Of a DNA stretch of 64,000 bases, positions 1-64,000 are shown in pieces. A program made the position numbers and the translations under genes. Below the pieces are notes generated by a model, which had not been told where the DNA came from, made no database searches, and worked only from the letters and a program-made list of their open reading frames with translations. The stretch covers positions 1 to 64,000 of the forward strand of contig CAUYUJ010000208.1 in NCBI GenBank assembly GCA_963575745.1, in the 5' to 3' direction. This DNA comes from Prorocentrum cordatum. Its lineage: Eukaryota. Positions within the stretch are counted from its first letter, which is position 1, and each line of letters starts with the position of its first letter.

Positions 1-3000
1 GTGGGCAAGTGCCGCGGGCCCAGTGGCTGCCTGTCTTGACGATTAAGCGCCATCGATGCCACCCCGCCGATCCCGGCGCTCTGGCTAGCGCCGGCTGCGG
101 GCCTGGCAAAGCCAGCCATCGCGCGCGCGAGCGGCGGCGACACGTGCGCGCTTGTGGGCGCGGGCCGAAAACCAGGGAAACCACTCCGGCGCGCAGTGCG
201 GGGGCGCGGCGGCGACGGGCGGGGGCCTGCCGAAATTTCGGCGCACTCGGCCAACGATTGGGAAGGGGTAAAACGTGCGTTGCGCAAGCATTGTCTCGGA
301 GGCTTGCGAGGAAAAGAGGGCGGCGCGGTCGCGCCCAACCAGGCGGCGCGCTCTCGAGCAGGCGTGGCCACAGGCATCAAGCCGCCGATGGCGATGTCCA
401 GAGAGGGGGGGCAGCGTGCGCCGGATACGTCCCGGTCTGCGCTCCTGCGTCGTTATTTCCGTCATCGCGTGAACACTCGCACCCGATCCGCCGCTTCTAG
501 TTTGGCAGAGCTGGAGGCGATCAGGGCGCGCCGACGGGGGAGGGCGAAGGGAGGGGGGGGGGCGACGGCAGGGGAGGGGCCAGGAATCAGCTTTCAGTGT
601 TCTGGAGGTCGGCTGGGTGCACGGCGGATGATCCCCTCGCGCGGGGCCCCGACATGATGTCCGCGATGGCGTCCGCGTTTTCGTGCCCCGCGGCCAGACG
701 TAGCTCCCGTGCAGCGACCTCTCTCGCCCCAGCCGCAGCGCGTGCCTGGCGCGCCAGAGGAGGCCAGCCCCGCCAGGCCGTGCGCAGACAGGCGCGGTAG
801 CCGAGCATCGCCGAAGGGCATGGGCGTGCGTCCCAGTAGCGCCGAATGCTCGATGACCGGTGTTCAGATCGGGGCCATCGTCGCCCGGCCCAACCTGCCG
901 CCGCCAGAAGCCACTTCCGGCCGCGAGCGTTTCCGCATTCAGCTCGTCTGCGCGGAGGCCCCCCCCCACCGCGCCCCGCTGCGCGCGCGCTGCTCCTCCG
1001 CGCGCGAGTGCACCAGGTCTCGCGCGGAAAGTGTAGCGCGTTAGAAAGCAGCGACGCCTCCGCGCGATGGGGCGCGAGCGCCGGTGCGGGGGCGGGGCTC
1101 GAGACAGCGTAGGCCGACGGTGATAATCGCGTGCTTGCCCCGGGGCGCGGCGAGAAGCGGGGCGAGGCGGCGGCGGACGGGGGGGGGCATGCGCAGCCGC
1201 CGCTCCTCGGCACCGATCGGCGGCGGCGGGCGCGCCGCGCCAGTGGCGCGATTCCCTCGCGACGACGCTTCTGCATGTGCTTTGCGCGGGCAGTGCAGCG
1301 GCAGAGCGAAAGGCGTCGCGCGCGTCATTTCCATGGGCGAGCGCCGGCAGTGGCCGCGCAGCGCGCGCCGCGCGTCTGGCCCATCGAGCGCGGGGACTCG
1401 CAATTCCATCCCCGCCGCCCTGGCAGCGAACAGCGTCGGAGCAGAGAGCGCCCGAGCGCCTGCCCTCTCCGCAGCGCGCGCCGCCAATGTGGGGGCCGAC
1501 GCCGCGCTGCTCGCGGTGGGCGCTCCTCTCGTGGTTGGCCGGCTTCTCATCGGCAAGCCGCGCGCCGCCAGGGTCGACCAGCGGGCTTGGGCGAAGAGGT
1601 TCGCCCAGTCACGCCGCGCCCGCCCTCCGATTGCAGCGCGTTCGCGGCGCGCAGGAAGCCCCGGGAGTTCCGACGCGCGCGGAGCGACGCGCGCGACATG
1701 TTGCCATCGCCGAGCTAGCGCGCTAGCGCGCGCGCCGTGCTGGCGGCGTCGCGCGGACGCGCGACAGGCGCGGGCGTCAGGCGCCCAGCTCGGTCCGAAA
1801 TGGCAGCGCGCGGGCCATTCGATCGCGCCGCAACGCATGCGCTTCCCCGTGCTTCTTGTTTCTCCGGGACCCACCGCTTCCCAACACCTTCTGGTGCATC
1901 TTTGGGGTCGCCGGCCGATCGTCGACGCGGCTCGAGCACTTGACTTGGTCGCGCCCAGCGCATTCTTTGCACGCCATGGCCAGAAGCACCTCGCTATAAC
2001 TTTGGGGCGCATGGGGGGCGGAGCGGCTGGGTGGGGCGGGGTGGTCGTTGCAGCACATGCGCGCCGCATTCGGTGCGTAGCTTCCGTGGGCGCCTGGGCG
2101 TCGATGACAAAGCTGCGCGCCGTCGCTGCCGGGTTTGTTAGCCTGCCCTGCGTTTCTCATGCTCGCGGAACTTGCGCTCGTCGCGATTGTTCTGGTTCGC
2201 AAGTGCGCCAAATCGCGCTGCAGTTGCAGAGCGTTCGTGCATCCGAGAAAGAGCAAGCGGACGCAGGGCGGATGCGCTCCGCTTGCGCGCCGGGCACCGA
2301 CGCATCGGCGGCGGCGGGCTTCCGCGCCCAGGAGGCGTTTCCCGCGGCGACGATGCGTCGGTGAGACGTCGCCCCGCGGTTCTGGGTGCGCCGGCGCGCC
2401 AGCTGATTTCCATGTCGAATCGGAGGCGGCCCCTTCCGCCGGATTGCACGGCGCGCGCGCGCGCCGAGCGCGGCTGCGCCAAGGGCAACAAGCCTAGGCA
2501 GCGCCACGGAAGACGGTGCCTGCGCGCGCGATTGGAGCAAGCAGTGCCCCGACGGCGCGGCGCAGCCTGCGGCGCGGCGCCGACGACGGACCGAGTTCAA
2601 TCGCGCGAGGGTGGCTGTGGATGGAGGGGGGCGGTTGCGCCGCGCCCCCTTCCTACGAGTTCGTCGGCGCCCGCTCTGCGCGGGCGTCGAGAGATGCTGA
2701 TCGGCGCGAGCGCGCCAGGACCCTGCAAGGCAGCGCAAGATTTCACATTTGCAGATGTGGCTTCGAAGCGTCGGTTCGCGTTGTCTTGCCGTTCGCCGTG
2801 GCCCTGCGCAGAAGGATCGCGACGGCCACCTTGCCCCGCGATTGTCCGTCTTTCTTTTTTTTGGCCGCTCGGCCAGGGGCGGCGCGTCCACTTCAGCCGC
2901 CGTTGGCGGATCGCGCCGCGCTGGGCGCTTGGCGACGCGCAGATGAGTGCCCGCGCGGCCGGGATTACGACGTTTGTCCTCGCGGCGCCCGCCCGTCGCA

Positions 3001-6000
3001 CCGCGCGGCGATCGGCCACCGCGGGCTTCGCATTGGCGCGGCGCCAGGATGGCGCGGTGCCGACGGCGGAGTGTGCGTGGCGCACCAAAATGAAATTTCC
3101 AAGAATAAGCGACGCCGCGCGAACGGACTCGGCCAGCCGACACGGGCCCGGCTTCGCAAGGTGCCGCCACGCATTTGTTTTTGACGCCATGGGCGTAGGG
3201 GCGAAGCAGGCGCGCCGCAGCAGATTGGCAAGTGCCAGCTCAGATGAATGAGAGCGCGAGGAGCTTGCTGCCGCGTGCAATTTCACGTGGCCTTGCCGGC
3301 CAGAGTGTTCACCGGATCTGAGGCAGCCAGCAGTTGGCGCTGCGCTTGTCGACGCAGGCAGAGCGCGCGCAGGTCCCCGTGTCCGCAGGCAAGCAGGGGC
3401 AATCTCGCGCGCGCGCGTTTAACGAGCCCCCGCGGGCGCAGGCGTCGCTTTTGGCACGCGCCGAATCGCTGTTCAATCGTGAGGGGTGGGCGACGGCGGT
3501 AGATTTGTGCGTGGCGCGACGCATGTCCATCGAGCCAGCGCCGCGCAGGGGGATGGATGACGCCCGCGCGCGCGCTGGTAGCGAATTGATTTGTCGGGCA
3601 GGCGCCGCCGACGTATGTCGGCGCGCCGCAGCCGCGCGAGAGCCACATTGGTCGCCAGCGCGCATCGAGTCGCTACGTTCGAGGTAAGTGCCCCGGCGCG
3701 CTGAACGCGACAGGATTGACCGCGTCGCAGAAGAGCGCGATCGGCCCCCGCTCGCCGCGGGCGAGCCAGCCGCGCCGAGCCGTGCGGTCGAATTCTTGCA
3801 GCGACCAAGTGCGGGATCGCGTACCCTTGCTAATAGTGGAAGAACCGCGTTGTTGGTCGTCGTCCGCAGGTTCGCGCTGCTTCTGCGGAAGCCAGCGCGC
3901 GTGCCGCGTCACGCCGGTTCTGCGATGCGCGAGTTCCACGTGGACGAAGCTGTCCGAAGGCTCTGCACCAAGCGCGGAGATCTTTCGGATCTGGTCGCGA
4001 ATGATCTGCGTCGGACTGGATCAGGCGCAGCTCGCGCCAGTGCTCGCGGGGCGGTCTGGCCAATTGGTCGTCGAGATCATTTCGCTCGCCTCGGCTCCTG
4101 GCCAGGGCGGGGGCGGGCCTGCTGAGCGGGCGGGGGCGCGGGATCGGGCGGAGCTTCAATCGCGCACGTCGCCCATGCATGTCTCCCGGCACGGCCCCCA
4201 GACCCAGTCAGACGGGTCGTGGGTGACTTGTGAAGCGTGACCAACTTCGCGGCGCCACTTCTCCGCTGCGCCGCGGGCGATCCGCCGCATGGGCCCACCG
4301 ATTCTACGGCCTGCCACTTTTGCTCGTGGCGCAGGCCCAGCTGGTGCCGTGGCATCCTTGGGCGCCGAACCGCCGAGTGCGTTCGGTCGGCGACTCGTCG
4401 CGCGGGCGCGGGGCGCGAAATCCCGCAGTCTGTCGAGTGGGCGAGTGCTGCAGGCCCAGTGTGTCTTGACGATTAAGCTCCTTTCAGCGGGATGCCCCCC
4501 CGCCGATCCCGGCGCTCTGGCAAGCGCCGGTCGCGGGCCCGGCAAGGCCAGCCATCGCGCGCGCGAGCGGCGACGACGAGGGCGCGTTTGCGGGCGCGGG
4601 CCGAAAACAAGGGAAAACAATCCCGCGCGCAGTGCGGGGGCGCGGCGGCGACGGGCGGGGGCCGGCCGAAATTTCGGCGCATTCGGCCAATGACGCGGGA
4701 GAAACCATAAAACATGCGTTGCGTAGGCGTTGTTTGGGAGGCTTGCGAGGACAAGGGGGCGGCGCGGCCGCGCCCGACAAGGCGGCGCGCATTCGAGCAG
4801 GCGTCGCCACGGGCATCAAGCCGCCGATGGCGATGTCCAGAGAGGAGGACCCTTCGTCGGATACGCCCCAGTCTGCGGTCCTGCGTCGTTGTTTCCGTCA
4901 TCGCTTGAACACTCACCCCCAATCCGCCCCTTCTACTTTGGCGGGGGTCGAGGCGATCAGGGCGCGTGGGCGTGGGAGGGCGAGGGGGGGGGCGACGGCA
5001 GGAGAGGGGCCAGGAAGCAGCTTTCAGTGTTCTGGAGGTCGGCTGGGTGCACGGCGGATGATGCCCTCGCGCGGGGCCCCGCCACGGTGTCTGCGATGAC
5101 ATCCGCGCCATCGTGCCCCGCGGCCAGACGCAGCTCCCGCGCAGCGACACTTCGCACTCAGGCCGCAGCGCGCCCCTGGCGCGCCAGGGGTGGCCAGCGC
5201 GCTGGGCGCGGACTAGCGCGAACGCTCGATGACCCACTGCCCGCAGTCGGGGCCATCGTGCGCCCAGCCCCAGCTGCCCGCCGCCAGAGCCACTTCCGCC
5301 GCGAGCGTTTGCCACTCCGCCTGTCTGCGCGGGCCGCGCCCCGCGGCGCGAGCGCACTTCTCCGCGCGCGAGGGCGCGCGGAGGTGGCATCGCGCCGCGA
5401 ACGGCGGAGCCGCGCCGCGCGAGGGGGCACGCGCGCGCGGGCGGGGCCGCGCGAGGGCGGGAGGACATCGACGCGGCGGCCCGGGCATTCGCGGCGACGC
5501 AGCAGCTTGCGCCGCCAGATTGGCACGTGGCGCAGGCCCAGCTGGTGCCGCGGTATCCTTGGGCGCCGGACCGCCGAGCGCGTTCGGTCGGCGGCTCGTC
5601 GCGCGGGCGCGGAGCGCGAAATCCCGCGGTCTGTCGAGTGGGCAAGTGCCGCGGGCCCAGTGGCTGCCTGTCTTGACGATTAAGCGCCATCGATGCCACC
5701 CCGCCGATCCCGGCGCTCTGGCAAGCGCCGGCCGCGGGCCTGGCAAAGCCAGCCATCGCGCGCGCGAGCGGCGGCGACACGTGCGCGCTTGTGGGCGCGG
5801 GCCGAAAACCAGGGAAACCAATCCGGCGCGCAGTGCGGCGACGCGGCGGCGACGGGCGGGGGCCTGCCGAAATTTCGGCGCACTCGGCCAACGATTGGGA
5901 AGGGGTAAAACGTGCGTTGCGCAAGCATTGTCTCGGAGGCTTGCGAGGAAAAGAGGGCGGCGCGGTCGCGCCCAACCAGGCGGCGCGCTCTCGAGCAGGC

Positions 6001-8657
6001 GTGGCCACAGGCATCAAGCCGCCGATGGCGATGTCCAGAGAGGGGGGGCAGCGTGCGCCGGATACGTCCCGGTCTGCGCTCCTGCGTCGTTATTTCCGTC
6101 ATCGCGTGAACGCTCACACCCAATCCGCCGCTTCTAGTTTGGCAGAGCTGGAGGCGATCAGGGCGCGCCGACGGGGGAGGGCGAAGGGAAGGGGGGGGCG
6201 ACGGCAGGGGAGGGGCCAGGAATCAGCTTTCAGTGTTCTGGAGGTCGGCTGGGTGCACGGCGGATGATCCCCTCGCGCGGGGCCCCGCCATGATGTCCGC
6301 GATGGCCAGACGTAGCTCCCGCGCAGCGACCTCTCTCACCCCAGCCGCAGCGCGTGCCTGGCGCGCCAGGGCAGGCCAGCCCGCCAGGCCAGTGGCGCAG
6401 CAGGCGCGGGCAGCATCGCCGAAGGGGCATGGGCGTGCTCCCAGTAGCGCGAATGCTCGATGACCGATTGTTAAGAATCGGGGCCATCGTGCGCCCGGCC
6501 CAACCTGCCCGCCGCCAGAGCCACTTCCGCCGCGAGCGTTCGCAATTCAGCTCGTCTGCGCGGGCCGCGCCCCGCGGCGCGAGCGCGCTCCTCCGCGCGC
6601 GAGGGCGGGGGGGCGCGCGGAAGTGGTAGCGCGCCGCGAAAAGCAGAGACGCGCCGCGCGATGGGGCGCGAGCGCCGGGGCGGGGGAGGGGCTCGAGACA
6701 GCGAGGCCGACGGGGGGGCGGAGGGGGCGCTGCCCCAGGGGCAGCGGGCGAGAAGGCGGGCGAGGCGTCGGCGGAAGGGGGGGGGCAAGCGCAGCCGCCG
6801 CTCCTCGGCACCGATCGGCGGCGGCGGGCACGCCGCGCCAGTGGCGCGATTCCCTCGCGACGACGCTTCTGCATGTGCTTTGCGCGGGCAGTGCAGCGGC
6901 AGAGCGAAAGGCGTCTCGCGCGCCATTTCCATGGGCGAGCGCCGGCAGCGGCCGCGCAGCGCGCGCCGCGCGTCTGGCCCATCGAGCGCGGGGACTCGCA
7001 ATTCCATCCCAGCCGCCCTGGCAGCGAACAGCGTCGGAGCAGAGAGTGCCCGAGCGCCTGCCCTCTCCGCGGCGCGCGCCGCCAATGAGGGGGCCGACGC
7101 CGCGCTGCTCGCGGTGGGCGCTCCTCTCGTGGTTGGCCAGCTTCTCATCGGCAAGCCGCGCGCCGCCAGGGTCGACCAGCGGGCTTGGACGAAGAGGTTC
7201 GCCCAGTCACGCCGCGCCCGCCATCCGATTGCAGCGCGTTCGCGGCGCGCAGGAAGCCCCGGGAGTTCCGACGCGCGCGGAGCGACGCGCGCGCGACATG
7301 TTGCCATCGCCGAGCTAGCGCGCGCGCCGTGCTGGCGGCGTCGCGCGGATGCGCGACAGGCGCGGGCGTTGGGCGCCCAGCTCGGTCCGACATGGCAGCG
7401 CGCGGGCCATTCGATCGCGCCGCAACGCATGCGCTTCCCCGTGCTTCTTGCTTCTCCGGGACCCACCGCTTCCAACACCTTCGGGTGCATCTTTGGGTCG
7501 CCGGCCGATCGTCGACGCGGCTGGAGGCAACTTGACTTGGGCGCGCCCAGCGCATTCTTTGCACGCCATGGCCAGAAGCACCTCGCTATAACTTTGGGGC
7601 GCATGGGGCGCGGAGCGGCAGGGTGGGGCGGGGTGGTCGTTGCAGCATATGCGCGCCGCATTATGTGCGTAGCTTCCGTGGGCGCCTGGGCGTCGATGAC
7701 AAAGCGGTGCGCCGTCGCTGCCGGGTTTGTTAGCCTGCCCTGCGTTTCTCATGCTCACGGAACTTGCGCTCGTCGCGATTGTTCTGGTTCGCAAGTGCGC
7801 CAAATCGCGCTGCAGTTGCAGAGCGTTCGTGCATCCGAGAAAGAGCAAGCGGACGCAGGACGGATGCGCTCCGCTTGCGCGCCGGGCACCGACGCATCGG
7901 CGGCGGCGGGCTTCCGCGCCCAGGAGGCGTTTCCCGCGGCGACGATGCGTCGGTGAGACGTCGCCCCGCGGTTCTGGGTGCGCCGGCGCGCCAGCTGATT
8001 TCCATGTCGAATCGGAGGCGGCCCCTTCCGCCGGATTGCACGGCGCGCGCGCGCGCCGAGCGCGGCTGCGCCAAGGGCAACAAGCCTAGGCAGCGCCACG
8101 GAAGACGGTGCCTGCGCGCGCGATTGGAGCAAGCAGTGCCCCGACGGCGCGGCGCAGCCTGCGGCGCGGCGCAGCTTGCGGCGCGGCGCCGACGACGGAC
8201 CGAGTTCAATCGCGCGAGGGTGGCTGTGGATGGAGGGGGGCGGTTGCGCAGCGCCCCCTTCCTACGAGTTCGTCGGCGCCCGCTCTGCGCGGGCGTCGAG
8301 AGATGCTGATCGGCGCGAGCGCGCCAGGACCCTGCAAGGCAGCGCAAGATTTCACATTTGCAGATGTGGCTTCGAAGCGTCGGTTCGCGTTGTCTTGCCG
8401 TTCGCCGTGGCCCTGCGCAGAAGGATCGCGACGGCCACCTTGCCCCGCGATTGTCCGTCTTTTTTTTTTTGGCCGCTCGGCCAGGGGCGGCGCGTCCACT
8501 TCAGCCGCCGTTGGCGGATCGCGCCGCGCTGGGCGCTTGGCGACGCGCAGATGAGTGCCCGCGCGGCCGGGATTACGACGTTTGTCCTCGCGGCGCCCGC
8601 CCGTCGTACCGCGCGGCGATCGGCCACCGCCGGCTTCGCATTGGCGCGGCACCAGGA
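1..8657. repeat. Nested segmental tandem duplication: 1-3049 repeated at 5638-8657 (offset ~5.6 kb), plus a more diverged ~1.1 kb copy at ~4326-5400 of the ~5525-6600 segment
   Basis: gtgggcaagtgccgcgggcc occurs at 1 and 5638. Translations are near-identical (9..500 vs 5229..6137; 1084..2364 vs 6661..7956). Similarity ends near cattggcgcggc at ~3040 and ~8650. Confidence 0.9.
3334..4030 (+). pseudogene. Possible decayed relic of a YR-retroelement ORF1-like gene
   Basis: ASLLARAESLFNREGWATAVDL resembles ASWLEAAVTALKGQGVATIADL in element 2 ORF1. A GTAAG donor follows at 3684. The rest cannot be aligned reliably. Confidence 0.3.
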
Positions 8658-9794
8658 GGACGCGGGCCTTGGGAATTCAAGGCAGTTTGAACATGCAACC
8701 CCGGGCCTTAGCCGCGCCCATGAGCGGCGACCGAACGGTCGCCCAAGTCTCGGGTTCGTGCGCCCATTAAATGTTATTAGCCTGGGCGATGCAGAAGTCT
8801 CTGCGCGCGAGCCGCCGCGCGCGCGGCGCCGCCGCCGCTGCGCATCCACGGCGGCAGGAAGATCGCTGCGGGAAGAGCCCGAGGCCCAAGCCTTCCAATG
8901 CTAGGAACGGCGCGCCCCTAGCCTGCGATGGCGCAGACGCGCTGCCAAAAGATTCTCAGTTGCATCTCAAGCAACCAAGGACTGTTTCACTCGCTCTGCC
9001 ATCAACGGCCAAGAGTCGCGCTGGTAGCCGTGGAAGAAGCCCCTTCGGTGGATGCAGTGCGAAAGCGTTTGTCGGTGCTCGCCCGCGCTGCTGCGACCTC
9101 TCGCGGGCGGCGCGCTCAGCGCAGTCTTGCCCTCCAGGAGTTGCGCCCCAGACTCGCCGCCATTGGTTCCTCGAGGAATCAGTCTTCCATGGGGGAATTG
9201 TAAACGCTGCCATGTTGCGCGCCATGGCAGCTATGGGCTATGGGCCTAGGGCGCTTTGCGAAATGGCGATATGGACCGCATCTATGCGTCTTAAGGCATA
9301 AACAAATGGAGCAGCCAACCAGTCATGAGCTACGAGCTATGAGCTATGGGTCATGGAACTGCGGGTTATGCGCCGCGGGCCATGGAGCTGGCAGCCATGG
9401 GGGATGCTGGCAGCGTTCGGCGAGCGGCGGCCGCTCGCCGCCCGCGGCCGCCAGTTGGCCTTCGGGAGTTTCCGCGACGGTGCCAGCTTCTCCGCAGCAG
9501 TCGCGGCCCCGCGGTCCTTCGCCGAAGCAGAGGGGCTCATATTGTCTTCGCGCGCCTCTCTTGCAATGGCCGCGCCGACGGGCGTTCCGGCCCGCCGGGC
9601 GAATGTCGAAGCGCACCGCGCGGCGCGGGCGAGGAGTAGGCGCGCGCGGCGCGGCGTGCAAGGCCGAGGGCCGCTGGCGCGCCGATGTTCTCGCGACGCG
9701 CGGGGCGCGGTGAAGGGGGGTGGAGGGCGAGCGACGCGATGGCAAGCGCGCCAGCCCAAGCGCTGATCGTTTGCTGACTACGCCAGCCAGCGAC

Positions 9795-9990
9795 ACCGTT
9801 GATCGGTTTCCGACCGCACCGGTGAAACCGTTTATCGGATTGCGCACAAACCGGTGAAAGGTTGATCGAAATTCAATAGAATTTTGATATATTTTGATAC
9901 AATTTTAACAAGCCGGTGAAACGACTATCGATTTTTGATACATTTTGATACACTTTGAGCAACGCCGGTGAAACGACAATACGTTTCCCA
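9795..9990. repeat. AT-rich cluster of short motifs (ccggtgaaa x4, ttttgata x4)
   Basis: ccggtgaaa at ~9819, 9851, 9913 and 9965, interspersed with ttttgata(c/t), in an otherwise very GC-rich background. Confidence 0.7.
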
Positions 9991-12035
9991 ACGCGCCAGC
10001 GCAAGGGCGCCCCACCCCTGACCGAACCGGCGAGCAGGCCCCGAGATCGCAAAAGGCGGGCGCGGGGGGCGGAGAAGTCTGGGAGGGCGCGGCAAGAAGG
10101 GGGGGGGGGGCCGGAGAAGTTTTCAAGGGGAGGGGGGGGGGGGTGCGCGGGAAAGCATGAGGGGCGCGCGCAGCGCGCGCTAAGTACCTCCCCCCCCCCC
10201 GCGCGCGCCACGCCTCGCCCCCGCCCGCCCGCGCGCAAGAGGCGCAGATCGAATGTGCCAGCTTCTCCTTTTGCGCGGCCAAGGCGCAATCGCGCCCGCC
10301 GCGCGTTCTCGGGGCCCCAGCTGCTTAGATGCACAGTTGTTTAATTGTATGTTCGATGTGTTCTAGCATTCGACTGGCCAGGGCAGCGCGCCTGGAGGCG
10401 GGCGCCAGCGGCGCAGCGGTCGAGCGATGGGCGAGAGCCGTCGAAATACGCGGACAGACGCCGCGCGGGCATGCCAGCAGGCCCCCAAGGAAAACGCGGG
10501 GGGCGGAGCGGCAGCGAGGCGCGCGAGAGGCGCGCCAACGCGGGGCGGGCGGGCCGAGAGGGGGCCAGGGCGCGGGGAAGGGGGGGGGGCGCGGTCGCAA
10601 AGGGGTGGCGCCATGCGGGCTGCGCGCCGAGGCCGTCGGGGCTCCTGGGCTCGCGAAGCGCGCGCCGCCCCGGGCAACCTTGGGCCCTCGCAAACTGTCC
10701 GCAGGTCCGAAGTCCTAGCTCCTAGCTCTGAAGTCCTACGTCCCACGTCCAGCTACGCCGCGCGCCCGATGTGTCGCGCCCAGCGCGCCGCGCCTACACG
10801 TTTTAATTCTTCCGTCCAAAGCTCCAAGTCTGAACGGTTAGTTTAAATGCTGAGGGCCAATGGATGCAGGGCCCATCTCCTGAGCCTTGAGCGGCTACAC
10901 CCTGCGCCGTCAACCCTAGCTCCTGAGCCGCGGGCCTCCGTCGGCCCTCCTGGGCGAGCGCCCCAGCCCCCCGCGGCCCGCCCCTTCCCCCCGCGCCCCC
11001 TCAGCCTTGAGCCTTGAGCCTCAGATGCCACCCTAAACTCCGAACAAACAATCAGCCATCGTAGATCCTTAGGTCTTAGGCACAGAATGATCATTATCCT
11101 TCCTGCGCCCTAAGCCTTCGGCCCTAAGCCGCCCGCCACCCCCCATCCGAGCCCTCATAAATGCCCTTAATCATCAGTCCCGAAACACCAGCAGCATTCA
11201 CAAGAAATTGCTCGCGCTGCTAGGCCTCAGACCCCGAGCAATTGCAAATCCAGAGCACTCCTGGCCTGCCCTGCCCCCTGTAATCGGCCCGCAGCCATCC
11301 TACCATTCCCGAGCACTTCTGGGCACCTTTGAGTCGCGCAGTTTAATCCTTGAGCCCCACGCCTTGATGGATTATATTGGATTAATACTACGCCGTGCTA
11401 CGCCCCAAAGAAATCCTACGTCTACCGTCTAAAACCCTCGCGCGACCCCCCGCGACCCCCCTCCCTCCGCGCCCTCCCCCTTATCCCCCTGAGGTCTGAA
11501 GCCATGCTATCCACCCTGCAGCTCTCGCATGCAGTGCTGGCCGCCCTGGGCCCTAAGTCCGATGTGCGAATTCCTAAGTCACAACCCCTCCTGATCCACA
11601 GTCAGCTTACCTGAGCCCCTCGCCCTCTCCTGCCAGCATTCGCATTCCCTAAGAATTCTGAGCCATGCGCAGACCTCCGAAGCCTTCCTGGGCCTTGCTG
11701 AGCACGCGCAACCCAGCCCTTCTTAGCCCTAAGTAAGCGACGTTGTCATTCCTACCGAAACCCTCTCCCGCCCTCGCGGGTTTTCTTGGGATTTGAAACA
11801 TCTTGGCACCCCCAAGGGCCATCTTTGACGTTGGGGCCTTGTTCAAGAGTCTAGGCGTCTAGGCTAGGCTAGGCTTTAGGAAGCCTTCATGGAACCCTCA
11901 AGGGCCACCATGGAACCCGCAAGGACCATCCATAATCTAGGCTGTAGGAAACCCCTAGGTCCCCGGAGGCCGTCTTGGATACTTCGAGAGCGACGTTCGG
12001 CTTTAGGTCGTTGGGGCGACCCGCGTAGGTGATAT

Positions 12036-12671
12036 GTGACGCGCAGTGGAAACAAGTGCCCCCCCCCCCCCGAGGTTGGCGGCGGAGAACTTGTCACCCA
12101 GCGGAGACGCGTGCTTGCCGAGCCCAGGAAGAGGTTCCAATGGGAGGATGACGACGATTTGGCGCGGTGCCATCTTCAATCTATGTGCCAGCAGCAGGGC
12201 AAGCCAGGCCCGATGGAAAACCCTTTCCCGTGGACCGGCCGTCCGACCGTGCAGTTGCGGGGTTTGGTGGGGCACCCCCGCGAGAAAGCTATCATCGATG
12301 TGTGTTGGATGCAGAGGTGCATGGATATGGGCGTCGACTGGGCCGACGTTTCAGCCGCAGACGGCTTCGCATGCGATATCAGCCAGAACGTGAAGAGGGC
12401 AGCCAACAAATCTCATCATGTATCCACGCCACTGCAGAACAGCTTTAAGTATTCATACGCTCACGATCGGCTCCTTGTGGCAGGAGATTGGGCTTCTTTG
12501 CTTGGTTGGCCGGTAGATGCTTTCGACCATTGGGACGAGCCCACGGCTCGCAAGATGATCGGCGAGAGCATCGCGTGTCAGCAGATGGGCACAGTCGCCA
12601 TGGCTGTGTGCAAGCACTTGCGGGCGCCTGGTCTTTTCATAGAGTTTGCATCGCCATCTGTTCCAGCTTAG
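12036..12671 (+). CDS. C-terminal exon or fragment of a DNMT5-like C5 cytosine methyltransferase (target-recognition region, motifs IX-X)
   Basis: CDISQNVKR resembles DNMT5 DLSQNVDR; DRLLVAGDWASLLGWP is motif IX-like; ARKMIGES is motif X-like. Upstream catalytic exons were not identified. Confidence 0.5.
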   Translation: MTRSGNKCPPPPEVGGGELVTQRRRVLAEPRKRFQWEDDDDLARCHLQSMCQQQGKPGPMENPFPWTGRPTVQLRGLVGHPREKAIIDVCWMQRCMDMGVDWADVSAADGFACDISQNVKRAANKSHHVSTPLQNSFKYSYAHDRLLVAGDWASLLGWPVDAFDHWDEPTARKMIGESIACQQMGTVAMAVCKHLRAPGLFIEFASPSVPA

Positions 12672-14047
12672 GCTCTCTAACTCTGTTTCCCCAGCAGTCC
12701 CTGCCGTTGCCGACGACCAAATATTTCGCCCGGCTTGAGTGTTGCATCGTCTGGTTTAGTGTATTTTTGTTTTTGCAGTCGAATACCATTGTGAAGTGCA
12801 CTAGTCACTAGACTCTAGACTCTAGACCGTTAGATGGTCAACGATGTAGTTCTGAGTGGAAGTGGCTTTCAAAAGCCGCAGTTCCTGTCTGTGCTGGTCC
12901 TCGAAATGCTAGCTCTTCAGCTTTTGACGCCTCCAGCTGATTCTTACGTATTTCGTGGTGCTGGAGCGGCGTCGGCGGGTCAATGCGCACCACGTGCTAG
13001 CTGCTACGCAGGGGGTCGCTGGAGGCTAAGCTAAAGCGCTCGGGAGGGGCTGTCTCGGGAGGATGACGAGAGGGATGAGAGGGAGTGGGAGGGAGAGGAC
13101 GGGAAGGAGGAGGATGACAACGATGAGGAAGGAAAGGGATGCTCTGTTCAATTTACTCTGATGGGCCCCTCCAACCTGGCCCCGCCCGGGGCCCTAAACC
13201 CAGTGACTTGTTGTCGGTCCGCCCCCCGTTCGATGGTGAGGGGCCGAGGCTGTGTAAAACTACACGCTACACTGACAACCTGCGCAAATTGTCGCAACTT
13301 GAGCACCCGCTGAAAGTAGCCAAACGAGGAACTGTAGTCACCAAGTGAAGCTTGAGAGGGCCCGTGGGTCCAGGTGGCGCCGAGGTTCTGCGTCGAACCA
13401 GAGTCTCGTTGGTCTCGTTTGTTCTTCCTCCTGCTCCCCCCCCTCATCCTCATCTTCTTCTCTGTCCTCGCCCTCCCCCTTCCCTCCTCCTCCTCCTCGT
13501 CCTCATCCCTTTAACTTTTAGCTGTTCGACCCTACATCCCAGGTTATCCGATCTCAGAGCTTCGTTAGAGCCTGCCTAGAACCTAGCTGCTAGCTGCTAG
13601 CCTGGAGCGAGCCTGGGGCCTAGAGCCTCGAGCCTAGGTCCTAGATCATAGATCCCAGTCTATGTCTATGTCTATGTGTAAGGCCTAAGGTCTTATGGCG
13701 TAGTAGAGCTTTGAGCTCGGAGCTTGGAGCTTTAGGAAAGGAGAGCTTAGAGGCTGTGAGCTAAGGCTTATGGCTTAGAGTCTTAGAATCTAGAGTCAGA
13801 GCTTAGAATCTTAGAGCTCAGAGTCTGTCCTACTCCTCCGCCTCAGGGGTCCACTGAGTCATTTTCCTTCTCCATGTCCTCCTACGCCTCCTCTTCCGGG
13901 TCTATCGCGTTGCGGCGATTTGCGTCGCAAGCGTGAGCCGATAGTTGCCCAAGCGACCCAGCTTGAGATTTCAGCTTGAAATCCTTACACACTGTACGCA
14001 TCGATTCTACCGTTGCCATCAGTCCACACCGTCGCGTTCTGGTGACG

Positions 14048-15577
14048 ATGGCTTCCCAGGGTACCAGGGCCGACGCGAAGCGCCCCATGGACTCGGCGGA
14101 AGTTGAGGGGATACCGAACAAGCGCCAACAGTTGGAAGGACTCGGCTGCGCCGTTGGGTTCACTTGCATCTCGTGCAAAGTTTTGTCTTCAGCTGGGCAG
14201 GATTGGAACCAATACAAGGTCGTCAGCAAAGGCACTGCTTCCGAACACAAGGAGCCCATAGGCGAGTTTTGCAAGAAATGCGCGGTCGGGAGCCACGTCG
14301 GCCAGTTCAACATGACAGTCGGTGCAATTAAAGAGAAGATCCACAACGAACCTTCTTTCGGTCAGACGCTCAACCTCTGCGGTGCGGTGGCGCTCGAAAA
14401 AGGGATCCCCGTCAAGGAGCCGTTCCAAGAGCAATCGACCAACGCCGTCCAGCGCAATTCCACCTACTTCAAGCAATGCGGTTTCCTGGCAACGGCGCGG
14501 GAGGTGAAGAATCAGTACGGCAGGGCGCCGGAAGAGATGGGTCTCGAGATGGTCACCAAGAAAGGCCGGTTCGGCACGGAGACCGGTTATCCCATCCAAG
14601 ATCGCAGCAAGAGGTCCAAGCTCGTTAGTGCAATCGAAGTTGGCAATGAGCTTCAGACTGCAATCGCCAATCCCAATCGCCAGGTCAGGGGGGATCAGGG
14701 GCAGGACGTCTTCGCGCACGCGGCGCAGAAGGCCATGGGGAGCGACGTCTTCTACAGCGCCCAGCAGTTCGAAGCCAGGGTCAGCCAGCTGGCCAAGGCG
14801 GAGGCGGCGGCTTTATCTACTGCGGCCGCTTCGTCAGGCGGTGCCGCCGCCGATCAGAGAGAGGTAGCCCTCGACGAGGCAGCGGCGACGCTCGAATGCG
14901 AGGGGATCATGGTGGATCTAGCAGAAGACTCGGTTGCAGAAGTGACTCCATCGAAGCAAAAGGTTGGCCGCGGCAGCCGCGGCGGCCGCGGTAGTCGCAG
15001 CGGCCGCGGCCAGGGTGCGGCCAACCCGCCCAAGGCCAAGGCGTTGGCGTCTACCAGCCATCCAGCCTGCAGCCCTGGCCACGGCGTCGACGGCGCCTCA
15101 GATGATGATTGCAAAACAGCGATTACCATTGGCGGCGAGGGGAGCTCGCGTCGGAGGGAGACAGGCGTTGGAGTGTCTGAGTACATTAGGCGGTGCTCGA
15201 ACTACCAGAGTATCTTGGCGGGCGACTCACCGAACATTGGCGGGGACCTCTACCAAGTCAGCCGCCAGATGCAAAGTTTGAAGAGGAGCGGTGGGGGCAA
15301 TGTTTCGGGTGCTGCGAATACTGTACTCTACGGAAAGTTGTCGGCTGCTTGGGAGAACGATGCAAAATGCAAGGAGTTCGCCCCTTCCAACATCATGAAC
15401 CCGAAGGTGCTCGATGCGGAGGTGGGCTTGCCGGCCCTCGCGCAGAGCATCTCCAAAGTTTGTCCGATCTTTCCGACCGTGACCAAAATTGCTTTGTGGA
15501 AGCGTTGCCTGATGGACGCTTCCGCAGAGGCGAACTGGAAGGTTGTGAGCGACCTCTTGATGCCTGAGCTGCCCGAG
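14048..15577 (+). CDS. Large 5' exon of an uncharacterised host gene with an N-terminal Cys4 zinc-finger-like motif
   Basis: Complex ORF inside 13976..15772 with CISC..W..GEFCKKC. It turns low-complexity after LPE, at a candidate GA donor (GAG|GATCG, 15578). Confidence 0.7.
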
Positions 15578-16499
15578 GATCGTTCCCGGCTCGGGCTCCT
15601 CCTCCTCCTCCTCTTCCTCGTCCTCCTCCCACCTCCTCCTGCCGATTCCCACCTCCCACCTCCTACCTCCTCTCATTTACCTCCTAGGTCCTCGGTCCTT
15701 AGGTCCTACCTCCTACCTCTTACCTGGTCCTACCTCCTACATCTTACATTCTTGCATCCTAATAACAACTAGTAGCTAATCTATTATCCTCATCTTTCTC
15801 CTCATGCTACTTATCCTCTCCCCACCTCCTGCCTGCTCCTCCCTGGCCCGACCTACCTCCATGATCCACGCCTGAGGGCCTAAGGGCCTCAGGAGGATAA
15901 TAAGGGCATGGCTTTGCAGCGAAGGCTTCGTCAGATCATTGTTTTCATAATTTGCCCTCGGCCCTTCGGCTGTTGCTCCCAACGTTTCGAGGTGATCCTT
16001 GACGCTTCGCGCAGCGTATCGCCGCCCCGTCAGCTTCCTCCGTCGCTGAGCGCCACTGGCCTTGGGCCGGGGAGGCAGCCGCGTGTGCCAGAGTACAGGA
16101 GCACAGGATGGGGGGCAGTGATTGGCGGGGGCAGGGTCACTAATCCTCCCCCTCTCCTCTCGTCGTCCTCTTCCTCCTCGCCCTCGTCCTCCTGCTCTGT
16201 GAGTCCTCTCCTCTTGGGCTCATGGGCTGTCCCCTCTCCTCCCGCCTCGCCCTGCTGTTTTTCATCATCCCCTTCCTCCGCCTATTCCTACAGCGTCTTG
16301 AATGGCTTCGTTAGCACCCTCGCGGAATCATCGACATCATTGCCGTTCGCCAGCATCATAATCATCACCAGCATCAAAGCCACCATCAGCATGCTGATTT
16401 GCATCATCGGCATCCAAATCATTGTCGCCATCGTCATCACCCTCGCCAAGATCATGGGGATCACCATCGCCATGGTAATCATCATGACAGTCATTCGGG

Positions 16500-16865
16500 C
16501 CCTCATCAACACACTTATCAGCATCGTCGTCGTCATAATCCTCCTCTGCCTCCTCCTCCTCCTCCTCCTCCTAATCATCATCATAATCACCATCATCACC
16601 ACCATCATCACCATCACCATCATCATCATTTTCATCGGCGTCATCCTCAACATCACCAGTCACCATCAGCATCATCATCACCATCACCATCACCATCATC
16701 ATCATCAGCAGGAACATCATCATCATCACCATCACCATCATCATCATCACCATCATCATCCATCATCATCACCATCATCATCATCGCCATCATCTTCTTG
16801 ATTGTCATCATCACCACCGTCACCATCATCATCATCATCATCATCACCGTCAACTACACCAGCAT
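16500..16865. repeat. (CAT/CAC)n microsatellite
   Basis: Runs of catcatcac; the poly-H/I/S ORFs here are artefacts. Confidence 0.9.
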
Positions 16866-17574
16866 CACCATTGTCGCCCATCGCGACCACGATCGAGCTC
16901 CCTTGCTTCTTCGGTCCCTGCGGCTGCCATGGCGGCCCCCTCTCTGGAGGAGGTCAGGGCCGCGTGCGCGCGGGGCCCGTATGCGCCCCTCGCCTTCCGC
17001 CCCTCGGCAATTCGAGGCCGCGTCTGCGGCCTCGACCTTCCCGACCGCCCGGATGGGCAGGCGGGCAGTGTGCCCGCGGCGCCCTGGCCGGCGCCCAGGC
17101 CACCATCGGCGTGGCCAAATTGGGCGCCCGCCTGGCTGGAGCTGCCGCTGCCCCACCGGCAGCCCCTGGGCGGCTGGTGGTGGGCGGCGACGGCGGGGGC
17201 ACCAGAGGTCTGGTTCCTCCCTGCGCGGGCCTCTCGGGCGGACCGCGGCCGCGCCGACCCGTGCGCGGTCGCGATGGCGTGGGCAACGCCACAGGGCCCC
17301 GAGCGCCCCTGGGCTCGCAAGAACACCCCCCGCACACCACTCACATGGATCGTGCCCCACGGGCGCCCCACCCGCCAGGTACGTATGGTACGCGAGGCTG
17401 GTGGAGGAGGGCGCCTCGGCTGGCGGCGGCGCTTGAGGACCGTCCGCCGCGCTGGGTCTGCAATACAAACATTAACAATGAATCATCACCAATCATCACC
17501 ATCCATCACCATTGACCACCTCCCCTGCCCCCTCCCGCTGCTCCATCACTTACACTTTTCTTCTCTCTCTAGCT

Positions 17575-17892
<318 letters not shown>

Positions 17893-18241
17893 GCCTGCCC
17901 GTGTGCACGCGTGGCCCCGCGTCCACGGTGTCAGGGCGCGGGGGCGGGGGGTGCCCCGTCCCTGCGCGCCGCGCTGCGGCCGAGCGCCCAACTGGCGGTC
18001 TGCCAAGCCGCCTAGCCACGTGTCCGCACGTCGCCTTTCTTGTTGGGGCCTTCTTCGTCACGCGGTCTGACACGTGAGATCTTCACAGTCTGTCCGCCGT
18101 CCGTAGCTTCAGACGCAATGCGCCGGGGGAGGGGGTCTGTTGCCCGCCCTCGTATCTTAAGGCTGCACCGCCGCTAATAGTGTTTTGCGGGTTGTCGCAC
18201 CGCAGTGCGCCTCGCGGACGGACCCTGGTCCGCCTACTTGT

Positions 18242-18525
<284 letters not shown>

Positions 18526-19206
18526 TTAGCGCAGGTGCAGTGGCCTCCCTCCACCCCCAGGCCGTCGCCCTCTCGCCCCTTCCGCTGCTCCTTCAGTCCC
18601 CCCCCAGGCCCCCGCCAATCCATGACCTTTGAAAGGCTGGTTCACCGCGGTAAGCACTTGCCTAGGGCTTAGGGCCTAAGGGGGTGCTCTATCTATGGAT
18701 GGCTATGGGCCTAGGGCCTAGCGGCTATGGCATGGCTATGGGTTATGGGTTACGGTTATGGTAGCTAGCGGCTAAGCGGCTATGGGGCTATGAGGGGGGC
18801 CCGACTTGGGGGACTTCATGAGGAGGCTTCGTGGGAAGGCGCCCTGTAGGGGAGGCTCTATTTCAGAGGCTCTCGAGGGCCAGCTTTTCCGGGAACTTGC
18901 AGAATCCGCGGGGGGCTCGCCCCCGCAAATTTTGCGGGATTTTGCAAAATCAACGGGGGTATCTTGGGGTTCTCCTGTGGTTGTGCCGGGGCTGCGCCGA
19001 ATTCCTCAAGGGCAATGTTGGGGATCCCTTGGGGCCCTCCGCGGGGGCCTCTCGGGCAGTCTTGGGGCTCTCTTGGGGCGCCTAGCTGGCTGGGGCGTCT
19101 CTTCGGCTTGTCGTAGTAGGGAGTAGGGAGTAGGGCCGTCTTGGGGAGTGGGGCCGTCTTGTGGGTTTCTAGGCTCAGGCTCAAGGCCGGTCAGGTTCGG
19201 AGGACC

Positions 19207-20918
19207 ATGGCGGAGGAGCCACCGCCCAAGCGCCACCGGCCCGATGAGCCGGGCGACGTCTGGCAATTGCTGGTCGGCGAGGTGGCATCGGCCGCCGAGG
19301 CCGCCTCGGCCGCCGAGGCGCCCCACGCTGCCAGAGAGGCCGAGGCCGCGCCCGCTGCCTCGCACCAGGTCGCCGTGGCCACGACCTCCGCCGACGCGGT
19401 GGACGCCGCGGAGAGCGAGGCCGCGGCGGCCTGGCGGGAAGCGATTCACGCGCGAGGGGCGTGGGTCATGCTGGAAACGGGGTCAAAGAGGCAAAGGGCG
19501 AAGGCGTTGGAGCACCAGCGCCAGGCAGACCGCGCGTGCGATTCATGGCGGGAGTCGCACGAGCGCGCCAAGGTTCGGGGGGGGGGGGCCTTTCGCCTGC
19601 ACGTCCGCGAGCCGACCATTGCCAGGTTTCGCGCCTGGCCATGGTCGGCGCGCTGGCTTGCAGGCGAGGTGCCCTCCGCGAGGCGCTGCGGTATCCTCCG
19701 ACCGAGGAGGAGGCAGAGAAGCTCTGGTCACCAAACGTTTTCAATTGAGGACGCCGGCCAAAACGGCGGAGTACGCGGAGGGGGGATGAGGGGTCCAGGT
19801 GGCTCCAGGTCGGCTCCAGGTTATAGAGACTCCAGCGGCTCGACTCTAGCGGCTCTAGCGTTGGTTTCGCGATTCTCATTGCAAGCTTCCGACATTAAGG
19901 GCGCGCGTAAGAGGATGATTGGCATGAGTAAGAGGATGCTTGAAACTAGTGAATTAATGTACTGGATCATACTTGAAACGTGAAAATCGCGCAATGTAGG
20001 AAATACTCCCCATGCTCGAAATACTCTTGTTTGAATGCCAACCATTTTCGAATAACGATAGTTCAGACGACACTCTAATCGAAAGAAAACTGCTGTGGAC
20101 ACGCCCGTGATCCACGGTAGACAGTTCGACGGCCACCACGCCGCCACGCCACCACCCACCAGACCATCTTGGAGCCGTCTTGGGGCCCCATCGCGAGGAT
20201 CTACTACAGGCTACAGGTGTAGATCTCCACCCTGGGCCCCAGCCTGGAGCCCACAGAGGCATTCTTGGGGCCCTCACCTCTTGGGGCCTTCTCGGGGGCC
20301 CAGTGGCCGCGCGGGACATTTCGGCCCAAAAGCCGTCGAGCTGCCTCGGCATGTCGGGGTACTCGCCGCTGTCGGGGGGTTCGGGATCAGAACTCGATGG
20401 CTCGGCGTCGCCGCAGCCGCAGTCGCGTGCCGAGTCCGGAGTACCGCTCCCCCCTCCGACGCCGACCCCGACGCTATCCCCTGCCGTCACGATTCGAGGT
20501 GCTCCTCATCGACCAACGATTGGAGATGCTCCTTATGTACCAAGCGACCCGACTGGCCCCGCGCCGACCGATGCCGACACCGATCCCGACACCGATCCCG
20601 ACGACACCGAACCCCGACGCCGACCGTCGACGTCAGCCCGACCCTGACGCCGATTCTCCATCATCGCCAACATCTCCGCCAATCGCGGACCCCCGACGGC
20701 GTCGCCAGGGGGGCCCCGACGCCGAGCCCCCGCCAGCCCCGCCCAACGCCCCGCGCACCCCAACGCCGACCCGCTCGCCGACCAGGATTCCTGACCCCAG
20801 CCCCGCGCCGAGCTCCTCGCCGACCCAGCTGCCCAGCCCCAGCGTCCTCAGCAGACCCCCACCCAGCAGCCCGACCGAGATCCCGGTCGACTGGGATTAC
20901 GACGACGACGAGTTCTGA
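19207..20918 (+). CDS. Putative small spliced gene of unknown function, apparently nested in the host-gene intron
   Basis: Exon MAEEPPPKRHRP...HERAK ends at an AAG|GTTCGG donor (~19573). A possible last exon ends VDWDYDDDEF* at 20918. Joining of the exons is not established. Confidence 0.4.
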
Positions 20919-21379
20919 ACAGGAGCTCGCCGCGGAGGGGGAAGAGAGAAAGGAGGAGGAAGAGAGAACTAAGTAAGAGGAGGAGGAAGGAGGAGGAGGA
21001 AGAGGAAGGAGAAGAAAAATAAGAGGTAGAGGAATAATCAGAGCCCGACCGTGAAACTCCGACTCGGGCGAAGCGTCAGCGCGCAACCTTTTTTACTACC
21101 CTCGCGGAGCCATCTTGAGGCCCTCTTGGAGCAGTCTTGGAGCTCCTTCCCTCCGCGCCTCCCTGCCCCCCTCCCACCCCCCCCATTGACCCGCGCACTG
21201 GAAGGCGCGAAGGGGGGGGGCAGAGGCAAGTGTTGGCCCTCGCGACATTCTGGCCAGAACGCGCCCCTCATCCCCCGGGGGCGGCGGGCGAGTCGGGCGA
21301 AACCCTGCGTGATGAGGAACGATCGGCGCGGCGCCCTTCGCTCTCGTTCCTTTCGCCGCAAGCGGCGCTCCTCCAACGC

Positions 21380-21730
21380 AACCCCCCAGCGCGACCCCAC
21401 AGCGCAACCCCCCAGCACAACTCCCCCGCCACGACCCCTCAACATTAGCCCCCCAGCACAAGTCCCCGGCACAGCCCCCCAGCACGATCGCCCAGCCCCC
21501 CCCACACCGCGACCCTCCGACACTGTCCTCCAACACAACCTCCCAGCACGACCCCCCCAACGCGACCCCCCGGCACAACCCCCCCCATCCGCTTTCCCGC
21601 GCACCCTCCCAGCACGACCCCCCAGCACAGCCCCCAGCACGTCCCCCCGGCACAACCCCCCAGCACAACCCCGCAGCACAAGCCCCCAGCACAACCCCCA
21701 CAAGAAGCAAATTGACCCCCCCAGCACGAC
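21380..21730. repeat. Degenerate minisatellite of cccc(a/g)gcac(a/g)a units
   Basis: Many cccccagcac motifs at ~20-40 bp spacing. Confidence 0.75.
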
Positions 21731-22049
21731 CGCCAAGCGCGACCGCAATGATTCGCGGCGCGTTGACTTAGACACTTAGACTCAGACACCTTGTTTTGTT
21801 ACATGCCGCGTCGTGGCTCTGGTTTTTGTTTTTCGGATTCCCAGTCTTGTTCTCTGCCCCGCCTCGGGGTTGCACATGATTGGTTTAAATTTCTACTTTG
21901 TCGCGATGCAGAGAATTGTTGATTTTTTTGTTTCTGAGAGCCTTGTGTCTTTTTGAATCCCCTGCAACCCGAGGCCTGGACAGGCCGAGGGGTTGAACCA
22001 TTCTGCCAGTCGGTTGGCCCAGGGACCTGACCACAGCCCTCAATAGGAT

Positions 22050-22305
22050 CTGGCCCTAAGGCCCTAGGGCCTAGGGCCTAGGGTCCCAGAGGTCCCAGAG
22101 GTCCTAGGCCCCTGCCCTCCCTAGACTCCAGACTCTAGGCCCTAGGCCCTCGGCCCTCGGCCCTGGGCCCTGGGCCCTAGGCCCTTAGGCCTTAGGCCCT
22201 AGCCCCTAGGCCCTAGGCCCTTAGGCCCTTAGGCCCTTAGGCCCTAGGGAGGCCCTAGGCCCGAGGCCATGCCCTTGGGCCCTAGGGCCCATAGGGCCCT
22301 AGGCG
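22050..22305. repeat. ggccctag/ggcccttag degenerate satellite (also ~34170-34425 and ~36205-36275)
   Basis: CTAG-containing 7-9 bp units lying between predicted exons. Confidence 0.8.
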
Positions 22306-22356
22306 GCCCCCAAGCTTCATAGCTTCATTATTTATCCGCTCCCCCCCTGCCGCCAG

Positions 22357-22415
22357 GAGGTCAATTCTACCAGGAGTCCAAGTCCATCCACCGTGTTCCT
22401 CAGCGATTTGGTATC
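22357..22415 (+). pseudogene. 5' half of the host exon interrupted by element 1
   Basis: CAG acceptor at 22354-22356. Reads EVNSTRSPSPSTVFLSDLV+tc and joins in frame to 33057 (tc|a gag ctc). Confidence 0.75.
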
Positions 22416-22801
22416 GTGAGCGAACAGCCGAGGCACGAATGCTGTCTCGCGGGCACAGCAGCGAGGACGCGATGCGCGTGCGTCCGCGCGCCCCGCAGCG
22501 AGCGCGTGAGGTTGCGAGGGGCGCTTCGCCGCGAGGCGACGACACGCGAAACGCGAGAAAGATGGAGCCGCGGTTTTGTCGGATGCGCCGCGGCTAGGTC
22601 GCCGCGGAGGGAGCGCACGCGAGCGTTCACCGCGGCACCGGCCAGCCTTGCCGCGCACAGGAACAGTCATGCGTGGCGGCTAGGCCGCCGCGGAGGGAGC
22701 GCGCGCGACCCGTCCGCGGCGCCGACCAGCCTTGCCGCTCGCAGGTTCCATAATTGTTTGCGGCAGGCGGGGCGCCCATCTTCCTGTGGGCGCGTTTCGC
22801 C
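22416..22801 (+). repeat. Split direct repeat A1 (386 bp) of element 1
   Basis: gtgagcgaacag...gcgtttcgcc; no difference from A2 seen by eye. Confidence 0.95.
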
Positions 22802-24366
22802 TGCCGTTTCGGGCCCTGGCCCCGCGGCGTTTCGCTCTGGCCCCGTGTCCCTGGCCCTTTCTCTCTCGCCCTTCTGTCCTTCGGTGTCCTCCCGCCCCCT
22901 CTCGCGCCTGGCCCTTTCCCCTCTGCTTCGCTCCGCTCTCGCCCCGGCCCGCCTCTTGCCTCTCGCCCCGCGGCCCGCCGCCGGCCCTGTTCTCGGCCCC
23001 TCGGCCTCCCGTTCTGTCCCGCCGTCGGTCCCTTCGCTCGGTCTCTCGGTCCTGCCGTCCTCCCGCGCGCCGGTCTCCGCGCCGTCCGCCCCGCCGCGCG
23101 TCGGCGGGTCGCTCGCCCTCCGCTTCGCCCGCCGCGCGCGCAGGTTCCTCCTCCTTCTCCCGCGCGCGCGCAGGACAACCGCGGCCCCGCCGAGGCGGGC
23201 GGGCCGCGTTGGCTCAGCGCGCGCAAGACCAATCGCGGCCCCGCCGAGGCGGGCGGGCCGCGCTCTCGCGCGCGTGCAGATTGATTTCGACCCGCCGAGG
23301 TGGGCGGGCCGCGCGATGCGCCCAGGCCGAAGGGCGCCCCGTTCTGGCCCCGTCGCCGCGTCGTCGTGTCGTCGTTGGCGCGTCGCGCCGCCGCCGCCGC
23401 CGCTGCTGCCGCTGCGCCGTCGCGTCCGTGTCGCGTCGGCTCGTCGTGCTCTGTCGCGTCGTCGTCGGGGCGTCGTGCTGCCGCTCGCCGCTGCCGCCGG
23501 TGTGTCGCTGCGGCCGTCGCCGTCGTGCCCGCCGCCGCCGCTGCGGTGGCCGCCGCCGCCGCCGCCGCTTCGTGTCCCGCTTCCGCTTTGGCCCCGGCGG
23601 GGCCTGCCCCGGCTCCGGTGGGGCCCGCTCCGGCCCTGGTGGCGTCCCGGTCCCTCCCTGGGCGCGGTGCTCCGCTCCTTCGTCGCCTCTGCTGGACGCG
23701 GCTCGTTTCGCGGCGGGTGCGCTGGGTCCCGGGCCGGCGCCCCGTCCGCTCCTCGTCGTTTTGCTTGGCTCGAAAGTTCTTTTCTGCCCATGGTCGGGCA
23801 TCTGCGCAAGTGTGCGCACGGGGCTCGTGGACTCGCGGCAGGAGATCTGGGTTGTTGTGACACCCAGACTACCTGCTGCAAGTCCGCGAGTACCCACCCC
23901 GGCGCCTCGCGCCCGCACTGGCGGGCAGGCGGACCGCCGGGGACATCCGTACCTGCGTTCGGCTCGTGTCGGTCGGCCCGGATCGGCCCCGGTGCCAGGC
24001 CGGCCCGTCCGGACTCCTGCAGAGACGGCGACTCGCGTTGCCCGTGCAGTCCCGGTCGAGCGCGCCAGACGCAGCGCGCGCGCGACCAGGTCGATGTTAA
24101 AGTCGCGGCGCCAGCGAGCCCGTTTCCCGCAGTGGCAGATCTCGTGGAGGTTGGGCTCGCAGCGCGCCCCAGCAGCGGCCGCGGCGGTGCGCGGTAGGAC
24201 ATGGAAAAGGATTTAGACGGCTTGCGCCAACCAGGCAAGGGAGATGTGGAGTGTGATCGGGCCCATCGGGGATCACGCTGACTCCACTAGCGTCGGCCCA
24301 CTGAGGCCAGGACACGGCACGACCAGGCAAGGTGGCGATGCCCGGATCATCATCTCCGGGGGGCGC

Positions 24367-24971
24367 TCGGCCCACTGGGGCCCCGCCCGCACCGGCACGT
24401 TCGATTGAACGTGACCGGTGGGTCCACTGGGACCCCTTCAGGGAGCAGCGTGCACGCCCATGTTGGCTTTGCCCGTACCGGCGCGCTCACTGGACGCGAC
24501 CGGTGGTCCACTGGGACCCCTCTCCCTCCGCTCAAGGGCTGCAGGCAGGCCCACTGGGGCCCTGCCTGCACCGGCGCGATCGATTGGACGTGTCCGGTGG
24601 GTCCACTGGGACCCCATCAGGGAGAAGCGAGCAAGCCCACGTTGGCTTTGCCCGTACCGGCGCGCTCACTGGACGCGACCGGTGGTCCACTGGGACCCCT
24701 CTCCCTCCGCTCAAGGGCTGCACGCAGGCCCACTGGGGCCCTGCCTGCACCGGCACGATCGTTGGACGTGACCGGTAGGTCCACTGGGACCCCTTCAGGG
24801 AGCAGCGAGCAAGCCCATGTTGGCTTTGCCCGTACCGGCGCGCTCACTGGACGCGACCGGTGGTCCACTGGGACCCCTCTCCCCCCCGCTCAAGGGCTGC
24901 AGGCAGGCCCACTGGGGCCCTGCCTACACCGGCACGATCGTTGGACGTGACCGGTTGGTCCACTGGGACCC
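24367..24971 (+). repeat. Tandem repeat in the element 1 leader, ~179-bp unit x ~3.2, each unit made of two related halves
   Basis: ttg(g/a)acgtg(a/t)ccggt.ggtccactgggacc at ~24405, 24584, 24762 and 24941; the ggtccactgggacc core occurs twice per unit. Confidence 0.9.
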
Positions 24972-25507
24972 GCTAGCCCTATGTTCTCCCAGGACGGCCT
25001 TTTGGTGGCCCCGCTCCTGGGTGACAGTGACGCGCCAAGGCCTGGCGCCCCGTTCGGGGCAGCGGACACCCGGCGCGAGCTGCGGGAGCAAGCGGCACCG
25101 ACAGCTGAGAACGACGGACGGCCGGCGGCTCCGGCGGACGGTCCGGGCGGGGCGGTCCGGCTCGCTTACGAGGCTCCGCCATCCCGCCCGCCCCCCCCGC
25201 TCTCCGGGGCCCGCGTGTCGGGATTCGTGGCGCATGCGTGATCTCGCGCGCAGGCGGACTCGGGCCCCGTTACCGTTCCCGTCGCCGGTCGCACGTCGGT
25301 TTCTCCGAGGCTTGCATTCGATCGTGCTTCGTGGCGGCTTCGCCGTGTCGGCCTCGGCCTCGTCTTTCCCGAGGCTCTCGCCCACCCGCCGACCCGCCAG
25401 TCCCGGTACCTCGTGTTCCGCGAACGTGCGACAGAGCGAGCCGCGCCGCGCGGACAGTGCAGCGGACTCCAGGTTTCCCTTCGTTCGCCGCGCAAACAAT
25501 TGCCGCC

Positions 25508-27026
25508 ATGGAGGCGGCCGCTGCCTTGCGTTTCTTTCTCAAGAAGCATGCGATGGCGACAGGGGCTCCAGACCCGGACACATGGCTGAATGACATGGTC
25601 GCGATTCTCGACCGAGCGGAGGCACGTGTCCGCCGCCCGCGCGCGCGCTCCCGCTCCCGCCCGCGCGTCCGTGCGCGCGATCCGGCCGTCCCGCGCGGCC
25701 ACCCGCGCGAGCGTCCCGTGCAACAGGTGTACACCCCGCAGGCACTCGTGTACGTCAACACAAAGAAGATTGAGATCTCGCCTGGAAAGGCTCACGCCCT
25801 CGACCAGGCTATACAGGCAAGCGCGCGCCCAGAACCGCCGCGACGGTCGCCCTGCGACCGCCGCCGTTCAGGCGGCGAAGAAGGAGTTCGCACCTGCTGG
25901 GACCACCGCGCCTGCCGGGCCAGCGGCACCCGCAGCGGACCCGCTGGCGGAGCTCACCCGCATCCTCACCAAGGATGACGCCCCGACGGTTCACGTCGAC
26001 TTCCAGGCGCAGCTGAACGCCATCACCCTGGCCAACTTGCCCACCGCGGCGTGGCCCAGGCGCGCCCCCCCCCCTCCCAGCCTGTTTCGCCGGTCCGCGG
26101 CCGCCCGTCCGGCCGCGTCGCGTCAGGACCGTGCGCGTCGATTCCCTCGCATCCGAGGTCGACCGCCTACAGAAGAAGAAAGGGCTTGCCGCCCCTTTTG
26201 TCAACGTCGACTTGCGCCTGTGGCTTCCCACGGGCGCGTCCGCCGTCGGCCGCCCACATGACGACGATGCCACCCAGGCGGGCGCGGGCGGCGGGGCCAA
26301 GCCTCGCCTGATGAATTGGACCGAGTGGCACCTCGCCTTCGACCAGTACCTCGCTGTCCCGCCCGCCGACCGTACTCGCGGACCCTCCTCGGCGGCGCAG
26401 GTACGCTCTGGCCGCTGCCGCAACGAAGCAGCTCGACTTCGCCGCGGCACTCGCACACAAGCAGATCTGCCTCCTGGCATCTTGCCGCGCGCGCCCGCGC
26501 GCCCTCCGGCCAGCGGATTCCCCGCTCGCTTCGCAGGTAGCGGCCCACGCCCAGCTCAAGGGCCGCAAAGCCCACCTGGGCGTGTTCTACGACCAGGTCG
26601 CCCGCCGCTCCTGGGCCGAGAAGGCCGCCGCTGGCGTCACAGGTTTCCAGGCCCGCCACCCCGCTCCGCCGCGCGCGCCCGCGCCCCGCCCCCCCGCCGC
26701 GGACCTCGGCATCGCAGGTGAGTCAGGCGGCCCTCGCCCTCGACGAGGTGCTGCTCCGCCAGGCGGAGCGGGAATACGATTTTGACGAGAAGAGCCTCGG
26801 CAGCGCCCCCGCCGCCACGAAGCAGGAGGGAGCCGGTCCGGCCCGAGGCCCGGCGACGCCCAAGCGCAGCCAGGCCCACCGTGCGGGCCATGGCCTGACC
26901 GCCCAGCAGAGTCAGCAGAGTCAGCAGGGCAAGCGCAGGGCCGACACCGGGGCCAAGACCGGCTCCTGGAAGAGCTGGAACAACAAGAGCAACGGCGGGG
27001 GCGGCGGCAAATGGCAGCGCCGCTGA
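25508..27026 (+). CDS. Element 1 ORF1 (gag-like), 7 exons
   Basis: Predicted introns 25622-25726, 25817-25871, 26060-26126, 26346-26400, 26477-26536 and 26651-26717 (5 GC-AG, 1 GT-AG). The spliced product MEAAAALRFF...WHLAFDQYALAAAATKQLDFAAALAHKQICL...GKWQRR* is collinear with element 2 ORF1. Confidence 0.85.
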
Positions 27027-27259
27027 TCAGCGACAGCGCGCGCCTGACGGGCACAGCCGTCAGCACGGCGCGCGGAATTTTGGGCTTGCTGCTAATTAGA
27101 GCGTCCGACGCGGTAAAGGGTCCGAGGCGCACCAGGAATGCGCGGGCCCCGCCCTCCCTCCTGCGCCCTCCACGGCGCCCCCCTCGCCCTCCACGGCGCG
27201 CCCCTCGCCTTGGCGCCCCCCTCGCCCTCCGCGGCGCGTGCGTTCAGCTTGCTTTCGCC

Positions 27260-29899
27260 ATGAAGCGCTTTCGCGAGCACGCGAGCCCGGACGAGCCGGC
27301 TCCCAAACGGTCTGTGTCTGATGCTCGCAAGTTGTCTTTCGCCGAAGCGGCCGCCCTCGAAGGCGATGCCGGCTTCGAGCCGGGCTGCAAGCTTTCGCAG
27401 GACACTTTGGCGGCGCTTGAATGGATGGCATCGAGGCCACCCGAAGAGGCGCCCAGGTGCGCGCGCAAGGCGACCGCGCGCCACGACCGAGCGCAGGTAA
27501 GGGAGGAGCGTGAAGGGGCTGTTCTGCGGGTCCTCTCCATGGCACATCAGTTCAGGACGGCCGGATTCGTCGAAATCTGGGGTCGCGGCGCGGACCCGGG
27601 CGTCGCCAACGTAGCATCCGGCGTCAACGGCCCGCTCTTCGAACGCCTGGTCGCCGATGTGGACTTCCACGACCCGAAATGCGTTGACTTCTTCCGTGAG
27701 GTGCAACGCGCGAGGGGCGGCTCTGCTTCTCGCGCCCGACGGAGCGCGGCCGGCGAAGGGTGCACCGCTGATTGGGACACTCGAAAAATCCGGCACGGGG
27801 ACGGAGATGGCGCATAAGCCGCTGATATCAGCGGAAGAGATCCTTCGAGGCCGGCGCGCGCGCGCGTCGGCAGGGGCCCGGCTTCTCCTCCCTGGCCCCC
27901 CGCCCCGCCGCGCGCCAGCCAATGCACGGGACAGAAAAGCATTGTTCAAAAGGACACGGCCAAGCCCGTGCGACGAAGCGCTGCACGAGGGCGCACTCGC
28001 CGACGCGAGCGCGGGGCGATTGACGACGCCCCGGCGACTGAGCCCCGACGACGTGCCCCCGGATGCCGCGGTAATCCCCCGCTTCGGCGTGGAGCAGGGG
28101 ACGCGGCCGGACGGCACCGCTAAGGTACCCCGACGGCCGCCCGCGCCGCTCATTCGCGGACCGCCGCCCGCGCGCCAGGTGCGCGCCGTAGACGACTGCA
28201 GCGCGGCCCACCTCAACAAGGGTACGGAGCCGCAGGAACGGATGAAGCATGACACTGTCGACGCGCTGTTTGACGCGTGTCGGAAATTGGCGCGACGCGT
28301 TTCTCGGGCCCCGACGCCGCGTGCGCTCTGCCCTGTTCAGGCACCCCTGGGGCCCTTGGAGCTCTTCAAGGCCGATATTGATTCCGCCTTCCGCAGAATC
28401 CCCTTGCGCCCGGAGCACCGACGCTTCGCTTGGGTCATCTATTGCTTCGCCGGCGTCACCTGGGGAGCCCAGCACGTTGCCCTCCCGTTCGGAGCAGGCC
28501 CGCGCGGGCCATCCCGCCCCACCCGCCGCCCCGCCGCGCGTCGCGGCGCAGTCAGCAGCGTACACAACTGGGAGAGAATCGGCGCGGCCCTAGTGGCCAT
28601 CTGCAGGCGCCTCTTGCGGATCCCAATCCTGAGGTACGTCGACGATCTGTTCGGCGTCGAGCGCTCCGGGGAGGCCCGTCTCGCTCTGTCCCCTCCCCCC
28701 CTTCCGTCGCACCCGGTCGACCCTCTCCGCGCTCGCGCAAAGGCCCAGCACGCCCTCTCGTGCGTGGTCCGGGTGATCAGGTGCATCCTGGGCCCTACGT
28801 CGGTGGCCGATAAGAAAACTGAGTCGGGCCCGTCGCTCGTGATTCTCGGACTAGCCATCTCGGTGCACCGCGCGCGACGCGTTCGCGAATGGGGGGCTAG
28901 GGCACTGTGCGTGCGGTGTCGCAGACCTCACGCAAAGGGCTGATTGCGCGCCCGTCCAAGGACAAGGTCGACAAATGGACGAACCGAATCAGGACGGCGC
29001 TTGACGACGGTTCGATGACCGCAGGCGCGCGCGTGATCGCGCGCCGCGCGCGCCGGGGGCGACACCTTTCTTTGCACAGGTGGGGCCGCCAAGCTCGCGG
29101 GCGCGTTGTCGTGGGCGGCGTCGTGGCAATTCCGCAAACTAGGCCGTGCGATGCTGCGGCCCTTGTTCGCCCACGCACACTCGGGGCGTCCGTTTCTACC
29201 GCGCCCCGCCCTGCGCAGCCTGGCGTGGTGGTTGGAAGTGTTGCAGAGAAGCGTTGCAGAGACAAGGGAATGGGAGCCCGCGGACACCCGCCCGCCGGTC
29301 CTTGCCTTCGCTGACGCCCGGGGCGAGCCCCCACGAGCGGCCGCCGTCCTCTGGATCGACGGACGTTGGGAATACACAGACCAGATGCCGCCGGCCTGGC
29401 TAACGAGGCCCCGATCGCGCGCCGGCGACCGATCGATGCAATTCGGCCTGCGCGCAGGCAATTCCAGCAGCGGAGCGACGATCAGATCGCCGGACTCGAG
29501 ATGCTCGCTTCGGCCTTGGCGATCTCCACCTGGCAGAAGGAGCTCCGGGGCCGCAAGGTTCGCCTCTTTAGCGACAACACGATCGCCGAATGGTCGTTCC
29601 GAAAGGGATCAGCGAAGTGCTGCGACCACGGGGCCATCGTCCACCACTTCTGGTCGGTGATCGGGCTGCTCCAGATCAACCTCCGGATCGACCGTGTCCC
29701 TTCCGGCGGGCCCGCGCGTTATCTCTGTCAGGTCGGGTCCCACTCCCGCGGCGCGCCAGTTGATAACATTTCTGACCTGCCCAGTCGGGAGGATTATGAT
29801 CTCATGACACGCATTGGGGCCACCTGGAGGCGCCCGTGGCTGCGGCCAGAATTCTGGGACCTCCAGCTGCCATGCCAGCTCGCGGCCCGTCCCGTCTGA
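27260..29899 (+). CDS. Element 1 reverse transcriptase-RNase H, 12 exons
   Basis: RT motifs VRAVDD, KADIDSAFRRIP, LPFGAVSS, YVDD and ILG; RNase H motifs FADA, IAGLE, SDN and RVPSVDNISDLPSR. Predicted introns 27449-27496, 27701-27758, 27850-27918, 28125-28178, 28290-28340, 28498-28551, 28674-28742, 28863-28924, 29025-29079, 29408-29457 and 29706-29759. Confidence 0.93.
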
Positions 29900-30033
29900 G
29901 CGCTCTCGCGGCCTCGCCAGTGCTCTCCTTCCCCCCGCTCCTGCTCTCCCGCCCACCCGTCACCCCGCGCTCGCTCGCGCGTAGCGTCATGCGGCAAGTC
30001 TGCCCCCGCCCCGAGGGCATTTTCAACGTATCC

Positions 30034-30471
30034 ATGGCGCGCGATCGAACACCGCCGCGGAGGTGCTGTTACGTTCGGCTGATCCAGCGAGCGCACACCG
30101 CAAGTCATCTCGCGAAGGTCGCGGCGCATTCCCTTTTCAGGAGCGAGATGCGGCAGCGCGACACGGACGCGGCGGCCTCGTGGCTGCGGGGCCGCGGGAT
30201 CCGCTCGTGGTTCCAGCTCGGGCGGCTTCCCGCGGATTCAGTGCCGTCCCTGGGCTTGGCTAGGGACGCGCGCGCGACGATCCTCCGGGCCATCCAGCTG
30301 GCCATCGAATGCCGACTGGACGAAGCACTCTGCACCTTCGGCACGGAACTCGAACCGGAGTCCAGCTGCTCAAGCAGCGAATCTGATACCATCGACTATC
30401 GCACGACGATGGTGGGCGCGCCGCAGGGCGCGGACGTCGATGACGACCCAATCGAAACGACGTCGCCTTAG
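30034..30471 (+). CDS. Element 1 small extra ORF (145 aa) with a SAM-like helical segment
   Basis: ATG at 30034 inside ORF 29836..30471. AAASWLRGRGIRSWFQLGRLPADSVPSLGLARDARATILRAI resembles the C-terminal helices of SAM domains; acidic tail. Confidence 0.55.
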   Translation: MARDRTPPRRCCYVRLIQRAHTASHLAKVAAHSLFRSEMRQRDTDAAASWLRGRGIRSWFQLGRLPADSVPSLGLARDARATILRAIQLAIECRLDEALCTFGTELEPESSCSSSESDTIDYRTTMVGAPQGADVDDDPIETTSP

Positions 30472-30666
30472 CCGCGCCGTCACCGGCCAGCGCCGGTCGC
30501 TCCCGCTCGACCCCGCGCAAGGCTCGCATCAGAGAAAGAGACGCGAGCGCCGCCCGGGAAGGCGCGTCAGTAACGCGGCACGAACGCTCTCACACGCGAA
30601 GGGGGCTATCGAGAGGCGCGCAGGGCGCGGGGCGACCTCTCTCAACGCGCCCCTCGGCGCGCCAGA

Positions 30667-32238
30667 ATGAAGCTCGCCGACCAGATCGCCGTTGCGACCC
30701 CGTGGGCGTCACCCACGGTCGTTGAGGAAGTCGCCAAGTTTCTGGTTTCTTGCGATGTGTTCGCGATCTCATCTGTGCGGGCGGTTGGCGCACCGGAAAA
30801 CTGGAGCGGCTACGTGAATCTGTCGCCCGACGCGCAGCGCGCGATCGCGCTCTTCGCGCGAGCAAAGCCGCCGCCGGGCCCGCCACCTGCGGCGGCGTTC
30901 GTGAGTGACGAGGTGCCTGCGGCGCCCGTGTGCGCTCAGCCGTGTGTCTCCTCCGCCGCTGGCTCCTCCTCTTCCTCCTCGTCCTCCTCCTCCTCCTCGT
31001 CCTCCTCGCCCCCCCCGCGGGCGGGTGGTAGGAGTCCAGCCGCGCAGGCACCCGCACGCCCGCAACAGGAGGGCGTACTCTCGCAGCGGCTGCAATTAGC
31101 GCGGGCGACGGCCGCGCTGAAAGCGTCGCCCCTGGGCTCGAGAAGAGGAGGCCCGCGCGCCGCAATTCGACGCCTGGCCGTTGCGCCGAGCGACCCCGAA
31201 TTCAGGAAGCGCGCCTTATTCGGGGCCCGGTGCGCCGCCGTCCTCAACGGTGCCCCGCGCTCCATCGGCACGTGGACAGCCGGCCTGAGGTGCTGGTTCC
31301 GTTTCGCCAAATCGCAGCTCGGAAAAGGGGACAGCCCCCTCCCGCCAACTGCGGACGAGCTATGTCTTTGGGCTTTGTGCTTCTCGAACCCCGGCACTTT
31401 TGCCAATTACAAAGCCCAGGTCGACAAGGCCTGCACGCTGCTGGGCCTCGACCGCTCAGCGTTCAGCAGCCCCGCCGTTTCGCGCGCAAAGGCCGCGATC
31501 AAGCACCGTGCGCCCCAGCCTGACCCGCGACCTCCCCCTGTCACGCGGAAGGCGTTAGTCGCGATGTTGCCGCACGTGCCTGACCCTCAGGTGCGAGCGC
31601 TGTTCGTAGTCGCCTTCGCACTGGCCTTGAGGCTTCCCTCGGAGGCGCTGTTGATCAGCATAGGCGACCCAGCACGGGCGGCCAACTTCCGGTTCACGCA
31701 GGAGGAACTGGACCGCCCAGTGCCGACCATCGTGCTTTTCAACACGAGCGAGGCGGTCGTACTCCACCTCTCGAGGCGAAAGCATAAGCCCAGGCCTAGC
31801 GAAGTCAGGCGCTCGTGCTGGTGCAGCATCTGCACCGCGACCTGCCCAGTGCACGCCCCGCGCGCCCTACTGGGCGACCTCGCGCCGGGTGCGTCTCCTT
31901 TTGCCCACCTGGCAAAGCCGACCAGAGCCGGGCGCGTGCTCCCCGTGCCAGCAATTACCCGCAACCTGCGCAGGTCGGCGCAAGCGGCGGGCCTCCCCAA
32001 TGCCGCCCGCATCACCTCGAAGTGCCTGCGGCGCGGCCACACGGAGACTCTCCGCCAAAGCGGGGGGAGCCTCGCCACCATCTTGAGAGCCGGCAACTGG
32101 AGGTCCGGCGCATTTAAGGCCTACCTGGACCAGCCTGCCCTGGAAGACGCGGCGACGGGCGAGGGCATGGCCCTCTCCGCCAGCGCGGGCCCTGAGGCCG
32201 CGGGCCATGACCCCGCAGGCGCTGCATCTCAGCCGTAA
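30667..32238 (+). CDS. Element 1 tyrosine recombinase (523 aa, one continuous ORF)
   Basis: LRLPSE (catalytic R), RRKHK, CWC..C...CPVH, KCLRRG (HxxR position), AGNWRS and AYL (catalytic Y). Confidence 0.93.
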   Translation: MKLADQIAVATPWASPTVVEEVAKFLVSCDVFAISSVRAVGAPENWSGYVNLSPDAQRAIALFARAKPPPGPPPAAAFVSDEVPAAPVCAQPCVSSAAGSSSSSSSSSSSSSSSPPPRAGGRSPAAQAPARPQQEGVLSQRLQLARATAALKASPLGSRRGGPRAAIRRLAVAPSDPEFRKRALFGARCAAVLNGAPRSIGTWTAGLRCWFRFAKSQLGKGDSPLPPTADELCLWALCFSNPGTFANYKAQVDKACTLLGLDRSAFSSPAVSRAKAAIKHRAPQPDPRPPPVTRKALVAMLPHVPDPQVRALFVVAFALALRLPSEALLISIGDPARAANFRFTQEELDRPVPTIVLFNTSEAVVLHLSRRKHKPRPSEVRRSCWCSICTATCPVHAPRALLGDLAPGASPFAHLAKPTRAGRVLPVPAITRNLRRSAQAAGLPNAARITSKCLRRGHTETLRQSGGSLATILRAGNWRSGAFKAYLDQPALEDAATGEGMALSASAGPEAAGHDPAGAASQP

Positions 32239-32342
32239 TGCGCGCTCGTCGCGCCCTTCATCCCGCACGCGGTAAGAAACGTCGCGACGTTGGCAGTGGG
32301 GGCGCGCGCACACGACGGCTGACGCCGGCCTGCTGTTGCATT

Positions 32343-33056
32343 GGGTTGTAGCAGCCAGGCGTCGCCGTCGAGGCGCGCGCCGCCACCGCCTTGTGCTCGG
32401 CGGGGGCGGCGCCGCCCGACGCGCCGCCGCACCCATCGCAGGATGGTTGCTGCGACCGCGTGGCGGACGCCGCAGAGCGCCGCGCCCGCAGCGCTGTGGT
32501 GAGCGAACAGCCGAGGCACGAATGCTGTCTCGCGGGCACAGCAGCGAGGACGCGATGCGCGTGCGTCCGCGCGCCCCGCAGCGAGCGCGTGAGGTTGCGA
32601 GGGGCGCTTCGCCGCGAGGCGACGACACGCGAAACGCGAGAAAGATGGAGCCGCGGTTTTGTCGGATGCGCCGCGGCTAGGTCGCCGCGGAGGGAGCGCA
32701 CGCGAGCGTTCACCGCGGCACCGGCCAGCCTTGCCGCGCACAGGAACAGTCATGCGTGGCGGCTAGGCCGCCGCGGAGGGAGCGCGCGCGACCCGTCCGC
32801 GGCGCCGACCAGCCTTGCCGCTCGCAGGTTCCATAATTGTTTGCGGCAGGCGGGGCGCCCATCTTCCTGTGGGCGCGTTTCGCCCCACCCACATCCGCCC
32901 GGGTTGTAGCAGCCAGGCGTCGCCGTCGAGGCGCGCGCCGCCACCGCCTTGTGCTCGGCGGGGGCGGCGCCGCCCGACGCGCCGCCGCACCCATCGCAGG
33001 ATGGTTGCTGCGACCGCGTGGCGGACGCCGCAGAGCGCCGCGCCCGCAGCGCTGTG
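32343..33056 (+). repeat. Element 1 3' block: B1 (156 bp), A2 (386 bp), 16-bp spacer, B2 (156 bp)
   Basis: gggttgtagcagcc...cgcagcgctgtg at 32343 and 32901; the A copy starts at 32499. Confidence 0.95.
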
Positions 33057-35954
33057 AGAGCTCGTTCGCAAGCCCAGCGCAGAGGATGAATACTCGCAGC
33101 TTGGTACCGAGGGTCCTATCAGCTTGAAGTTGCTGCCGTTTGTGGTGAACGCCGAGCTGGCTGACCGCTTTTCCCTATTGTTATTTGCTGCCGAGGCTCG
33201 GGGGAGGCGAAAACATACCGAGACCCGTTCTGCTACCCCGTTTGCCTTTCGTCGCCCCGGTAGAATTGGGGCAGGAGGGGTTGTCAGCATCCAGTGTCGG
33301 TATGGTTGTTTTTGCCTTGGTCCTGATAGGCGGTCGGCGTGCCGCTCGAGGCCCACATCGATTTCATCTCGCGCAACGGGCGCGAGTGGAAGGCTTCGAG
33401 ATTGCACAGCTTGCTGTCGATCTGCAAGGGCCCGGTGGGCTTGCTCGACCCCGCGAACACCACTCACTTGACCCATAGCTCTGATGACATCGAGTTTCTC
33501 ATGAAGGGCAGTCTTCCAGGCTCAGATTCCCAGGGCACGCTGGATTCGGATGTCTCTGCGAACGATGACGCGCTGGCACTCTTGAAGCAGATGGCGAGTG
33601 GCGACGAGTCGCTCATGACGAAGTTTTCGGAGTGGGAAGACGTGCTGCTCACAGAAGGCCCTTGCTCAAGAGATCTGAAAGACCTCGAGTACCGCCTTGG
33701 CCAAGTCACCGAGCCTGAGGAGATGGCCACCCCCGAGGGGCTGGTGCGTTTGATCGAACTCCTCGCGGAAGCCCTGAAGAAGCTTCCCGATCTCACACAA
33801 GGTCTCCGCGCTGGATCCACCACCCATCTTGAGATCCGGCTTTCGCAAGCAGCGCCTGCGGCGGCGGAGGAGATCCTCAAGTGCAACGAGAACGATCAGG
33901 CGACGTTCCTCGCCACATTCTACGCACCGTTGCAAGCGGCCATCCTCGAGGTAGCCCCCGATCTCAAGGCGAGATTGAAAGTCTGCTTGGCCACGCTATC
34001 CGTGATCCAGGAGAAGACTCTCTCGATGCAGAAGTTGATTAACTTGCTGACCGCGATCGATGGGGTCCAGCAGGGTAAGGACTCATGGGGGAACCTTGAC
34101 TCCCGTCAACGCTCCCATTGCCAAATTCTGCCTCCCAGCGCCCAGCGCCCTTGCACTTAGCAGCTAGTAGCCTAGGGCCTAGCCTAGTAGGGCCTAGGGC
34201 CTAGGGCCTAGCAGCTAGCACCAAGCACCTAGCACCCAGCATCGATCAGCCTAGCGCCCAGCAGCTGGGCGCATTGTGCGTGGTATCCCAGTGACTCGAC
34301 TCTCCAGTGCATCCTAGGTCCTAGGTCCTTCTCAGGTCCTAGGTCCTAAGTCCAAGGTCCTACCTAGGGATTAGGTCCTAGGCCCTAGGGCCCTAGAGCC
34401 TAGGGCCTGGGTCCTATGTCCTAGGCGTTCGAAGGCAGATTTTGCATCAGGGGCGAGCTTTGATGTTGGTCAGGGTGTTTCTCATCAAAGCAGGATGAGA
34501 ACTGGAGCTTATTGCGCACCGCCCTGGTCGCTTGCAAGGGCCTCAAGTTTCAGGAAGACAGCTCGGAGAGAATTGCCGCCTACGAATTCCGAGCGGAGTG
34601 CATTCGGGCGATTGCCAGTGAGCCGATCGATACGTGGCACCCGAAGTACGCCACAAACCAGCTTATCATGTTGCAGTGTTTGGCTGAACTATTCGGTCCA
34701 GCAGACGTGCCAGAGGTCAGCAAGCTGCTTGATATTGCGAGGTTTACGGTCGACGTCGCAGCTGCTCGTGGCGCCGTGGTGCAGACCGGGCCGCCCGACC
34801 AGTCCAACGCCATGTTCAAGACCTCTGCCAGCGCTGTTCAGGCCCTGCATTGAGTGGCATTGTTTCCACTTCCCACTTCAATTGGCCCTAGCTCGTTCAT
34901 GCATGCCAGCCGCTTCCCATCGGATGCTTGTGGCGTTCCAAACTGACGAACTACTGAACTCTGAAAGGTGCAGATACGGCCTGCCCGTGAGATTAGACTC
35001 GACCATTAATTAATATATTGTTGTCTTTCTTGCTTCTCATGCCCCTCAGTAGTCTTATGCTGCTGCTCCTGCTGATCCTTCTCCTCCTTATCCCTCATCT
35101 ATGACCCCAATGCCATATCCCTTATCATGCTGTTCCTCTGCTCTCTACTCTCTCCTCCATGTCCTCCTCTCCTCCCTCCTCCTCCCCGTCTCCGCCTCCT
35201 CCTCCTCCTCCTAGCTCCTAGCGGCGCCTAGGCGCCTAGGCCCTGGGTCCTAAGGCTGTCTAAGTCCCAGGGTCCTTTCAGTCAGAATCTACAGTCCATG
35301 CGTCCATGCTGGGCGGGGAAATGAAAACATTGCCATCAGCTCGACGAGCTCGTCCGCCAGCTTCAGAAAGCCAGAGCCCTCGCGACTGTGGATGAGAGTT
35401 TGTGGCTGAACAGCAACTTCGGCAAGTGCGACATCAAGGCGACATTCGACTCGTTGGTCGAATCGGCGACCTCGACGCGCAATGCATACATCAGCGGCAC
35501 GTGCACGGTTTTCGCTGGCATGGTCGAGTTAGGGAAGGAAGAGCTCGGCGATCTTGGGGCTACGTGGAGGAAAGAGCTGCCGGACAATGCCTCCATGATT
35601 TGCTTGCGTGAGAAGGCGAAGGAGATTCTTCCAGACGTGAAGGTGATGGAGCAGAAATGGAAGAACCTCAGCACCTGAACTACCAGCTTGGCGAAGGTCC
35701 TGAATAAGTTCAAGAATGTGGAGAGTTGCCCTGAGCTCGATGCGCAGCAGAAGGTGAACGACAACGGCATTGCCATGCTTAAGGTTTACCGCTTGGCGAT
35801 TTGCGAGTTTGTGTTCTTGGAAGATGAGAACCTGAACAAGGATACCATCAGCAAGCAGATCAAGGCGCTTGCTTCCATCGGCGCACAGACAGTCGACCTC
35901 CACAAGACGATCTTCAACCATGTGCAGGGTATTTTGCAGGGGAAAAAAGCATAG
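33057..35954 (+). pseudogene. 3' exons of the interrupted host gene (alpha-helical-looking protein, function unknown)
   Basis: Exons ~33057-33159, 33330-~34074, ~34494-34841 and ~35330-35954. An in-frame TGA at 35676-35678 separates same-frame ORFs 35388..35678 and 35688..35954. Confidence 0.7.
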
Positions 35955-38853
35955 GGCCCTAGGGCCAGAACAGTCTGACTGGATCTGTGTTGGACCGGAT
36001 ATTGCCTCTCTCGCCGACTGCGCTTACGTTTCCGCGCACGGCTTCGTGTTTGTCGACCCCCACTTGCTCGCGGTGTCCGCCTTCGTGAGCCTGGGCCACT
36101 TCCAGGCTTGAGGTTGCTGCAGCTTCCGTCGCCTTGCCTCTCCCAATTCCTTACTTGTCGGTGTCATGGTTTCCCAGGGCTTGAGATAAGCTTGTTGGGG
36201 CCTGTCTAGGCCTAGGGTTACCTAGGGCCTAGGCCCTAGGCCTGGGCCTAGGCCCTAGGCCCTACCTAGGCCAGGCCCTCTTGCTTTTCTTATGGTTTAA
36301 CCCAGTTTCGGCTGGCAGCAGTGCAAAATCGCTCGGGAGACACGGCGCGCGTCTACGCCGCTTTCTTATATTAATGTCTCTCTCCTCTTTTAGGCTTTGT
36401 TCTTACCTCCGTTGCCGCTGCCGTTGCTGCTCCTCCTACTTCTCAGGCTGTCTCGTCGTCGGTGCGGGTTTCATCGTCCTCCTCCTCCCCCTCGTGCTCG
36501 CCCTGCCTCCTCTGGCCTCGTCTTTCTCATCCTCCTCCGCAACTCCCCTTTCCTTCTCACCCCGTGCTCATCCGTCTCCTCCTCGCCGTGCTTCTCCTGA
36601 TCCTGCCGCGGCTGTTGCTGCTCCTCTTGCAGGTCCTCCAGCTCCTCTGCCGCATCCCCCGCCTCATGATTAAATGTTATCTGCTATCCTGCCTCCTCCT
36701 CCTCCTCCTCCTCTTCCTCGTCCTCGCCCTTCTCCCGCTGCTGATCCTTCTTCTTATCGCCATCCTCGTCGTCCTCCTCCTCCTCCTCTTCCTCCTCGTC
36801 CTCCTTCTTCTCCTCGTCCTCCTCCTCCACCTCCTCCTCCTCCTCCTCCTCCCCCTCCCCCTCCTCGCCCTTCCTATCCTCGGCCGCCCTTTCGCCGCCT
36901 CCGGACCCCAAGTGCCCCTCCGACCAGCGCGCGGGGCGCTCGCCGGAGACGTTCCTATGGGGCGCCCGCCGGGCCAGCGCGCGAGGCGCTCGCCTGAAGG
37001 CGCAATGAATTTTGTTCGCTCTAGCCTCGCCGCCGGGCACTGCCACGCGGGCCCCCCGAGGATCTCGGAGATGAGAAGGGGGGGGAAAGGGGGTGAAGGA
37101 GGAGCGGGATGAGCGAGGGGTGAAGGAGGAGGGAGGGCGAGGAGGAGAAGAAACAGGAGGATGAGGTCAGGGACCAGCGGCGGTAGCGACAAGTGACTAG
37201 TGACGAGACTAGAGGAATAGTGACTAAAGGCCCGAGTGACTACTAGTGACTAGTACTAGGAGGCTAGAGCTAATGGATAGCGGCTAGAGTGTAGAAGGCG
37301 GCTAGAGGCTAGGGCGATCAGGACAATGGCGATTCTTCGGATCAGAAGGGACCTGGAACAGCCTACGTGCCTGCGTCCTACGACGTGGGTCGTAGGTCTA
37401 AGGTCTTACGTCCTACGACCTAGTAATGCGATGAGGGTAATGGAGGAACGGGAGAAAGAGAGGCAGAGGGGGGGCGGCATGCCGTAAGTAGCGCGAGTAG
37501 CGTGGAGTGTGCAGTGTGTAGCGCGCAGTGGATGCGGCGAGCTACGCGCTATGCCGTAGTTTGAGTAACTAACCCTCAAGTGGGCCTGGCGGCTACAGTT
37601 GCGGGAGGAAGAGGATGAAGAAGAGGGTGGAGGAGGAGGGGGAGGAGACGGAGGAGGAGGAGGATGAGGATAGGGAGGGCGACGACGAGCGCGACGACGA
37701 CGAGCAGAAGGCACGGGGTAATATGGCAGGGGGAGGAGGTGGACGTGCGCGAGGGGCAGGATGAGGAGGAGGAGGAGGAGGAGGAAGATCAGGGAGAGTC
37801 GGCGGAGGAGGAGGAGGAGAGGGATGAGGAACAGGATGAGGAGGAACGAGGCGGGGGGCAACAAGCGCGACGGCCTGCAGCAGGCGATGGCGGTGGAGGA
37901 TGAGAAAGAGTTGTAGGAGCAAAAGGATGAGGGAAACTGGGAAGGAGACGAACGAGGAGGCGGAGGTGGAGGAGGATTAGGGGACGAGGGAGAGGAAGGG
38001 ACAAGAGGAGGAAGGGAGGGGAGCAGAAAGAGAGGGGTGATTCAGGGCGCCCGACTCGTTGCTGGCGGCGCTACTGCCACCGATCCCGCTCCGAGCTCTT
38101 GCCTCTTTGCTCGTCTGCCCTCTCCTCTTCCCCCTTCCTTCTCCCTCGCGCCTTCCCCCCCCCATCGGCGTGGCGCATAGCCGCGGGGCCGCGTGTGCGG
38201 CGTAGCCCTCCTGCTCATTCCCATCCCTTATCCTGTATTATCCTTTATCCCTTGTCCCGCTCCTCCCGCCCCTCCTCTTCCTTGTCATCCTCGGCCTGAT
38301 CCTCGTATCCATTATCTAAGGTCTGAGTCTAAGGCATCTAAGGTCTAAGATTGTTCTCGCCCTTTCTCCTTCTCCTCCTCCTCCTCCTCCTCCTCATCCT
38401 CGCCATTATCCTTCTCCTCGCCCCAGTCCTCGTCGTCGCCTCCTCCTCCCCCTCCTCCTCCTCCTCCTTCTCCTCCTCCCCCTCCCCCTTCTCCTCCATG
38501 TATTAGTGTCTGTGCGCCGAGTTCCTGCGGCAACGTTTGTGAATTGTATAATTTGTGATCGTCGCCTGCGCGTTCGAAAAATGAGAGGACCGTTGATCGC
38601 GATGCCCCCCCGCGCTCCTCCTCGGCGCCCTGCGCACTTGGATGTCAGGCGGCGCCGAGGGGGTCACAGCAGAGGGCATTGGGGGTTATTTCCTCTGGAG
38701 GTCTGGAATTTACGATTTTAGATCCAAGTGGGGGCCGGGGTCGAACGTCGACCCTGGGATCTCTCCAGGGGTGCGTTTGGGCCTGCGGACCAGAATTTCA
38801 AGGGGGGTCCAGCCTCGGCGAAGAGGGGCCCACAGGAGGCACAGAAAACACGA

Positions 38854-39474
38854 ACACACACACACACACACACACGCACACACACAAACACACAAACACA
38901 CACACACACACGCACACACACACACACCCACACACACACCCACACACACACCCACCCACACACCCACACACCCACACACCCACACACCCACACACCCACA
39001 CACCCACACACCCACACACCCACACACCCACACACCCACACACCCACACACCCACACACCCACACACCACACACACCCACACACCCACACACCCACACAC
39101 ACCACACACCCACACACCCACACCCACACCCACACCCACACCCACACGCACCCACACCCACACACACACGCACACGCACACGCACACGCACACGCACACG
39201 CACACGCACACGCACACGCACACGCACACGCACACGCACACGCACACGCACACGCACACGCACACGCACACGCACACGCACACGCACACGCACACGCACA
39301 CGCACACGCACACGCACACGCACACGCACACGCACACGCACACGCACACACTCACACGCACACACGCACACGCACACGCACACGCACACGCACACGCACA
39401 CGCACACGCACACGCACACGCACACGCACACGCACACACACGCACACGCACACGCACACACACGCACACACGCA
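38854..39474. repeat. Compound (CA)n/(CACACACC)n/(CACACG)n microsatellite
   Basis: Directly visible. Confidence 0.95.
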
Positions 39475-39929
39475 TCAGGCAACCTCGAGATGGTCCAAGT
39501 GGCGATTCTCCTACCTCCTAGGACCTAATTCCTAGTTCCCATAGTTCTTAGTGTCCTAGTGTCCTAGTTGTGGGCTTAGCTACCTACACTGTAGGTCGAC
39601 AGGCAGCTAGAGGCGACCCCCCTCGCAGTGACCTTCCCTTTGGCGGCGTTGCTAAGGCCTGCGGCCCTTGTCCATCCGCCACAACCCGCGATGCATGTGA
39701 GGGGCGTGCTGACATGGGTCTTGTATGCTCGGTTGAATGGAGGGGGGCGGATGATCGTGGCCCCTGTTTTATTTGGAACCCCCGTCTGCGTCGGCGGATC
39801 TCCCCCTCGCGGCTGGGAATGCTTGCCGCGGCAGGTGGGGGCGCGGTGGGGGTCGTGATAGTCCGCCCCGCCCCTTCACCGAATTCTTTTTGTAGGATAG
39901 GGTGTACAGTGTAGGGTGTAGGGTGTAGA

Positions 39930-40320
39930 GCTTCCGCCCCCTCCGCCTTCGACCCCGCGCGGCGACTCCGCGATGCCGCGACCGCCGCGACATCTTTGCA
40001 GGACTTTCGCCCCCTCCGCCTTCGCCCCCGCGACGCCGCTTCGACATGTTTGCGGGGCTAGGGCCAGGGCTAGCGGCTGAGCCCTAGCCGCTAGGGCCAG
40101 GGCCAGGGGCTAGGGCCCAGCGGCTAGGGCTACGGCTTTCGCCCCCTCCGCCTTCGCCCCCGCGCAGCGACGCCACGAAGCCGCGACTGCGCGACATATT
40201 TGTGGAGTTTTCGCCCCCTGCGCCTTCGCGCCCGAGCATCGACGTTGCGAAGCCGCGAGAATTCGACATATTTGTAAAGTTTTCGCCCCCGCGACGCCGC
40301 GACGCCGCGGCCCGCGCGAA
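39930..40320. repeat. Degenerate ~70-80 bp repeats (tttcgccccc..gccttcgccccc / cgacat(a)tttg) next to an AT-rich tract at 40330-40625
   Basis: cgacat.tttg at ~39988, 40042, 40192 and 40264. Confidence 0.65.
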
Positions 40321-40664
40321 TCTCGCGCCAGTGATATAGCAGCCAACAACATGCTCAACAATTGCCCGAAGCTCATTTGGGAATGCAGAATATCTGCCAT
40401 AGTTCGCGCGATAGGCATTTTGATATGAAAAAAATACAGACATTTCAAGTTGATACGACAAAACCATGGACATTTCAATTCAATAGGACTCGCCTACTCA
40501 GGTTTTTACCCAACAGGATCTGTACCACCATAGATCTCGCACTGGTAGAATCAGCAACATACACTTTTTGGTAGAAATATATTCACCTGGTAGTTGATGT
40601 TTATTGAGAAGATGCCTACTTAACCTTACAGGCAAGCCCACCGCCACGGGCTGCACGCGCGCCC

Positions 40665-42120
40665 ATGGCGTCCGCAGACACTGTCCGGTTTGCCACGGAG
40701 ATGAGCAGTCTGTGCATGGCGCTGTCACCCACCGCAGCCGACGCCGCATCGCCATGCCCCCTCGGGCATGTCGGCTCCCCTGAGGCGCCGACGGGCATGC
40801 GTGCCCCAGGTGGCTCTGCGCCTGATGAGCGCGTGCCTGCAGCGCCTGTTGGCGGCGCATCTGCCGAGCAGCCCGGCAGCTTTTGCGCGGCTGCCGACCC
40901 AGCCGAGAGAGCCGATGCTTGCGGCGCTCACGCTGGCAGCCCTGGCGCCGCGGAGGACGCCCCAGCCCAGCCAGTGCCGGAGGCGGCGTCGCATCCGCCC
41001 ATTGGCGTGGAAATTTCGGCAACCGCGCCCCGCGCGAGCGCGGCACTGCCGCCGACAGACCTGCTTGCCACCGACGGCGGCGCAGCGCAGGCGGCGGCTT
41101 GCGTCAGCACCCGCCCTGCCGACGCTGCTCCTCAAGCGCCGCCTCCGCCAGCGTCATCCTTGGACAGCGCGCTTGAGGAGTCGATGACGGACTTACTTGA
41201 TGAAGATGGCGTCGCAGATGCCGCAGCTGATCCCCGCGCTCGACCTCGCACTCTCGACGCCCCCCCTGCCGCCGCTCGCAGCGAGTTCCTGTCCACGGAC
41301 CCCGCCGCGGCGGCCGCGCAGGAGCACGCGAGCTTCGACGTCGCAGTCTTTGGGGCAGCTGCCGCTCGGGAGCTCGCCTGCGGGGACGCCCAGCGGCGAG
41401 CTGCGGTCGCCGAGTTGACTGATGACGTGGACATCCCTGCGACGCAGGGGCCGCCACCCACCCCGCCGCGCGCTATGCCGCCTCCGCCGCCCGGGGGCCC
41501 CCCAGCTCAGCTGCCCGCGAAGCGGATGACATTGGGCTATAAGACCCCAGCCAGGCTCGCGAAGTCGGCGCGCTTCGAGCCGACGCTGGGGTGTGTACCC
41601 GAATCGCCTGGCTCACTCAGCAGGGCTTCCTCTGTGCCACTGACGTATTCGCCGCCAGTGCTGACCCCGCCCCACGTGCCGGCGTCGGCTGCCGGGGCGA
41701 GTTCGGGCGCGCCGGACACGACGGCGCCCAGCGCGGCTCTGGTGCAGTTCGCAGACCTGAATGCACCGCAGCCGCCAGCGCCCTCGCCGGAGCTGACGCC
41801 CGAGTCGACGGTCCTGATACCGCGCGAGGCGTCGCCTTGCCCTGCCGCTGCCGCGCCCCCCATGTCTGCCACGCCGCCGCGTCTCTCGTTGGAAACCACT
41901 CCTTCGTGGTTCGGCCCCTGGGTCCGCGTGGGGCGTGGTCTCGGCCCTCGCCCTCCCCCCTCGCACCTCCCGGCAGTCGCCGCCGCTTGCCGCTGCCCCC
42001 CCCCGCCGCCTCAGCCAGGCTGACCTGGACGTCAAGGCGGTCGGCGAGCTCCTGGACGGCCTCTTTCAGGCCCTCCCCGACGCGAGCTCCGACAGCGACG
42101 ACGAGGCCAGCGGTCTCGCA
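40665..42120 (+). CDS. Putative Ala/Pro-rich gene of unknown function (long exon plus short acidic exon)
   Basis: 452-aa ORF in gcccATGg context. Candidate GT donor after TTPSW (~41909) and CAG acceptor before ADLDVKAVGELLDGLF (~42019). Confidence 0.45.
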
Positions 42121-42149
42121 TTGAATTGTTGGGCGGGGGGGCCGCCGAA

Positions 42150-42412
42150 ATTCGGCCGCGCGAGCATTATTCGTGGCAAATTTTTTAGGATTCCCGAAAA
42201 TTAGCCGCACGAGAAGGTTCTCGCACGGCGCCGCCCCGAAAATTACAAGAAATTCGCTCCCGAAAATTATGAGAAATTGCGATCCTCGTGAGGGGTGCGC
42301 TCGCACGAGTAATTCGCATTTCCCGTAAATTAATTTTCGGGGCGGAGGCGTGCGAGAAAAACTGCCTTCTACTCGCACGGGCAATTTCCCGTAAATTACA
42401 AGAAATTGCTTG
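42150..42412. repeat. AT-rich motif cluster (cccgaaaatta x3, cccgtaaatta x2, ctcgcacg x3, aaattacaagaaatt x2)
   Basis: Repeated 8-15-mers visible in GC-rich surroundings. Confidence 0.7.
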
Positions 42413-43045
42413 TGCGAGCATTCAGCCGCAGCCTGCCCCCCCCCCCCGAAATTGCCGCCGCCGCTTGCTCCCACCGCGCGCCTGCGAGGCCGCGGAGGTC
42501 GAGATGGACGGGCTGACGGCGGACGAGGCCGGTGCCCGCTGGGGCGCGGCGCCAGAGGGGTGTGGCAGCGGTGGCAGCCCTCTTGCCTTCCTGCCCCACC
42601 TCCACCTTTCGCCCTCCTGCTCCTCGCCTCCACTTCCGCCCTCCTCCCTCTCGCCCTCCTCGCCCTCTCTGCTGCCCCTCTCCCTCCCCCCTCTCGCCCT
42701 CCTGCTCCACCCGCCCTCGCCCGCCTCCCTCGCCCCCACCTCCATCCGCCGATTCCTGTCCTCGCCCATGGCCCGTCAGCGGCGGTCGACGGCGGCGGCG
42801 GCGGCGGCGCAGGGAGGGAGGGCGTAGGTGGCTGGCTGGCGGCGGTTGCGATGGCGGTGCCATGGGCGCTGCGGGGCAGCGACGTCGGCGGCGGCGTCGG
42901 CGGCGTCTGTGGCCCCTGGGCTTCCTTCTGCATCAGTGGGCCCCGTAGGGCCCGAGTGGGCCTGCGCCGCCGACGCTGTCGAGGGCCCCTTGCTCAGCGC
43001 TCGTTCGTGCGATCCCCACCTCCACGCCTCCAGCCGTGCGCAGCC

Positions 43046-43980
43046 ATGTCGGCGCCGCGGGGCCCTTTGGCGCCGCCATCGGATGACACCGCTGCGAGCA
43101 TCGTGGACTACCCCTACCCTGGCGGGGGCACCGACCCGTGGGTACCCACCGATGCGCTCCACCGTGGCCCTCTCTCTCCAGTGGACCCTGACTCCACGGA
43201 CCCCCCCACGTCCAGTTCGGGTGAGGTCCCGCTGCCGCCGACGCATGAGCCGCCCCCAGGGCTGGCCGTGATGGTGCCACCACCGCCGCCAAAGGAGCCG
43301 CCAGAGCCGCTCGCCAAAGGCCCGCCAGCGCACGCGCAGTGGGTGCCGGTCCACGAGGGCAATACCGTGGTCATGGTGCCCGCCAAGCCGCCATCACCGC
43401 GGGCGACATCGCCCGTGCAGACGCCCGAGCCCATCCCCATGCTCGACGGCGTGCCGGCGAAGCCAGCCCCGCGGCCCGCGCCAGCCAAGCCGCTCCCGAA
43501 GTCCAGCGGGGTGCCTGCCAGCATATGGTTGGGGGCCACGCCCAAGCGCAAGGCGCACCCCCCTGCCCTTCGCGAGCGCCGCAGCGCGCCTGGCACCCGC
43601 TGGCGCTTCCAGCTCGAGCTCGGGCTACGCCAAGCCGCCCCCGAAGACCAGCGGGGTGCCTGCCAGCATATGGCTGGGGGCCACGCCCAAGCGCAAGGCG
43701 CCCCCCCTGCCCTTCGCGAGCGCCGCAGCGCGCCTGGCCCCCGCCGGCGCCTCCAGCTCGAGCTCGGGCTACGCCGAGCCGCCGCCCATTATGTTTCAGG
43801 CCGAGCGGCCCGCGCGTGAGCGCGCCCTGGCAGCCCGGACGCGCCTCCAGAGCGTCCCGGGGGACAGGTCAGCGGCCCCGCCCCCGCCAGCAGAGGAGGC
43901 GTCACCGGAGGGGCCCAGCGACGTGCCCACGCCGACGCCTGCCCCGGCCGAGCCGCAGTGGCAGCCCGCGCCCAAGGCTA
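43046..43980 (+). CDS. Pro-rich exon with an internal 48-codon tandem duplication and a 1-nt frameshift
   Basis: MSAPRGPLAPP... GVPASIWLGATPKRKA is encoded at ~43509 and ~43654 (spacing 145 nt); the first copy has one extra base beside a C run. Confidence 0.5.
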
Positions 43981-43986
43981 CCCGCG

Positions 43987-44375
43987 GTCGTCGTCGTCGT
44001 CGTCGTCGTCGTCCTCCTCCTCCTCCTCCTCCTCCTCCTCCTCTTCCTCCTCCTCCTCCTCCTCATCCTCCTCCTCCGCCTCCCCCCACCCCCCCTCCTC
44101 CTCCTCCTCCGCCTCCTCCTCCGCCTCCTCCTCCTCCTCCTCCTCCGCCTCCTCCTCCTCTTCCTCCTCCTCCTCCCCCTCCTCCTCCTCCCCTCCTCCC
44201 CTCCTCCTCCTCCTCCTCCTCCTGCTACTCCTCCTCCTCCTCATCATCCTCTTCCTCCTCCTCCTCCGCCTCGCCTCTTCCTCCTCCTCGTCTCCCACCC
44301 CCTTTTCCCGCCTCCTCCCCCTTCCTCCCGCTTCGCCCCCCTCCTCCCCCTTCCCCTCCCCCCCGCCCTCCCCCT
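43987..44375. repeat. (GTC)n/(CCT)n low-complexity tract
   Basis: Directly visible. Confidence 0.9.
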
Positions 44376-45461
44376 CCGCAAACTCCAAAAACCGCCGTTG
44401 CGCACTGAGGCCTGCGCAGGGTCAGATACCCGGTAGTGCGCGAGAGCTGTTCGCCACTCCTCCCGTTGCTCTCCTTCCCCTCGCCCTCCCTCTCCCCTAC
44501 CTCCCCTTCCACCCCTCCCCCACCTCCTCCTTCTCCTCCTCGCCCTCCACCCTCGCCGGCGCGCGGCGCGCCGGCCAGGTGACGTCCACGGCGGACGTGC
44601 CGCCGAAGATGCCGCCGCCGTACCCGGCCCTGGTGTCTTCCTGCTTTGCTGCCTGCTGCTGACGTCGGGAGCGGAACAGAGGGGGGCGATGACTACGGGG
44701 GGGGGTGGATTTCCTGGCGCGGGCCATAATCTTCCCTCGGATTTCATGGCGCCTCTTTCATTACGTCCCAGGCCCCCCCGCTGGGCCGCGCACATGCCGC
44801 TGGTCACGATTCGCACCCCCCCCCCCTCTTGGACACCCCCCTCTTGGCCGCTCCCGATGACGCCCCCCCCCCCCTTCCCCCCCCCCTCCTCCTCTTCAGC
44901 CCTTCCCCTTCCCTCCACCTCCCCTCCTCAGCCCCTCCCCCCCCCTCCGCCCTACCCCCCCCTTCTCCTCGCCTGCCTCAGCCCTCAGTGCGAGTTCCGA
45001 ATTCCTCTTGGGAGTCTGAGGGTGCAAGCCGATGGGGCTGTGAACGATCGAGGCGAGGAGAGGTGGGGAGCGGGGGGGGTGGCCTGATGCCATATCTCGC
45101 TGGATGCATCGTCGAATGTCTCGAGCCCCCCCCCCCCAGGTTCCTGGCGGGGTGGGGCCATCTCCAGCATCCCCCCCGCCTGCTCCTTTGTTTTTCTTCT
45201 CCTGCTCCAGGCCCCATCCCCCTCGCCCCCTCGCCCTCTCCTCTTCCTCTCAACGGTGCAGCACATCCATCGCAACGCATTGTCTTCGGTCGAGCATGTG
45301 CACGGCAGCAACTGGGCGCACTTGGTGTTTCTCACACACGCGCAGTTCTTGGCTCGTCGGGGCACGCTGTCTCCACCGCCCGCCCCATCGGTCAGGCCCG
45401 AGTCGACCGCGGGGAGGGCGGCGCCCATGCCCGGTGCTGGACAGGCGGCGCCGCCGTCACG

Positions 45462-45641
45462 ATGGATTCAGCGGGCTTGACTGATGCTTGGGGGAGTGGA
45501 GATAGCGTGTCTATCGAGGCCGGCTGGGTGACTTTCTACACTGACGACTTCCGCAGTGTGTATTTTCACATCCTGTCGTCGGGCGAAACGAGTTGGTGCC
45601 CGCCCGACCCCGACGATGACGCGGGCACGGGTGGCTCGTGA
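45462..45641 (+). CDS. WW-domain-encoding terminal exon or mini-ORF
   Basis: AGWVTFYTDDFRSVYFHILSSGETSWCPP fits the WW consensus GW-x(9-10)-aromatic pair-x6-T-x-W-x-PP. Confidence 0.7.
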   Translation: MDSAGLTDAWGSGDSVSIEAGWVTFYTDDFRSVYFHILSSGETSWCPPDPDDDAGTGGS

Positions 45642-45932
45642 GCGGCGCGAACCAGATGTTCCTTCTGGCCTCGTCTTGTCCCCTCCTCATTTCGCCTGCT
45701 TCTTCGCCAGCCCTGTTCTCCTGCTTTCCTCCATCCTTCGCTGCAGCACCGCTAGCTGCTCCCGCGCCGCCCCCCCTCGCGGGGCGTGTTCCCGAATACG
45801 AACCCTGGTAGCCGTGAGTAGCGCGGCCCCGTCGACGCCACTCCAGGAGCGCATTAGCTTTGCGCCTCCTGTGTCCGCCTTCCGATTCACCCATCCATCT
45901 TGCGCTACGCTCCCCATCCATCTTGTGTCGCG

Positions 45933-46132
45933 CTCCCCTTCCACTCCGCTCTGCGCTCCGCTTCCCGCGCGCCGAATTTCCGAATTACACTTGAGCGAGG
46001 TGTTCCAGGTGCATGCGCTGAATCGCCCCGCGCCGCCTCGTCTGAAGAGATAGACGCGATTGCCCGCCAGCGGCCATGGTGGAAAAAACGCCGTGCAGGG
46101 GAAGTGGAGCGCAGAGCAGAGTGGAAGGGGAG
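45933..46132. repeat. 34-bp inverted repeat pair (45933-45966 and 46099-46132) with 2 mismatches
   Basis: ctccccttccactccgctctgcgctccgcttccc versus gggaagtggagcgcagagcagagtggaaggggag. Confidence 0.85.
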
Positions 46133-46682
46133 TTTGCAGCATGCCGCATGTGAGCTTCCAGATGCATGGGCTGTGATGTTGCAGCAGTGCCATTGGTCAC
46201 AGTGTCGGGTGTCCGTTGTATTGATGCGCAAATCGAGCCGCGCGCGCAGGGCCTCGACCCCGCCTGCTGCCGCCGTCGGTGGGAGCGGCGCGGCGCGAGG
46301 CTGCCCCCCGCGGGCGGCTGCGACGGGCCCAGGCCCGACGCACCGCCGCTTGGGCGGCCTCGCGCCACGCCTGCGCGCAGCAGACAGGGCGGAAGGGTGG
46401 GAGAAATAACGCGCGCCAGGGAGGCACCCGCCGCGCGCGCGCGCGGGGCGCGCGCGCGGCGCCTCCTCCAAATGCAAATCGCCTGCGAAGCGCACGCGCC
46501 GCGGGGGCAGCGACCCCCCCCCGCGGCGACGCAACCCCGGCGCTAGCAAATCACCTGCGAAGCGCACGCGCCGCGGGGCAGCGACCCCCCCCCCCGCGAC
46601 GCGCAACCCTGGCGCGCGACGGCGCGATGGCCCGCGCCTGCGCAGCGAGGCCGCGGTCGCGTCGCACTGCCGCGCGCGCGAC

Positions 46683-48588
46683 CTACGCGCAACCGTGGCC
46701 GATTTGTGCCCGCCCACAACGGTGAACGTCCGCGTCTGCGAGCGGAAAAACCGAGCCGCGCGTGCAGGGCCTCGACCCCGCCTGCTGCCGCCGTCGGTGG
46801 GAGCGGCGCGGCGCGAGGCTGCCCCCCGCGGGCGGCTGCGACGGGCCCGGGCCCGACGCACCGCCGCTTGGGCGGCCTCGCGCCACGCCTGCGTGCAGAC
46901 CCAATGCCGCGCGGCACGCAGGCGACACGGGCCGGCAACGCGCGTCCACCCGCTGCCGAACGCGCGGGGGCAGAGCACGGGCGCCGTCGCGCGCGCCCGC
47001 CCACGCACAGAAGCGAAACGTGGCGGCGCTGGCCGCCGGCGCCCAGCAGGCACCCTTGTCCGAATCCGACTCCAGCATGTGCGCCTGGCGCGAGCAGCGC
47101 GCCGCGGCGCGGGCGGAGGGCGCGTGGCCCCGCCTCCACGACCGCGTCCCTTTCCAGATCGTCACGGTCGAGATACGCCATGAAAGCGCAGGACCGCCAC
47201 TCCCCGGCCGCGAGAATCTCGGCCAGCGTCGCGCCAGCCTCCTGCAGGTCCTTGGCGTGGCCCCTGCGGAGGTCATGCAACCGAAACAGGCTCGCTCCCT
47301 GGACACCGAGGGCAGCGAGCATCTCGCGCAGGGTCGGCAGCGCAGCGGCCGCCGAGATGCCTCCGAAGAGCCCGCGGCCCAGCCCGCAACGCGCCACCCA
47401 GGGGCCCAGGGTGTGCACGGGGCACGTGGCGCGGCACGATGAGCACCAGCACTTCCGCGACAGGCGACTGCCCTGCGGCCGGTTCTTCCGCCGCCGCAGC
47501 AGCAGCGTGAGCTCCGATTTGCCCAGCACTAGCGCCGCTTGAAAGGGCGGCGCGTCGCCGGCGTCGGCCACGCGCACGGCCGGCAACGCCTCGCTGGGAA
47601 CACGCAACAAGAACGTGTAGGCGAAAAGGAAATGCATCGACGCGCGGAGCCACTCGGGGCGGCGCGCGCCCAACTCGACCAGCGCGGCGACCGCGCTCTT
47701 ACGGATGAACAAGCGCGGGCGCGGAGTCCAATCGGCCCGCGCCCGGACGGCGGCGCGCGCACGCCTGACCTCGGGGCGGTCGAACACGGCGACGCAGACC
47801 CCAGTCAGGAGGCAGCCGACCTTAACGTAGCTGCAGTAATTTGCGTACGTCTCCCCGCAGCGAAAGGGCGCTCCAGGCGACCAGGTCCGCGCAGGCTGGC
47901 GGGAGCTGCATGCACGGGTATTTCAACATTCTGATGCAGTAGGCCTCCCAGCATTTGAGGCCGCTTCTCACGCTTGGGAGCGACCGTGCGCATGGTTGCA
48001 GCATAGCGCGAACGCGTTCCTCCTCCCGCCAGCGGGCCGCGTCCGCCGGACTGCGGAGGCGAGCAGCGGCCTCGGCGAGCGCCGCCCGGGGCCCGCGCGT
48101 TATTGGCAGCGCGACCGGCGCGCCCAGCTGGTCGAGGACGCTCGGGACGGGCGCCTCGCGAGCCACGGCGCGCGGGCATGCGCGAGCGCGCGGGGCCGAT
48201 GACGCGCGTGACCCCGGGGCGCTCGGCGCCGCGCGTCTCGCCGGCGACCGGCTGCGGGCGGGCGCGCGCCGTCCAACTGCCGAGCCCACGGCGACGGGCG
48301 CGCCTGCGAGGCGCACGCGCGGCGGGGGGGGGTGGGGGGCGCGCGCGCCAAAAACCTTCGCGCAGCCGAGCCTCGGCGCGCAGCAATCTTCGCGGCTCTG
48401 AATAATTCGTGCAGGACTTCGACATTGGCCTGCGCGGTGACCGGCCAACCTTCCAGGTCTGCGGCGTCTGCACTGGCGAGCTCGCAGGCTCGTGCGAAGC
48501 CGTTCTCAGCCAGGAAATCAGCAGCCCAGGCGACGGCCGTCCTGGGCGCTTTCGGGCGCAAGGAACACAATTCAAGGAATAGCGACAT
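46683..48588 (-). pseudogene. Element 2 tyrosine recombinase, intron-containing, with an apparent 2-nt frameshift at ~47864; C-terminal end uncertain
   Basis: LLRVPSE, RRKNRP, CWCSSCRATCPVH, LHDLRRG and AGEWRSCAFMAYL. WSAL and FRCGETYANY lie in different frames. GC-AG intron 47085-47133 gives DAVVE|AHMLESDSD; further intron(s) probable at ~48170-48355. Confidence 0.85.
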
Positions 48589-48781
48589 GATGCCGCGCGG
48601 CACGCCTGACAATGCGAGCGACGCGCCTGAGGCACTGGCCGCGTGCACTCCGCTTGCGACAAAACGCGGGGCCCTAGGATGACAAGCGCGGCGGCGCGCC
48701 GAACGCTTTGCCGCGCCCAAACTTAAGTATCGCGACGCCCCGACGCACAAGATGGCACCCGGGCGCGACATGGCGCGCGGT

Positions 48782-51155
48782 TTAGCCGAAGAGGCGGGCC
48801 ACAGAGAGAGCGCCCCAGGCATCCGCGTGCCAGAATTCTTCGTCGAGCCACGGGCGCGTGCGCACCGCGCCGATGCGTAGCAGGAGTTCGTCGTCCCCCC
48901 TGCGACACGCTGCGCCCGCGGCCAGCCCGCAGCACCGCGCGGCGCGCACGGGCGCGCCGAGAAGGCAAATCGGCCAGATTCTCAGCCGTGGGCACGCGGA
49001 AAACCGCGAGGTCAACGTCGAGCTCCACCGCGCGCCTCCACATGGAGTGGACGATGCACGAGTGGTCGAAGGATTTCGCGGCGCCCTTCCGCAGGCAAGA
49101 CTCCGCGCCGGTATTGTCGCTGTAAATATGCAAGTCGCAACCTTGCACTTCCCCTGAGCGCAGCGAAGACGAGGGGCCGGACCTGCCCGCCGGCGCGGGC
49201 AGTCGCACGCGAAAGCAATGCCTGCAAAGGTGCACATGCCCAGCGCGATAGACAGGAGCTCCAGCCCCTGAATCTGGTTGTCCCGGCGACGCTGGAACGA
49301 CGCCATCAAGGAATCCGGGACGACCATGGAAGTGAAACGGATGCCCGTGGCGGTGACGAGCACCGCGGCCACGCACGGTGGTTGGCCCGACGCGTCCGCG
49401 AAGAGAGTTGCGCGAGGCCGCGCCTTGTCGGCCCACGGCCGCGCTTGGCACAAGTCCATGGCCAAGACCTCGCGCCACCACTGCAGGGCAAGCATCAACG
49501 GCTCATGGGCCTTCGATGCCCCGCGATGCGATTGCGCGTACAACGGCCTGCGAGCACGAAGCGCGGCGCCCCGCCCCCCCGGGCGCCCGGGGGCAGCGCC
49601 GCGCCTGAGGAGGGCGCGCCCCAGGCGGCGGAAGAGATGCGGCGCTGCCCAGGCCAAGCCCCCGGCCAGCTTGGACGACGCGCCTGAACAGCGAACGCAA
49701 GGTCCCGACACATTAGGGGGGACGCGCGAGCCGCCTGGCGCGAGGGCGCGCGTCGCGAGCGCCTCGCCGATGACACGCTGCCACTTGGCGGTCTTCGCGG
49801 GTGCGGGACGCGCGCAGAACGCGCGTGGCAGCACCTGGCGATGCGCGCAGCCGGCCGGCCGGCGCGTCGCGCCAAGGCCGCCCCGCCTTGATTTCGAGGC
49901 CGAGGATGACCAGCGGGGACCCCCAGGCGACCTTGTCCGGCGCCACCGCGCCTGGGCCGAGCATCAGCTGAATTAGCTCCGCCAGCTGCGCTGCTGCGTG
50001 CTCCACCACTTCGGGGTGATCCGGCCCAAAATAATCATCCACGTATCGCAGCGCGGCGATCCGCAAGAGCACGCGCGCCGCCTCCGCGATGAAGGCGCCC
50101 ACTCGCGCCCAGCTGTGCACCGACGACGTGGCCCCGAAGGGCGCTGCCGCGTGCTGCGCCGCCCAGACCTGCCCGGCGGCGCTGAACACGATCCAAGCGA
50201 ACCGGCGGTGCTCAGCGCGAATGGGCACGCGACGAAAGGCAGCGTCGATGTCTGCCTTCCAGAGGGCGGGTGCCCGCCCCGCAACTTCCTGGAAGATGCG
50301 AGCTGCTTCGAAAAGCGCGTCCACGGCATCGTGGTGGAGCCGCTCCTGAGGCCGCGTCGCCTCGTTAATCCTAGCCTTGGTCATGTCGTCGACCAACCGG
50401 AGTTTCGAGGACCCGTCTTCACGGAGCTGCTCAACCGCAAACCTCGGAGCGATGACGGCCCCGTCCAGGCACACGTCGCGGAGCGGCACCGGGCAACTGA
50501 TGCGCCCCAGCTCGGCCTCGTCCCGTGTCTTGCGGAGGATGGCGTCGCCGTGCGCGCCGTCGCGGAGGCCACAGGAAATGTCGCGATTTGTCGACTCGGC
50601 GTTGCCGAGCAGCTCCGCGATGCCCAGACGGGGAGGGAACACCTCTGTGCTGCCGTGGCCCGACCGCGGGAGCTCGCCGACGAGGGGCGCCCCCGTCCTG
50701 AAGAATTCCACGCAGCCTGGGTCGCAGAAGGCAATGCGCTCCGCGATCTCTGCGCAGAGAGGCCCGTTCACGTGCTGTGCGACGCGCCGCATGGCGGGGT
50801 CCACCCCCCGGAACCATTCTTCCACGGCGCCACTGGCCCGGAGAGCCCGATCCCTTTCGCGAAGCGCCGCGAGTTCGCCCTCGCGGAAAGCCACCACGTC
50901 GGCGGGGGCGGTCTGCGCGGCCCACCGCGCTGCCTCAGCGGCCGCGGGCGGCAAAGCCGAGGCCGCGGCGGGCCGCCACTTGCCCCAGAGCGCGGGGTCG
51001 CCGTCCAGCGCCCTTGCCAGAAAGGTAAGTTTCTCCGCGTCGCCGCCGCTACAGCCGCCGGCCGCGACGCAGATGTCGCGCCACGCGCTGTCGCTGCAAC
51101 GCCGAGACCAATCGCTCCTGAATTGCGGCCCTGGTGGCGCTGGCGGCGCCGGCAT
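48782..51155 (-). CDS. Element 2 reverse transcriptase-RNase H, 6 exons
   Basis: LRLVDD, KADIDAAFRRVP, PFGATSS, YVDD, FADAS, IQGLE, SDN and RVPTAENLADLPSR. Predicted GC-AG introns 49835-49886, 49684-49734, 49548-49604, 49154-49221 and 48900-48957. Confidence 0.92.
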
Positions 51156-51736
51156 CACCTGACGCGCGCCGCTGGCTCGCGCGCGACCGAGAGCCGGGAA
51201 AGCGCGCCTTGCGAGATTTGGCGACGACGCATGCAGCCCCAGGCGCCGCCCGCTTTCGCGCGCCAGATGCGGGCGGCGGGGGCGGCACCGGCACGGCAGG
51301 CATTGCACAAGATTGCAAACCGCGGACGTGGACAAGGCGCCAAAGCGTAGCGAAAAGCGCCCTCGGAACGCACGCTGCCCCGCGGAACTCCCCCGCACGC
51401 CCCGCCCAGGCTGGCCGCGGCCAAGCCGGGCACTCGCAGCGCGGCGCGGAAAGCGAAGCGGCCTCCGCGGCAACAGCGCACGCGGCATGTCCCAGCACGC
51501 GAGCGGGGGTCCTGCGCACGGCGCACGGGGCCATTTTTAGCGACAAAGCGTAGAACTGTCGGGCGCGCCCTGGTCACGGCCCCGACCCGGCGCGGGCGGA
51601 GGCAGGCTTTTGCGCGCGAGCCGTTCTGACGGCTGAAGGGGCACCACCCCTACGGGGGCTCGCGCGCGCCCTGCCAGGGCGGCGCTCAGCGCTGCGCCGG
51701 GCGCGGCGGCGTCCGTACCTTCCTCGTGTCCTTTTT

Positions 51737-53237
51737 CTACCAATCGCTGCCCCACGAGCGCTCGCGCTTCTGGCCCTTCGGCCAATCGCTGCCCCAGGAG
51801 CCGCTGCTCCAGCTCTGCGCGGCGCGCCACGTCTGGCTGGCGCCGCCCGCCCCGCGCGCCTTCTCGGGAGCGCGGGCCGCCGGTGCCTGCACGCGCGGAA
51901 ACGGCGGAGAAAGGTGGCAGAAGCGAATCCGCGCGGCGCGACGCTCGCCGTCGCGTGGGTGGCGCCGTCTTCTTTGTCGCAAGCATCCCGCGCCAGCTGT
52001 AGGGCGCGCGGGTCGACCCGCAGGATCGTCTTCCCCAGCTTGAAATCTGGGCCCCCCGAGCGTAGCTGCTCGGCCCATAGCTGCCACGCGCCGGCACAGA
52101 CGCAGGGCGCCGCGCAAGCACGAACGCAGGGGCGCGCCTTCCGCGCCTCCTCGTCGTACACGATACCGAGGTGCACGCGGCGCTTCGAGGCCGCCGCCTG
52201 CGCGGCAACGCGCGGCGAACAGAGAGCGACGAGAAATCGCGCGCGTGCAGCCTGAACCGCCACCTTCAAGCAGTTGTCGCGATGCGCCTGCACCTCAGCC
52301 CACGTGAGCTGGCCCGTGGCGACCAGCGCGACCATGCACCTGCCGCGCGCGGCGCGATAACAGGCAGGCGCGCGGGGGGGGCGCGCGACGGGCAGGTGGC
52401 GCCGGTTCCAAGCCAGTTGCCACTGGCAGAGGGTTAAGTAGGCCTTCTTCTCGGGCCCTTTCTTCACCGCCGCCACTTCCTGCGGGGCGAGCGCCCGCGC
52501 GCGGGCCAGGCAACGCGCGCGCGGCACGAGCCTTGGCGAGGTCACGAATGTCCTTGCTGGCGCCGGACGATCCGTCAGCCTCCTCTTCGAAATCGCGAGG
52601 GCCCGAGCGGGCCCACTCGGGCACCCACTTGCGGATGTCCGAGTACAGGAAGACGCGCGCTTCCTCGCTGGATTCCTTCTTCTGCCGCTTCAAGACTTCC
52701 GCGTTCAACGCGTCAAGCATGTCGGAGCTACCGGCGCACGGGACCAGATGCGAGAACCAGCGCGCGCGCGCGCGAGCGCGCCTGGGCCAGAACTCTTGGA
52801 GGTTGGCCAGCGACGCCTCGCCGAGGAGAGGGCCCAAGAGCACGCGGGCCGGCTTTTCCTGCGAACGCGCCGCGCGGGGCCACGCGAGCCCGAGATCGCG
52901 TCGAGATCGCTTGCGCCTCGCTGGTGCCCGTCTTGAGCGCGGCCAAGAGGGCGGCCGCGTTCTCCGCCGCCGAGGGCGCTGGAGGGGCGGCCGCCGCCGA
53001 GCCCCCAGCCACCGGCGCCGGCGTGCTCGCCGCGGCGATCCCCGCGCGCACGAGGCGCTTCTGCGCGGCGCCGAGTTCCTTGTCGGCAAAAGAGAAATCC
53101 TCGAATGCCGCGCCTTCTAAATCGGCGATCGTCGCCACACCTTGGCCCTTGAGCGCGGTCACCGCGGCTTCGAGCCAACTGGCCTCGTGCGCCGACGCGC
53201 CGTCCAAGGCGCCAAGAAAACTGCCGAGGTCGCCCAT
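51737..53237 (-). CDS. Element 2 ORF1 (gag-like), about 8 exons
   Basis: Spliced MGDLGSFLG...FWPSSDMLDALNAEV...WQLAWNRCMVALVATGQL...HLGIVYDEEARKLWAE...SWGSDW* aligns with element 1 ORF1. Introns include 52728-52781 and 52340-52402. Confidence 0.8.
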
Positions 53238-53449
53238 CGCGAAGAGCGGTGCCGCGCGGCGCGAGACAGCTTGGGCGCCCGAACTCGGCGAGCTGCCGGG
53301 GCGAGCGCGCACAGGACGGAGACTGCGCGGGACCCCAAGAGGTGGCGACCAGGCCTGCGCCCCTCACGAGAGGGGGAAGACCAGGGGCCTGCGCCCAACC
53401 CAAGAGAAGGCTCGGGAGCACCCAAGAAGAAGCCAGAGCCCAGCCAGAC

Positions 53450-54120
53450 GGGGTCTTGGGGCCTGCGCCCTACCCGACACAGGGATCAACGGGATGCGCC
53501 CTCCCCCTTTGCACAAATTGGTTCTGGGGCCTGCGCCCGACCCAAGACAGGGATCTACGGGATGCGCTCTCCCCCTTTCGCACGATTGGGTCCTGGGGCC
53601 TGCGCCCCACCCAAGACACGGTACCGGGGGCCAGCGCCCTCCCCCACGCAAGACGAGGAGCCAGAAGCCAGCGCCCTGCCCGAGACAAGGCCCGCGGGCC
53701 GACCCACGAGGAGAGCGGCGCCCAGCAAGACGGGGTCCAGGGGCTTGCGCCCTACCCAAGACAGGGATCAACGGGATGCGCCCTCCCCCTTTCGCACAGT
53801 TGGGTCCTGGGGCCTGCGCCCTACCCGACACGCAGGGATCAGCGGGATGCGCCCTCCCCCTTTCGCACCGCTGGGTCCTGGGGCCTGCGCCCTACCCAAG
53901 ACAGGGATCTACGGGATGCGCCCCCCCCCCCCTTCGCACCGTCGGGTCCTGGGGCCAGCGCCCTACCCGAGACAGGGATCAACGGGATGCGCCCTCCCCC
54001 TCACGCACGATCGGGTCCTGGGGCCAGCGCCCGACCCAAAACGCAGGGATCCTGAAGCCAGCGCCCTCCCCCGCACGAAACTTGGCCCTGGGGCCTGCGC
54101 CTTGCCCGAGACCAGGGGCG
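53450..54120. repeat. ~69-bp tandem repeat in the element 2 leader (about 8 degenerate units)
   Basis: Units of ggtcctggggcctgcgccctacccaagacagggatc.acgggatgcgccctccccc at ~53452, 53521, 53590 and onward. Confidence 0.85.
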
Positions 54121-54889
54121 CCCTTGCCGCGAGCCTGGCACACAGCCTGGCCGAAAGGCCAAGGCGACGCGAGCGAGGTGCCCACAGGGCCCGCGCCAGC
54201 GAGTGCCTGCGCCCAAGAGAGACGAGCCACCGGCAAAACGACGAGGGAGCAGGCAGGCAAGCAGGCAACCGCCAGGCACGAAGGCAGAAGCAGCAAGGCA
54301 GGCGCCAAGCGGCAGGCGGCGGAAGGGAAAGCAAAGGGGGCACGCAGGGGCGACGGCGACGGGAAAAGCGAGGCAACGCGACGCCGAGCGAGCGAGCAAG
54401 CACGCCGACAAGCACAAGCCAGGACGACCCCACGCGAGGCAACAGCGACAGCCGAACGCGAGGGCGACAAGGCGACGACAAAGGCGGACGCGAAAAAGGA
54501 CGCGGCGACGAGCAAACACAAGGGCGCGCAGGCGAGCGAAGAGCAGGGGCAGCCACGGCGCACGAGCAGGGCACGAGGGGCAACGAGCACAAGCGAGCAG
54601 CGGGGGAGCGAACAGGCCACGAGGGACGAGCACGGAGGGCAGGCAAGCAGGAGAGAGCGAGAGAGAGACGAGGCGACCCGCGAGGAGAGGAGGAGAGGAG
54701 GAGCCCGCGAACGACGGCGGCGGCGCGCGCGCGCGCGGCGCGCCCCACGCTCAAATCCCGAGCGCGGGGCGCGGCCCAATTCCTGCCTGCGGCCAATCTG
54801 CGGGGCAGAGGGGGAGAGGGACCTGCGCGAGAGGGAGGGCGGCCCGCCGATGGAGCGGCGGCGGCGCGAGCGCGCGCGCGGCGCGCGCG

Positions 54890-54902
54890 CACACACACAC
54901 AA

Positions 54903-54935
<33 letters not shown>

Positions 54936-55107
54936 CCCATACACACACCCACACCCACACCCACACCCACACCCACACCCACACCCACACCCACACCCAC
55001 ACCCACACCACCCACACACACCCACACACACACACGCACACACACACGCACACGCACACGCACACGCACACGCACACGCACACGCACACGCACACGCACA
55101 CACACAC
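54890..55107. repeat. CA-based compound microsatellite
   Basis: Directly visible; abuts the gap. Confidence 0.95.
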
Positions 55108-55207
55108 NNNNNNNNNNNNNNNNNNNNNNNNNNNNNNNNNNNNNNNNNNNNNNNNNNNNNNNNNNNNNNNNNNNNNNNNNNNNNNNNNNNNNNNNNNNNN
55201 NNNNNNN
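55108..55207. other. Assembly gap (100 N)
   Basis: Run of n. Confidence 1.
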
Positions 55208-55337
55208 TATCATAGCTTAGCATAGCTTAGCATATATCAGCATACCAGAACATAGCATAGCGCAGCATAGCATAGCATACCACATCATAGCATAGCATCG
55301 CCTAGCGCAGCACCGCATAGCATAGCATATCATAGCA
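55208..55337. repeat. (AGCAT)n degenerate pentamer satellite
   Basis: catagcatag runs. Confidence 0.9.
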
Positions 55338-55500
55338 ACGAATGTTGCTTTCCTAGGGACTCCAATTTCTAGGTCGGGTCGCACTGGTGTAGTTGTAATA
55401 TATACACCCTTCCCAGTGTGGCCTGCGTGGTGCTGGGCGCCCGCCTTGTCGAGCTTGTTCTCTGGTCTTTCAGTCTCGCGCTCCCGGGCGGTCGACGCAG

Positions 55501-57629
55501 TTGGCAATGGCCGCCACCGCCTCGCCAAGGTTAAGCCGTCCTCGTGCGTTTGACGTGAAGTCAGGGGAGCGCGTCGTTGTACCTCAGGTGGACGTGTTCA
55601 GCGCCGGCTTCACCTGCACCACGCAGTCGAATTTGAACAGCAAAACGCGCGGGCAGAGACTCTCCCCGGTGCAAACGGGGGAGGGGGATACGGGACTTGC
55701 GCGGCGCATGCCGGCCGATTACATTCAGAAGGCGCGTCCTCCGATTGTCATTCTCGAGAACCTCACAGCGCTCATGAACGAGGCGGAGCCTGGTGTTTGC
55801 GCAGACTCGGTGGCGATATGCGAGTTCCTGCGGTCCTGTGGGTACTCCGCCCGCGCCGCGACCTCGGGGGTGGTGCGCGCGCGCGATGTGGGATCGTCGT
55901 TCCCGCCGTCAGGATCGCAGTGGCCCGCGCTGAAGAGCAGGGGGGGGGGGGAGTGCGCTGGGCGCGATGAAGAGCTGCAGCTTCAGGGGGAGGCGGAGGA
56001 CGAGAAGGAGGAGCAGCATGGGCGGACAAGGAAGGAGGGCGAGTCAGAAGGAAGGGGACATGCGACCCATGAGCTGATCTTGATTTCGGGGGGGGGGGGG
56101 GGGGGGGCAGATCTCGAGGGCGTCGCGACCCCTTGCCTATCAGGTCGCCCCTGTGCAATGTATCCGCCCTTGCCTGCGCCATTTCTGCCCCTACCTGGCT
56201 GCCCGCCCACCGCTCCGGCGTCTCATCGTCTCTCCCCTTCGTCTTGCGATTTGCCTTGCCGTTTCCAAACCCTCCATCGCTCCCCCCCCCCCATCCGCGT
56301 GTCGAGCGCTGAGGCCATGCGCGTCAGAGCGCAGGAGTATGGCTCCGCGTTGGCCCGCATCCGCATGGCCGTGGTTGCGTTGCTCGACGATCCTGTGTGA
56401 GTTGGCATGTCTGTGGTTGCATCTGCATTGCCTGCGCTGAAGGTCGCCCAGTTGCCAATCGAGGCGTTCTTAGCGTGGGAGGACGCGCCTTTATTCGACG
56501 GTGTCGAGCCCCCGAAACTCAAGAGGCTCAAGGGCACCAGCGAGGTGCACATGGAGTACTACAACGACGCCGGGCTCCAGTACCCGCCCGAGATTCAGCG
56601 CTACGACGACGAGCTCCAGGTTATCCTGAGCCCGCTGACCAACGCGCAGATCGAGGTGCCCCTGGCGGCGCCTTAAATTGCACATCCCGTTGCGGGTGAT
56701 GAGGGGGGCGATGGGTCAGGAGGAGGCGAATGAGGAGCAGGGGTAGAACGCGTCGGAGGATGAAAGGGGAGGAGAATGCTGAAGGGGAGTCGTATGAGGA
56801 GCACGAGAGGGGACGGCGAGGATGAGGTGGACAGGGAGGAGCAACCTCTTCGGGTGGGTGTTTTGGAGACAGCTGGGCTGATGTCAGCAGGGGTTAAACA
56901 TAGCATATTACACGCGCGCCCATGTATATCGATCACAGGTGGTGATCTACGGCGAGGAGTGCGACCCATGGCCCGCTCAGGCGGGACAGGCGCAGTGGGC
57001 GGACATCAACCTGAGTTTGCGCTTCAGCTTGGGGCCCGACGGAGGGGGGTCTGTGTTCAAAGACAGCATGCCCACGCTTACGACGAAGAGCGTGCTCATG
57101 ATGAGGATCATGAAATCGGACGGGTCGCGCCACTGGAGGCGCTGTTCCTCTTCTTTGTGATTGTAGCAACCATTTCGTTCATAGTCTGATGCTGATCGTC
57201 CTCGTCCTGATTGTAGCACCCCTTTCGTCGGGATCGTCTTAGTTCAAGTGTCAGGCCCCTCGTCCTGGCTGTAGCCCCCCTGTCGTTCATGCTGTGATGT
57301 GCCGTTGCCAAGTCATCTGATCTCCGTTCAGTGAGACACCTGCCTTTTCATTTCACTTCCGCCCCTACCCCCTCTTGCGGCGCGTCCTGCCCCTGCCATC
57401 CCGCCCCCCATCTCTCGTGCATTGCGTCGTCCTGCGAAGTGTCGTCCAGTGTCGCCCGTGCAGCCTGAGGCTCATCACGGGCGAGCTGCTCCTGAGGCTG
57501 ATCGGCTTCTTTGGCGCTGGCTCCACGGACGATGCCACCGCGAGGCCTCTTGTCGGCAACGCGTGCAGTGGCTTCCCGTTCGCGGCTGTGGCCCTTGCCG
57601 CGTTCGCGGGATTCGGGCGGCGTCGTTGA
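55501..57629 (+). pseudogene. DNMT5-like C5 cytosine methyltransferase, about 4 visible exons, with in-frame TGA at 56398-56400; motif I not seen
   Basis: Motif IV DVFSAGFTC..SNLN, motif VI ILENL, motif VIII ARIRM, MPTLT, motif IX LITGELLLRLIGF and motif X LVGNA. ORFs 55501..56400 and 56407..56676 share a frame across the TGA. Confidence 0.8.
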
Positions 57630-58734
57630 GGCGTTGTCGCGAATGGCCGCAGATGGCTGTCATCGGACGGGGGGGGCGGATGAGGATAGATTCACAGGCG
57701 GGAGGAGACCGAATGAGGATGAGGATGGAGGTACAGGATGGTGACTGTAGGGAGAGTTGCGGAGGATGGGGAAGGGGGGTGGGGTGACCGGGGGAGGGAG
57801 CGGGGTGCGGGTGGAGGTTGAGGACGAGGAGGGGGAGGTCATCACTGCGGCACAGGCACGTCTTGCTGCGATTTTCCCGCTGCGTCGCGCTGGGATGACC
57901 CAGGTCCTGGCCTCGTCGCGGGTGCGCATGGCTGGATTCCGCCAGCCGCTCCCCCCTCCAGTGAAGCGAGCGCAGCTTCGCTTCGAGCGCGGGTTGGCCT
58001 GGGGGGGGGGGGGTAGGGCTCTGGCGCGCGCCATAGTGTTTGGCAAGCGTCGGATACATCTGTTCGTGATCGGCATCGCCCGTCGTCGGCAGGTCCCATC
58101 TTAGTTTTGTCACGCGTCGTCGAGTCGCCCTGCCACCCATGGCGCGGTATTCGGTTAGCCAGTCCGAGAGCCCAAGCCCCCGCCGCCTCTCGTGCAGCTC
58201 GCCCAGCCCGCCCGACTGCAACTCCCCGCCTACCAACCCAATTGAACGAGCCAGGATCTCGACTCACACCCGACGTGAGGACCTAGTAGCACCCACCTCG
58301 AATGCACCCTCTAGCCCAAGCTTTCCCGGGGTCCGTGGTTTCATAGATGGCGGGCGACCTCGACCCCCGCCCCCGCCCCTGCATCCGTTTCCCAGGGGGG
58401 GTCGTCAATGCTGAGCACCGTTTGCAGCTCGACTGCTCGAGTGCCTGGAGATCGCCACCAGCCCCCCCCCCCCCCCCCCGAACGACCCGCTCCACTGCGG
58501 CCGCAATGAGCGACAATGGAGCTAACGTGCCCAACGTTGAGGAGCCGCCCGACCTTGTGCATGGCCGCGGTGACCCTTCGAGAGCCCGATTCGGACGCTG
58601 GGGCCCAGATAACATTGACAAGGAGATGACTTTGCAGACCTTCGAGCAAGGCACGATTGAGGTCACGCGTCCTTCTCCGTCGTCGTATCCTCGCGTCGTC
58701 GTCTTCGTCGTGTCCTCGCCCCCGTGACGAGGTC

Positions 58735-58925
58735 ATGCTGGACGGTCGGGTCTGCGGGTTGTGCGCGCGGAAGGACACCGAGTTGGACCACGTGTTTACC
58801 GACGAGTGCATGCAATGGGGGATCAAGCCGATGAGCTCCAGGAGCAGGGGTAACTTCTGCTCTTACTGTATTCGTACGCACGCAGGCACTGCGGGTAAAA
58901 CTAGAGATGGCATGACATTGGCTAA
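58735..58925 (+). CDS. Exon encoding a Cys4 zinc-finger-like motif
   Basis: VCGLCARKD...MQWG...RGNFCSYC, followed by low-complexity intron-like sequence. Confidence 0.55.
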
Positions 58926-59367
58926 CCTCCGCTTCCTCGACAACCCCCCTTCCCCCTCCTCCGCTTTGCCCTCCTCCTCTCCCCGTTCCGCTCAATTCTT
59001 CCGTTTTAATCTGCCTGTTGGTTCTCTTACCCCAAGCCCGATCGTGCACGTGCTCGTTCATGCACCGCAGCCGCGCCCCCGCGCCCAGCGGGGTGCCACT
59101 TCTGACCTGGCGACCCGCATTGGGCCGCAGTTCAGATTGGGCGGGGGCAGCACGGGGGAGGGGGGGGCCTCGACCCTCGATCCTTTCGGGTTGAGAGCCG
59201 CCCCCGTGCCCTTCCCCAGGGGCCGCCCCGTGGAGGCTGGACATGGCTCCCTGGGTTTCCGAGCGGATATGGCCGCCCCGTCGCGCGGTCACTCCGCGGC
59301 GCGCTCGAGCGCCACGGAGCCAGCGCGGCGGGGCGACCACGGCCGCCCAGAAGCCCCCCTCCCCCGG

Positions 59368-60483
59368 GAGCCTCTCGCCGAGGAGCTCCCGGAGGAAGGC
59401 GCAGCTGCGCCTCGTCGACGCGGCCTTCGCGCGCCGCGTCGCGGGGAGCGCGCTCGCCGAGCAACGAGCTATTCCTCGCGCGTCGCGTCGAGCTGGGTTC
59501 TTCGCGCGCGCACGCGTCGCATCGCACATGCATCGGCCTTCGCGCGCCGCGTCGCGGGCAGCGATCTCGCCCAGCAGCGAATTATTCCGCGCGCCTCGCG
59601 TCGAGCTGGTTTATGCATCGCCAAGGCGTCGGTAAGTTTTTGCGGGGGTGGGGGTGGGGGGGTGGGGCTACTCGTTGTGGCGCCGCGCGTGCGCGCATCG
59701 CATCGCTCTTGCATCGGCCTCCGCGCGCCGTGGCGCGCGGCCGCATCGCCGTTGCAGCCGCGTCCCAGGTGTCTTTGCGCGGCCGCGTCGTCGTCGTTCT
59801 GAAAATTATTCACTGCGTGAATGTCTAGGCGCAAGAGCTTTCGAACCCCATCTTAGGATATGGGGAATAACTTACGTGTGTGTCTGAGTGATGGGTGTGG
59901 TGTTATGTCTTGTTATGTGTCCTTCCGGCGCGGTCCGCCAATAACAAGAACCCCATCTTTGGATATGGGGAATAACAATTATTCACTGCGTGGAGCTCCC
60001 CATATGTGCATCTACTCGCATGGGCCTGTCCGCCGTGAATGTCCAGGCGCAAGAGCTTTCGAATATTAACGGGCTTCAGTTGTGACGGTCTGGACATCAA
60101 TCTAACTGCGAATGAATTGGAGTGTGAATGAGCCTCTCGCCGAGAAGCTCCCGGAGGAAGGCGCAGCTGCGCCTCGTCGACGCGGCCTTCGCGCGCCGCG
60201 TCGCGGGGAGCGCGCTCGCCGAGCAACGAATTATTCCTCGAGTATCGCGTCGAGCTGGGTTCTTCGCGCGCGCACGCGTCGCATCGCCCATGCATCGGCC
60301 TTCGCGCGCCGCGTCGCGGGCCGCGATCTCGCCCCGCAACGAATTATTCCGCGCGCCTCGCGTCGATCTGGTTTATGCATCGCCAAGGCGTCGGTAAGTT
60401 TCTGCGGGGGTGGTGGGGCTACTCGTTGTGGCGCCGCGCGTGCGCGCATCGCATCGCTCTTGCATCGGCCTCCGCGCGCCGTG
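59368..60483. repeat. ~360-bp direct repeats (59368-59732 and 60130-60483) with an internally repetitive AT-richer spacer
   Basis: gagcctctcgccgag...cctccgcgcgccgtg occurs twice. The spacer holds two copies each of ccccatctt.ggatatggggaataac and gtgaatgtc.aggcgcaagagctttcgaa. Confidence 0.85.
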
Positions 60484-60942
60484 CCGCGGTGCTAAGGCTC
60501 GGCCGAGCGCAGGCGACGCGGGGGGGGGACCACGCCCCCGCCCGCCCCCTGCGGTGCTCTCCCAGCCCCGCCCAGCGCGTGCGCGCTGGGCATGGCGGCC
60601 AGGGAAGCATCCGGCGGGTGGCGCGGGGGGGCGTCGCTTCCTCCCGCTTCGCGCGCGCCCGGGCGAACGCGAGAGGGCGACGCATGGGCGAGGGCGGAGG
60701 GCTCGACCAAGCGCCAGCGACGGCGAGTGAAGACAACGCCCCCCGCAACCCCCCTGGCGCTCTCCCAGCCCTGTCCCGCGCGATCCCGCGCGCGCTGGGC
60801 ATGGAGGCCAGGAAGGCGTCTGGGGAGGTGGCGCGAGGGCGTCGCCTCCCTTCGCCGCGCGAGCGCTTGGGCGAGCAGAAGAGGGGATCGATTACGATGA
60901 TGCACTTTTTGGGTTCCCCCAGGATACCGAGCCCATCCTGGC

Positions 60943-63900
60943 CTAAAGTCCCGCCTCCGACGCCCAGTAGTGCCGGGTGGGCGCCACCGGGGCCCACGCG
61001 CCGGCCGCGTCGTCCCAGCCCAGCGCCAAGCCGGGCTCTGGTGGCGACGCCGGGCGCCCCTCGGCCGGCTCGGGCGCAGGGCAGTCGGCGACCAAGGGCG
61101 ATGGCGGTGGCGACGCGGCGCCGCTGCAGCCGCCGTCTGAGTCGCTGCCCGCGCTGGCCACGGCGGCGTCGGGCGCGGGCGGCTCCGTGGCGTCGATTAC
61201 CAGGGGCCACCCGACGGAGTTCAGCGCCTTCGCGGGGTCGACGCTCTCTTCGTCCGAGGACCAGACCAGACTGCCGCCCAAGGCGGGATCCACGCTCTCC
61301 GAGTGCGCGTCGGAGCTCCAGTCCGAGAAGCAACCCAGAGCGGGGTCCACGCTGTCCGAGCGCGCGTCGGAACAGCAGGCAGAATCGGTGTCCAGGCCGC
61401 CGCCGCCCGATGCCGCGTCCTCTTCGGGGCGCCCACTGTCCTCCTCCGAGGCCTCTGACTCCGCGCCCACATCGTCTTCGCTGGCGTCGGAGTCGCTGAG
61501 GAAGCCTGGGCAGGTCTGCTCCGCGCTGGGGTCCCCGCCGACGGGCAGCCAGTCCGTCGCGCGGATGCGCCCCAGCAAGAAGACCGAGTCTCGCGTTCGA
61601 AACCGCGACAGCGCGACGTACGCGTAGCCTCGGTCCGGCCGCTTCCTTGGGGGGGGGGGGGGGGGGTCGACCGTGGGCCTGAGCGACCAGGGGTCGAGGA
61701 CCGACGCGCTTGGTCTAAGCGGCGGCGGACGCGGGCCGCCGCGCCGATCCTGGGCCCTGGACAGGCATGCCCGCGTCGCCTGCCCGCGGTTGGCGCCCTC
61801 CGCGTCCTGTCGAAGCAGATGGCGCCCATGTCCAGCGTGCTGCCCTGGGAGCGGCGGATCGTCATCGCCTAGCCGTACGTGCACGGCATGAACTTCTGCC
61901 CGTCCGCGAATACGTAGTGGACGAGCAGCCGCGTGTTCTCCGTGGTGCGGAGCACGAGCACGGGCGGCTGGACCGAGAGGACCTCCTCGACGTGGCCGAG
62001 GCATCCGTTCACGAAGCCCCGGTCCTTGTCGATGTTGCGTGTCAGCCGCAAGCGCATGCCCTTCCGGAAGATCATGCGGCCCCCGCCGGCGCCAGGGTCG
62101 CCGGGCACGCCGTGGGCGCCCAGCTCCTCCTCGTCGATGCCGAACTCCATCCGGAGGCGAAGGAGATTCAGGGCGCGCGCCGCGGCGTTCGTGACGGTCA
62201 GGAACGTGAAGTGCTTGCCCGCGCGGTCCTTCTCCATGGCCATCGCGTGCTGGACGGCCTGGGCCCCGCCCCGGCGCAGGCGGCGGCCCTGGAAGAAGTG
62301 CGCAAGCATGCCCCGCGTCGGCTGGCGCTCCCGCGCGTAGGACAAGAAGTCGGGCATCGGCGCGTCAGTGCATCGGGCGAAGGGGTGCTGCTGCAGTTCC
62401 ACGTGCCGCATATTCCCCTGCCGGGCCTGCGCGAGGAGCGAGCTCTGCATGACCGAGGCGCCGTGGATGGGCTGCAGCTGGTGGAAGTCCCCGACGAAGA
62501 CCACGAAGGGCCCGGGGCTCAGCTCGCGCAGCGCCGTCCGCATCTCCCGCCACACGCGGTCCTCCGGCTGCGAGCATTCGTCGAACACCAGGAGGTCGAA
62601 GTGCCGCAGCCTGCCGGGTGGGACGTATTGCGCGTCGGCCTTCCGCGTGATCTTGAAGCTGCTGTGGATCGTCCCCGCAACAATGTCAAGGCCGGGCGGG
62701 AGCTGCTGCCGGTACACGCTCACCAGCGCGCCGATGGGGCAAGCGATCAGGACCCGGCAGCCCGTCGACGCGGCGTCGATGGCGCACTGCAGCACCACGG
62801 ACGTCTTGCCGGTCCCAGGCCCGCCGGTGACCAGCAGGAAGCGCGACATCGGCGCTACGTTGGCGTCCGCCACCTCGACGCCAGCCCTCACCGCGTCGAG
62901 GACCTGGTTCTGCTCGGGGGACCAGATGAGCTTCTCCACCCGGCGCTCCTTCCTGAGGTCCCACGCCGCCACGGCTCTCCGGCGCGCGTCCACGTCCTCC
63001 ACGGCGTCGATCCGGCGGATCAGGAGCCGACAGGCGCGCAGCCTCGCCACGAACGTGCGGATGCGAGCGGTCTTGAGGCCGCGCAGCACCATGTCCTTGA
63101 CCACTTCCTGCAGCAACCCCGGGTTTGCCGCGTCGTCGTTGTCGAAGTTGTCCTGCGCCGCCACCAGGGCCGCCTTGAGGCGCCGCGTGCCGGCCGCTGC
63201 GTCGTCCGCGGGCCACAGGGCTTTCGCAGGCAGAACGGGCACGCCCTCGCTCATGGCAGCCCGTAGCGCGTCCGAGTCGGCCGCGCGCGGGAGGAACATC
63301 GCGCACCAGGCGCCGACGAAGTTGTCCAGGAGTTCGAACGGGAATCGCACGGCCAGCGCCTGCATAGACTTGTCGGCGCCCCTGCCCCGGCGCGGCTGCG
63401 ACGGCGCCGCGCGCCCATTGTGAATCTTCCGCTCCCTGGCCCACTGGATGTATGAGAGCTCCTGGCTGGGCCGCGCGTCGCCGATGGCCAGGGCCACTTC
63501 CTCGCGGAGGTCGCGCTCCAAGTACGCCCTGTGCAACAGGTCGCCGTCGTTTACGCGCGACGCGTCTGGTGCCGTCCTGTCGCGCGGGAGCGGCGCGTAC
63601 AGGTGCCTCCCGCGGTAGCTGGCAAGCATGAGTGGCTTCGTGGCGAACTCCACCGTCATCTCAGGCTCCAGAGGGGCCTTCTTGCAGAGCAAGCGATAGG
63701 TCTGCCGCCAGGCGCCGCAGTGCTCCGCCTCGCTCTCGCGCGATTGGAATTGCAGGGCGTCCGAGCCCTTCATCTCGTAGCTTGTGACATAGTTCAAGAA
63801 GTTGTGGTGGCCATTGTTGCACTGCGCGTCCGCGGATCCAGTGAAGAGTTTCTCCAGGAAGCGCAGCGGGCGAGGGTCCTCGGGCACAATGCCAGGGTCC

Positions 63901-64000
63901 GTGCCCCCCGGGGGGCGCCCGGCCATGCTGGGAGCGTACCCGAAGATGTTCGCCTTTGTATCGAACTCGACCCACGCCAGCACGTGCACGCGCAGCGTGC
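60943..64000 (-). pseudogene. Helitron-like Rep (HUH)-Pif1 helicase gene, running off the window edge, with a premature stop
   Basis: TLRVHVLAW (HUH position) and YVTSYEMK. Helicase motifs GGPGTGKT, FDECSQ, GDFHQLQP, RNIDKDRGFVNG, PCTYG*AMTIRRSQG (TAG at 61869-61871) and YVALSR. GA-AG intron 61646-61806. Confidence 0.85.

What the first reader, a model, noticed from the sequence alone, without database searches (positions are those of the whole stretch)
22357..33159. Precise insertion into a host exon without target duplication; the empty site and circle junction can be rebuilt
Seen: deleting 22416-33056 joins gat ttg gta tc|a gag ctc gtt cgc aag, giving FLSDLVSELVRKPSAEDEY as one open exon. 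The internal B1-A2 junction is cgctGTG|GTGagcg, exactly the right end joined to the left end. Both outer junctions read GTGAG, which mimics a 5-bp duplication, but keeping that copy adds an in-frame TGA. Established: YR retrotransposons integrate a circular intermediate, usually without target duplication. Inference: this is a clean record of the family's recombination site.
Basis: partly seen in the sequence, partly recalled or inferred. Interest (0 to 1): 0.7.

Follow-up and report, generated by a model that had tools for sequence, protein, structure and literature searches.

The report
Fresh tyrosine-recombinase retrotransposon insertion
A complete, very young jumping gene of a known kind (a retrotransposon that inserts with a tyrosine recombinase) sits in single-copy dinoflagellate DNA with base-exact ends, but whether its landing site originally held three extra bases (GTG) could not be settled.

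Summary
The sequence facts are all correct. A 10,641-bp element (22416-33056, + strand) has split direct repeats A1-[genes]-B1A2-spacer-B2. The A pair (386 bp) and the B pair (156 bp) are each 100% identical. The internal B1|A2 joint is exactly right end plus left end. It encodes a divergent reverse transcriptase and a Cre-like tyrosine recombinase that Pfam misses, so it is an Ngaro-like member of the DIRS order. That kind is already described in dinoflagellates. This scan had already noted an intron-rich family of the same kind on another piece of this genome.

- No empty allele, paralog or other copy could be found in reads, metagenomes or protein databases.
- The "open exon" argument is weak. 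All three left-flank frames are open, only the right flank shows codon-like composition, and no homolog exists.
- The published DIRS1 model predicts an element flanked by one trinucleotide at both ends, one copy coming from the target.
- Against that rival, the internal joint carries GTG twice.

My odds: no shared bases about 0.45, shared GTG about 0.35, other about 0.2. This is an ordinary new member of a known kind.

The parts
22357..22415 (+). Left flank: putative 5' part of a host exon, behind a pyrimidine-rich tract and CAG|G at 22356
   Evidence: Sequence read. Single-copy by blastn in the window. No coding periodicity: 4198 of 5000 shuffles reach its value. Exon status is inferred, not shown.
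22416..33056 (+). Whole element 1 (10,641 bp): A1-[ORFs]-B1-A2-spacer-B2
   Evidence: Contig word depth in run X1 is 55-150 over the element against 2.5-10 over the nearer flanks (the tool warns that this is not a copy number).
22416..22801 (+). A1 repeat, begins GTGAGCG
   Evidence: 386 of 386 bases identical to A2. A contig of run X4 begins at 22416 (record 24).
24369..24904 (+). Three 179-bp tandem repeats in the long 5' region
   Evidence: families D2, D3.
27615..28943 (+). Reverse transcriptase reading frame (FKADIDSAFRR, LPFG, YVDD), read through two 54-base introns at 28125-28178 (GT-AG) and 28498-28551 (GC-AG)
   Evidence: (2 of 10 non-self relatives carry PF00078).
29037..29660 (+). 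Probable RNase H part
   Evidence: 36% identical to the matching part of element 2. The assignment rests on position behind the RT and a D-A-x motif, so it is inferred; Pfam is blank.
30574..32238 (+). Tyrosine recombinase frame; the Cre-like two-domain part is 31174-32238
   Evidence: Residues R153, K203, K283, R286, W309, Y317.
32343..32498 (+). B1 repeat, ends CGCTGTG
   Evidence: 156 of 156 bases identical to B2.
32499..32884 (+). A2 repeat
   Evidence: Run X2 contig covers 32469-32884 with 0 differences.
32885..32900 (+). 16-bp C-rich spacer between A2 and B2, part of a stretch shared with element 2
32901..33056 (+). B2 repeat, the right end
33057..33159 (+). Right flank: putative 3' part of the host exon, frame from 33058
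   Evidence: GC at codon positions is 0.65/0.35/0.74. 4 of 5000 shuffles reach this, but so do 59 of 310 windows of nearby host-like DNA.
33160..33329 (+). Putative intron (GC donor, pyrimidine tract, AG|G) that would link the exon in phase to the next ORF
   Evidence: Sequence; composition switch. Inferred.
33330..34157 (+). 276-codon ORF with strong coding composition and no homolog
   Evidence: 0 of 500 shuffles reach its value.

Best explanation
Element 1 is a full-length, very recently inserted tyrosine-recombinase retrotransposon of the split-direct-repeat (Ngaro-like) type, in single-copy DNA of a dinoflagellate. Shown: its RNA-side genes (RT, probable RNase H, Cre-like recombinase) lie on the + strand. 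Its ends are base-exact, and the internal B1|A2 joint is the right end abutted to the left end with no base missing or added. Inferred: the B1A2 joint serves as the template that restores and joins the cDNA ends, so the integrating molecule carries ...CGCTGTG|GTGAGCG.... The recombinase then exchanged strands between the two GTGs and between TC and AG of the target, without any shared bases and without a target duplication. On this reading the empty site is GTATC|AGAGCTC, the insertion probably split a 162-base coding exon, and the second GTGAG is a chance AG in the flank.
For: The repeats are 100% identical and their borders sharp. The termini occur only at the expected places. The recombinase is real. 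It has 1117 relatives at E<=0.001. 9 of 51 aligned members match PF00589. The family profile hits Cre at E=1e-4 over the HxxR..W..Y region. The AlphaFold model has pLDDT 91.3 and matches Cre over both domains at E=6e-7, TM 0.55-0.64. The catalytic set R153, K203, K283, R286, W309, Y317 is present. The RT is real: 10 non-self relatives were found, 2 of them carrying PF00078, and the ADIDSAFRR, LPFG and YVDD motifs are conserved. The element is young and active: contigs of runs X1 and X2 match 0.9-4.6 kb stretches with 0-1 differences, and depth over the element is about tenfold the flank depth. For 'no shared bases': the internal joint holds GTG twice, so both terminal GTGs are element-encoded. 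A circle templated on that joint cannot recombine through a shared GTG or GTGAG and still give the observed right junction (worked through). An empty site without GTG keeps a frame open that has a good acceptor at 22356, a length of 162 = 54 x 3, codon-like composition in its right part (4 of 5000 shuffles), and an in-phase GC-AG intron to a strongly coding ORF.
Against: The element begins and ends with the same trinucleotide, about 1 in 64 by chance, and the flank adds AG, about 1 in 16. That is just what the printed shared-trinucleotide model for DIRS1-like elements predicts (PMC3266345, PMC7192593). Known tyrosine recombinases cut with a 6-8 base stagger (recalled), so an exchange with no overlap would be unusual. 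I found no dyad symmetry at the joint: 25 of 300 shuffles score as well. The exon is unproven. The left part has no coding signal (4198 of 5000 shuffles reach it). 59 of 310 nearby windows reach the right part's value. All three left frames are open. No family matched and no homolog beyond the window's own protein was found. No empty allele was seen, and no contig joint skips 22416-33056 in the 4 runs laid.
Confidence: 0.45

Rival explanations
1. Shared-core integration, as proposed for DIRS1-like elements and for Cryptons. The integrating circle carries a single GTG (or GTGAG) at its junction and recombines with an identical GTG(AG) in the target. One of the two terminal GTGs is then of host origin, and the empty site is GTATC-GTG-AGAGCTC. 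The flank is then not an uninterrupted coding exon in the reader's frame.
For: Both outer junctions fit this exactly. It explains the identical terminal trinucleotide and the AG without any coincidence. PMC3266345 (passages read) reports that 23 of 28 DIRS1-like elements begin and end with NTT, that in almost all of them this trinucleotide is complementary to a 3-bp circular junction, and that integration is by recombination with an identical genomic sequence. [quoted passage not shown] The left flank shows no coding signal.
Against: The internal B1|A2 joint reads GTG twice instead of once. If that joint templates the circle junction, as all models assume, a crossover in either GTG predicts a right junction with GTGGTG, which is not seen. 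This reading also puts a TGA into the only frame that stays open across the site.
Confidence: 0.35
2. Recombinase-independent or imprecise entry. A linear cDNA with restored ends was captured at a chromosome break by end joining, or integration removed some target bases. The junctions are then clean, but the empty site cannot be rebuilt by simple deletion.
For: PMC7192593 (abstract and passages read) found mostly linear, single-stranded DIRS-1 cDNA and could not amplify a circle junction. There is no duplication and no shared core at the junctions if GTG is element-encoded.
Against: The ends coincide to the base with the repeat borders, which end joining rarely preserves. The element keeps an intact recombinase with all catalytic residues. 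Nothing in the window indicates a deletion.
Confidence: 0.1
3. Independent of the three above: the flanks are not a coding exon at all (intron, untranslated or intergenic DNA), and the open joined frame is a by-product of G+C-rich sequence.
For: All three left frames are open for 31-41 codons. The left part has no periodicity. 0 of 132 flank ORFs reached a Pfam threshold. The downstream ORF matches only itself.
Against: There is a strong acceptor-like site at 22356. The right part has codon-like composition in the same frame. An in-phase GC..AG|G intron leads to an ORF with clear coding composition.
Confidence: 0.45

Closest known systems
Ngaro retrotransposons (DIRS order), e.g. those of Cafeteria burkhardae (PMC8547959, passages read)
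   Same: [quoted passage not shown] The gene order is gag-like, then RT and RNase H, then tyrosine recombinase. It is G+C-rich, present in several near-identical copies, and no methyltransferase was detected.
   Different: It is 10.6 kb against about 6 kb. It has a 3-kb repeat-rich 5' region and short introns inside the RT gene. The RT and the recombinase are too divergent for Pfam, whereas the Cafeteria proteins match PF00078 and PF00589. Its place in a tree was not tested.
DIRS-type elements of Symbiodinium (de Mendoza et al. 2018, PMC5890265, passages read)
   Same: Dinoflagellate host. A-coding-B-A-B repeat plan. A separate recombinase ORF. [quoted passage not shown]
   Different: No DNMT domain was found here: 0 of 84 ORFs of 70 residues or more in 22300-33200 reached a Pfam threshold. 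Sequence relationship to those elements was not tested.
DIRS1-like elements and their 3-bp circular junction (Piednoel et al. 2011, PMC3266345; Malicki et al. 2020, PMC7192593)
   Same: The element begins and ends with one trinucleotide (GTG here, NTT there). An internal sequence records the joint of the two ends. There is no classical target duplication.
   Different: The repeats are direct, not inverted. At the internal joint the trinucleotide is doubled (GTGGTG), not merged into a single 3-bp overlap.
Cryptons and Starships (tyrosine-recombinase DNA transposons; PMC13465315, passages read)
   Same: Short direct repeats at the ends that may be a crossover core shared with the target rather than a duplication.
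   Different: Those have no RT and no RNA intermediate. Here the 5-base repeat may be chance.
Cre recombinase of phage P1
   Same: Best structural match over both domains. The R, K, R, W and Y catalytic positions are shared; position 283 is K where Cre has its H.
   Different: 14% identity. A CxC...C..H cluster is inserted in the catalytic domain. No lox-like dyad was seen at the joint.

Membership tests
DIRS order (tyrosine-recombinase retrotransposons) | Encodes a reverse transcriptase | tested here: met
   Pfam is blank for this copy. However, 10 non-self relatives were found at E 1e-49 to 4e-17, 2 of them carrying PF00078, and the RT motifs are invariant in the alignment. Element 2's RT hits RVT_1 at E=0.0024, below Pfam's threshold.
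DIRS order (tyrosine-recombinase retrotransposons) | Encodes a tyrosine recombinase instead of a DDE integrase | tested here: met
   Cre-like fold, full catalytic set, 9 of 51 relatives match PF00589. No integrase family matched any ORF.
DIRS order (tyrosine-recombinase retrotransposons) | Terminal repeats plus an internal sequence that records the joint of the two ends | tested here: met
   B1|A2 equals the B2 end plus the A1 start, base for base.
DIRS order (tyrosine-recombinase retrotransposons) | No target site duplication | tested here: inconclusive
   No host bases are repeated if GTG belongs to the element. A 3-base (GTG) or 5-base (GTGAG) direct repeat exists if it does not. No empty site was found.
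Ngaro-like | Split direct repeats A1...B1A2B2 with the internal pair downstream of the recombinase gene | tested here: met
   The recombinase frame ends at 32238 and B1 starts at 32343.
Ngaro-like | No methyltransferase domain | tested here: inconclusive
   No methyltransferase family matched among 84 ORFs. Pfam also missed the RT and the recombinase here, so a blank is weak evidence. 29661-31173 stays unassigned.
Ngaro-like | Groups with Ngaro in RT or recombinase trees | not tested
   No named reference sequences were at hand; the protein libraries searched carry no names for the hits.
PAT-like | Split direct repeats plus a methyltransferase domain | tested here: inconclusive
   Repeats are met; no methyltransferase was detected (see above).
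DIRS1-like | Inverted terminal repeats with internal complementary regions that overlap on a 3-bp junction | tested here: not met
   The repeats are direct. No long inverted pair was found at the ends. The trinucleotide is doubled at the joint, not overlapped.

The most novel reading that the evidence does not exclude
In this dinoflagellate family the recombinase joins element and target with no shared base at all. The exchange would fall exactly between two tandem, element-encoded GTGs. That would differ from the shared-trinucleotide model printed for DIRS1-like elements and from the 6-8 base overlap of known tyrosine recombinases. This locus would then be a base-exact record of such an event for a split-direct-repeat element.
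Probability: 0.4. Interest if true: 0.45.

Novelty: new member of a known kind. Interest (0 to 1): 0.3.

Why it matters
How tyrosine-recombinase retrotransposons choose and cut their targets has never been shown biochemically. PMC7192593 says the specificity of the DIRS-1 recombinase is untested and that a circle junction could not be amplified. A young copy with perfect repeats in single-copy DNA is the kind of locus where one empty allele would decide between a crossover with shared bases and one without. By itself, with the empty site missing, this is one more annotated insertion of a class already known from dinoflagellates.

Tried and rejected
**Searches for an empty site or other copies**
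- The whole genome is not held.
- Paralog of the flanks in the window: none.
- Other copies or fragments of element 1 in the window: none.
- Public runs: 7 were listed, none on record as RNA ('no RNA holder listed'). In the 4 runs laid, no joint skips 22416-33056. The two joints listed near there (22185>34190, 22221>34188) have 20-22 bases on the shorter side and lie in the CCCTAGG-type satellites, so I discard them. Many rows of that output were not shown.
- Left-flank 23-mer in JGI metagenome contigs: 0 matches.
- Recombinase protein in metagenome contigs, viral contigs and genome contigs: pattern matches only, none confirmed by tblastn.

**Host gene**
- 0 of 132 flank ORFs passed Pfam. One sub-threshold PRP38_assoc hit lies on the minus strand at 18237-18641.
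- ORF 33330-34157 found nothing among longer proteins and only the window's own protein among those of similar length.

**Element proteins**
- Pfam found nothing above threshold for 13 + 19 + 52 ORFs.
- Single-sequence searches of the PDB were blank for the RT and the recombinase.

**Recombination site**
- Dyad symmetry at the B|A joint is not above chance.
- A 6-base overlap (GTGGTG) with heteroduplex resolution is rejected. It predicts an overlap of wholly element or wholly target sequence at each junction, not the half-and-half pattern seen (reasoning).
- Splicing the element out as an intron, GT at 22416 to AG at 33057-33058, would remove two host bases and shift the frame. I did not pursue this.

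**Other**
- Element 2's A1 and left flank are not in the window. A 100-N gap at 55108-55207 lies where they would be.
- Earlier notes of this scan hold nothing near this place and nothing like this sequence.
- PMC3783388 has no passage on target sites.
- I saw no open paper giving an empty-site analysis for Ngaro or PAT elements. Goodwin and Poulter 2004 and Poulter and Butler 2015 were not available to me, and supplements were not opened.
Full report
**What is there**

The window is G+C-rich, 55-73% in 2-kb steps. No whole genome is held for it. Earlier notes of this scan on other pieces of the same genome call the organism a dinoflagellate; I did not test that.

Between 22416 and 33056 lies a 10,641-bp element with split direct repeats.
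- A1 22416-22801 and A2 32499-32884 are identical at 386 of 386 bases.
- B1 32343-32498 and B2 32901-33056 are identical at 156 of 156 bases.
- The first base outside each repeat end mismatches.
- A 16-bp C-rich spacer (32885-32900) separates A2 from B2.

The plan is therefore A1-[9.5 kb]-B1-A2-spacer-B2. The 22-base termini occur only at the expected two places each.

- left: GGTATC|GTGAGCG
- internal: CGCTGTG|GTGAGCG
- right: CGCTGTG|AGAGCTC

A 416-base contig of an independent public run covers the internal joint with no difference (run X2).

**What it encodes**

Pfam gave nothing above threshold for any of the 84 stop-to-stop frames of 70 residues or more on either strand. That at first looked like a problem for the retrotransposon reading. 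The frames themselves resolve it.

Frame 27615-28943 carries FKADIDSAFRRIP, LPFG and YVDD.
- It has 10 non-self relatives in metagenome assemblies, at E 1e-49 to 4e-17. Two of them carry PF00078.
- In the alignment, this copy and its closest relatives have extra stretches at fixed places.
- In the DNA two of these stretches are 54-base units bounded by GT..AG (28125-28178) and GC..AG (28498-28551).
- Removing them restores the family consensus ...DGTAK-VRAVDD... and ...LPFGA-VSSVH....

Frame 30574-32238 ends in a tyrosine recombinase.
- It has 1117 relatives at E<=0.001.
- 9 of 51 aligned members match PF00589.
- The family profile finds Cre at E=1e-4 over the HxxR...W...Y segment.
- An AlphaFold model has mean pLDDT 91.3 and matches Cre over both domains at E=6e-7, TM 0.55-0.64.
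- R153, K203, K283 (H in 39 of 51 members, K in 8), R286, W309 and Y317 are in place.

No methyltransferase or integrase family was seen. With repeats of the A1...B1A2B2 kind behind the recombinase gene, the element is Ngaro-like within the DIRS order.

**Age and copy number**

The repeats are perfect. Contigs of two runs match stretches of 0.9-4.6 kb with 0 or 1 differences. Contig word depth over the element in run X1 is 55-150, against 2.5-10 over the nearer single-copy flanks. The tool warns that depth is not a copy number. I read it only as 'several near-identical copies'.

A second, older relative lies on the minus strand at about 46230-55100.
- Its RT and recombinase are 33-34% identical to element 1's.
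- Its B pair is 97% identical.
- Its 5' end is lost at a 100-N gap.

**The target**

The flanks are single-copy in the window. That by itself means little, because all three left-flank frames are open for 31-41 codons.

Points in favour of an exon:
- a pyrimidine tract with CAG|G at 22356;
- a joined length of 162 bases, which is 54 codons;
- codon-like G+C (0.65/0.35/0.74) in the right part, reached by 4 of 5000 shuffles;
- a GC...AG|G interval (33160-33329) that links it in phase to a 276-codon ORF with clear coding composition.

Points against:
- the left part has no signal (4198 of 5000 shuffles reach it);
- 59 of 310 windows of nearby host-like DNA reach the right part's value;
- no Pfam family matched in 132 flank ORFs;
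- the downstream ORF matches nothing but itself.

I put the exon at about even odds.

**Can the empty site be rebuilt?**

Only up to three bases. If both terminal GTGs belong to the element, the site was GTATC|AGAGCTC. If one GTG came from the target, it was GTATC-GTG-AGAGCTC. Because the flank goes on with AG, that is the same string as a 5-base GTGAG core.

The second reading is not exotic. For DIRS1-like elements, Piednoel et al. (PMC3266345) report three things. 23 of 28 elements begin and end with one trinucleotide. In almost all, that trinucleotide matches a 3-bp circular junction. Integration is by recombination with an identical genomic sequence. Malicki et al. [quoted passage not shown] Cryptons are described the same way (PMC13465315). 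An element that starts and ends with GTG (1 in 64 by chance), next to a flank AG (1 in 16), fits that model without coincidence.

What speaks against it is the internal joint. It reads GTG twice, not once. All models take that joint as the template of the circle junction. A crossover in either GTG of such a circle would leave GTGGTG at the right end, which is not there. The second reading also places a stop in the only frame that stays open across the site. Neither argument is decisive.

**Searches for the deciding data**

All of these came back empty.
- No paralog of the flanks or second copy of element 1 in the window.
- No contig joint across the element in four public runs, and no RNA run listed.
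- No match of the left flank in JGI metagenome contigs.
- No relatives of the recombinase in metagenome, viral or prokaryote genome contigs.
- The joint shows no dyad symmetry above chance.
- Element 2 gives only a right end (...TTT|GCGC) and an internal joint (...TTT|TTCC). That hints at a similar near-doubling but proves nothing.

**Comparison and verdict**

The kind is known. Split-direct-repeat tyrosine-recombinase retrotransposons without target duplications are textbook (PMC8969392, PMC8547959), and DIRS-type elements with the A-coding-B-A-B plan are described in Symbiodinium (PMC5890265). The statement that a circular intermediate is 'established' is too strong. For DIRS-1 the cDNA found was mostly linear and single-stranded, and the circle junction could not be amplified (PMC7192593).

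My odds:
- no shared bases: 0.45
- shared GTG(AG): 0.35
- imprecise or recombinase-independent entry, or other: 0.2

Interest is modest. It would rise if an empty allele showed a crossover without homology.

Noticed in passing
window 46230-55107, minus strand: A second, older tyrosine-recombinase retrotransposon. RT is at 50693-49878, the recombinase at 48016-47134, B1 at 46748-46898 and B2 at 46230-46380 (97% identical). It is 33-34% identical in protein to element 1. Its A1 and left flank are missing at a 100-N gap (55108-55207).
   Followed up: partly
window 28125-28178 and 28498-28551: Two 54-base, in-frame, stop-free intervals inside the RT gene, bounded by GT..AG and GC..AG. They are absent from more distant relatives, and their removal restores the family consensus.
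   Followed up: partly
window 32860-32905 and 46375-46430 (minus strand): The end of A2, the C-rich spacer (CCCACCC..TCCGCCC) and the start of B2 are alike in elements 1 and 2 (51 invariant of 93 alignment columns), although their proteins are only about a third identical. This may be a cis signal, perhaps for priming, at the A2/B2 border.
   Followed up: partly
window 31816-31854 (recombinase residues 215-227): A CWCxxCxxTCPVH cluster inside the catalytic domain. C215, C217 and C224 are invariant and H227 is kept in at least 90% of 51 relatives. It looks like a zinc-binding insert that Cre lacks.
   Followed up: no
window 32020-32022: The histidine of the recombinase's HxxR motif is lysine in this copy (K in 8 of 51 relatives, H in 39).
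   Followed up: no
window 24369-24904; also 53451-54051 in element 2: Tandem repeats in the long 5' regions of both elements: 179-bp units in element 1 and about 70-bp units in element 2.
   Followed up: no
window 22044-22305 and 34171-34411: CCCTAGG/CCCTTAGG-type satellite arrays bracket the 1.2-kb single-copy stretch that received the element. They produced two false 'skip' joints when the reads were laid.
   Followed up: partly
window 21357-21712: About 19 copies of a 13-base C-rich unit (CCCCCAGCACAAC-like) just upstream of the satellite.
   Followed up: no
window 13967-15769 and 33330-34157, + strand: Two long ORFs (601 and 276 codons) with protein-like sequence. Neither matched a Pfam family. 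The second had no database relative beyond the window's own protein, so it may be a lineage-specific gene; the first was not searched for relatives.
   Followed up: partly

What the first reader, a model, noticed from the sequence alone, without database searches (positions are those of the whole stretch)
26060..52781. Four intron positions are conserved in position and phase between two highly diverged elements, while the rest are lineage-specific
Seen: ORF1 after WP, phase 2 (26060-26126 vs 52728-52781). ORF1 AFDQ|Y vs AWNR|C, phase 2 (26346-26400 vs 52340-52402). RT LGLAIS|T vs LGLEIK|V, phase 0 (28863-28924 vs 49835-49886). RT TAG|GAAKL vs APG|ASSKL, phase 1 (29025-29079 vs 49684-49734). 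Element 1 has 7 introns in the N-terminal and core RT region where element 2 has none; element 2 has YR introns where element 1 is one ORF. Inference: these introns are ancestral to the family and survived many transposition cycles, with block-wise loss or gain perhaps from partially spliced templates.
Basis: partly seen in the sequence, partly recalled or inferred. Interest (0 to 1): 0.9.

Follow-up and report, generated by a model that had tools for sequence, protein, structure and literature searches.

The report
Intron-bearing retrotransposons sharing four intron sites
Two distantly related copies of a jumping gene that copies itself through RNA are each broken up by many tiny introns, four of them at exactly the same spots, which is odd because copying through RNA should normally erase introns.

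Summary
The window carries two diverged tyrosine-recombinase retrotransposons of the Ngaro/DIRS kind. E1 lies on the + strand at 22416-33056 and looks intact, with 100%-identical split repeats. E2 lies on the - strand at about 46230-53400 and is older and frameshifted. Formal spliced alignments place all four claimed interruptions at identical codon and phase, both against intron-free third-party relatives and between E1 and E2 directly. The chance of four or more such coincidences is 8e-7 under uniform placement and 9e-5 if only G|G sites are allowed.

The segments behave as spliceosomal introns:
- They are 48-69 nt long and follow an AG|G[C/T]...CAG|G consensus that my aligner did not enforce.
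- Twelve of 26 are not multiples of three.
- Removing them gives stop-free ORF1 and RT-RNase H proteins in E1.

I found no RNA data.

Among 79 related loci from marine metagenomes, 61 carry similar ~59-nt introns, with 100 mapped positions in all 81 sequences. These positions include all four shared sites. Eighteen of the 81 sequences have none in RT-RNase H.

Introns are clearly heritable within clades. Deep common ancestry of the four shared sites is plausible but unproven: one site sits in an invariant glycine codon and is scattered on the tree. I found no publication describing intron-rich Ngaro/DIRS elements.

The parts
22416..22801 (+). E1 terminal repeat A1
   Evidence: 100% identical to 32499-32884 over 386 bp
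24369..24971 (+). E1 5' region: about 179-nt tandem repeats upstream of ORF1
25590..27026 (+). E1 ORF1 (gag-like). It gives 395 aa plus a stop after removal of 4 introns.
   Evidence: Spliced frame is open from the Met to the stop. Aligns to intron-free ORF1 of L018 and L021.
26060..26126 (+). E1 ORF1 intron, 67 nt, phase 2. SHARED site 1 (after W-P).
   Evidence: also present in L002
26346..26400 (+). E1 ORF1 intron, 55 nt, phase 2. SHARED site 2.
   Evidence: same site in L022 and L060
26477..26536 (+). E1 ORF1 intron, 60 nt (3n), phase 0. Not shared with E2, whose nearest intron is 5 residues away.
   Evidence: same site in L027
26651..26717 (+). E1 ORF1 intron, 67 nt, phase 0. Not shared with E2.
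   Evidence: same site in L002
27260..29899 (+). E1 RT-RNase H ORF. It gives 671 aa plus a stop after removal of 11 introns.
27449..27496 (+). E1 RT intron, 48 nt (3n), phase 0
   Evidence: same column as L023, L028, L029, L031
27701..27758 (+). E1 RT intron, 58 nt, phase 0
   Evidence: Twelve loci have an intron one base away, at phase 1.
27850..27918 (+). E1 RT intron, 69 nt (3n). The placement is ambiguous; 27866-27934 is the alternative.
28125..28178 (+). E1 RT intron, 54 nt (3n), phase 0
28290..28340 (+). E1 RT intron, 51 nt (3n). The placement is ambiguous; 28308-28361 is the alternative.
28498..28551 (+). E1 RT intron, 54 nt (3n), phase 1
28674..28742 (+). E1 RT intron, 69 nt (3n), phase 0
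28863..28924 (+). E1 intron, 62 nt, phase 0. SHARED site 3 (after LGLxIx).
   Evidence: also in L078
29025..29079 (+). E1 intron, 55 nt, phase 1, inside a conserved Gly codon. SHARED site 4.
   Evidence: also in L024, L029, L031, L035, L039, L078
29408..29457 (+). E1 RNase H intron, 50 nt, phase 2. E1 only.
29706..29759 (+). E1 RNase H intron, 54 nt (3n), phase 1. E1 only.
30667..32238 (+). E1 tyrosine recombinase ORF with no intron. The stop-to-stop frame starts at 30574.
   Evidence: fold matches Cre
32343..32498 (+). E1 repeat B1
   Evidence: 100% identical to 32901-33056
32499..32884 (+). E1 repeat A2
32901..33056 (+). E1 repeat B2, the right end of the element
53381..54117 (-). E2 5' region: about 70-nt tandem repeats upstream of ORF1
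51964..53237 (-). E2 ORF1 from the Met at 53237. The N-terminal join and the C-terminus are unresolved.
52728..52781 (-). E2 ORF1 intron, 54 nt (3n), phase 2. SHARED site 1.
52480..52531 (-). E2 ORF1 frame-restoring intron, 52 nt. This is the best canonical candidate; the aligner chose 52518-52458.
52340..52402 (-). E2 ORF1 intron, 63 nt (3n), phase 2. SHARED site 2.
52198..52248 (-). E2 ORF1 intron, 51 nt (3n), phase 0
   Evidence: L022 has one at the neighbouring residue
52081..52137 (-). E2 ORF1 intron, 57 nt (3n), phase 0
   Evidence: same site in L022 and L027
48782..51155 (-). E2 RT-RNase H ORF from the Met at 51155. The RT core 51155-49887 is uninterrupted.
   Evidence: RT fold
49835..49886 (-). 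E2 intron, 52 nt, phase 0. SHARED site 3.
   Evidence: Close relatives P0002 and P0003 read the next exon in other frames.
49684..49734 (-). E2 intron, 51 nt (3n), phase 1. SHARED site 4.
49548..49604 (-). E2 intron, 57 nt (3n), phase 2
   Evidence: also in L078
49154..49221 (-). E2 RNase H intron, 68 nt, phase 1
   Evidence: also in L078
48900..48957 (-). E2 RNase H intron, 58 nt, phase 2
   Evidence: same column in L016, L044, L060, L062, L063
47058..48651 (-). E2 tyrosine recombinase region. It carries a one-base frameshift near 47866, so this copy is broken.
47085..47133 (-). E2 YR C-terminal intron, 49 nt, phase 0
   Evidence: four references agree
46748..46898 (-). E2 repeat B1
   Evidence: 97% identical to 46230-46380
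46230..46380 (-). E2 repeat B2. The stretch between the repeats, 46381-46747, would be A2; no A1 copy was found in the window.

Best explanation
E1 and E2 are two diverged members of one family of tyrosine-recombinase retrotransposons. ORF1 is about 34% and RT-RNase H about 45% identical. The layout is Ngaro-like: ORF1/gag-like, RT-RNase H, YR, flanked by split direct repeats A1-[ORFs]-B1-A2-B2. Their genes are interrupted by short spliceosomal introns, mostly with GC-AG borders.

Shown:
- The four interruptions lie at identical codon and phase.
- The segments carry a splice consensus.
- Their removal restores intact, homologous proteins.
- The same kind of intron, at partly the same positions, occurs in many relatives from marine metagenomes.

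Inferred:
- The proteins are made from fully spliced mRNA.
- New copies are reverse-transcribed from unspliced (or partly spliced) full-length RNA, so the proteins must act in trans.
- Introns are therefore inherited along element lineages.
- Copying of spliced or partly spliced RNA removes single introns or whole blocks, as in E2's RT core and L002's RT-RNH.
- The four shared sites are most likely survivors from the common ancestor of the E1 and E2 lineages.
For: Identity of the elements:
- The RT core model (pLDDT 94.3) matches HIV-1 RT with Foldseek E 8e-10.
- The E1 ORF3 model (pLDDT 67.3) matches Cre with E 1.9e-5.
- Both elements carry the YVDD motif.
- Pfam hits are weak: RVT_1, RT_RNaseH, Phage_integrase and zf-CCHC, some of them only in relatives.
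- E1 has the A1...B1-A2-B2 repeat layout at 100% identity.

Shared sites: with P(>=4) = 8e-7 uniform and 9e-5 under the G|G restriction.

Intron nature:
- Features the aligner did not enforce are strongly enriched over the 26 introns: exon -2 A in 17, exon -1 G in 23, acceptor -3 C in 22, and exon +1 G in 20.
- The last three of these occur together in 15 of 26 introns, against 3.8% of 3329 candidate G[TC]..AG segments.
- Lengths are 48-69 nt, and 12 of 26 are not multiples of three.
- Spliced E1 ORF1 (395 aa) and RT-RNH (671 aa) have no internal stop.
- Exons show codon-position GC of 0.65/0.51/0.77, while introns are flat at 0.83/0.77/0.77.
- In three close E2 relatives (E2, P0002, P0003) the exon after the site-3 intron is read in three different frames while its proper frame stays conserved.

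Heritability:
- 236 introns pass the filter in 61 of 79 metagenome loci, with median 59 nt, IQR 56-62, and 166 GT against 70 GC donors.
- 52 of 100 positions are shared by two or more sequences.
- Introns cluster on the tree.
- E1's identical repeats imply that all its introns passed through the last transposition.

No sign of recent exchange: the exon between sites 3 and 4 is only 9 of 33 identical, against 254 of 592 overall.
Against: - No RNA data exist, so splicing is inferred from sequence alone.
- The aligner requires G[TC]...AG, so those borders are partly by construction. Segments whose length is a multiple of three (14 of 26, all stop-free) cannot be told from coding insertions by frame. 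One such call in the E1 YR (31698-31748) I judged to be a coding insertion.
- Site 4 (468/1) lies in an invariant Gly codon, a G|G site in all sequences. It shows no clustering on the tree, with 5 changes for 5 holders.
- Several positions recur one or two bases apart in other lineages, for example 91/0 in E1 against 91/1 in 12 loci. This hints at hot spots or sliding.
- E1's nearest relative L002 has no RT-RNH intron.
- Five of the 8 mapped E1 RT-RNH positions are unique, so intron gain must also be common. That makes parallel gain less far-fetched.
- Close pairs of loci show only slightly lower identity in introns (0.973) than in exons (0.980).
Confidence: 0.55

Rival explanations
1. Parallel gain. 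The introns are real, but the four shared sites were hit independently in the E1 and E2 lineages. The host would insert introns at a high rate into preferred motifs (AG|G or G|G) that conserved codons keep in place.
For: - Site 4 is G|G in every family member and is scattered on the tree.
- Sites 1 and 4 are CAG|G-type in E1 and in E2, except that E2's site 1 is followed by C.
- Many lineage-specific positions exist: 48 of 100 occur in one sequence only.
- Near-coincident positions in different phases exist.
- E1's sister L002 lacks RT-RNH introns.
Against: - Even when placement is restricted to G|G sites, four coincidences have P = 9e-5.
- Sites 2 and 3 are not AG|G in E1, where the exon ends in CA and CG.
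- Site 2 is also occupied in L022 and L060, and site 1 in L002.
- Positions overall follow the tree.
Confidence: 0.25
2. DNA-level spread. The elements, or at least the intron-rich ones, multiply as DNA without an RNA step, for example by recombinase-mediated excision and insertion of circles or by segmental duplication. Introns would then never be exposed to loss.
For: - The elements encode a Cre-like recombinase and carry direct repeats that could recombine.
- Intron retention needs no special RNA handling under this model.
Against: - RT and RNase H stay intact and conserved in E1 after splicing. They are also intact across the family, where 74 of 81 sequences need no frameshift.
- Identical A and B repeat pairs are what reverse transcription of this element class regenerates, according to the model described in PMC8547959.
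- Intron-free blocks are the footprint expected from RNA-mediated loss.
Confidence: 0.08
3. Not introns. The segments are low-complexity coding insertions (those with length a multiple of three) and compensated frameshifts in decaying copies. The G[TC]..AG borders would be an artefact of a GC-rich sequence and of my aligner.
For: - 14 of 26 have a length that is a multiple of three, and all are stop-free.
- 73 of 78 intron reading frames lack stops anyway.
- Public gene calls read through several of them.
- E2 is demonstrably a damaged copy.
Against: - Twelve segments are not multiples of three, yet each restores the homologous frame exactly.
- The unenforced consensus is enriched, with p from 1e-5 to 3e-9 per position.
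- The length range is narrow.
- There is no codon-position GC pattern.
- E1 is otherwise intact with identical repeats.
- The same picture appears in 61 of 79 independent loci of 45-69% GC, mostly with GT donors and G at intron position +5 in 130 of 236.
Confidence: 0.07
4. Exchange between lineages. Recombination or template switching between E1-like and E2-like RNAs in the same cell moved intron-bearing segments from one family to the other.
For: Both elements sit 13 kb apart in one genome. Retroelements are known to recombine (general knowledge).
Against: Exons flanking the shared sites are no more alike than the rest: 9 of 33 identical between sites 3 and 4, against 254 of 592 overall. Introns at shared sites show no homology beyond GC-rich words.
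Confidence: 0.03

Closest known systems
Ngaro retrotransposons (DIRS order), e.g. those of the high-GC marine flagellate Cafeteria burkhardae (Hackl et al. 2021, PMC8547959; passages read)
   Same: - GC-rich elements with an A1-[ORFs]-B1A2B2 split-repeat layout.
- The same ORF order: gag-like, RT+RNase H, tyrosine recombinase.
[quoted passage not shown]
   Different: - Those elements are given as about 6-7 kb with Pfam-recognisable domains. E1 spans 10.6 kb and its domains fall below the Pfam cut-offs.
- The passages I read mention no introns in them.
- I did not test whether the window's elements belong to those types.
SymbioDIRS elements of Symbiodinium (de Mendoza et al. 2018, PMC5890265; passages read)
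   Same: - An 'A-coding region-B-A-B' repeat layout.
- An RT too divergent for Pfam seeds.
- A separate YR ORF.
   Different: Those are described as intronless genes, and some carry a DNMT domain. No DNMT is seen in E1 or E2.
Penelope-like elements (Craig et al. 2021, PMC8557442, passages read; that paper cites Arkhipova et al. 2003)
   Same: They are retroelements that keep introns through retrotransposition, described there as 'highly unusual among retroelements'.
   Different: - A different RT clade.
- A GIY-YIG endonuclease instead of YR.
- Usually one intron, often in the 5' UTR, not 10-15 introns spread through all coding regions.
Retroviruses and Ogre-type LTR elements with spliced and unspliced RNA pools (recalled, not checked here)
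   Same: The logic is the same: unspliced RNA serves as the genome and spliced RNA as the messenger.
   Different: There pol is translated from the unspliced RNA. Here even RT cannot be made without splicing, so the enzyme cannot act on its own messenger.
Introners (Gozashti et al. 2025, PMC12130899; passages read)
   Same: Frequent intron gain in aquatic unicellular eukaryotes, which could be a source of the lineage-specific introns.
   Different: Introners are transposons that become introns in host genes and are similar to one another. Here the introns lie inside a transposon and show no mutual homology.

Membership tests
Ngaro-like / DIRS-order tyrosine-recombinase retrotransposon | Reverse transcriptase domain | tested here: met
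   - YVDD motif.
- The model of the E2 RT core (pLDDT 94.3) matches HIV-1 RT with E 8e-10.
- Pfam RVT_1 scores only E 0.0094, below the cut-off.
- A profile search of PDB sequences found nothing.
Ngaro-like / DIRS-order tyrosine-recombinase retrotransposon | RNase H domain after RT | tested here: inconclusive
   The region aligns along its full length to relatives. One of them, P0019, passes the Pfam RT_RNaseH cut-off (25.9 bits against 24.8). The window's own exons were not scored as a spliced protein.
Ngaro-like / DIRS-order tyrosine-recombinase retrotransposon | Tyrosine recombinase instead of a DDE integrase | tested here: met
   The E1 ORF3 model matches Cre with E 1.9e-5. Conserved R, K, RRGH, W and Y positions are present in alignment A2. 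Pfam Phage_integrase gives only E 0.09, and only in the relative L002.
Ngaro-like / DIRS-order tyrosine-recombinase retrotransposon | Split direct repeats A1-[ORFs]-B1-A2-B2 | tested here: met
   E1 has A of 386 bp and B of 156 bp, both pairs 100% identical, with 16 nt between A2 and B2. E2 has only the B pair, at 97%; no A1 was found.
Ngaro-like / DIRS-order tyrosine-recombinase retrotransposon | Absence of the methyltransferase domain typical of DIRS1/PAT groups | tested here: inconclusive
   No Pfam hit in the raw ORFs between RNase H and YR. The 29900-30660 stretch was not analysed further.
Ngaro-like / DIRS-order tyrosine-recombinase retrotransposon | Multiple copies in the genome / mobility | tested here: inconclusive
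   - There are two family members in the window.
- Five database proteins are 90-94% identical to E2.
- Contigs branch inside E1 in the runs laid.
- No whole genome is held, so copies could not be counted.
Spliceosomal (U2-type) introns | GT/GC-AG borders with an extended consensus | tested here: met
   The borders were required by the aligner. The flanking consensus, AG| before the donor and C at -3 and G after the acceptor, was not required and is strongly enriched.
Spliceosomal (U2-type) introns | Removal restores an open, homologous reading frame | tested here: met
Spliceosomal (U2-type) introns | Removal seen in RNA | not testable with these tools
   No RNA run is listed as holding the stretch. 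The four runs laid behave as DNA and show no joint at any intron.
Introner elements | Introns are copies of one mobile sequence family | tested here: not met
   An all-against-all search of the 26 introns found only 10-20-nt GC-rich word matches.
Penelope-like elements | GIY-YIG endonuclease and a telomerase-like RT | tested here: not met
   The enzyme set is RT, RNase H and a Cre-like recombinase. No GIY-YIG hit appeared in the Pfam scans.

The most novel reading that the evidence does not exclude
A large, so far undescribed branch of Ngaro-like retrotransposons in marine protists lives with up to 15 spliceosomal introns spread over gag, RT-RNase H and, in some members, the recombinase.
- Every protein then needs complete splicing, while the template for copying must stay unspliced. 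The element therefore works strictly in trans.
- It would use its weak, mostly GC-AG, introns as the switch, and perhaps the tag, that separates messenger from genome.
- Some of these introns would have been passed on since before the E1 and E2 lineages split.
Probability: 0.4. Interest if true: 0.85.

Novelty: new variant of a known kind. Interest (0 to 1): 0.75.

Why it matters
Copying through RNA is the textbook way to lose introns. Retrotransposon genes are therefore treated as intron-free by annotation pipelines and by most of the literature. PMC12477816, for example, analyses 'CDS' for retrotransposons and 'exons and introns' only for DNA transposons.

A family that keeps 5-15 introns per element across deep divergence raises three points:
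- It shows that a retroelement can separate its messenger and genome roles by splicing alone.
- It gives a natural system for measuring intron gain and RT-mediated loss on a fast clock.
- It explains why such elements are fragmented or missed by gene callers and Pfam-based screens.

It also warns that 'hypothetical proteins' read through these introns are already in public databases.

Tried and rejected
- RNA evidence: no RNA holder is listed for 25600-32300. Laying runs X6, X1, X8 and X11 on 22300-33100 gave DNA-like contigs, and none of the 5 reported joints lies at an intron. So neither spliced RNA nor intron-free DNA copies were seen. I count this as no evidence either way.
Earlier findings of this scan: none for this genome.
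- Pfam on raw ORFs gave nothing at E 0.01, and only sub-threshold hits at E 1. A profile of the RT alignment against PDB sequences gave 0 hits.
- IMG/VR viral contigs: 102 pattern matches, none confirmed.
- Using database proteins as stand-ins for cDNA failed. The close pairs (P0019/L011, P0025/L006, P0033/L028) read through introns whose length is a multiple of three, and none bridges a junction.
- Comparing introns and exons between near-identical loci had little power: identity 0.973 against 0.980, and both classes show indels that are not multiples of three.
- Host introns for comparison: no host gene in the window could be modelled. Pfam found only a helicase ORF and a weak DNMT hit.
- Excess of lengths that are multiples of three: 14 of 26 in E1/E2 (p 0.025), but 75 of 203 distinct introns in the wider family (p 0.15). 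Absence of in-frame stops is uninformative, since 73 of 78 frames are open.
- Aligner artefacts I set aside:
  - long 'introns' of 100-400 nt in weakly conserved N- and C-terminal parts;
  - 27323-27391, which is coding according to the L002 alignment;
  - 31698-31748 in the E1 YR.
- Filters and dropped rows:
  - The family map kept only introns of 38-130 nt with flank scores of at least 8. This dropped three of E1's own eleven RT-RNH introns.
  - The tree used the 74 of 81 sequences with at least 330 aa.
  - The parsimony test used 57 sequences at no more than 90% identity.
- Literature: searches found no paper describing introns inside DIRS/Ngaro elements. PMC3783388 has no occurrence of 'intron'. 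Supplements were not opened.

Full report
WHAT IS THERE

The window is about 55-73% G+C. It holds two homologous elements and no third copy.

E1 lies on the + strand and has the full split-repeat architecture:
- A1 is 22416-22801 and A2 is 32499-32884.
- B1 is 32343-32498 and B2 is 32901-33056.
- Both repeat pairs are 100% identical.
- The layout is therefore A1-[ORFs]-B1-A2-(16 nt)-B2. This is the arrangement described for Ngaro and related DIRS-order elements in PMC8547959 and PMC5890265 (passages read).

E2 lies on the - strand:
- It has a B pair at 97% identity (46230-46380 and 46748-46898).
- No A1 copy is detectable in the window. An assembly gap lies at 55108-55207.

Both elements encode three products:
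- A gag-like ORF1.
- An RT-RNase H protein with a YVDD motif. The RT core model has pLDDT 94.3 and matches HIV-1 RT with Foldseek E 8e-10.
- A tyrosine recombinase. The E1 ORF3 model has pLDDT 67.3 and matches Cre with E 1.9e-5.

Pfam sees these domains only below its cut-offs. The same was reported for Symbiodinium DIRS RTs (PMC5890265).

THE FOUR POSITIONS

I wrote a protein-to-DNA aligner that allows G[TC]...AG introns in all three phases, plus frameshifts at a cost. I used intron-free relatives as neutral rulers. These were database proteins and long ORFs from metagenome loci.

- Against P0009, P0007 and the L002 RT, the two RT-linker introns of E1 and E2 fall on the same reference residue and phase. 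These are 414/phase 0 and 447/phase 1 in P0009 numbering.
- Against the ORF1 of L021 and L018, the two ORF1 introns also coincide. These are residue 281/phase 2 of L021 and residue 217/phase 2 of L018.
- With the L021 ruler, E1's second ORF1 intron was modelled as a frameshift. With the L018 ruler, E2's first ORF1 intron was missed. Each of these two ORF1 sites therefore rests on one of the two rulers, plus the direct alignment.
- The direct alignment of the spliced proteins finds exactly these four coincidences. ORF1 has 175 aligned residues at 34% identity, and RT-RNH has 634 at 45%.
- About 0.07 coincidences are expected by chance, or 0.23 if only G|G sites are eligible. This gives P(>=4) = 8e-7 and 9e-5 respectively.

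ARE THEY INTRONS?

Evidence for:
- Removing 4 introns from ORF1 and 11 from RT-RNH of E1 gives frames open from Met to stop, of 395 and 671 aa. Seven of these 15 introns are not multiples of three.
- Features my aligner did not ask for are strongly enriched over the 26 introns of both elements:
  - A at exon -2 in 17.
  - G at exon -1 in 23.
  - C at acceptor -3 in 22.
  - G after the acceptor in 20.
  - The last three occur together in 15 of 26, against 3.8% of all 3329 G[TC]..AG segments of 45-70 nt in the elements.
- Lengths are 48-69 nt with a median of 56. There are 22 GC donors and 4 GT donors.
- Exons have the usual codon-position GC pattern (0.65/0.51/0.77 in E1). The segments are flat, including those whose length is a multiple of three, at 0.86/0.79/0.78.
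- E2, P0002 and P0003 are at least 90% identical in the RT core. In these three, the exon after the site-3 intron is read in three different frames by straight translation, while its correct frame stays conserved. So that segment changes length freely.

Evidence against, or limits:
- 14 of 26 lengths are multiples of three (p = 0.025), and all of those are stop-free. However, 73 of 78 intron frames are stop-free anyway, and the wider family shows no such excess, with 75 of 203.
- The aligner can mistake an in-frame coding insertion for an intron. I rejected one such call in the E1 recombinase.
- There is no RNA evidence. No RNA run is listed as holding the stretch, and the four runs laid show no joint at any intron.

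THE REST OF THE MAPS

E1:
- Two more lie in RNase H.
- The recombinase has none.

E2:
- Three further introns lie in the linker and RNase H part (49604-49548, 49221-49154, 48957-48900).
- Three further introns lie in ORF1. One of them is uncertainly placed; 52531-52480 is the most canonical choice.
- One lies at the recombinase C-terminus (47133-47085).
- The frame break near 47866 in the E2 recombinase is a one-base frameshift, not an intron. Together with the 97% repeat identity, this marks E2 as an older, dead copy.

THE FAMILY

Of these, 217 were confirmed and the best 80 were kept, giving 79 loci.

- Aligning all 79 to P0009 gave 236 filtered introns in 61 loci. Eighteen of the 81 sequences, counting E1 and E2, have none in RT-RNH.
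- The median length is 59 nt (IQR 56-62). Donors are GT in 166 and GC in 70. G stands before the donor and after the acceptor in 77% each, and G at intron position +5 in 130 of 236.
- Seven loci needed one frameshift.
- On a MAFFT alignment of the spliced proteins there are 100 distinct (column, phase) positions. Of these, 52 are shared by two or more sequences and 20 by four or more.

The four sites recur in relatives:
- Site 3 is also in L078.
- Site 4 is also in L024, L029, L031, L035, L039 and L078.
- Site 2 is also in L022 and L060.
- Site 1 is also in L002.

Other relations worth noting:
- E2's RNase H intron 48957-48900 shares its column with L016, L044, L060, L062 and L063.
- L002 is E1's nearest relative on the tree. 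It has no RT-RNH intron, but it carries two 63-nt, in-frame, AG|GC...CAG-bordered segments in ORF1 at E1's positions.
- L022 has introns in ORF1 but none in RT-RNH.

ANCESTRAL OR PARALLEL?

- Within clades, introns are inherited. E2 and L078 share four positions, and the L042/L060/L062/L063/L077 group shares 58/0, 96/0 and 568/2.
- On 57 non-redundant sequences, the summed parsimony changes are 71, against 91.3 for shuffled labels, with a minimum of 86 in 200 shuffles.
- For the deep E1-E2 sharing the picture is mixed.
  - Site 3 needs 2 changes for 3 holders.
  - Site 4 needs 5 changes for 5 holders, no better than shuffled. In that count L078's intron, two columns away, was not pooled with E2's.
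  - Site 4 splits an invariant glycine codon, so every member offers G|G there.
- Five of the 8 mapped E1 RT-RNH positions are unique among 81 sequences, so gain is frequent in these lineages.
- Loss should be easy for a retroelement, so many losses are not costly.
- I put common descent of the four sites at a little over one half and parallel gain at about one quarter.
- Recent exchange between the two lineages is unlikely. The exon between sites 3 and 4 is only 9 of 33 identical, against 254 of 592 overall.

HOW IT MOST LIKELY WORKS

This section is inference.
- Full-length RNA from A1 to B2 has two fates.
- Fully spliced RNA is the only messenger that can give ORF1 and RT-RNase H, because seven E1 introns break the frame.
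- Unspliced RNA is the template that passes the introns on.
- RT therefore cannot copy the RNA it was translated from, and the element must work in trans.
- The predominance of GC donors, generally the weaker class (recalled), would leave part of the RNA unspliced.
- Copying partly or fully spliced RNA gives daughters that lack single introns or blocks. This fits E2's RT core, L002 and L022.
- E1's 100%-identical repeats argue that an intron-bearing template was used in its last insertion.

COMPARISON AND NOVELTY

- By architecture and enzymes, the elements are Ngaro-like members of the DIRS order.
- Intron retention is known for Penelope-like elements and is called 'highly unusual among retroelements' there (PMC8557442).
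- Seven full-text searches and the passages read turned up no description of introns inside DIRS or Ngaro elements.
- The Cafeteria study only remarks that gene prediction fragmented its Ngaros.
- I may be missing subscription-journal reports. My memory of older DIRS/Ngaro papers is not reliable on this point.
- The host remains unidentified. GC donors at about 30% in the relatives and a G after the acceptor resemble what I recall for dinoflagellates, but nothing here tests that.

Noticed in passing
window 1-8668: A large tandem duplication. 1-3061 matches 5638-8668 at 94%, with further partial copies (1-768 against 4437-5198; 4309-5098 against 5511-6304) in about 70% GC DNA.
   Followed up: no
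window 61872-63998 (-): A 709-aa open frame running off the window end. It has an AAA_30 / PIF1-like helicase domain (Pfam E 4e-12), so it may be another mobile element.
   Followed up: no
window 55399-56397 (+): A weak, sub-threshold match to C-5 cytosine DNA methylase (Pfam E 0.0096, 15.8 bits against a cut-off of 22). It lies just beyond the assembly gap upstream of E2.
   Followed up: no
window 24369-24971 and 53381-54117: Both elements carry tandem repeats between the 5' repeat region and ORF1: about 179-nt units in E1 and about 70-nt units in E2. E1 also has 2.8 kb of very GC-rich sequence between A1 and ORF1 whose role is unknown.
   Followed up: partly
L002:1343-1405 and L002:1899-1961: E1's nearest relative is otherwise one continuous ORF per gene. 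It keeps two 63-nt, in-frame, stop-free segments with AG|GC...CAG or TG|GC...CAG borders at exactly E1's ORF1 intron sites. As called, only introns that can be read through survive in this element.
   Followed up: partly
L021 (9326 nt): This metagenome contig has the ORF order RT (708 aa), YR (459 aa), ORF1 (549 aa), RT (708 aa). It is a tandem or circularly permuted copy, as expected if circular or concatemeric forms exist. Its ORF1 has a CCHC zinc knuckle.
   Followed up: no
family alignment columns 91, 213, 251, 383, 531, 642, 680: Introns of different lineages sit at the same codon but in different phases, for example 91/0 in E1 against 91/1 in 12 loci. This could be sliding, hot spots or alignment noise. 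Column 251 lies in a variable loop and may partly be coding insertions.
   Followed up: no
window 38700-39530, 43950-44320, 54870-55107: Long microsatellites: (CA)n, (CACG)n-like and (CCT/GAG)n runs. One of them abuts the 100-N gap at 55108-55207.
   Followed up: no
P0001-P0005, P0019, P0025, P0033: Public protein records for this family are straight translations that read through introns or run on in the wrong frame after them. Database 'proteins' of these elements are therefore partly artefacts.
   Followed up: partly
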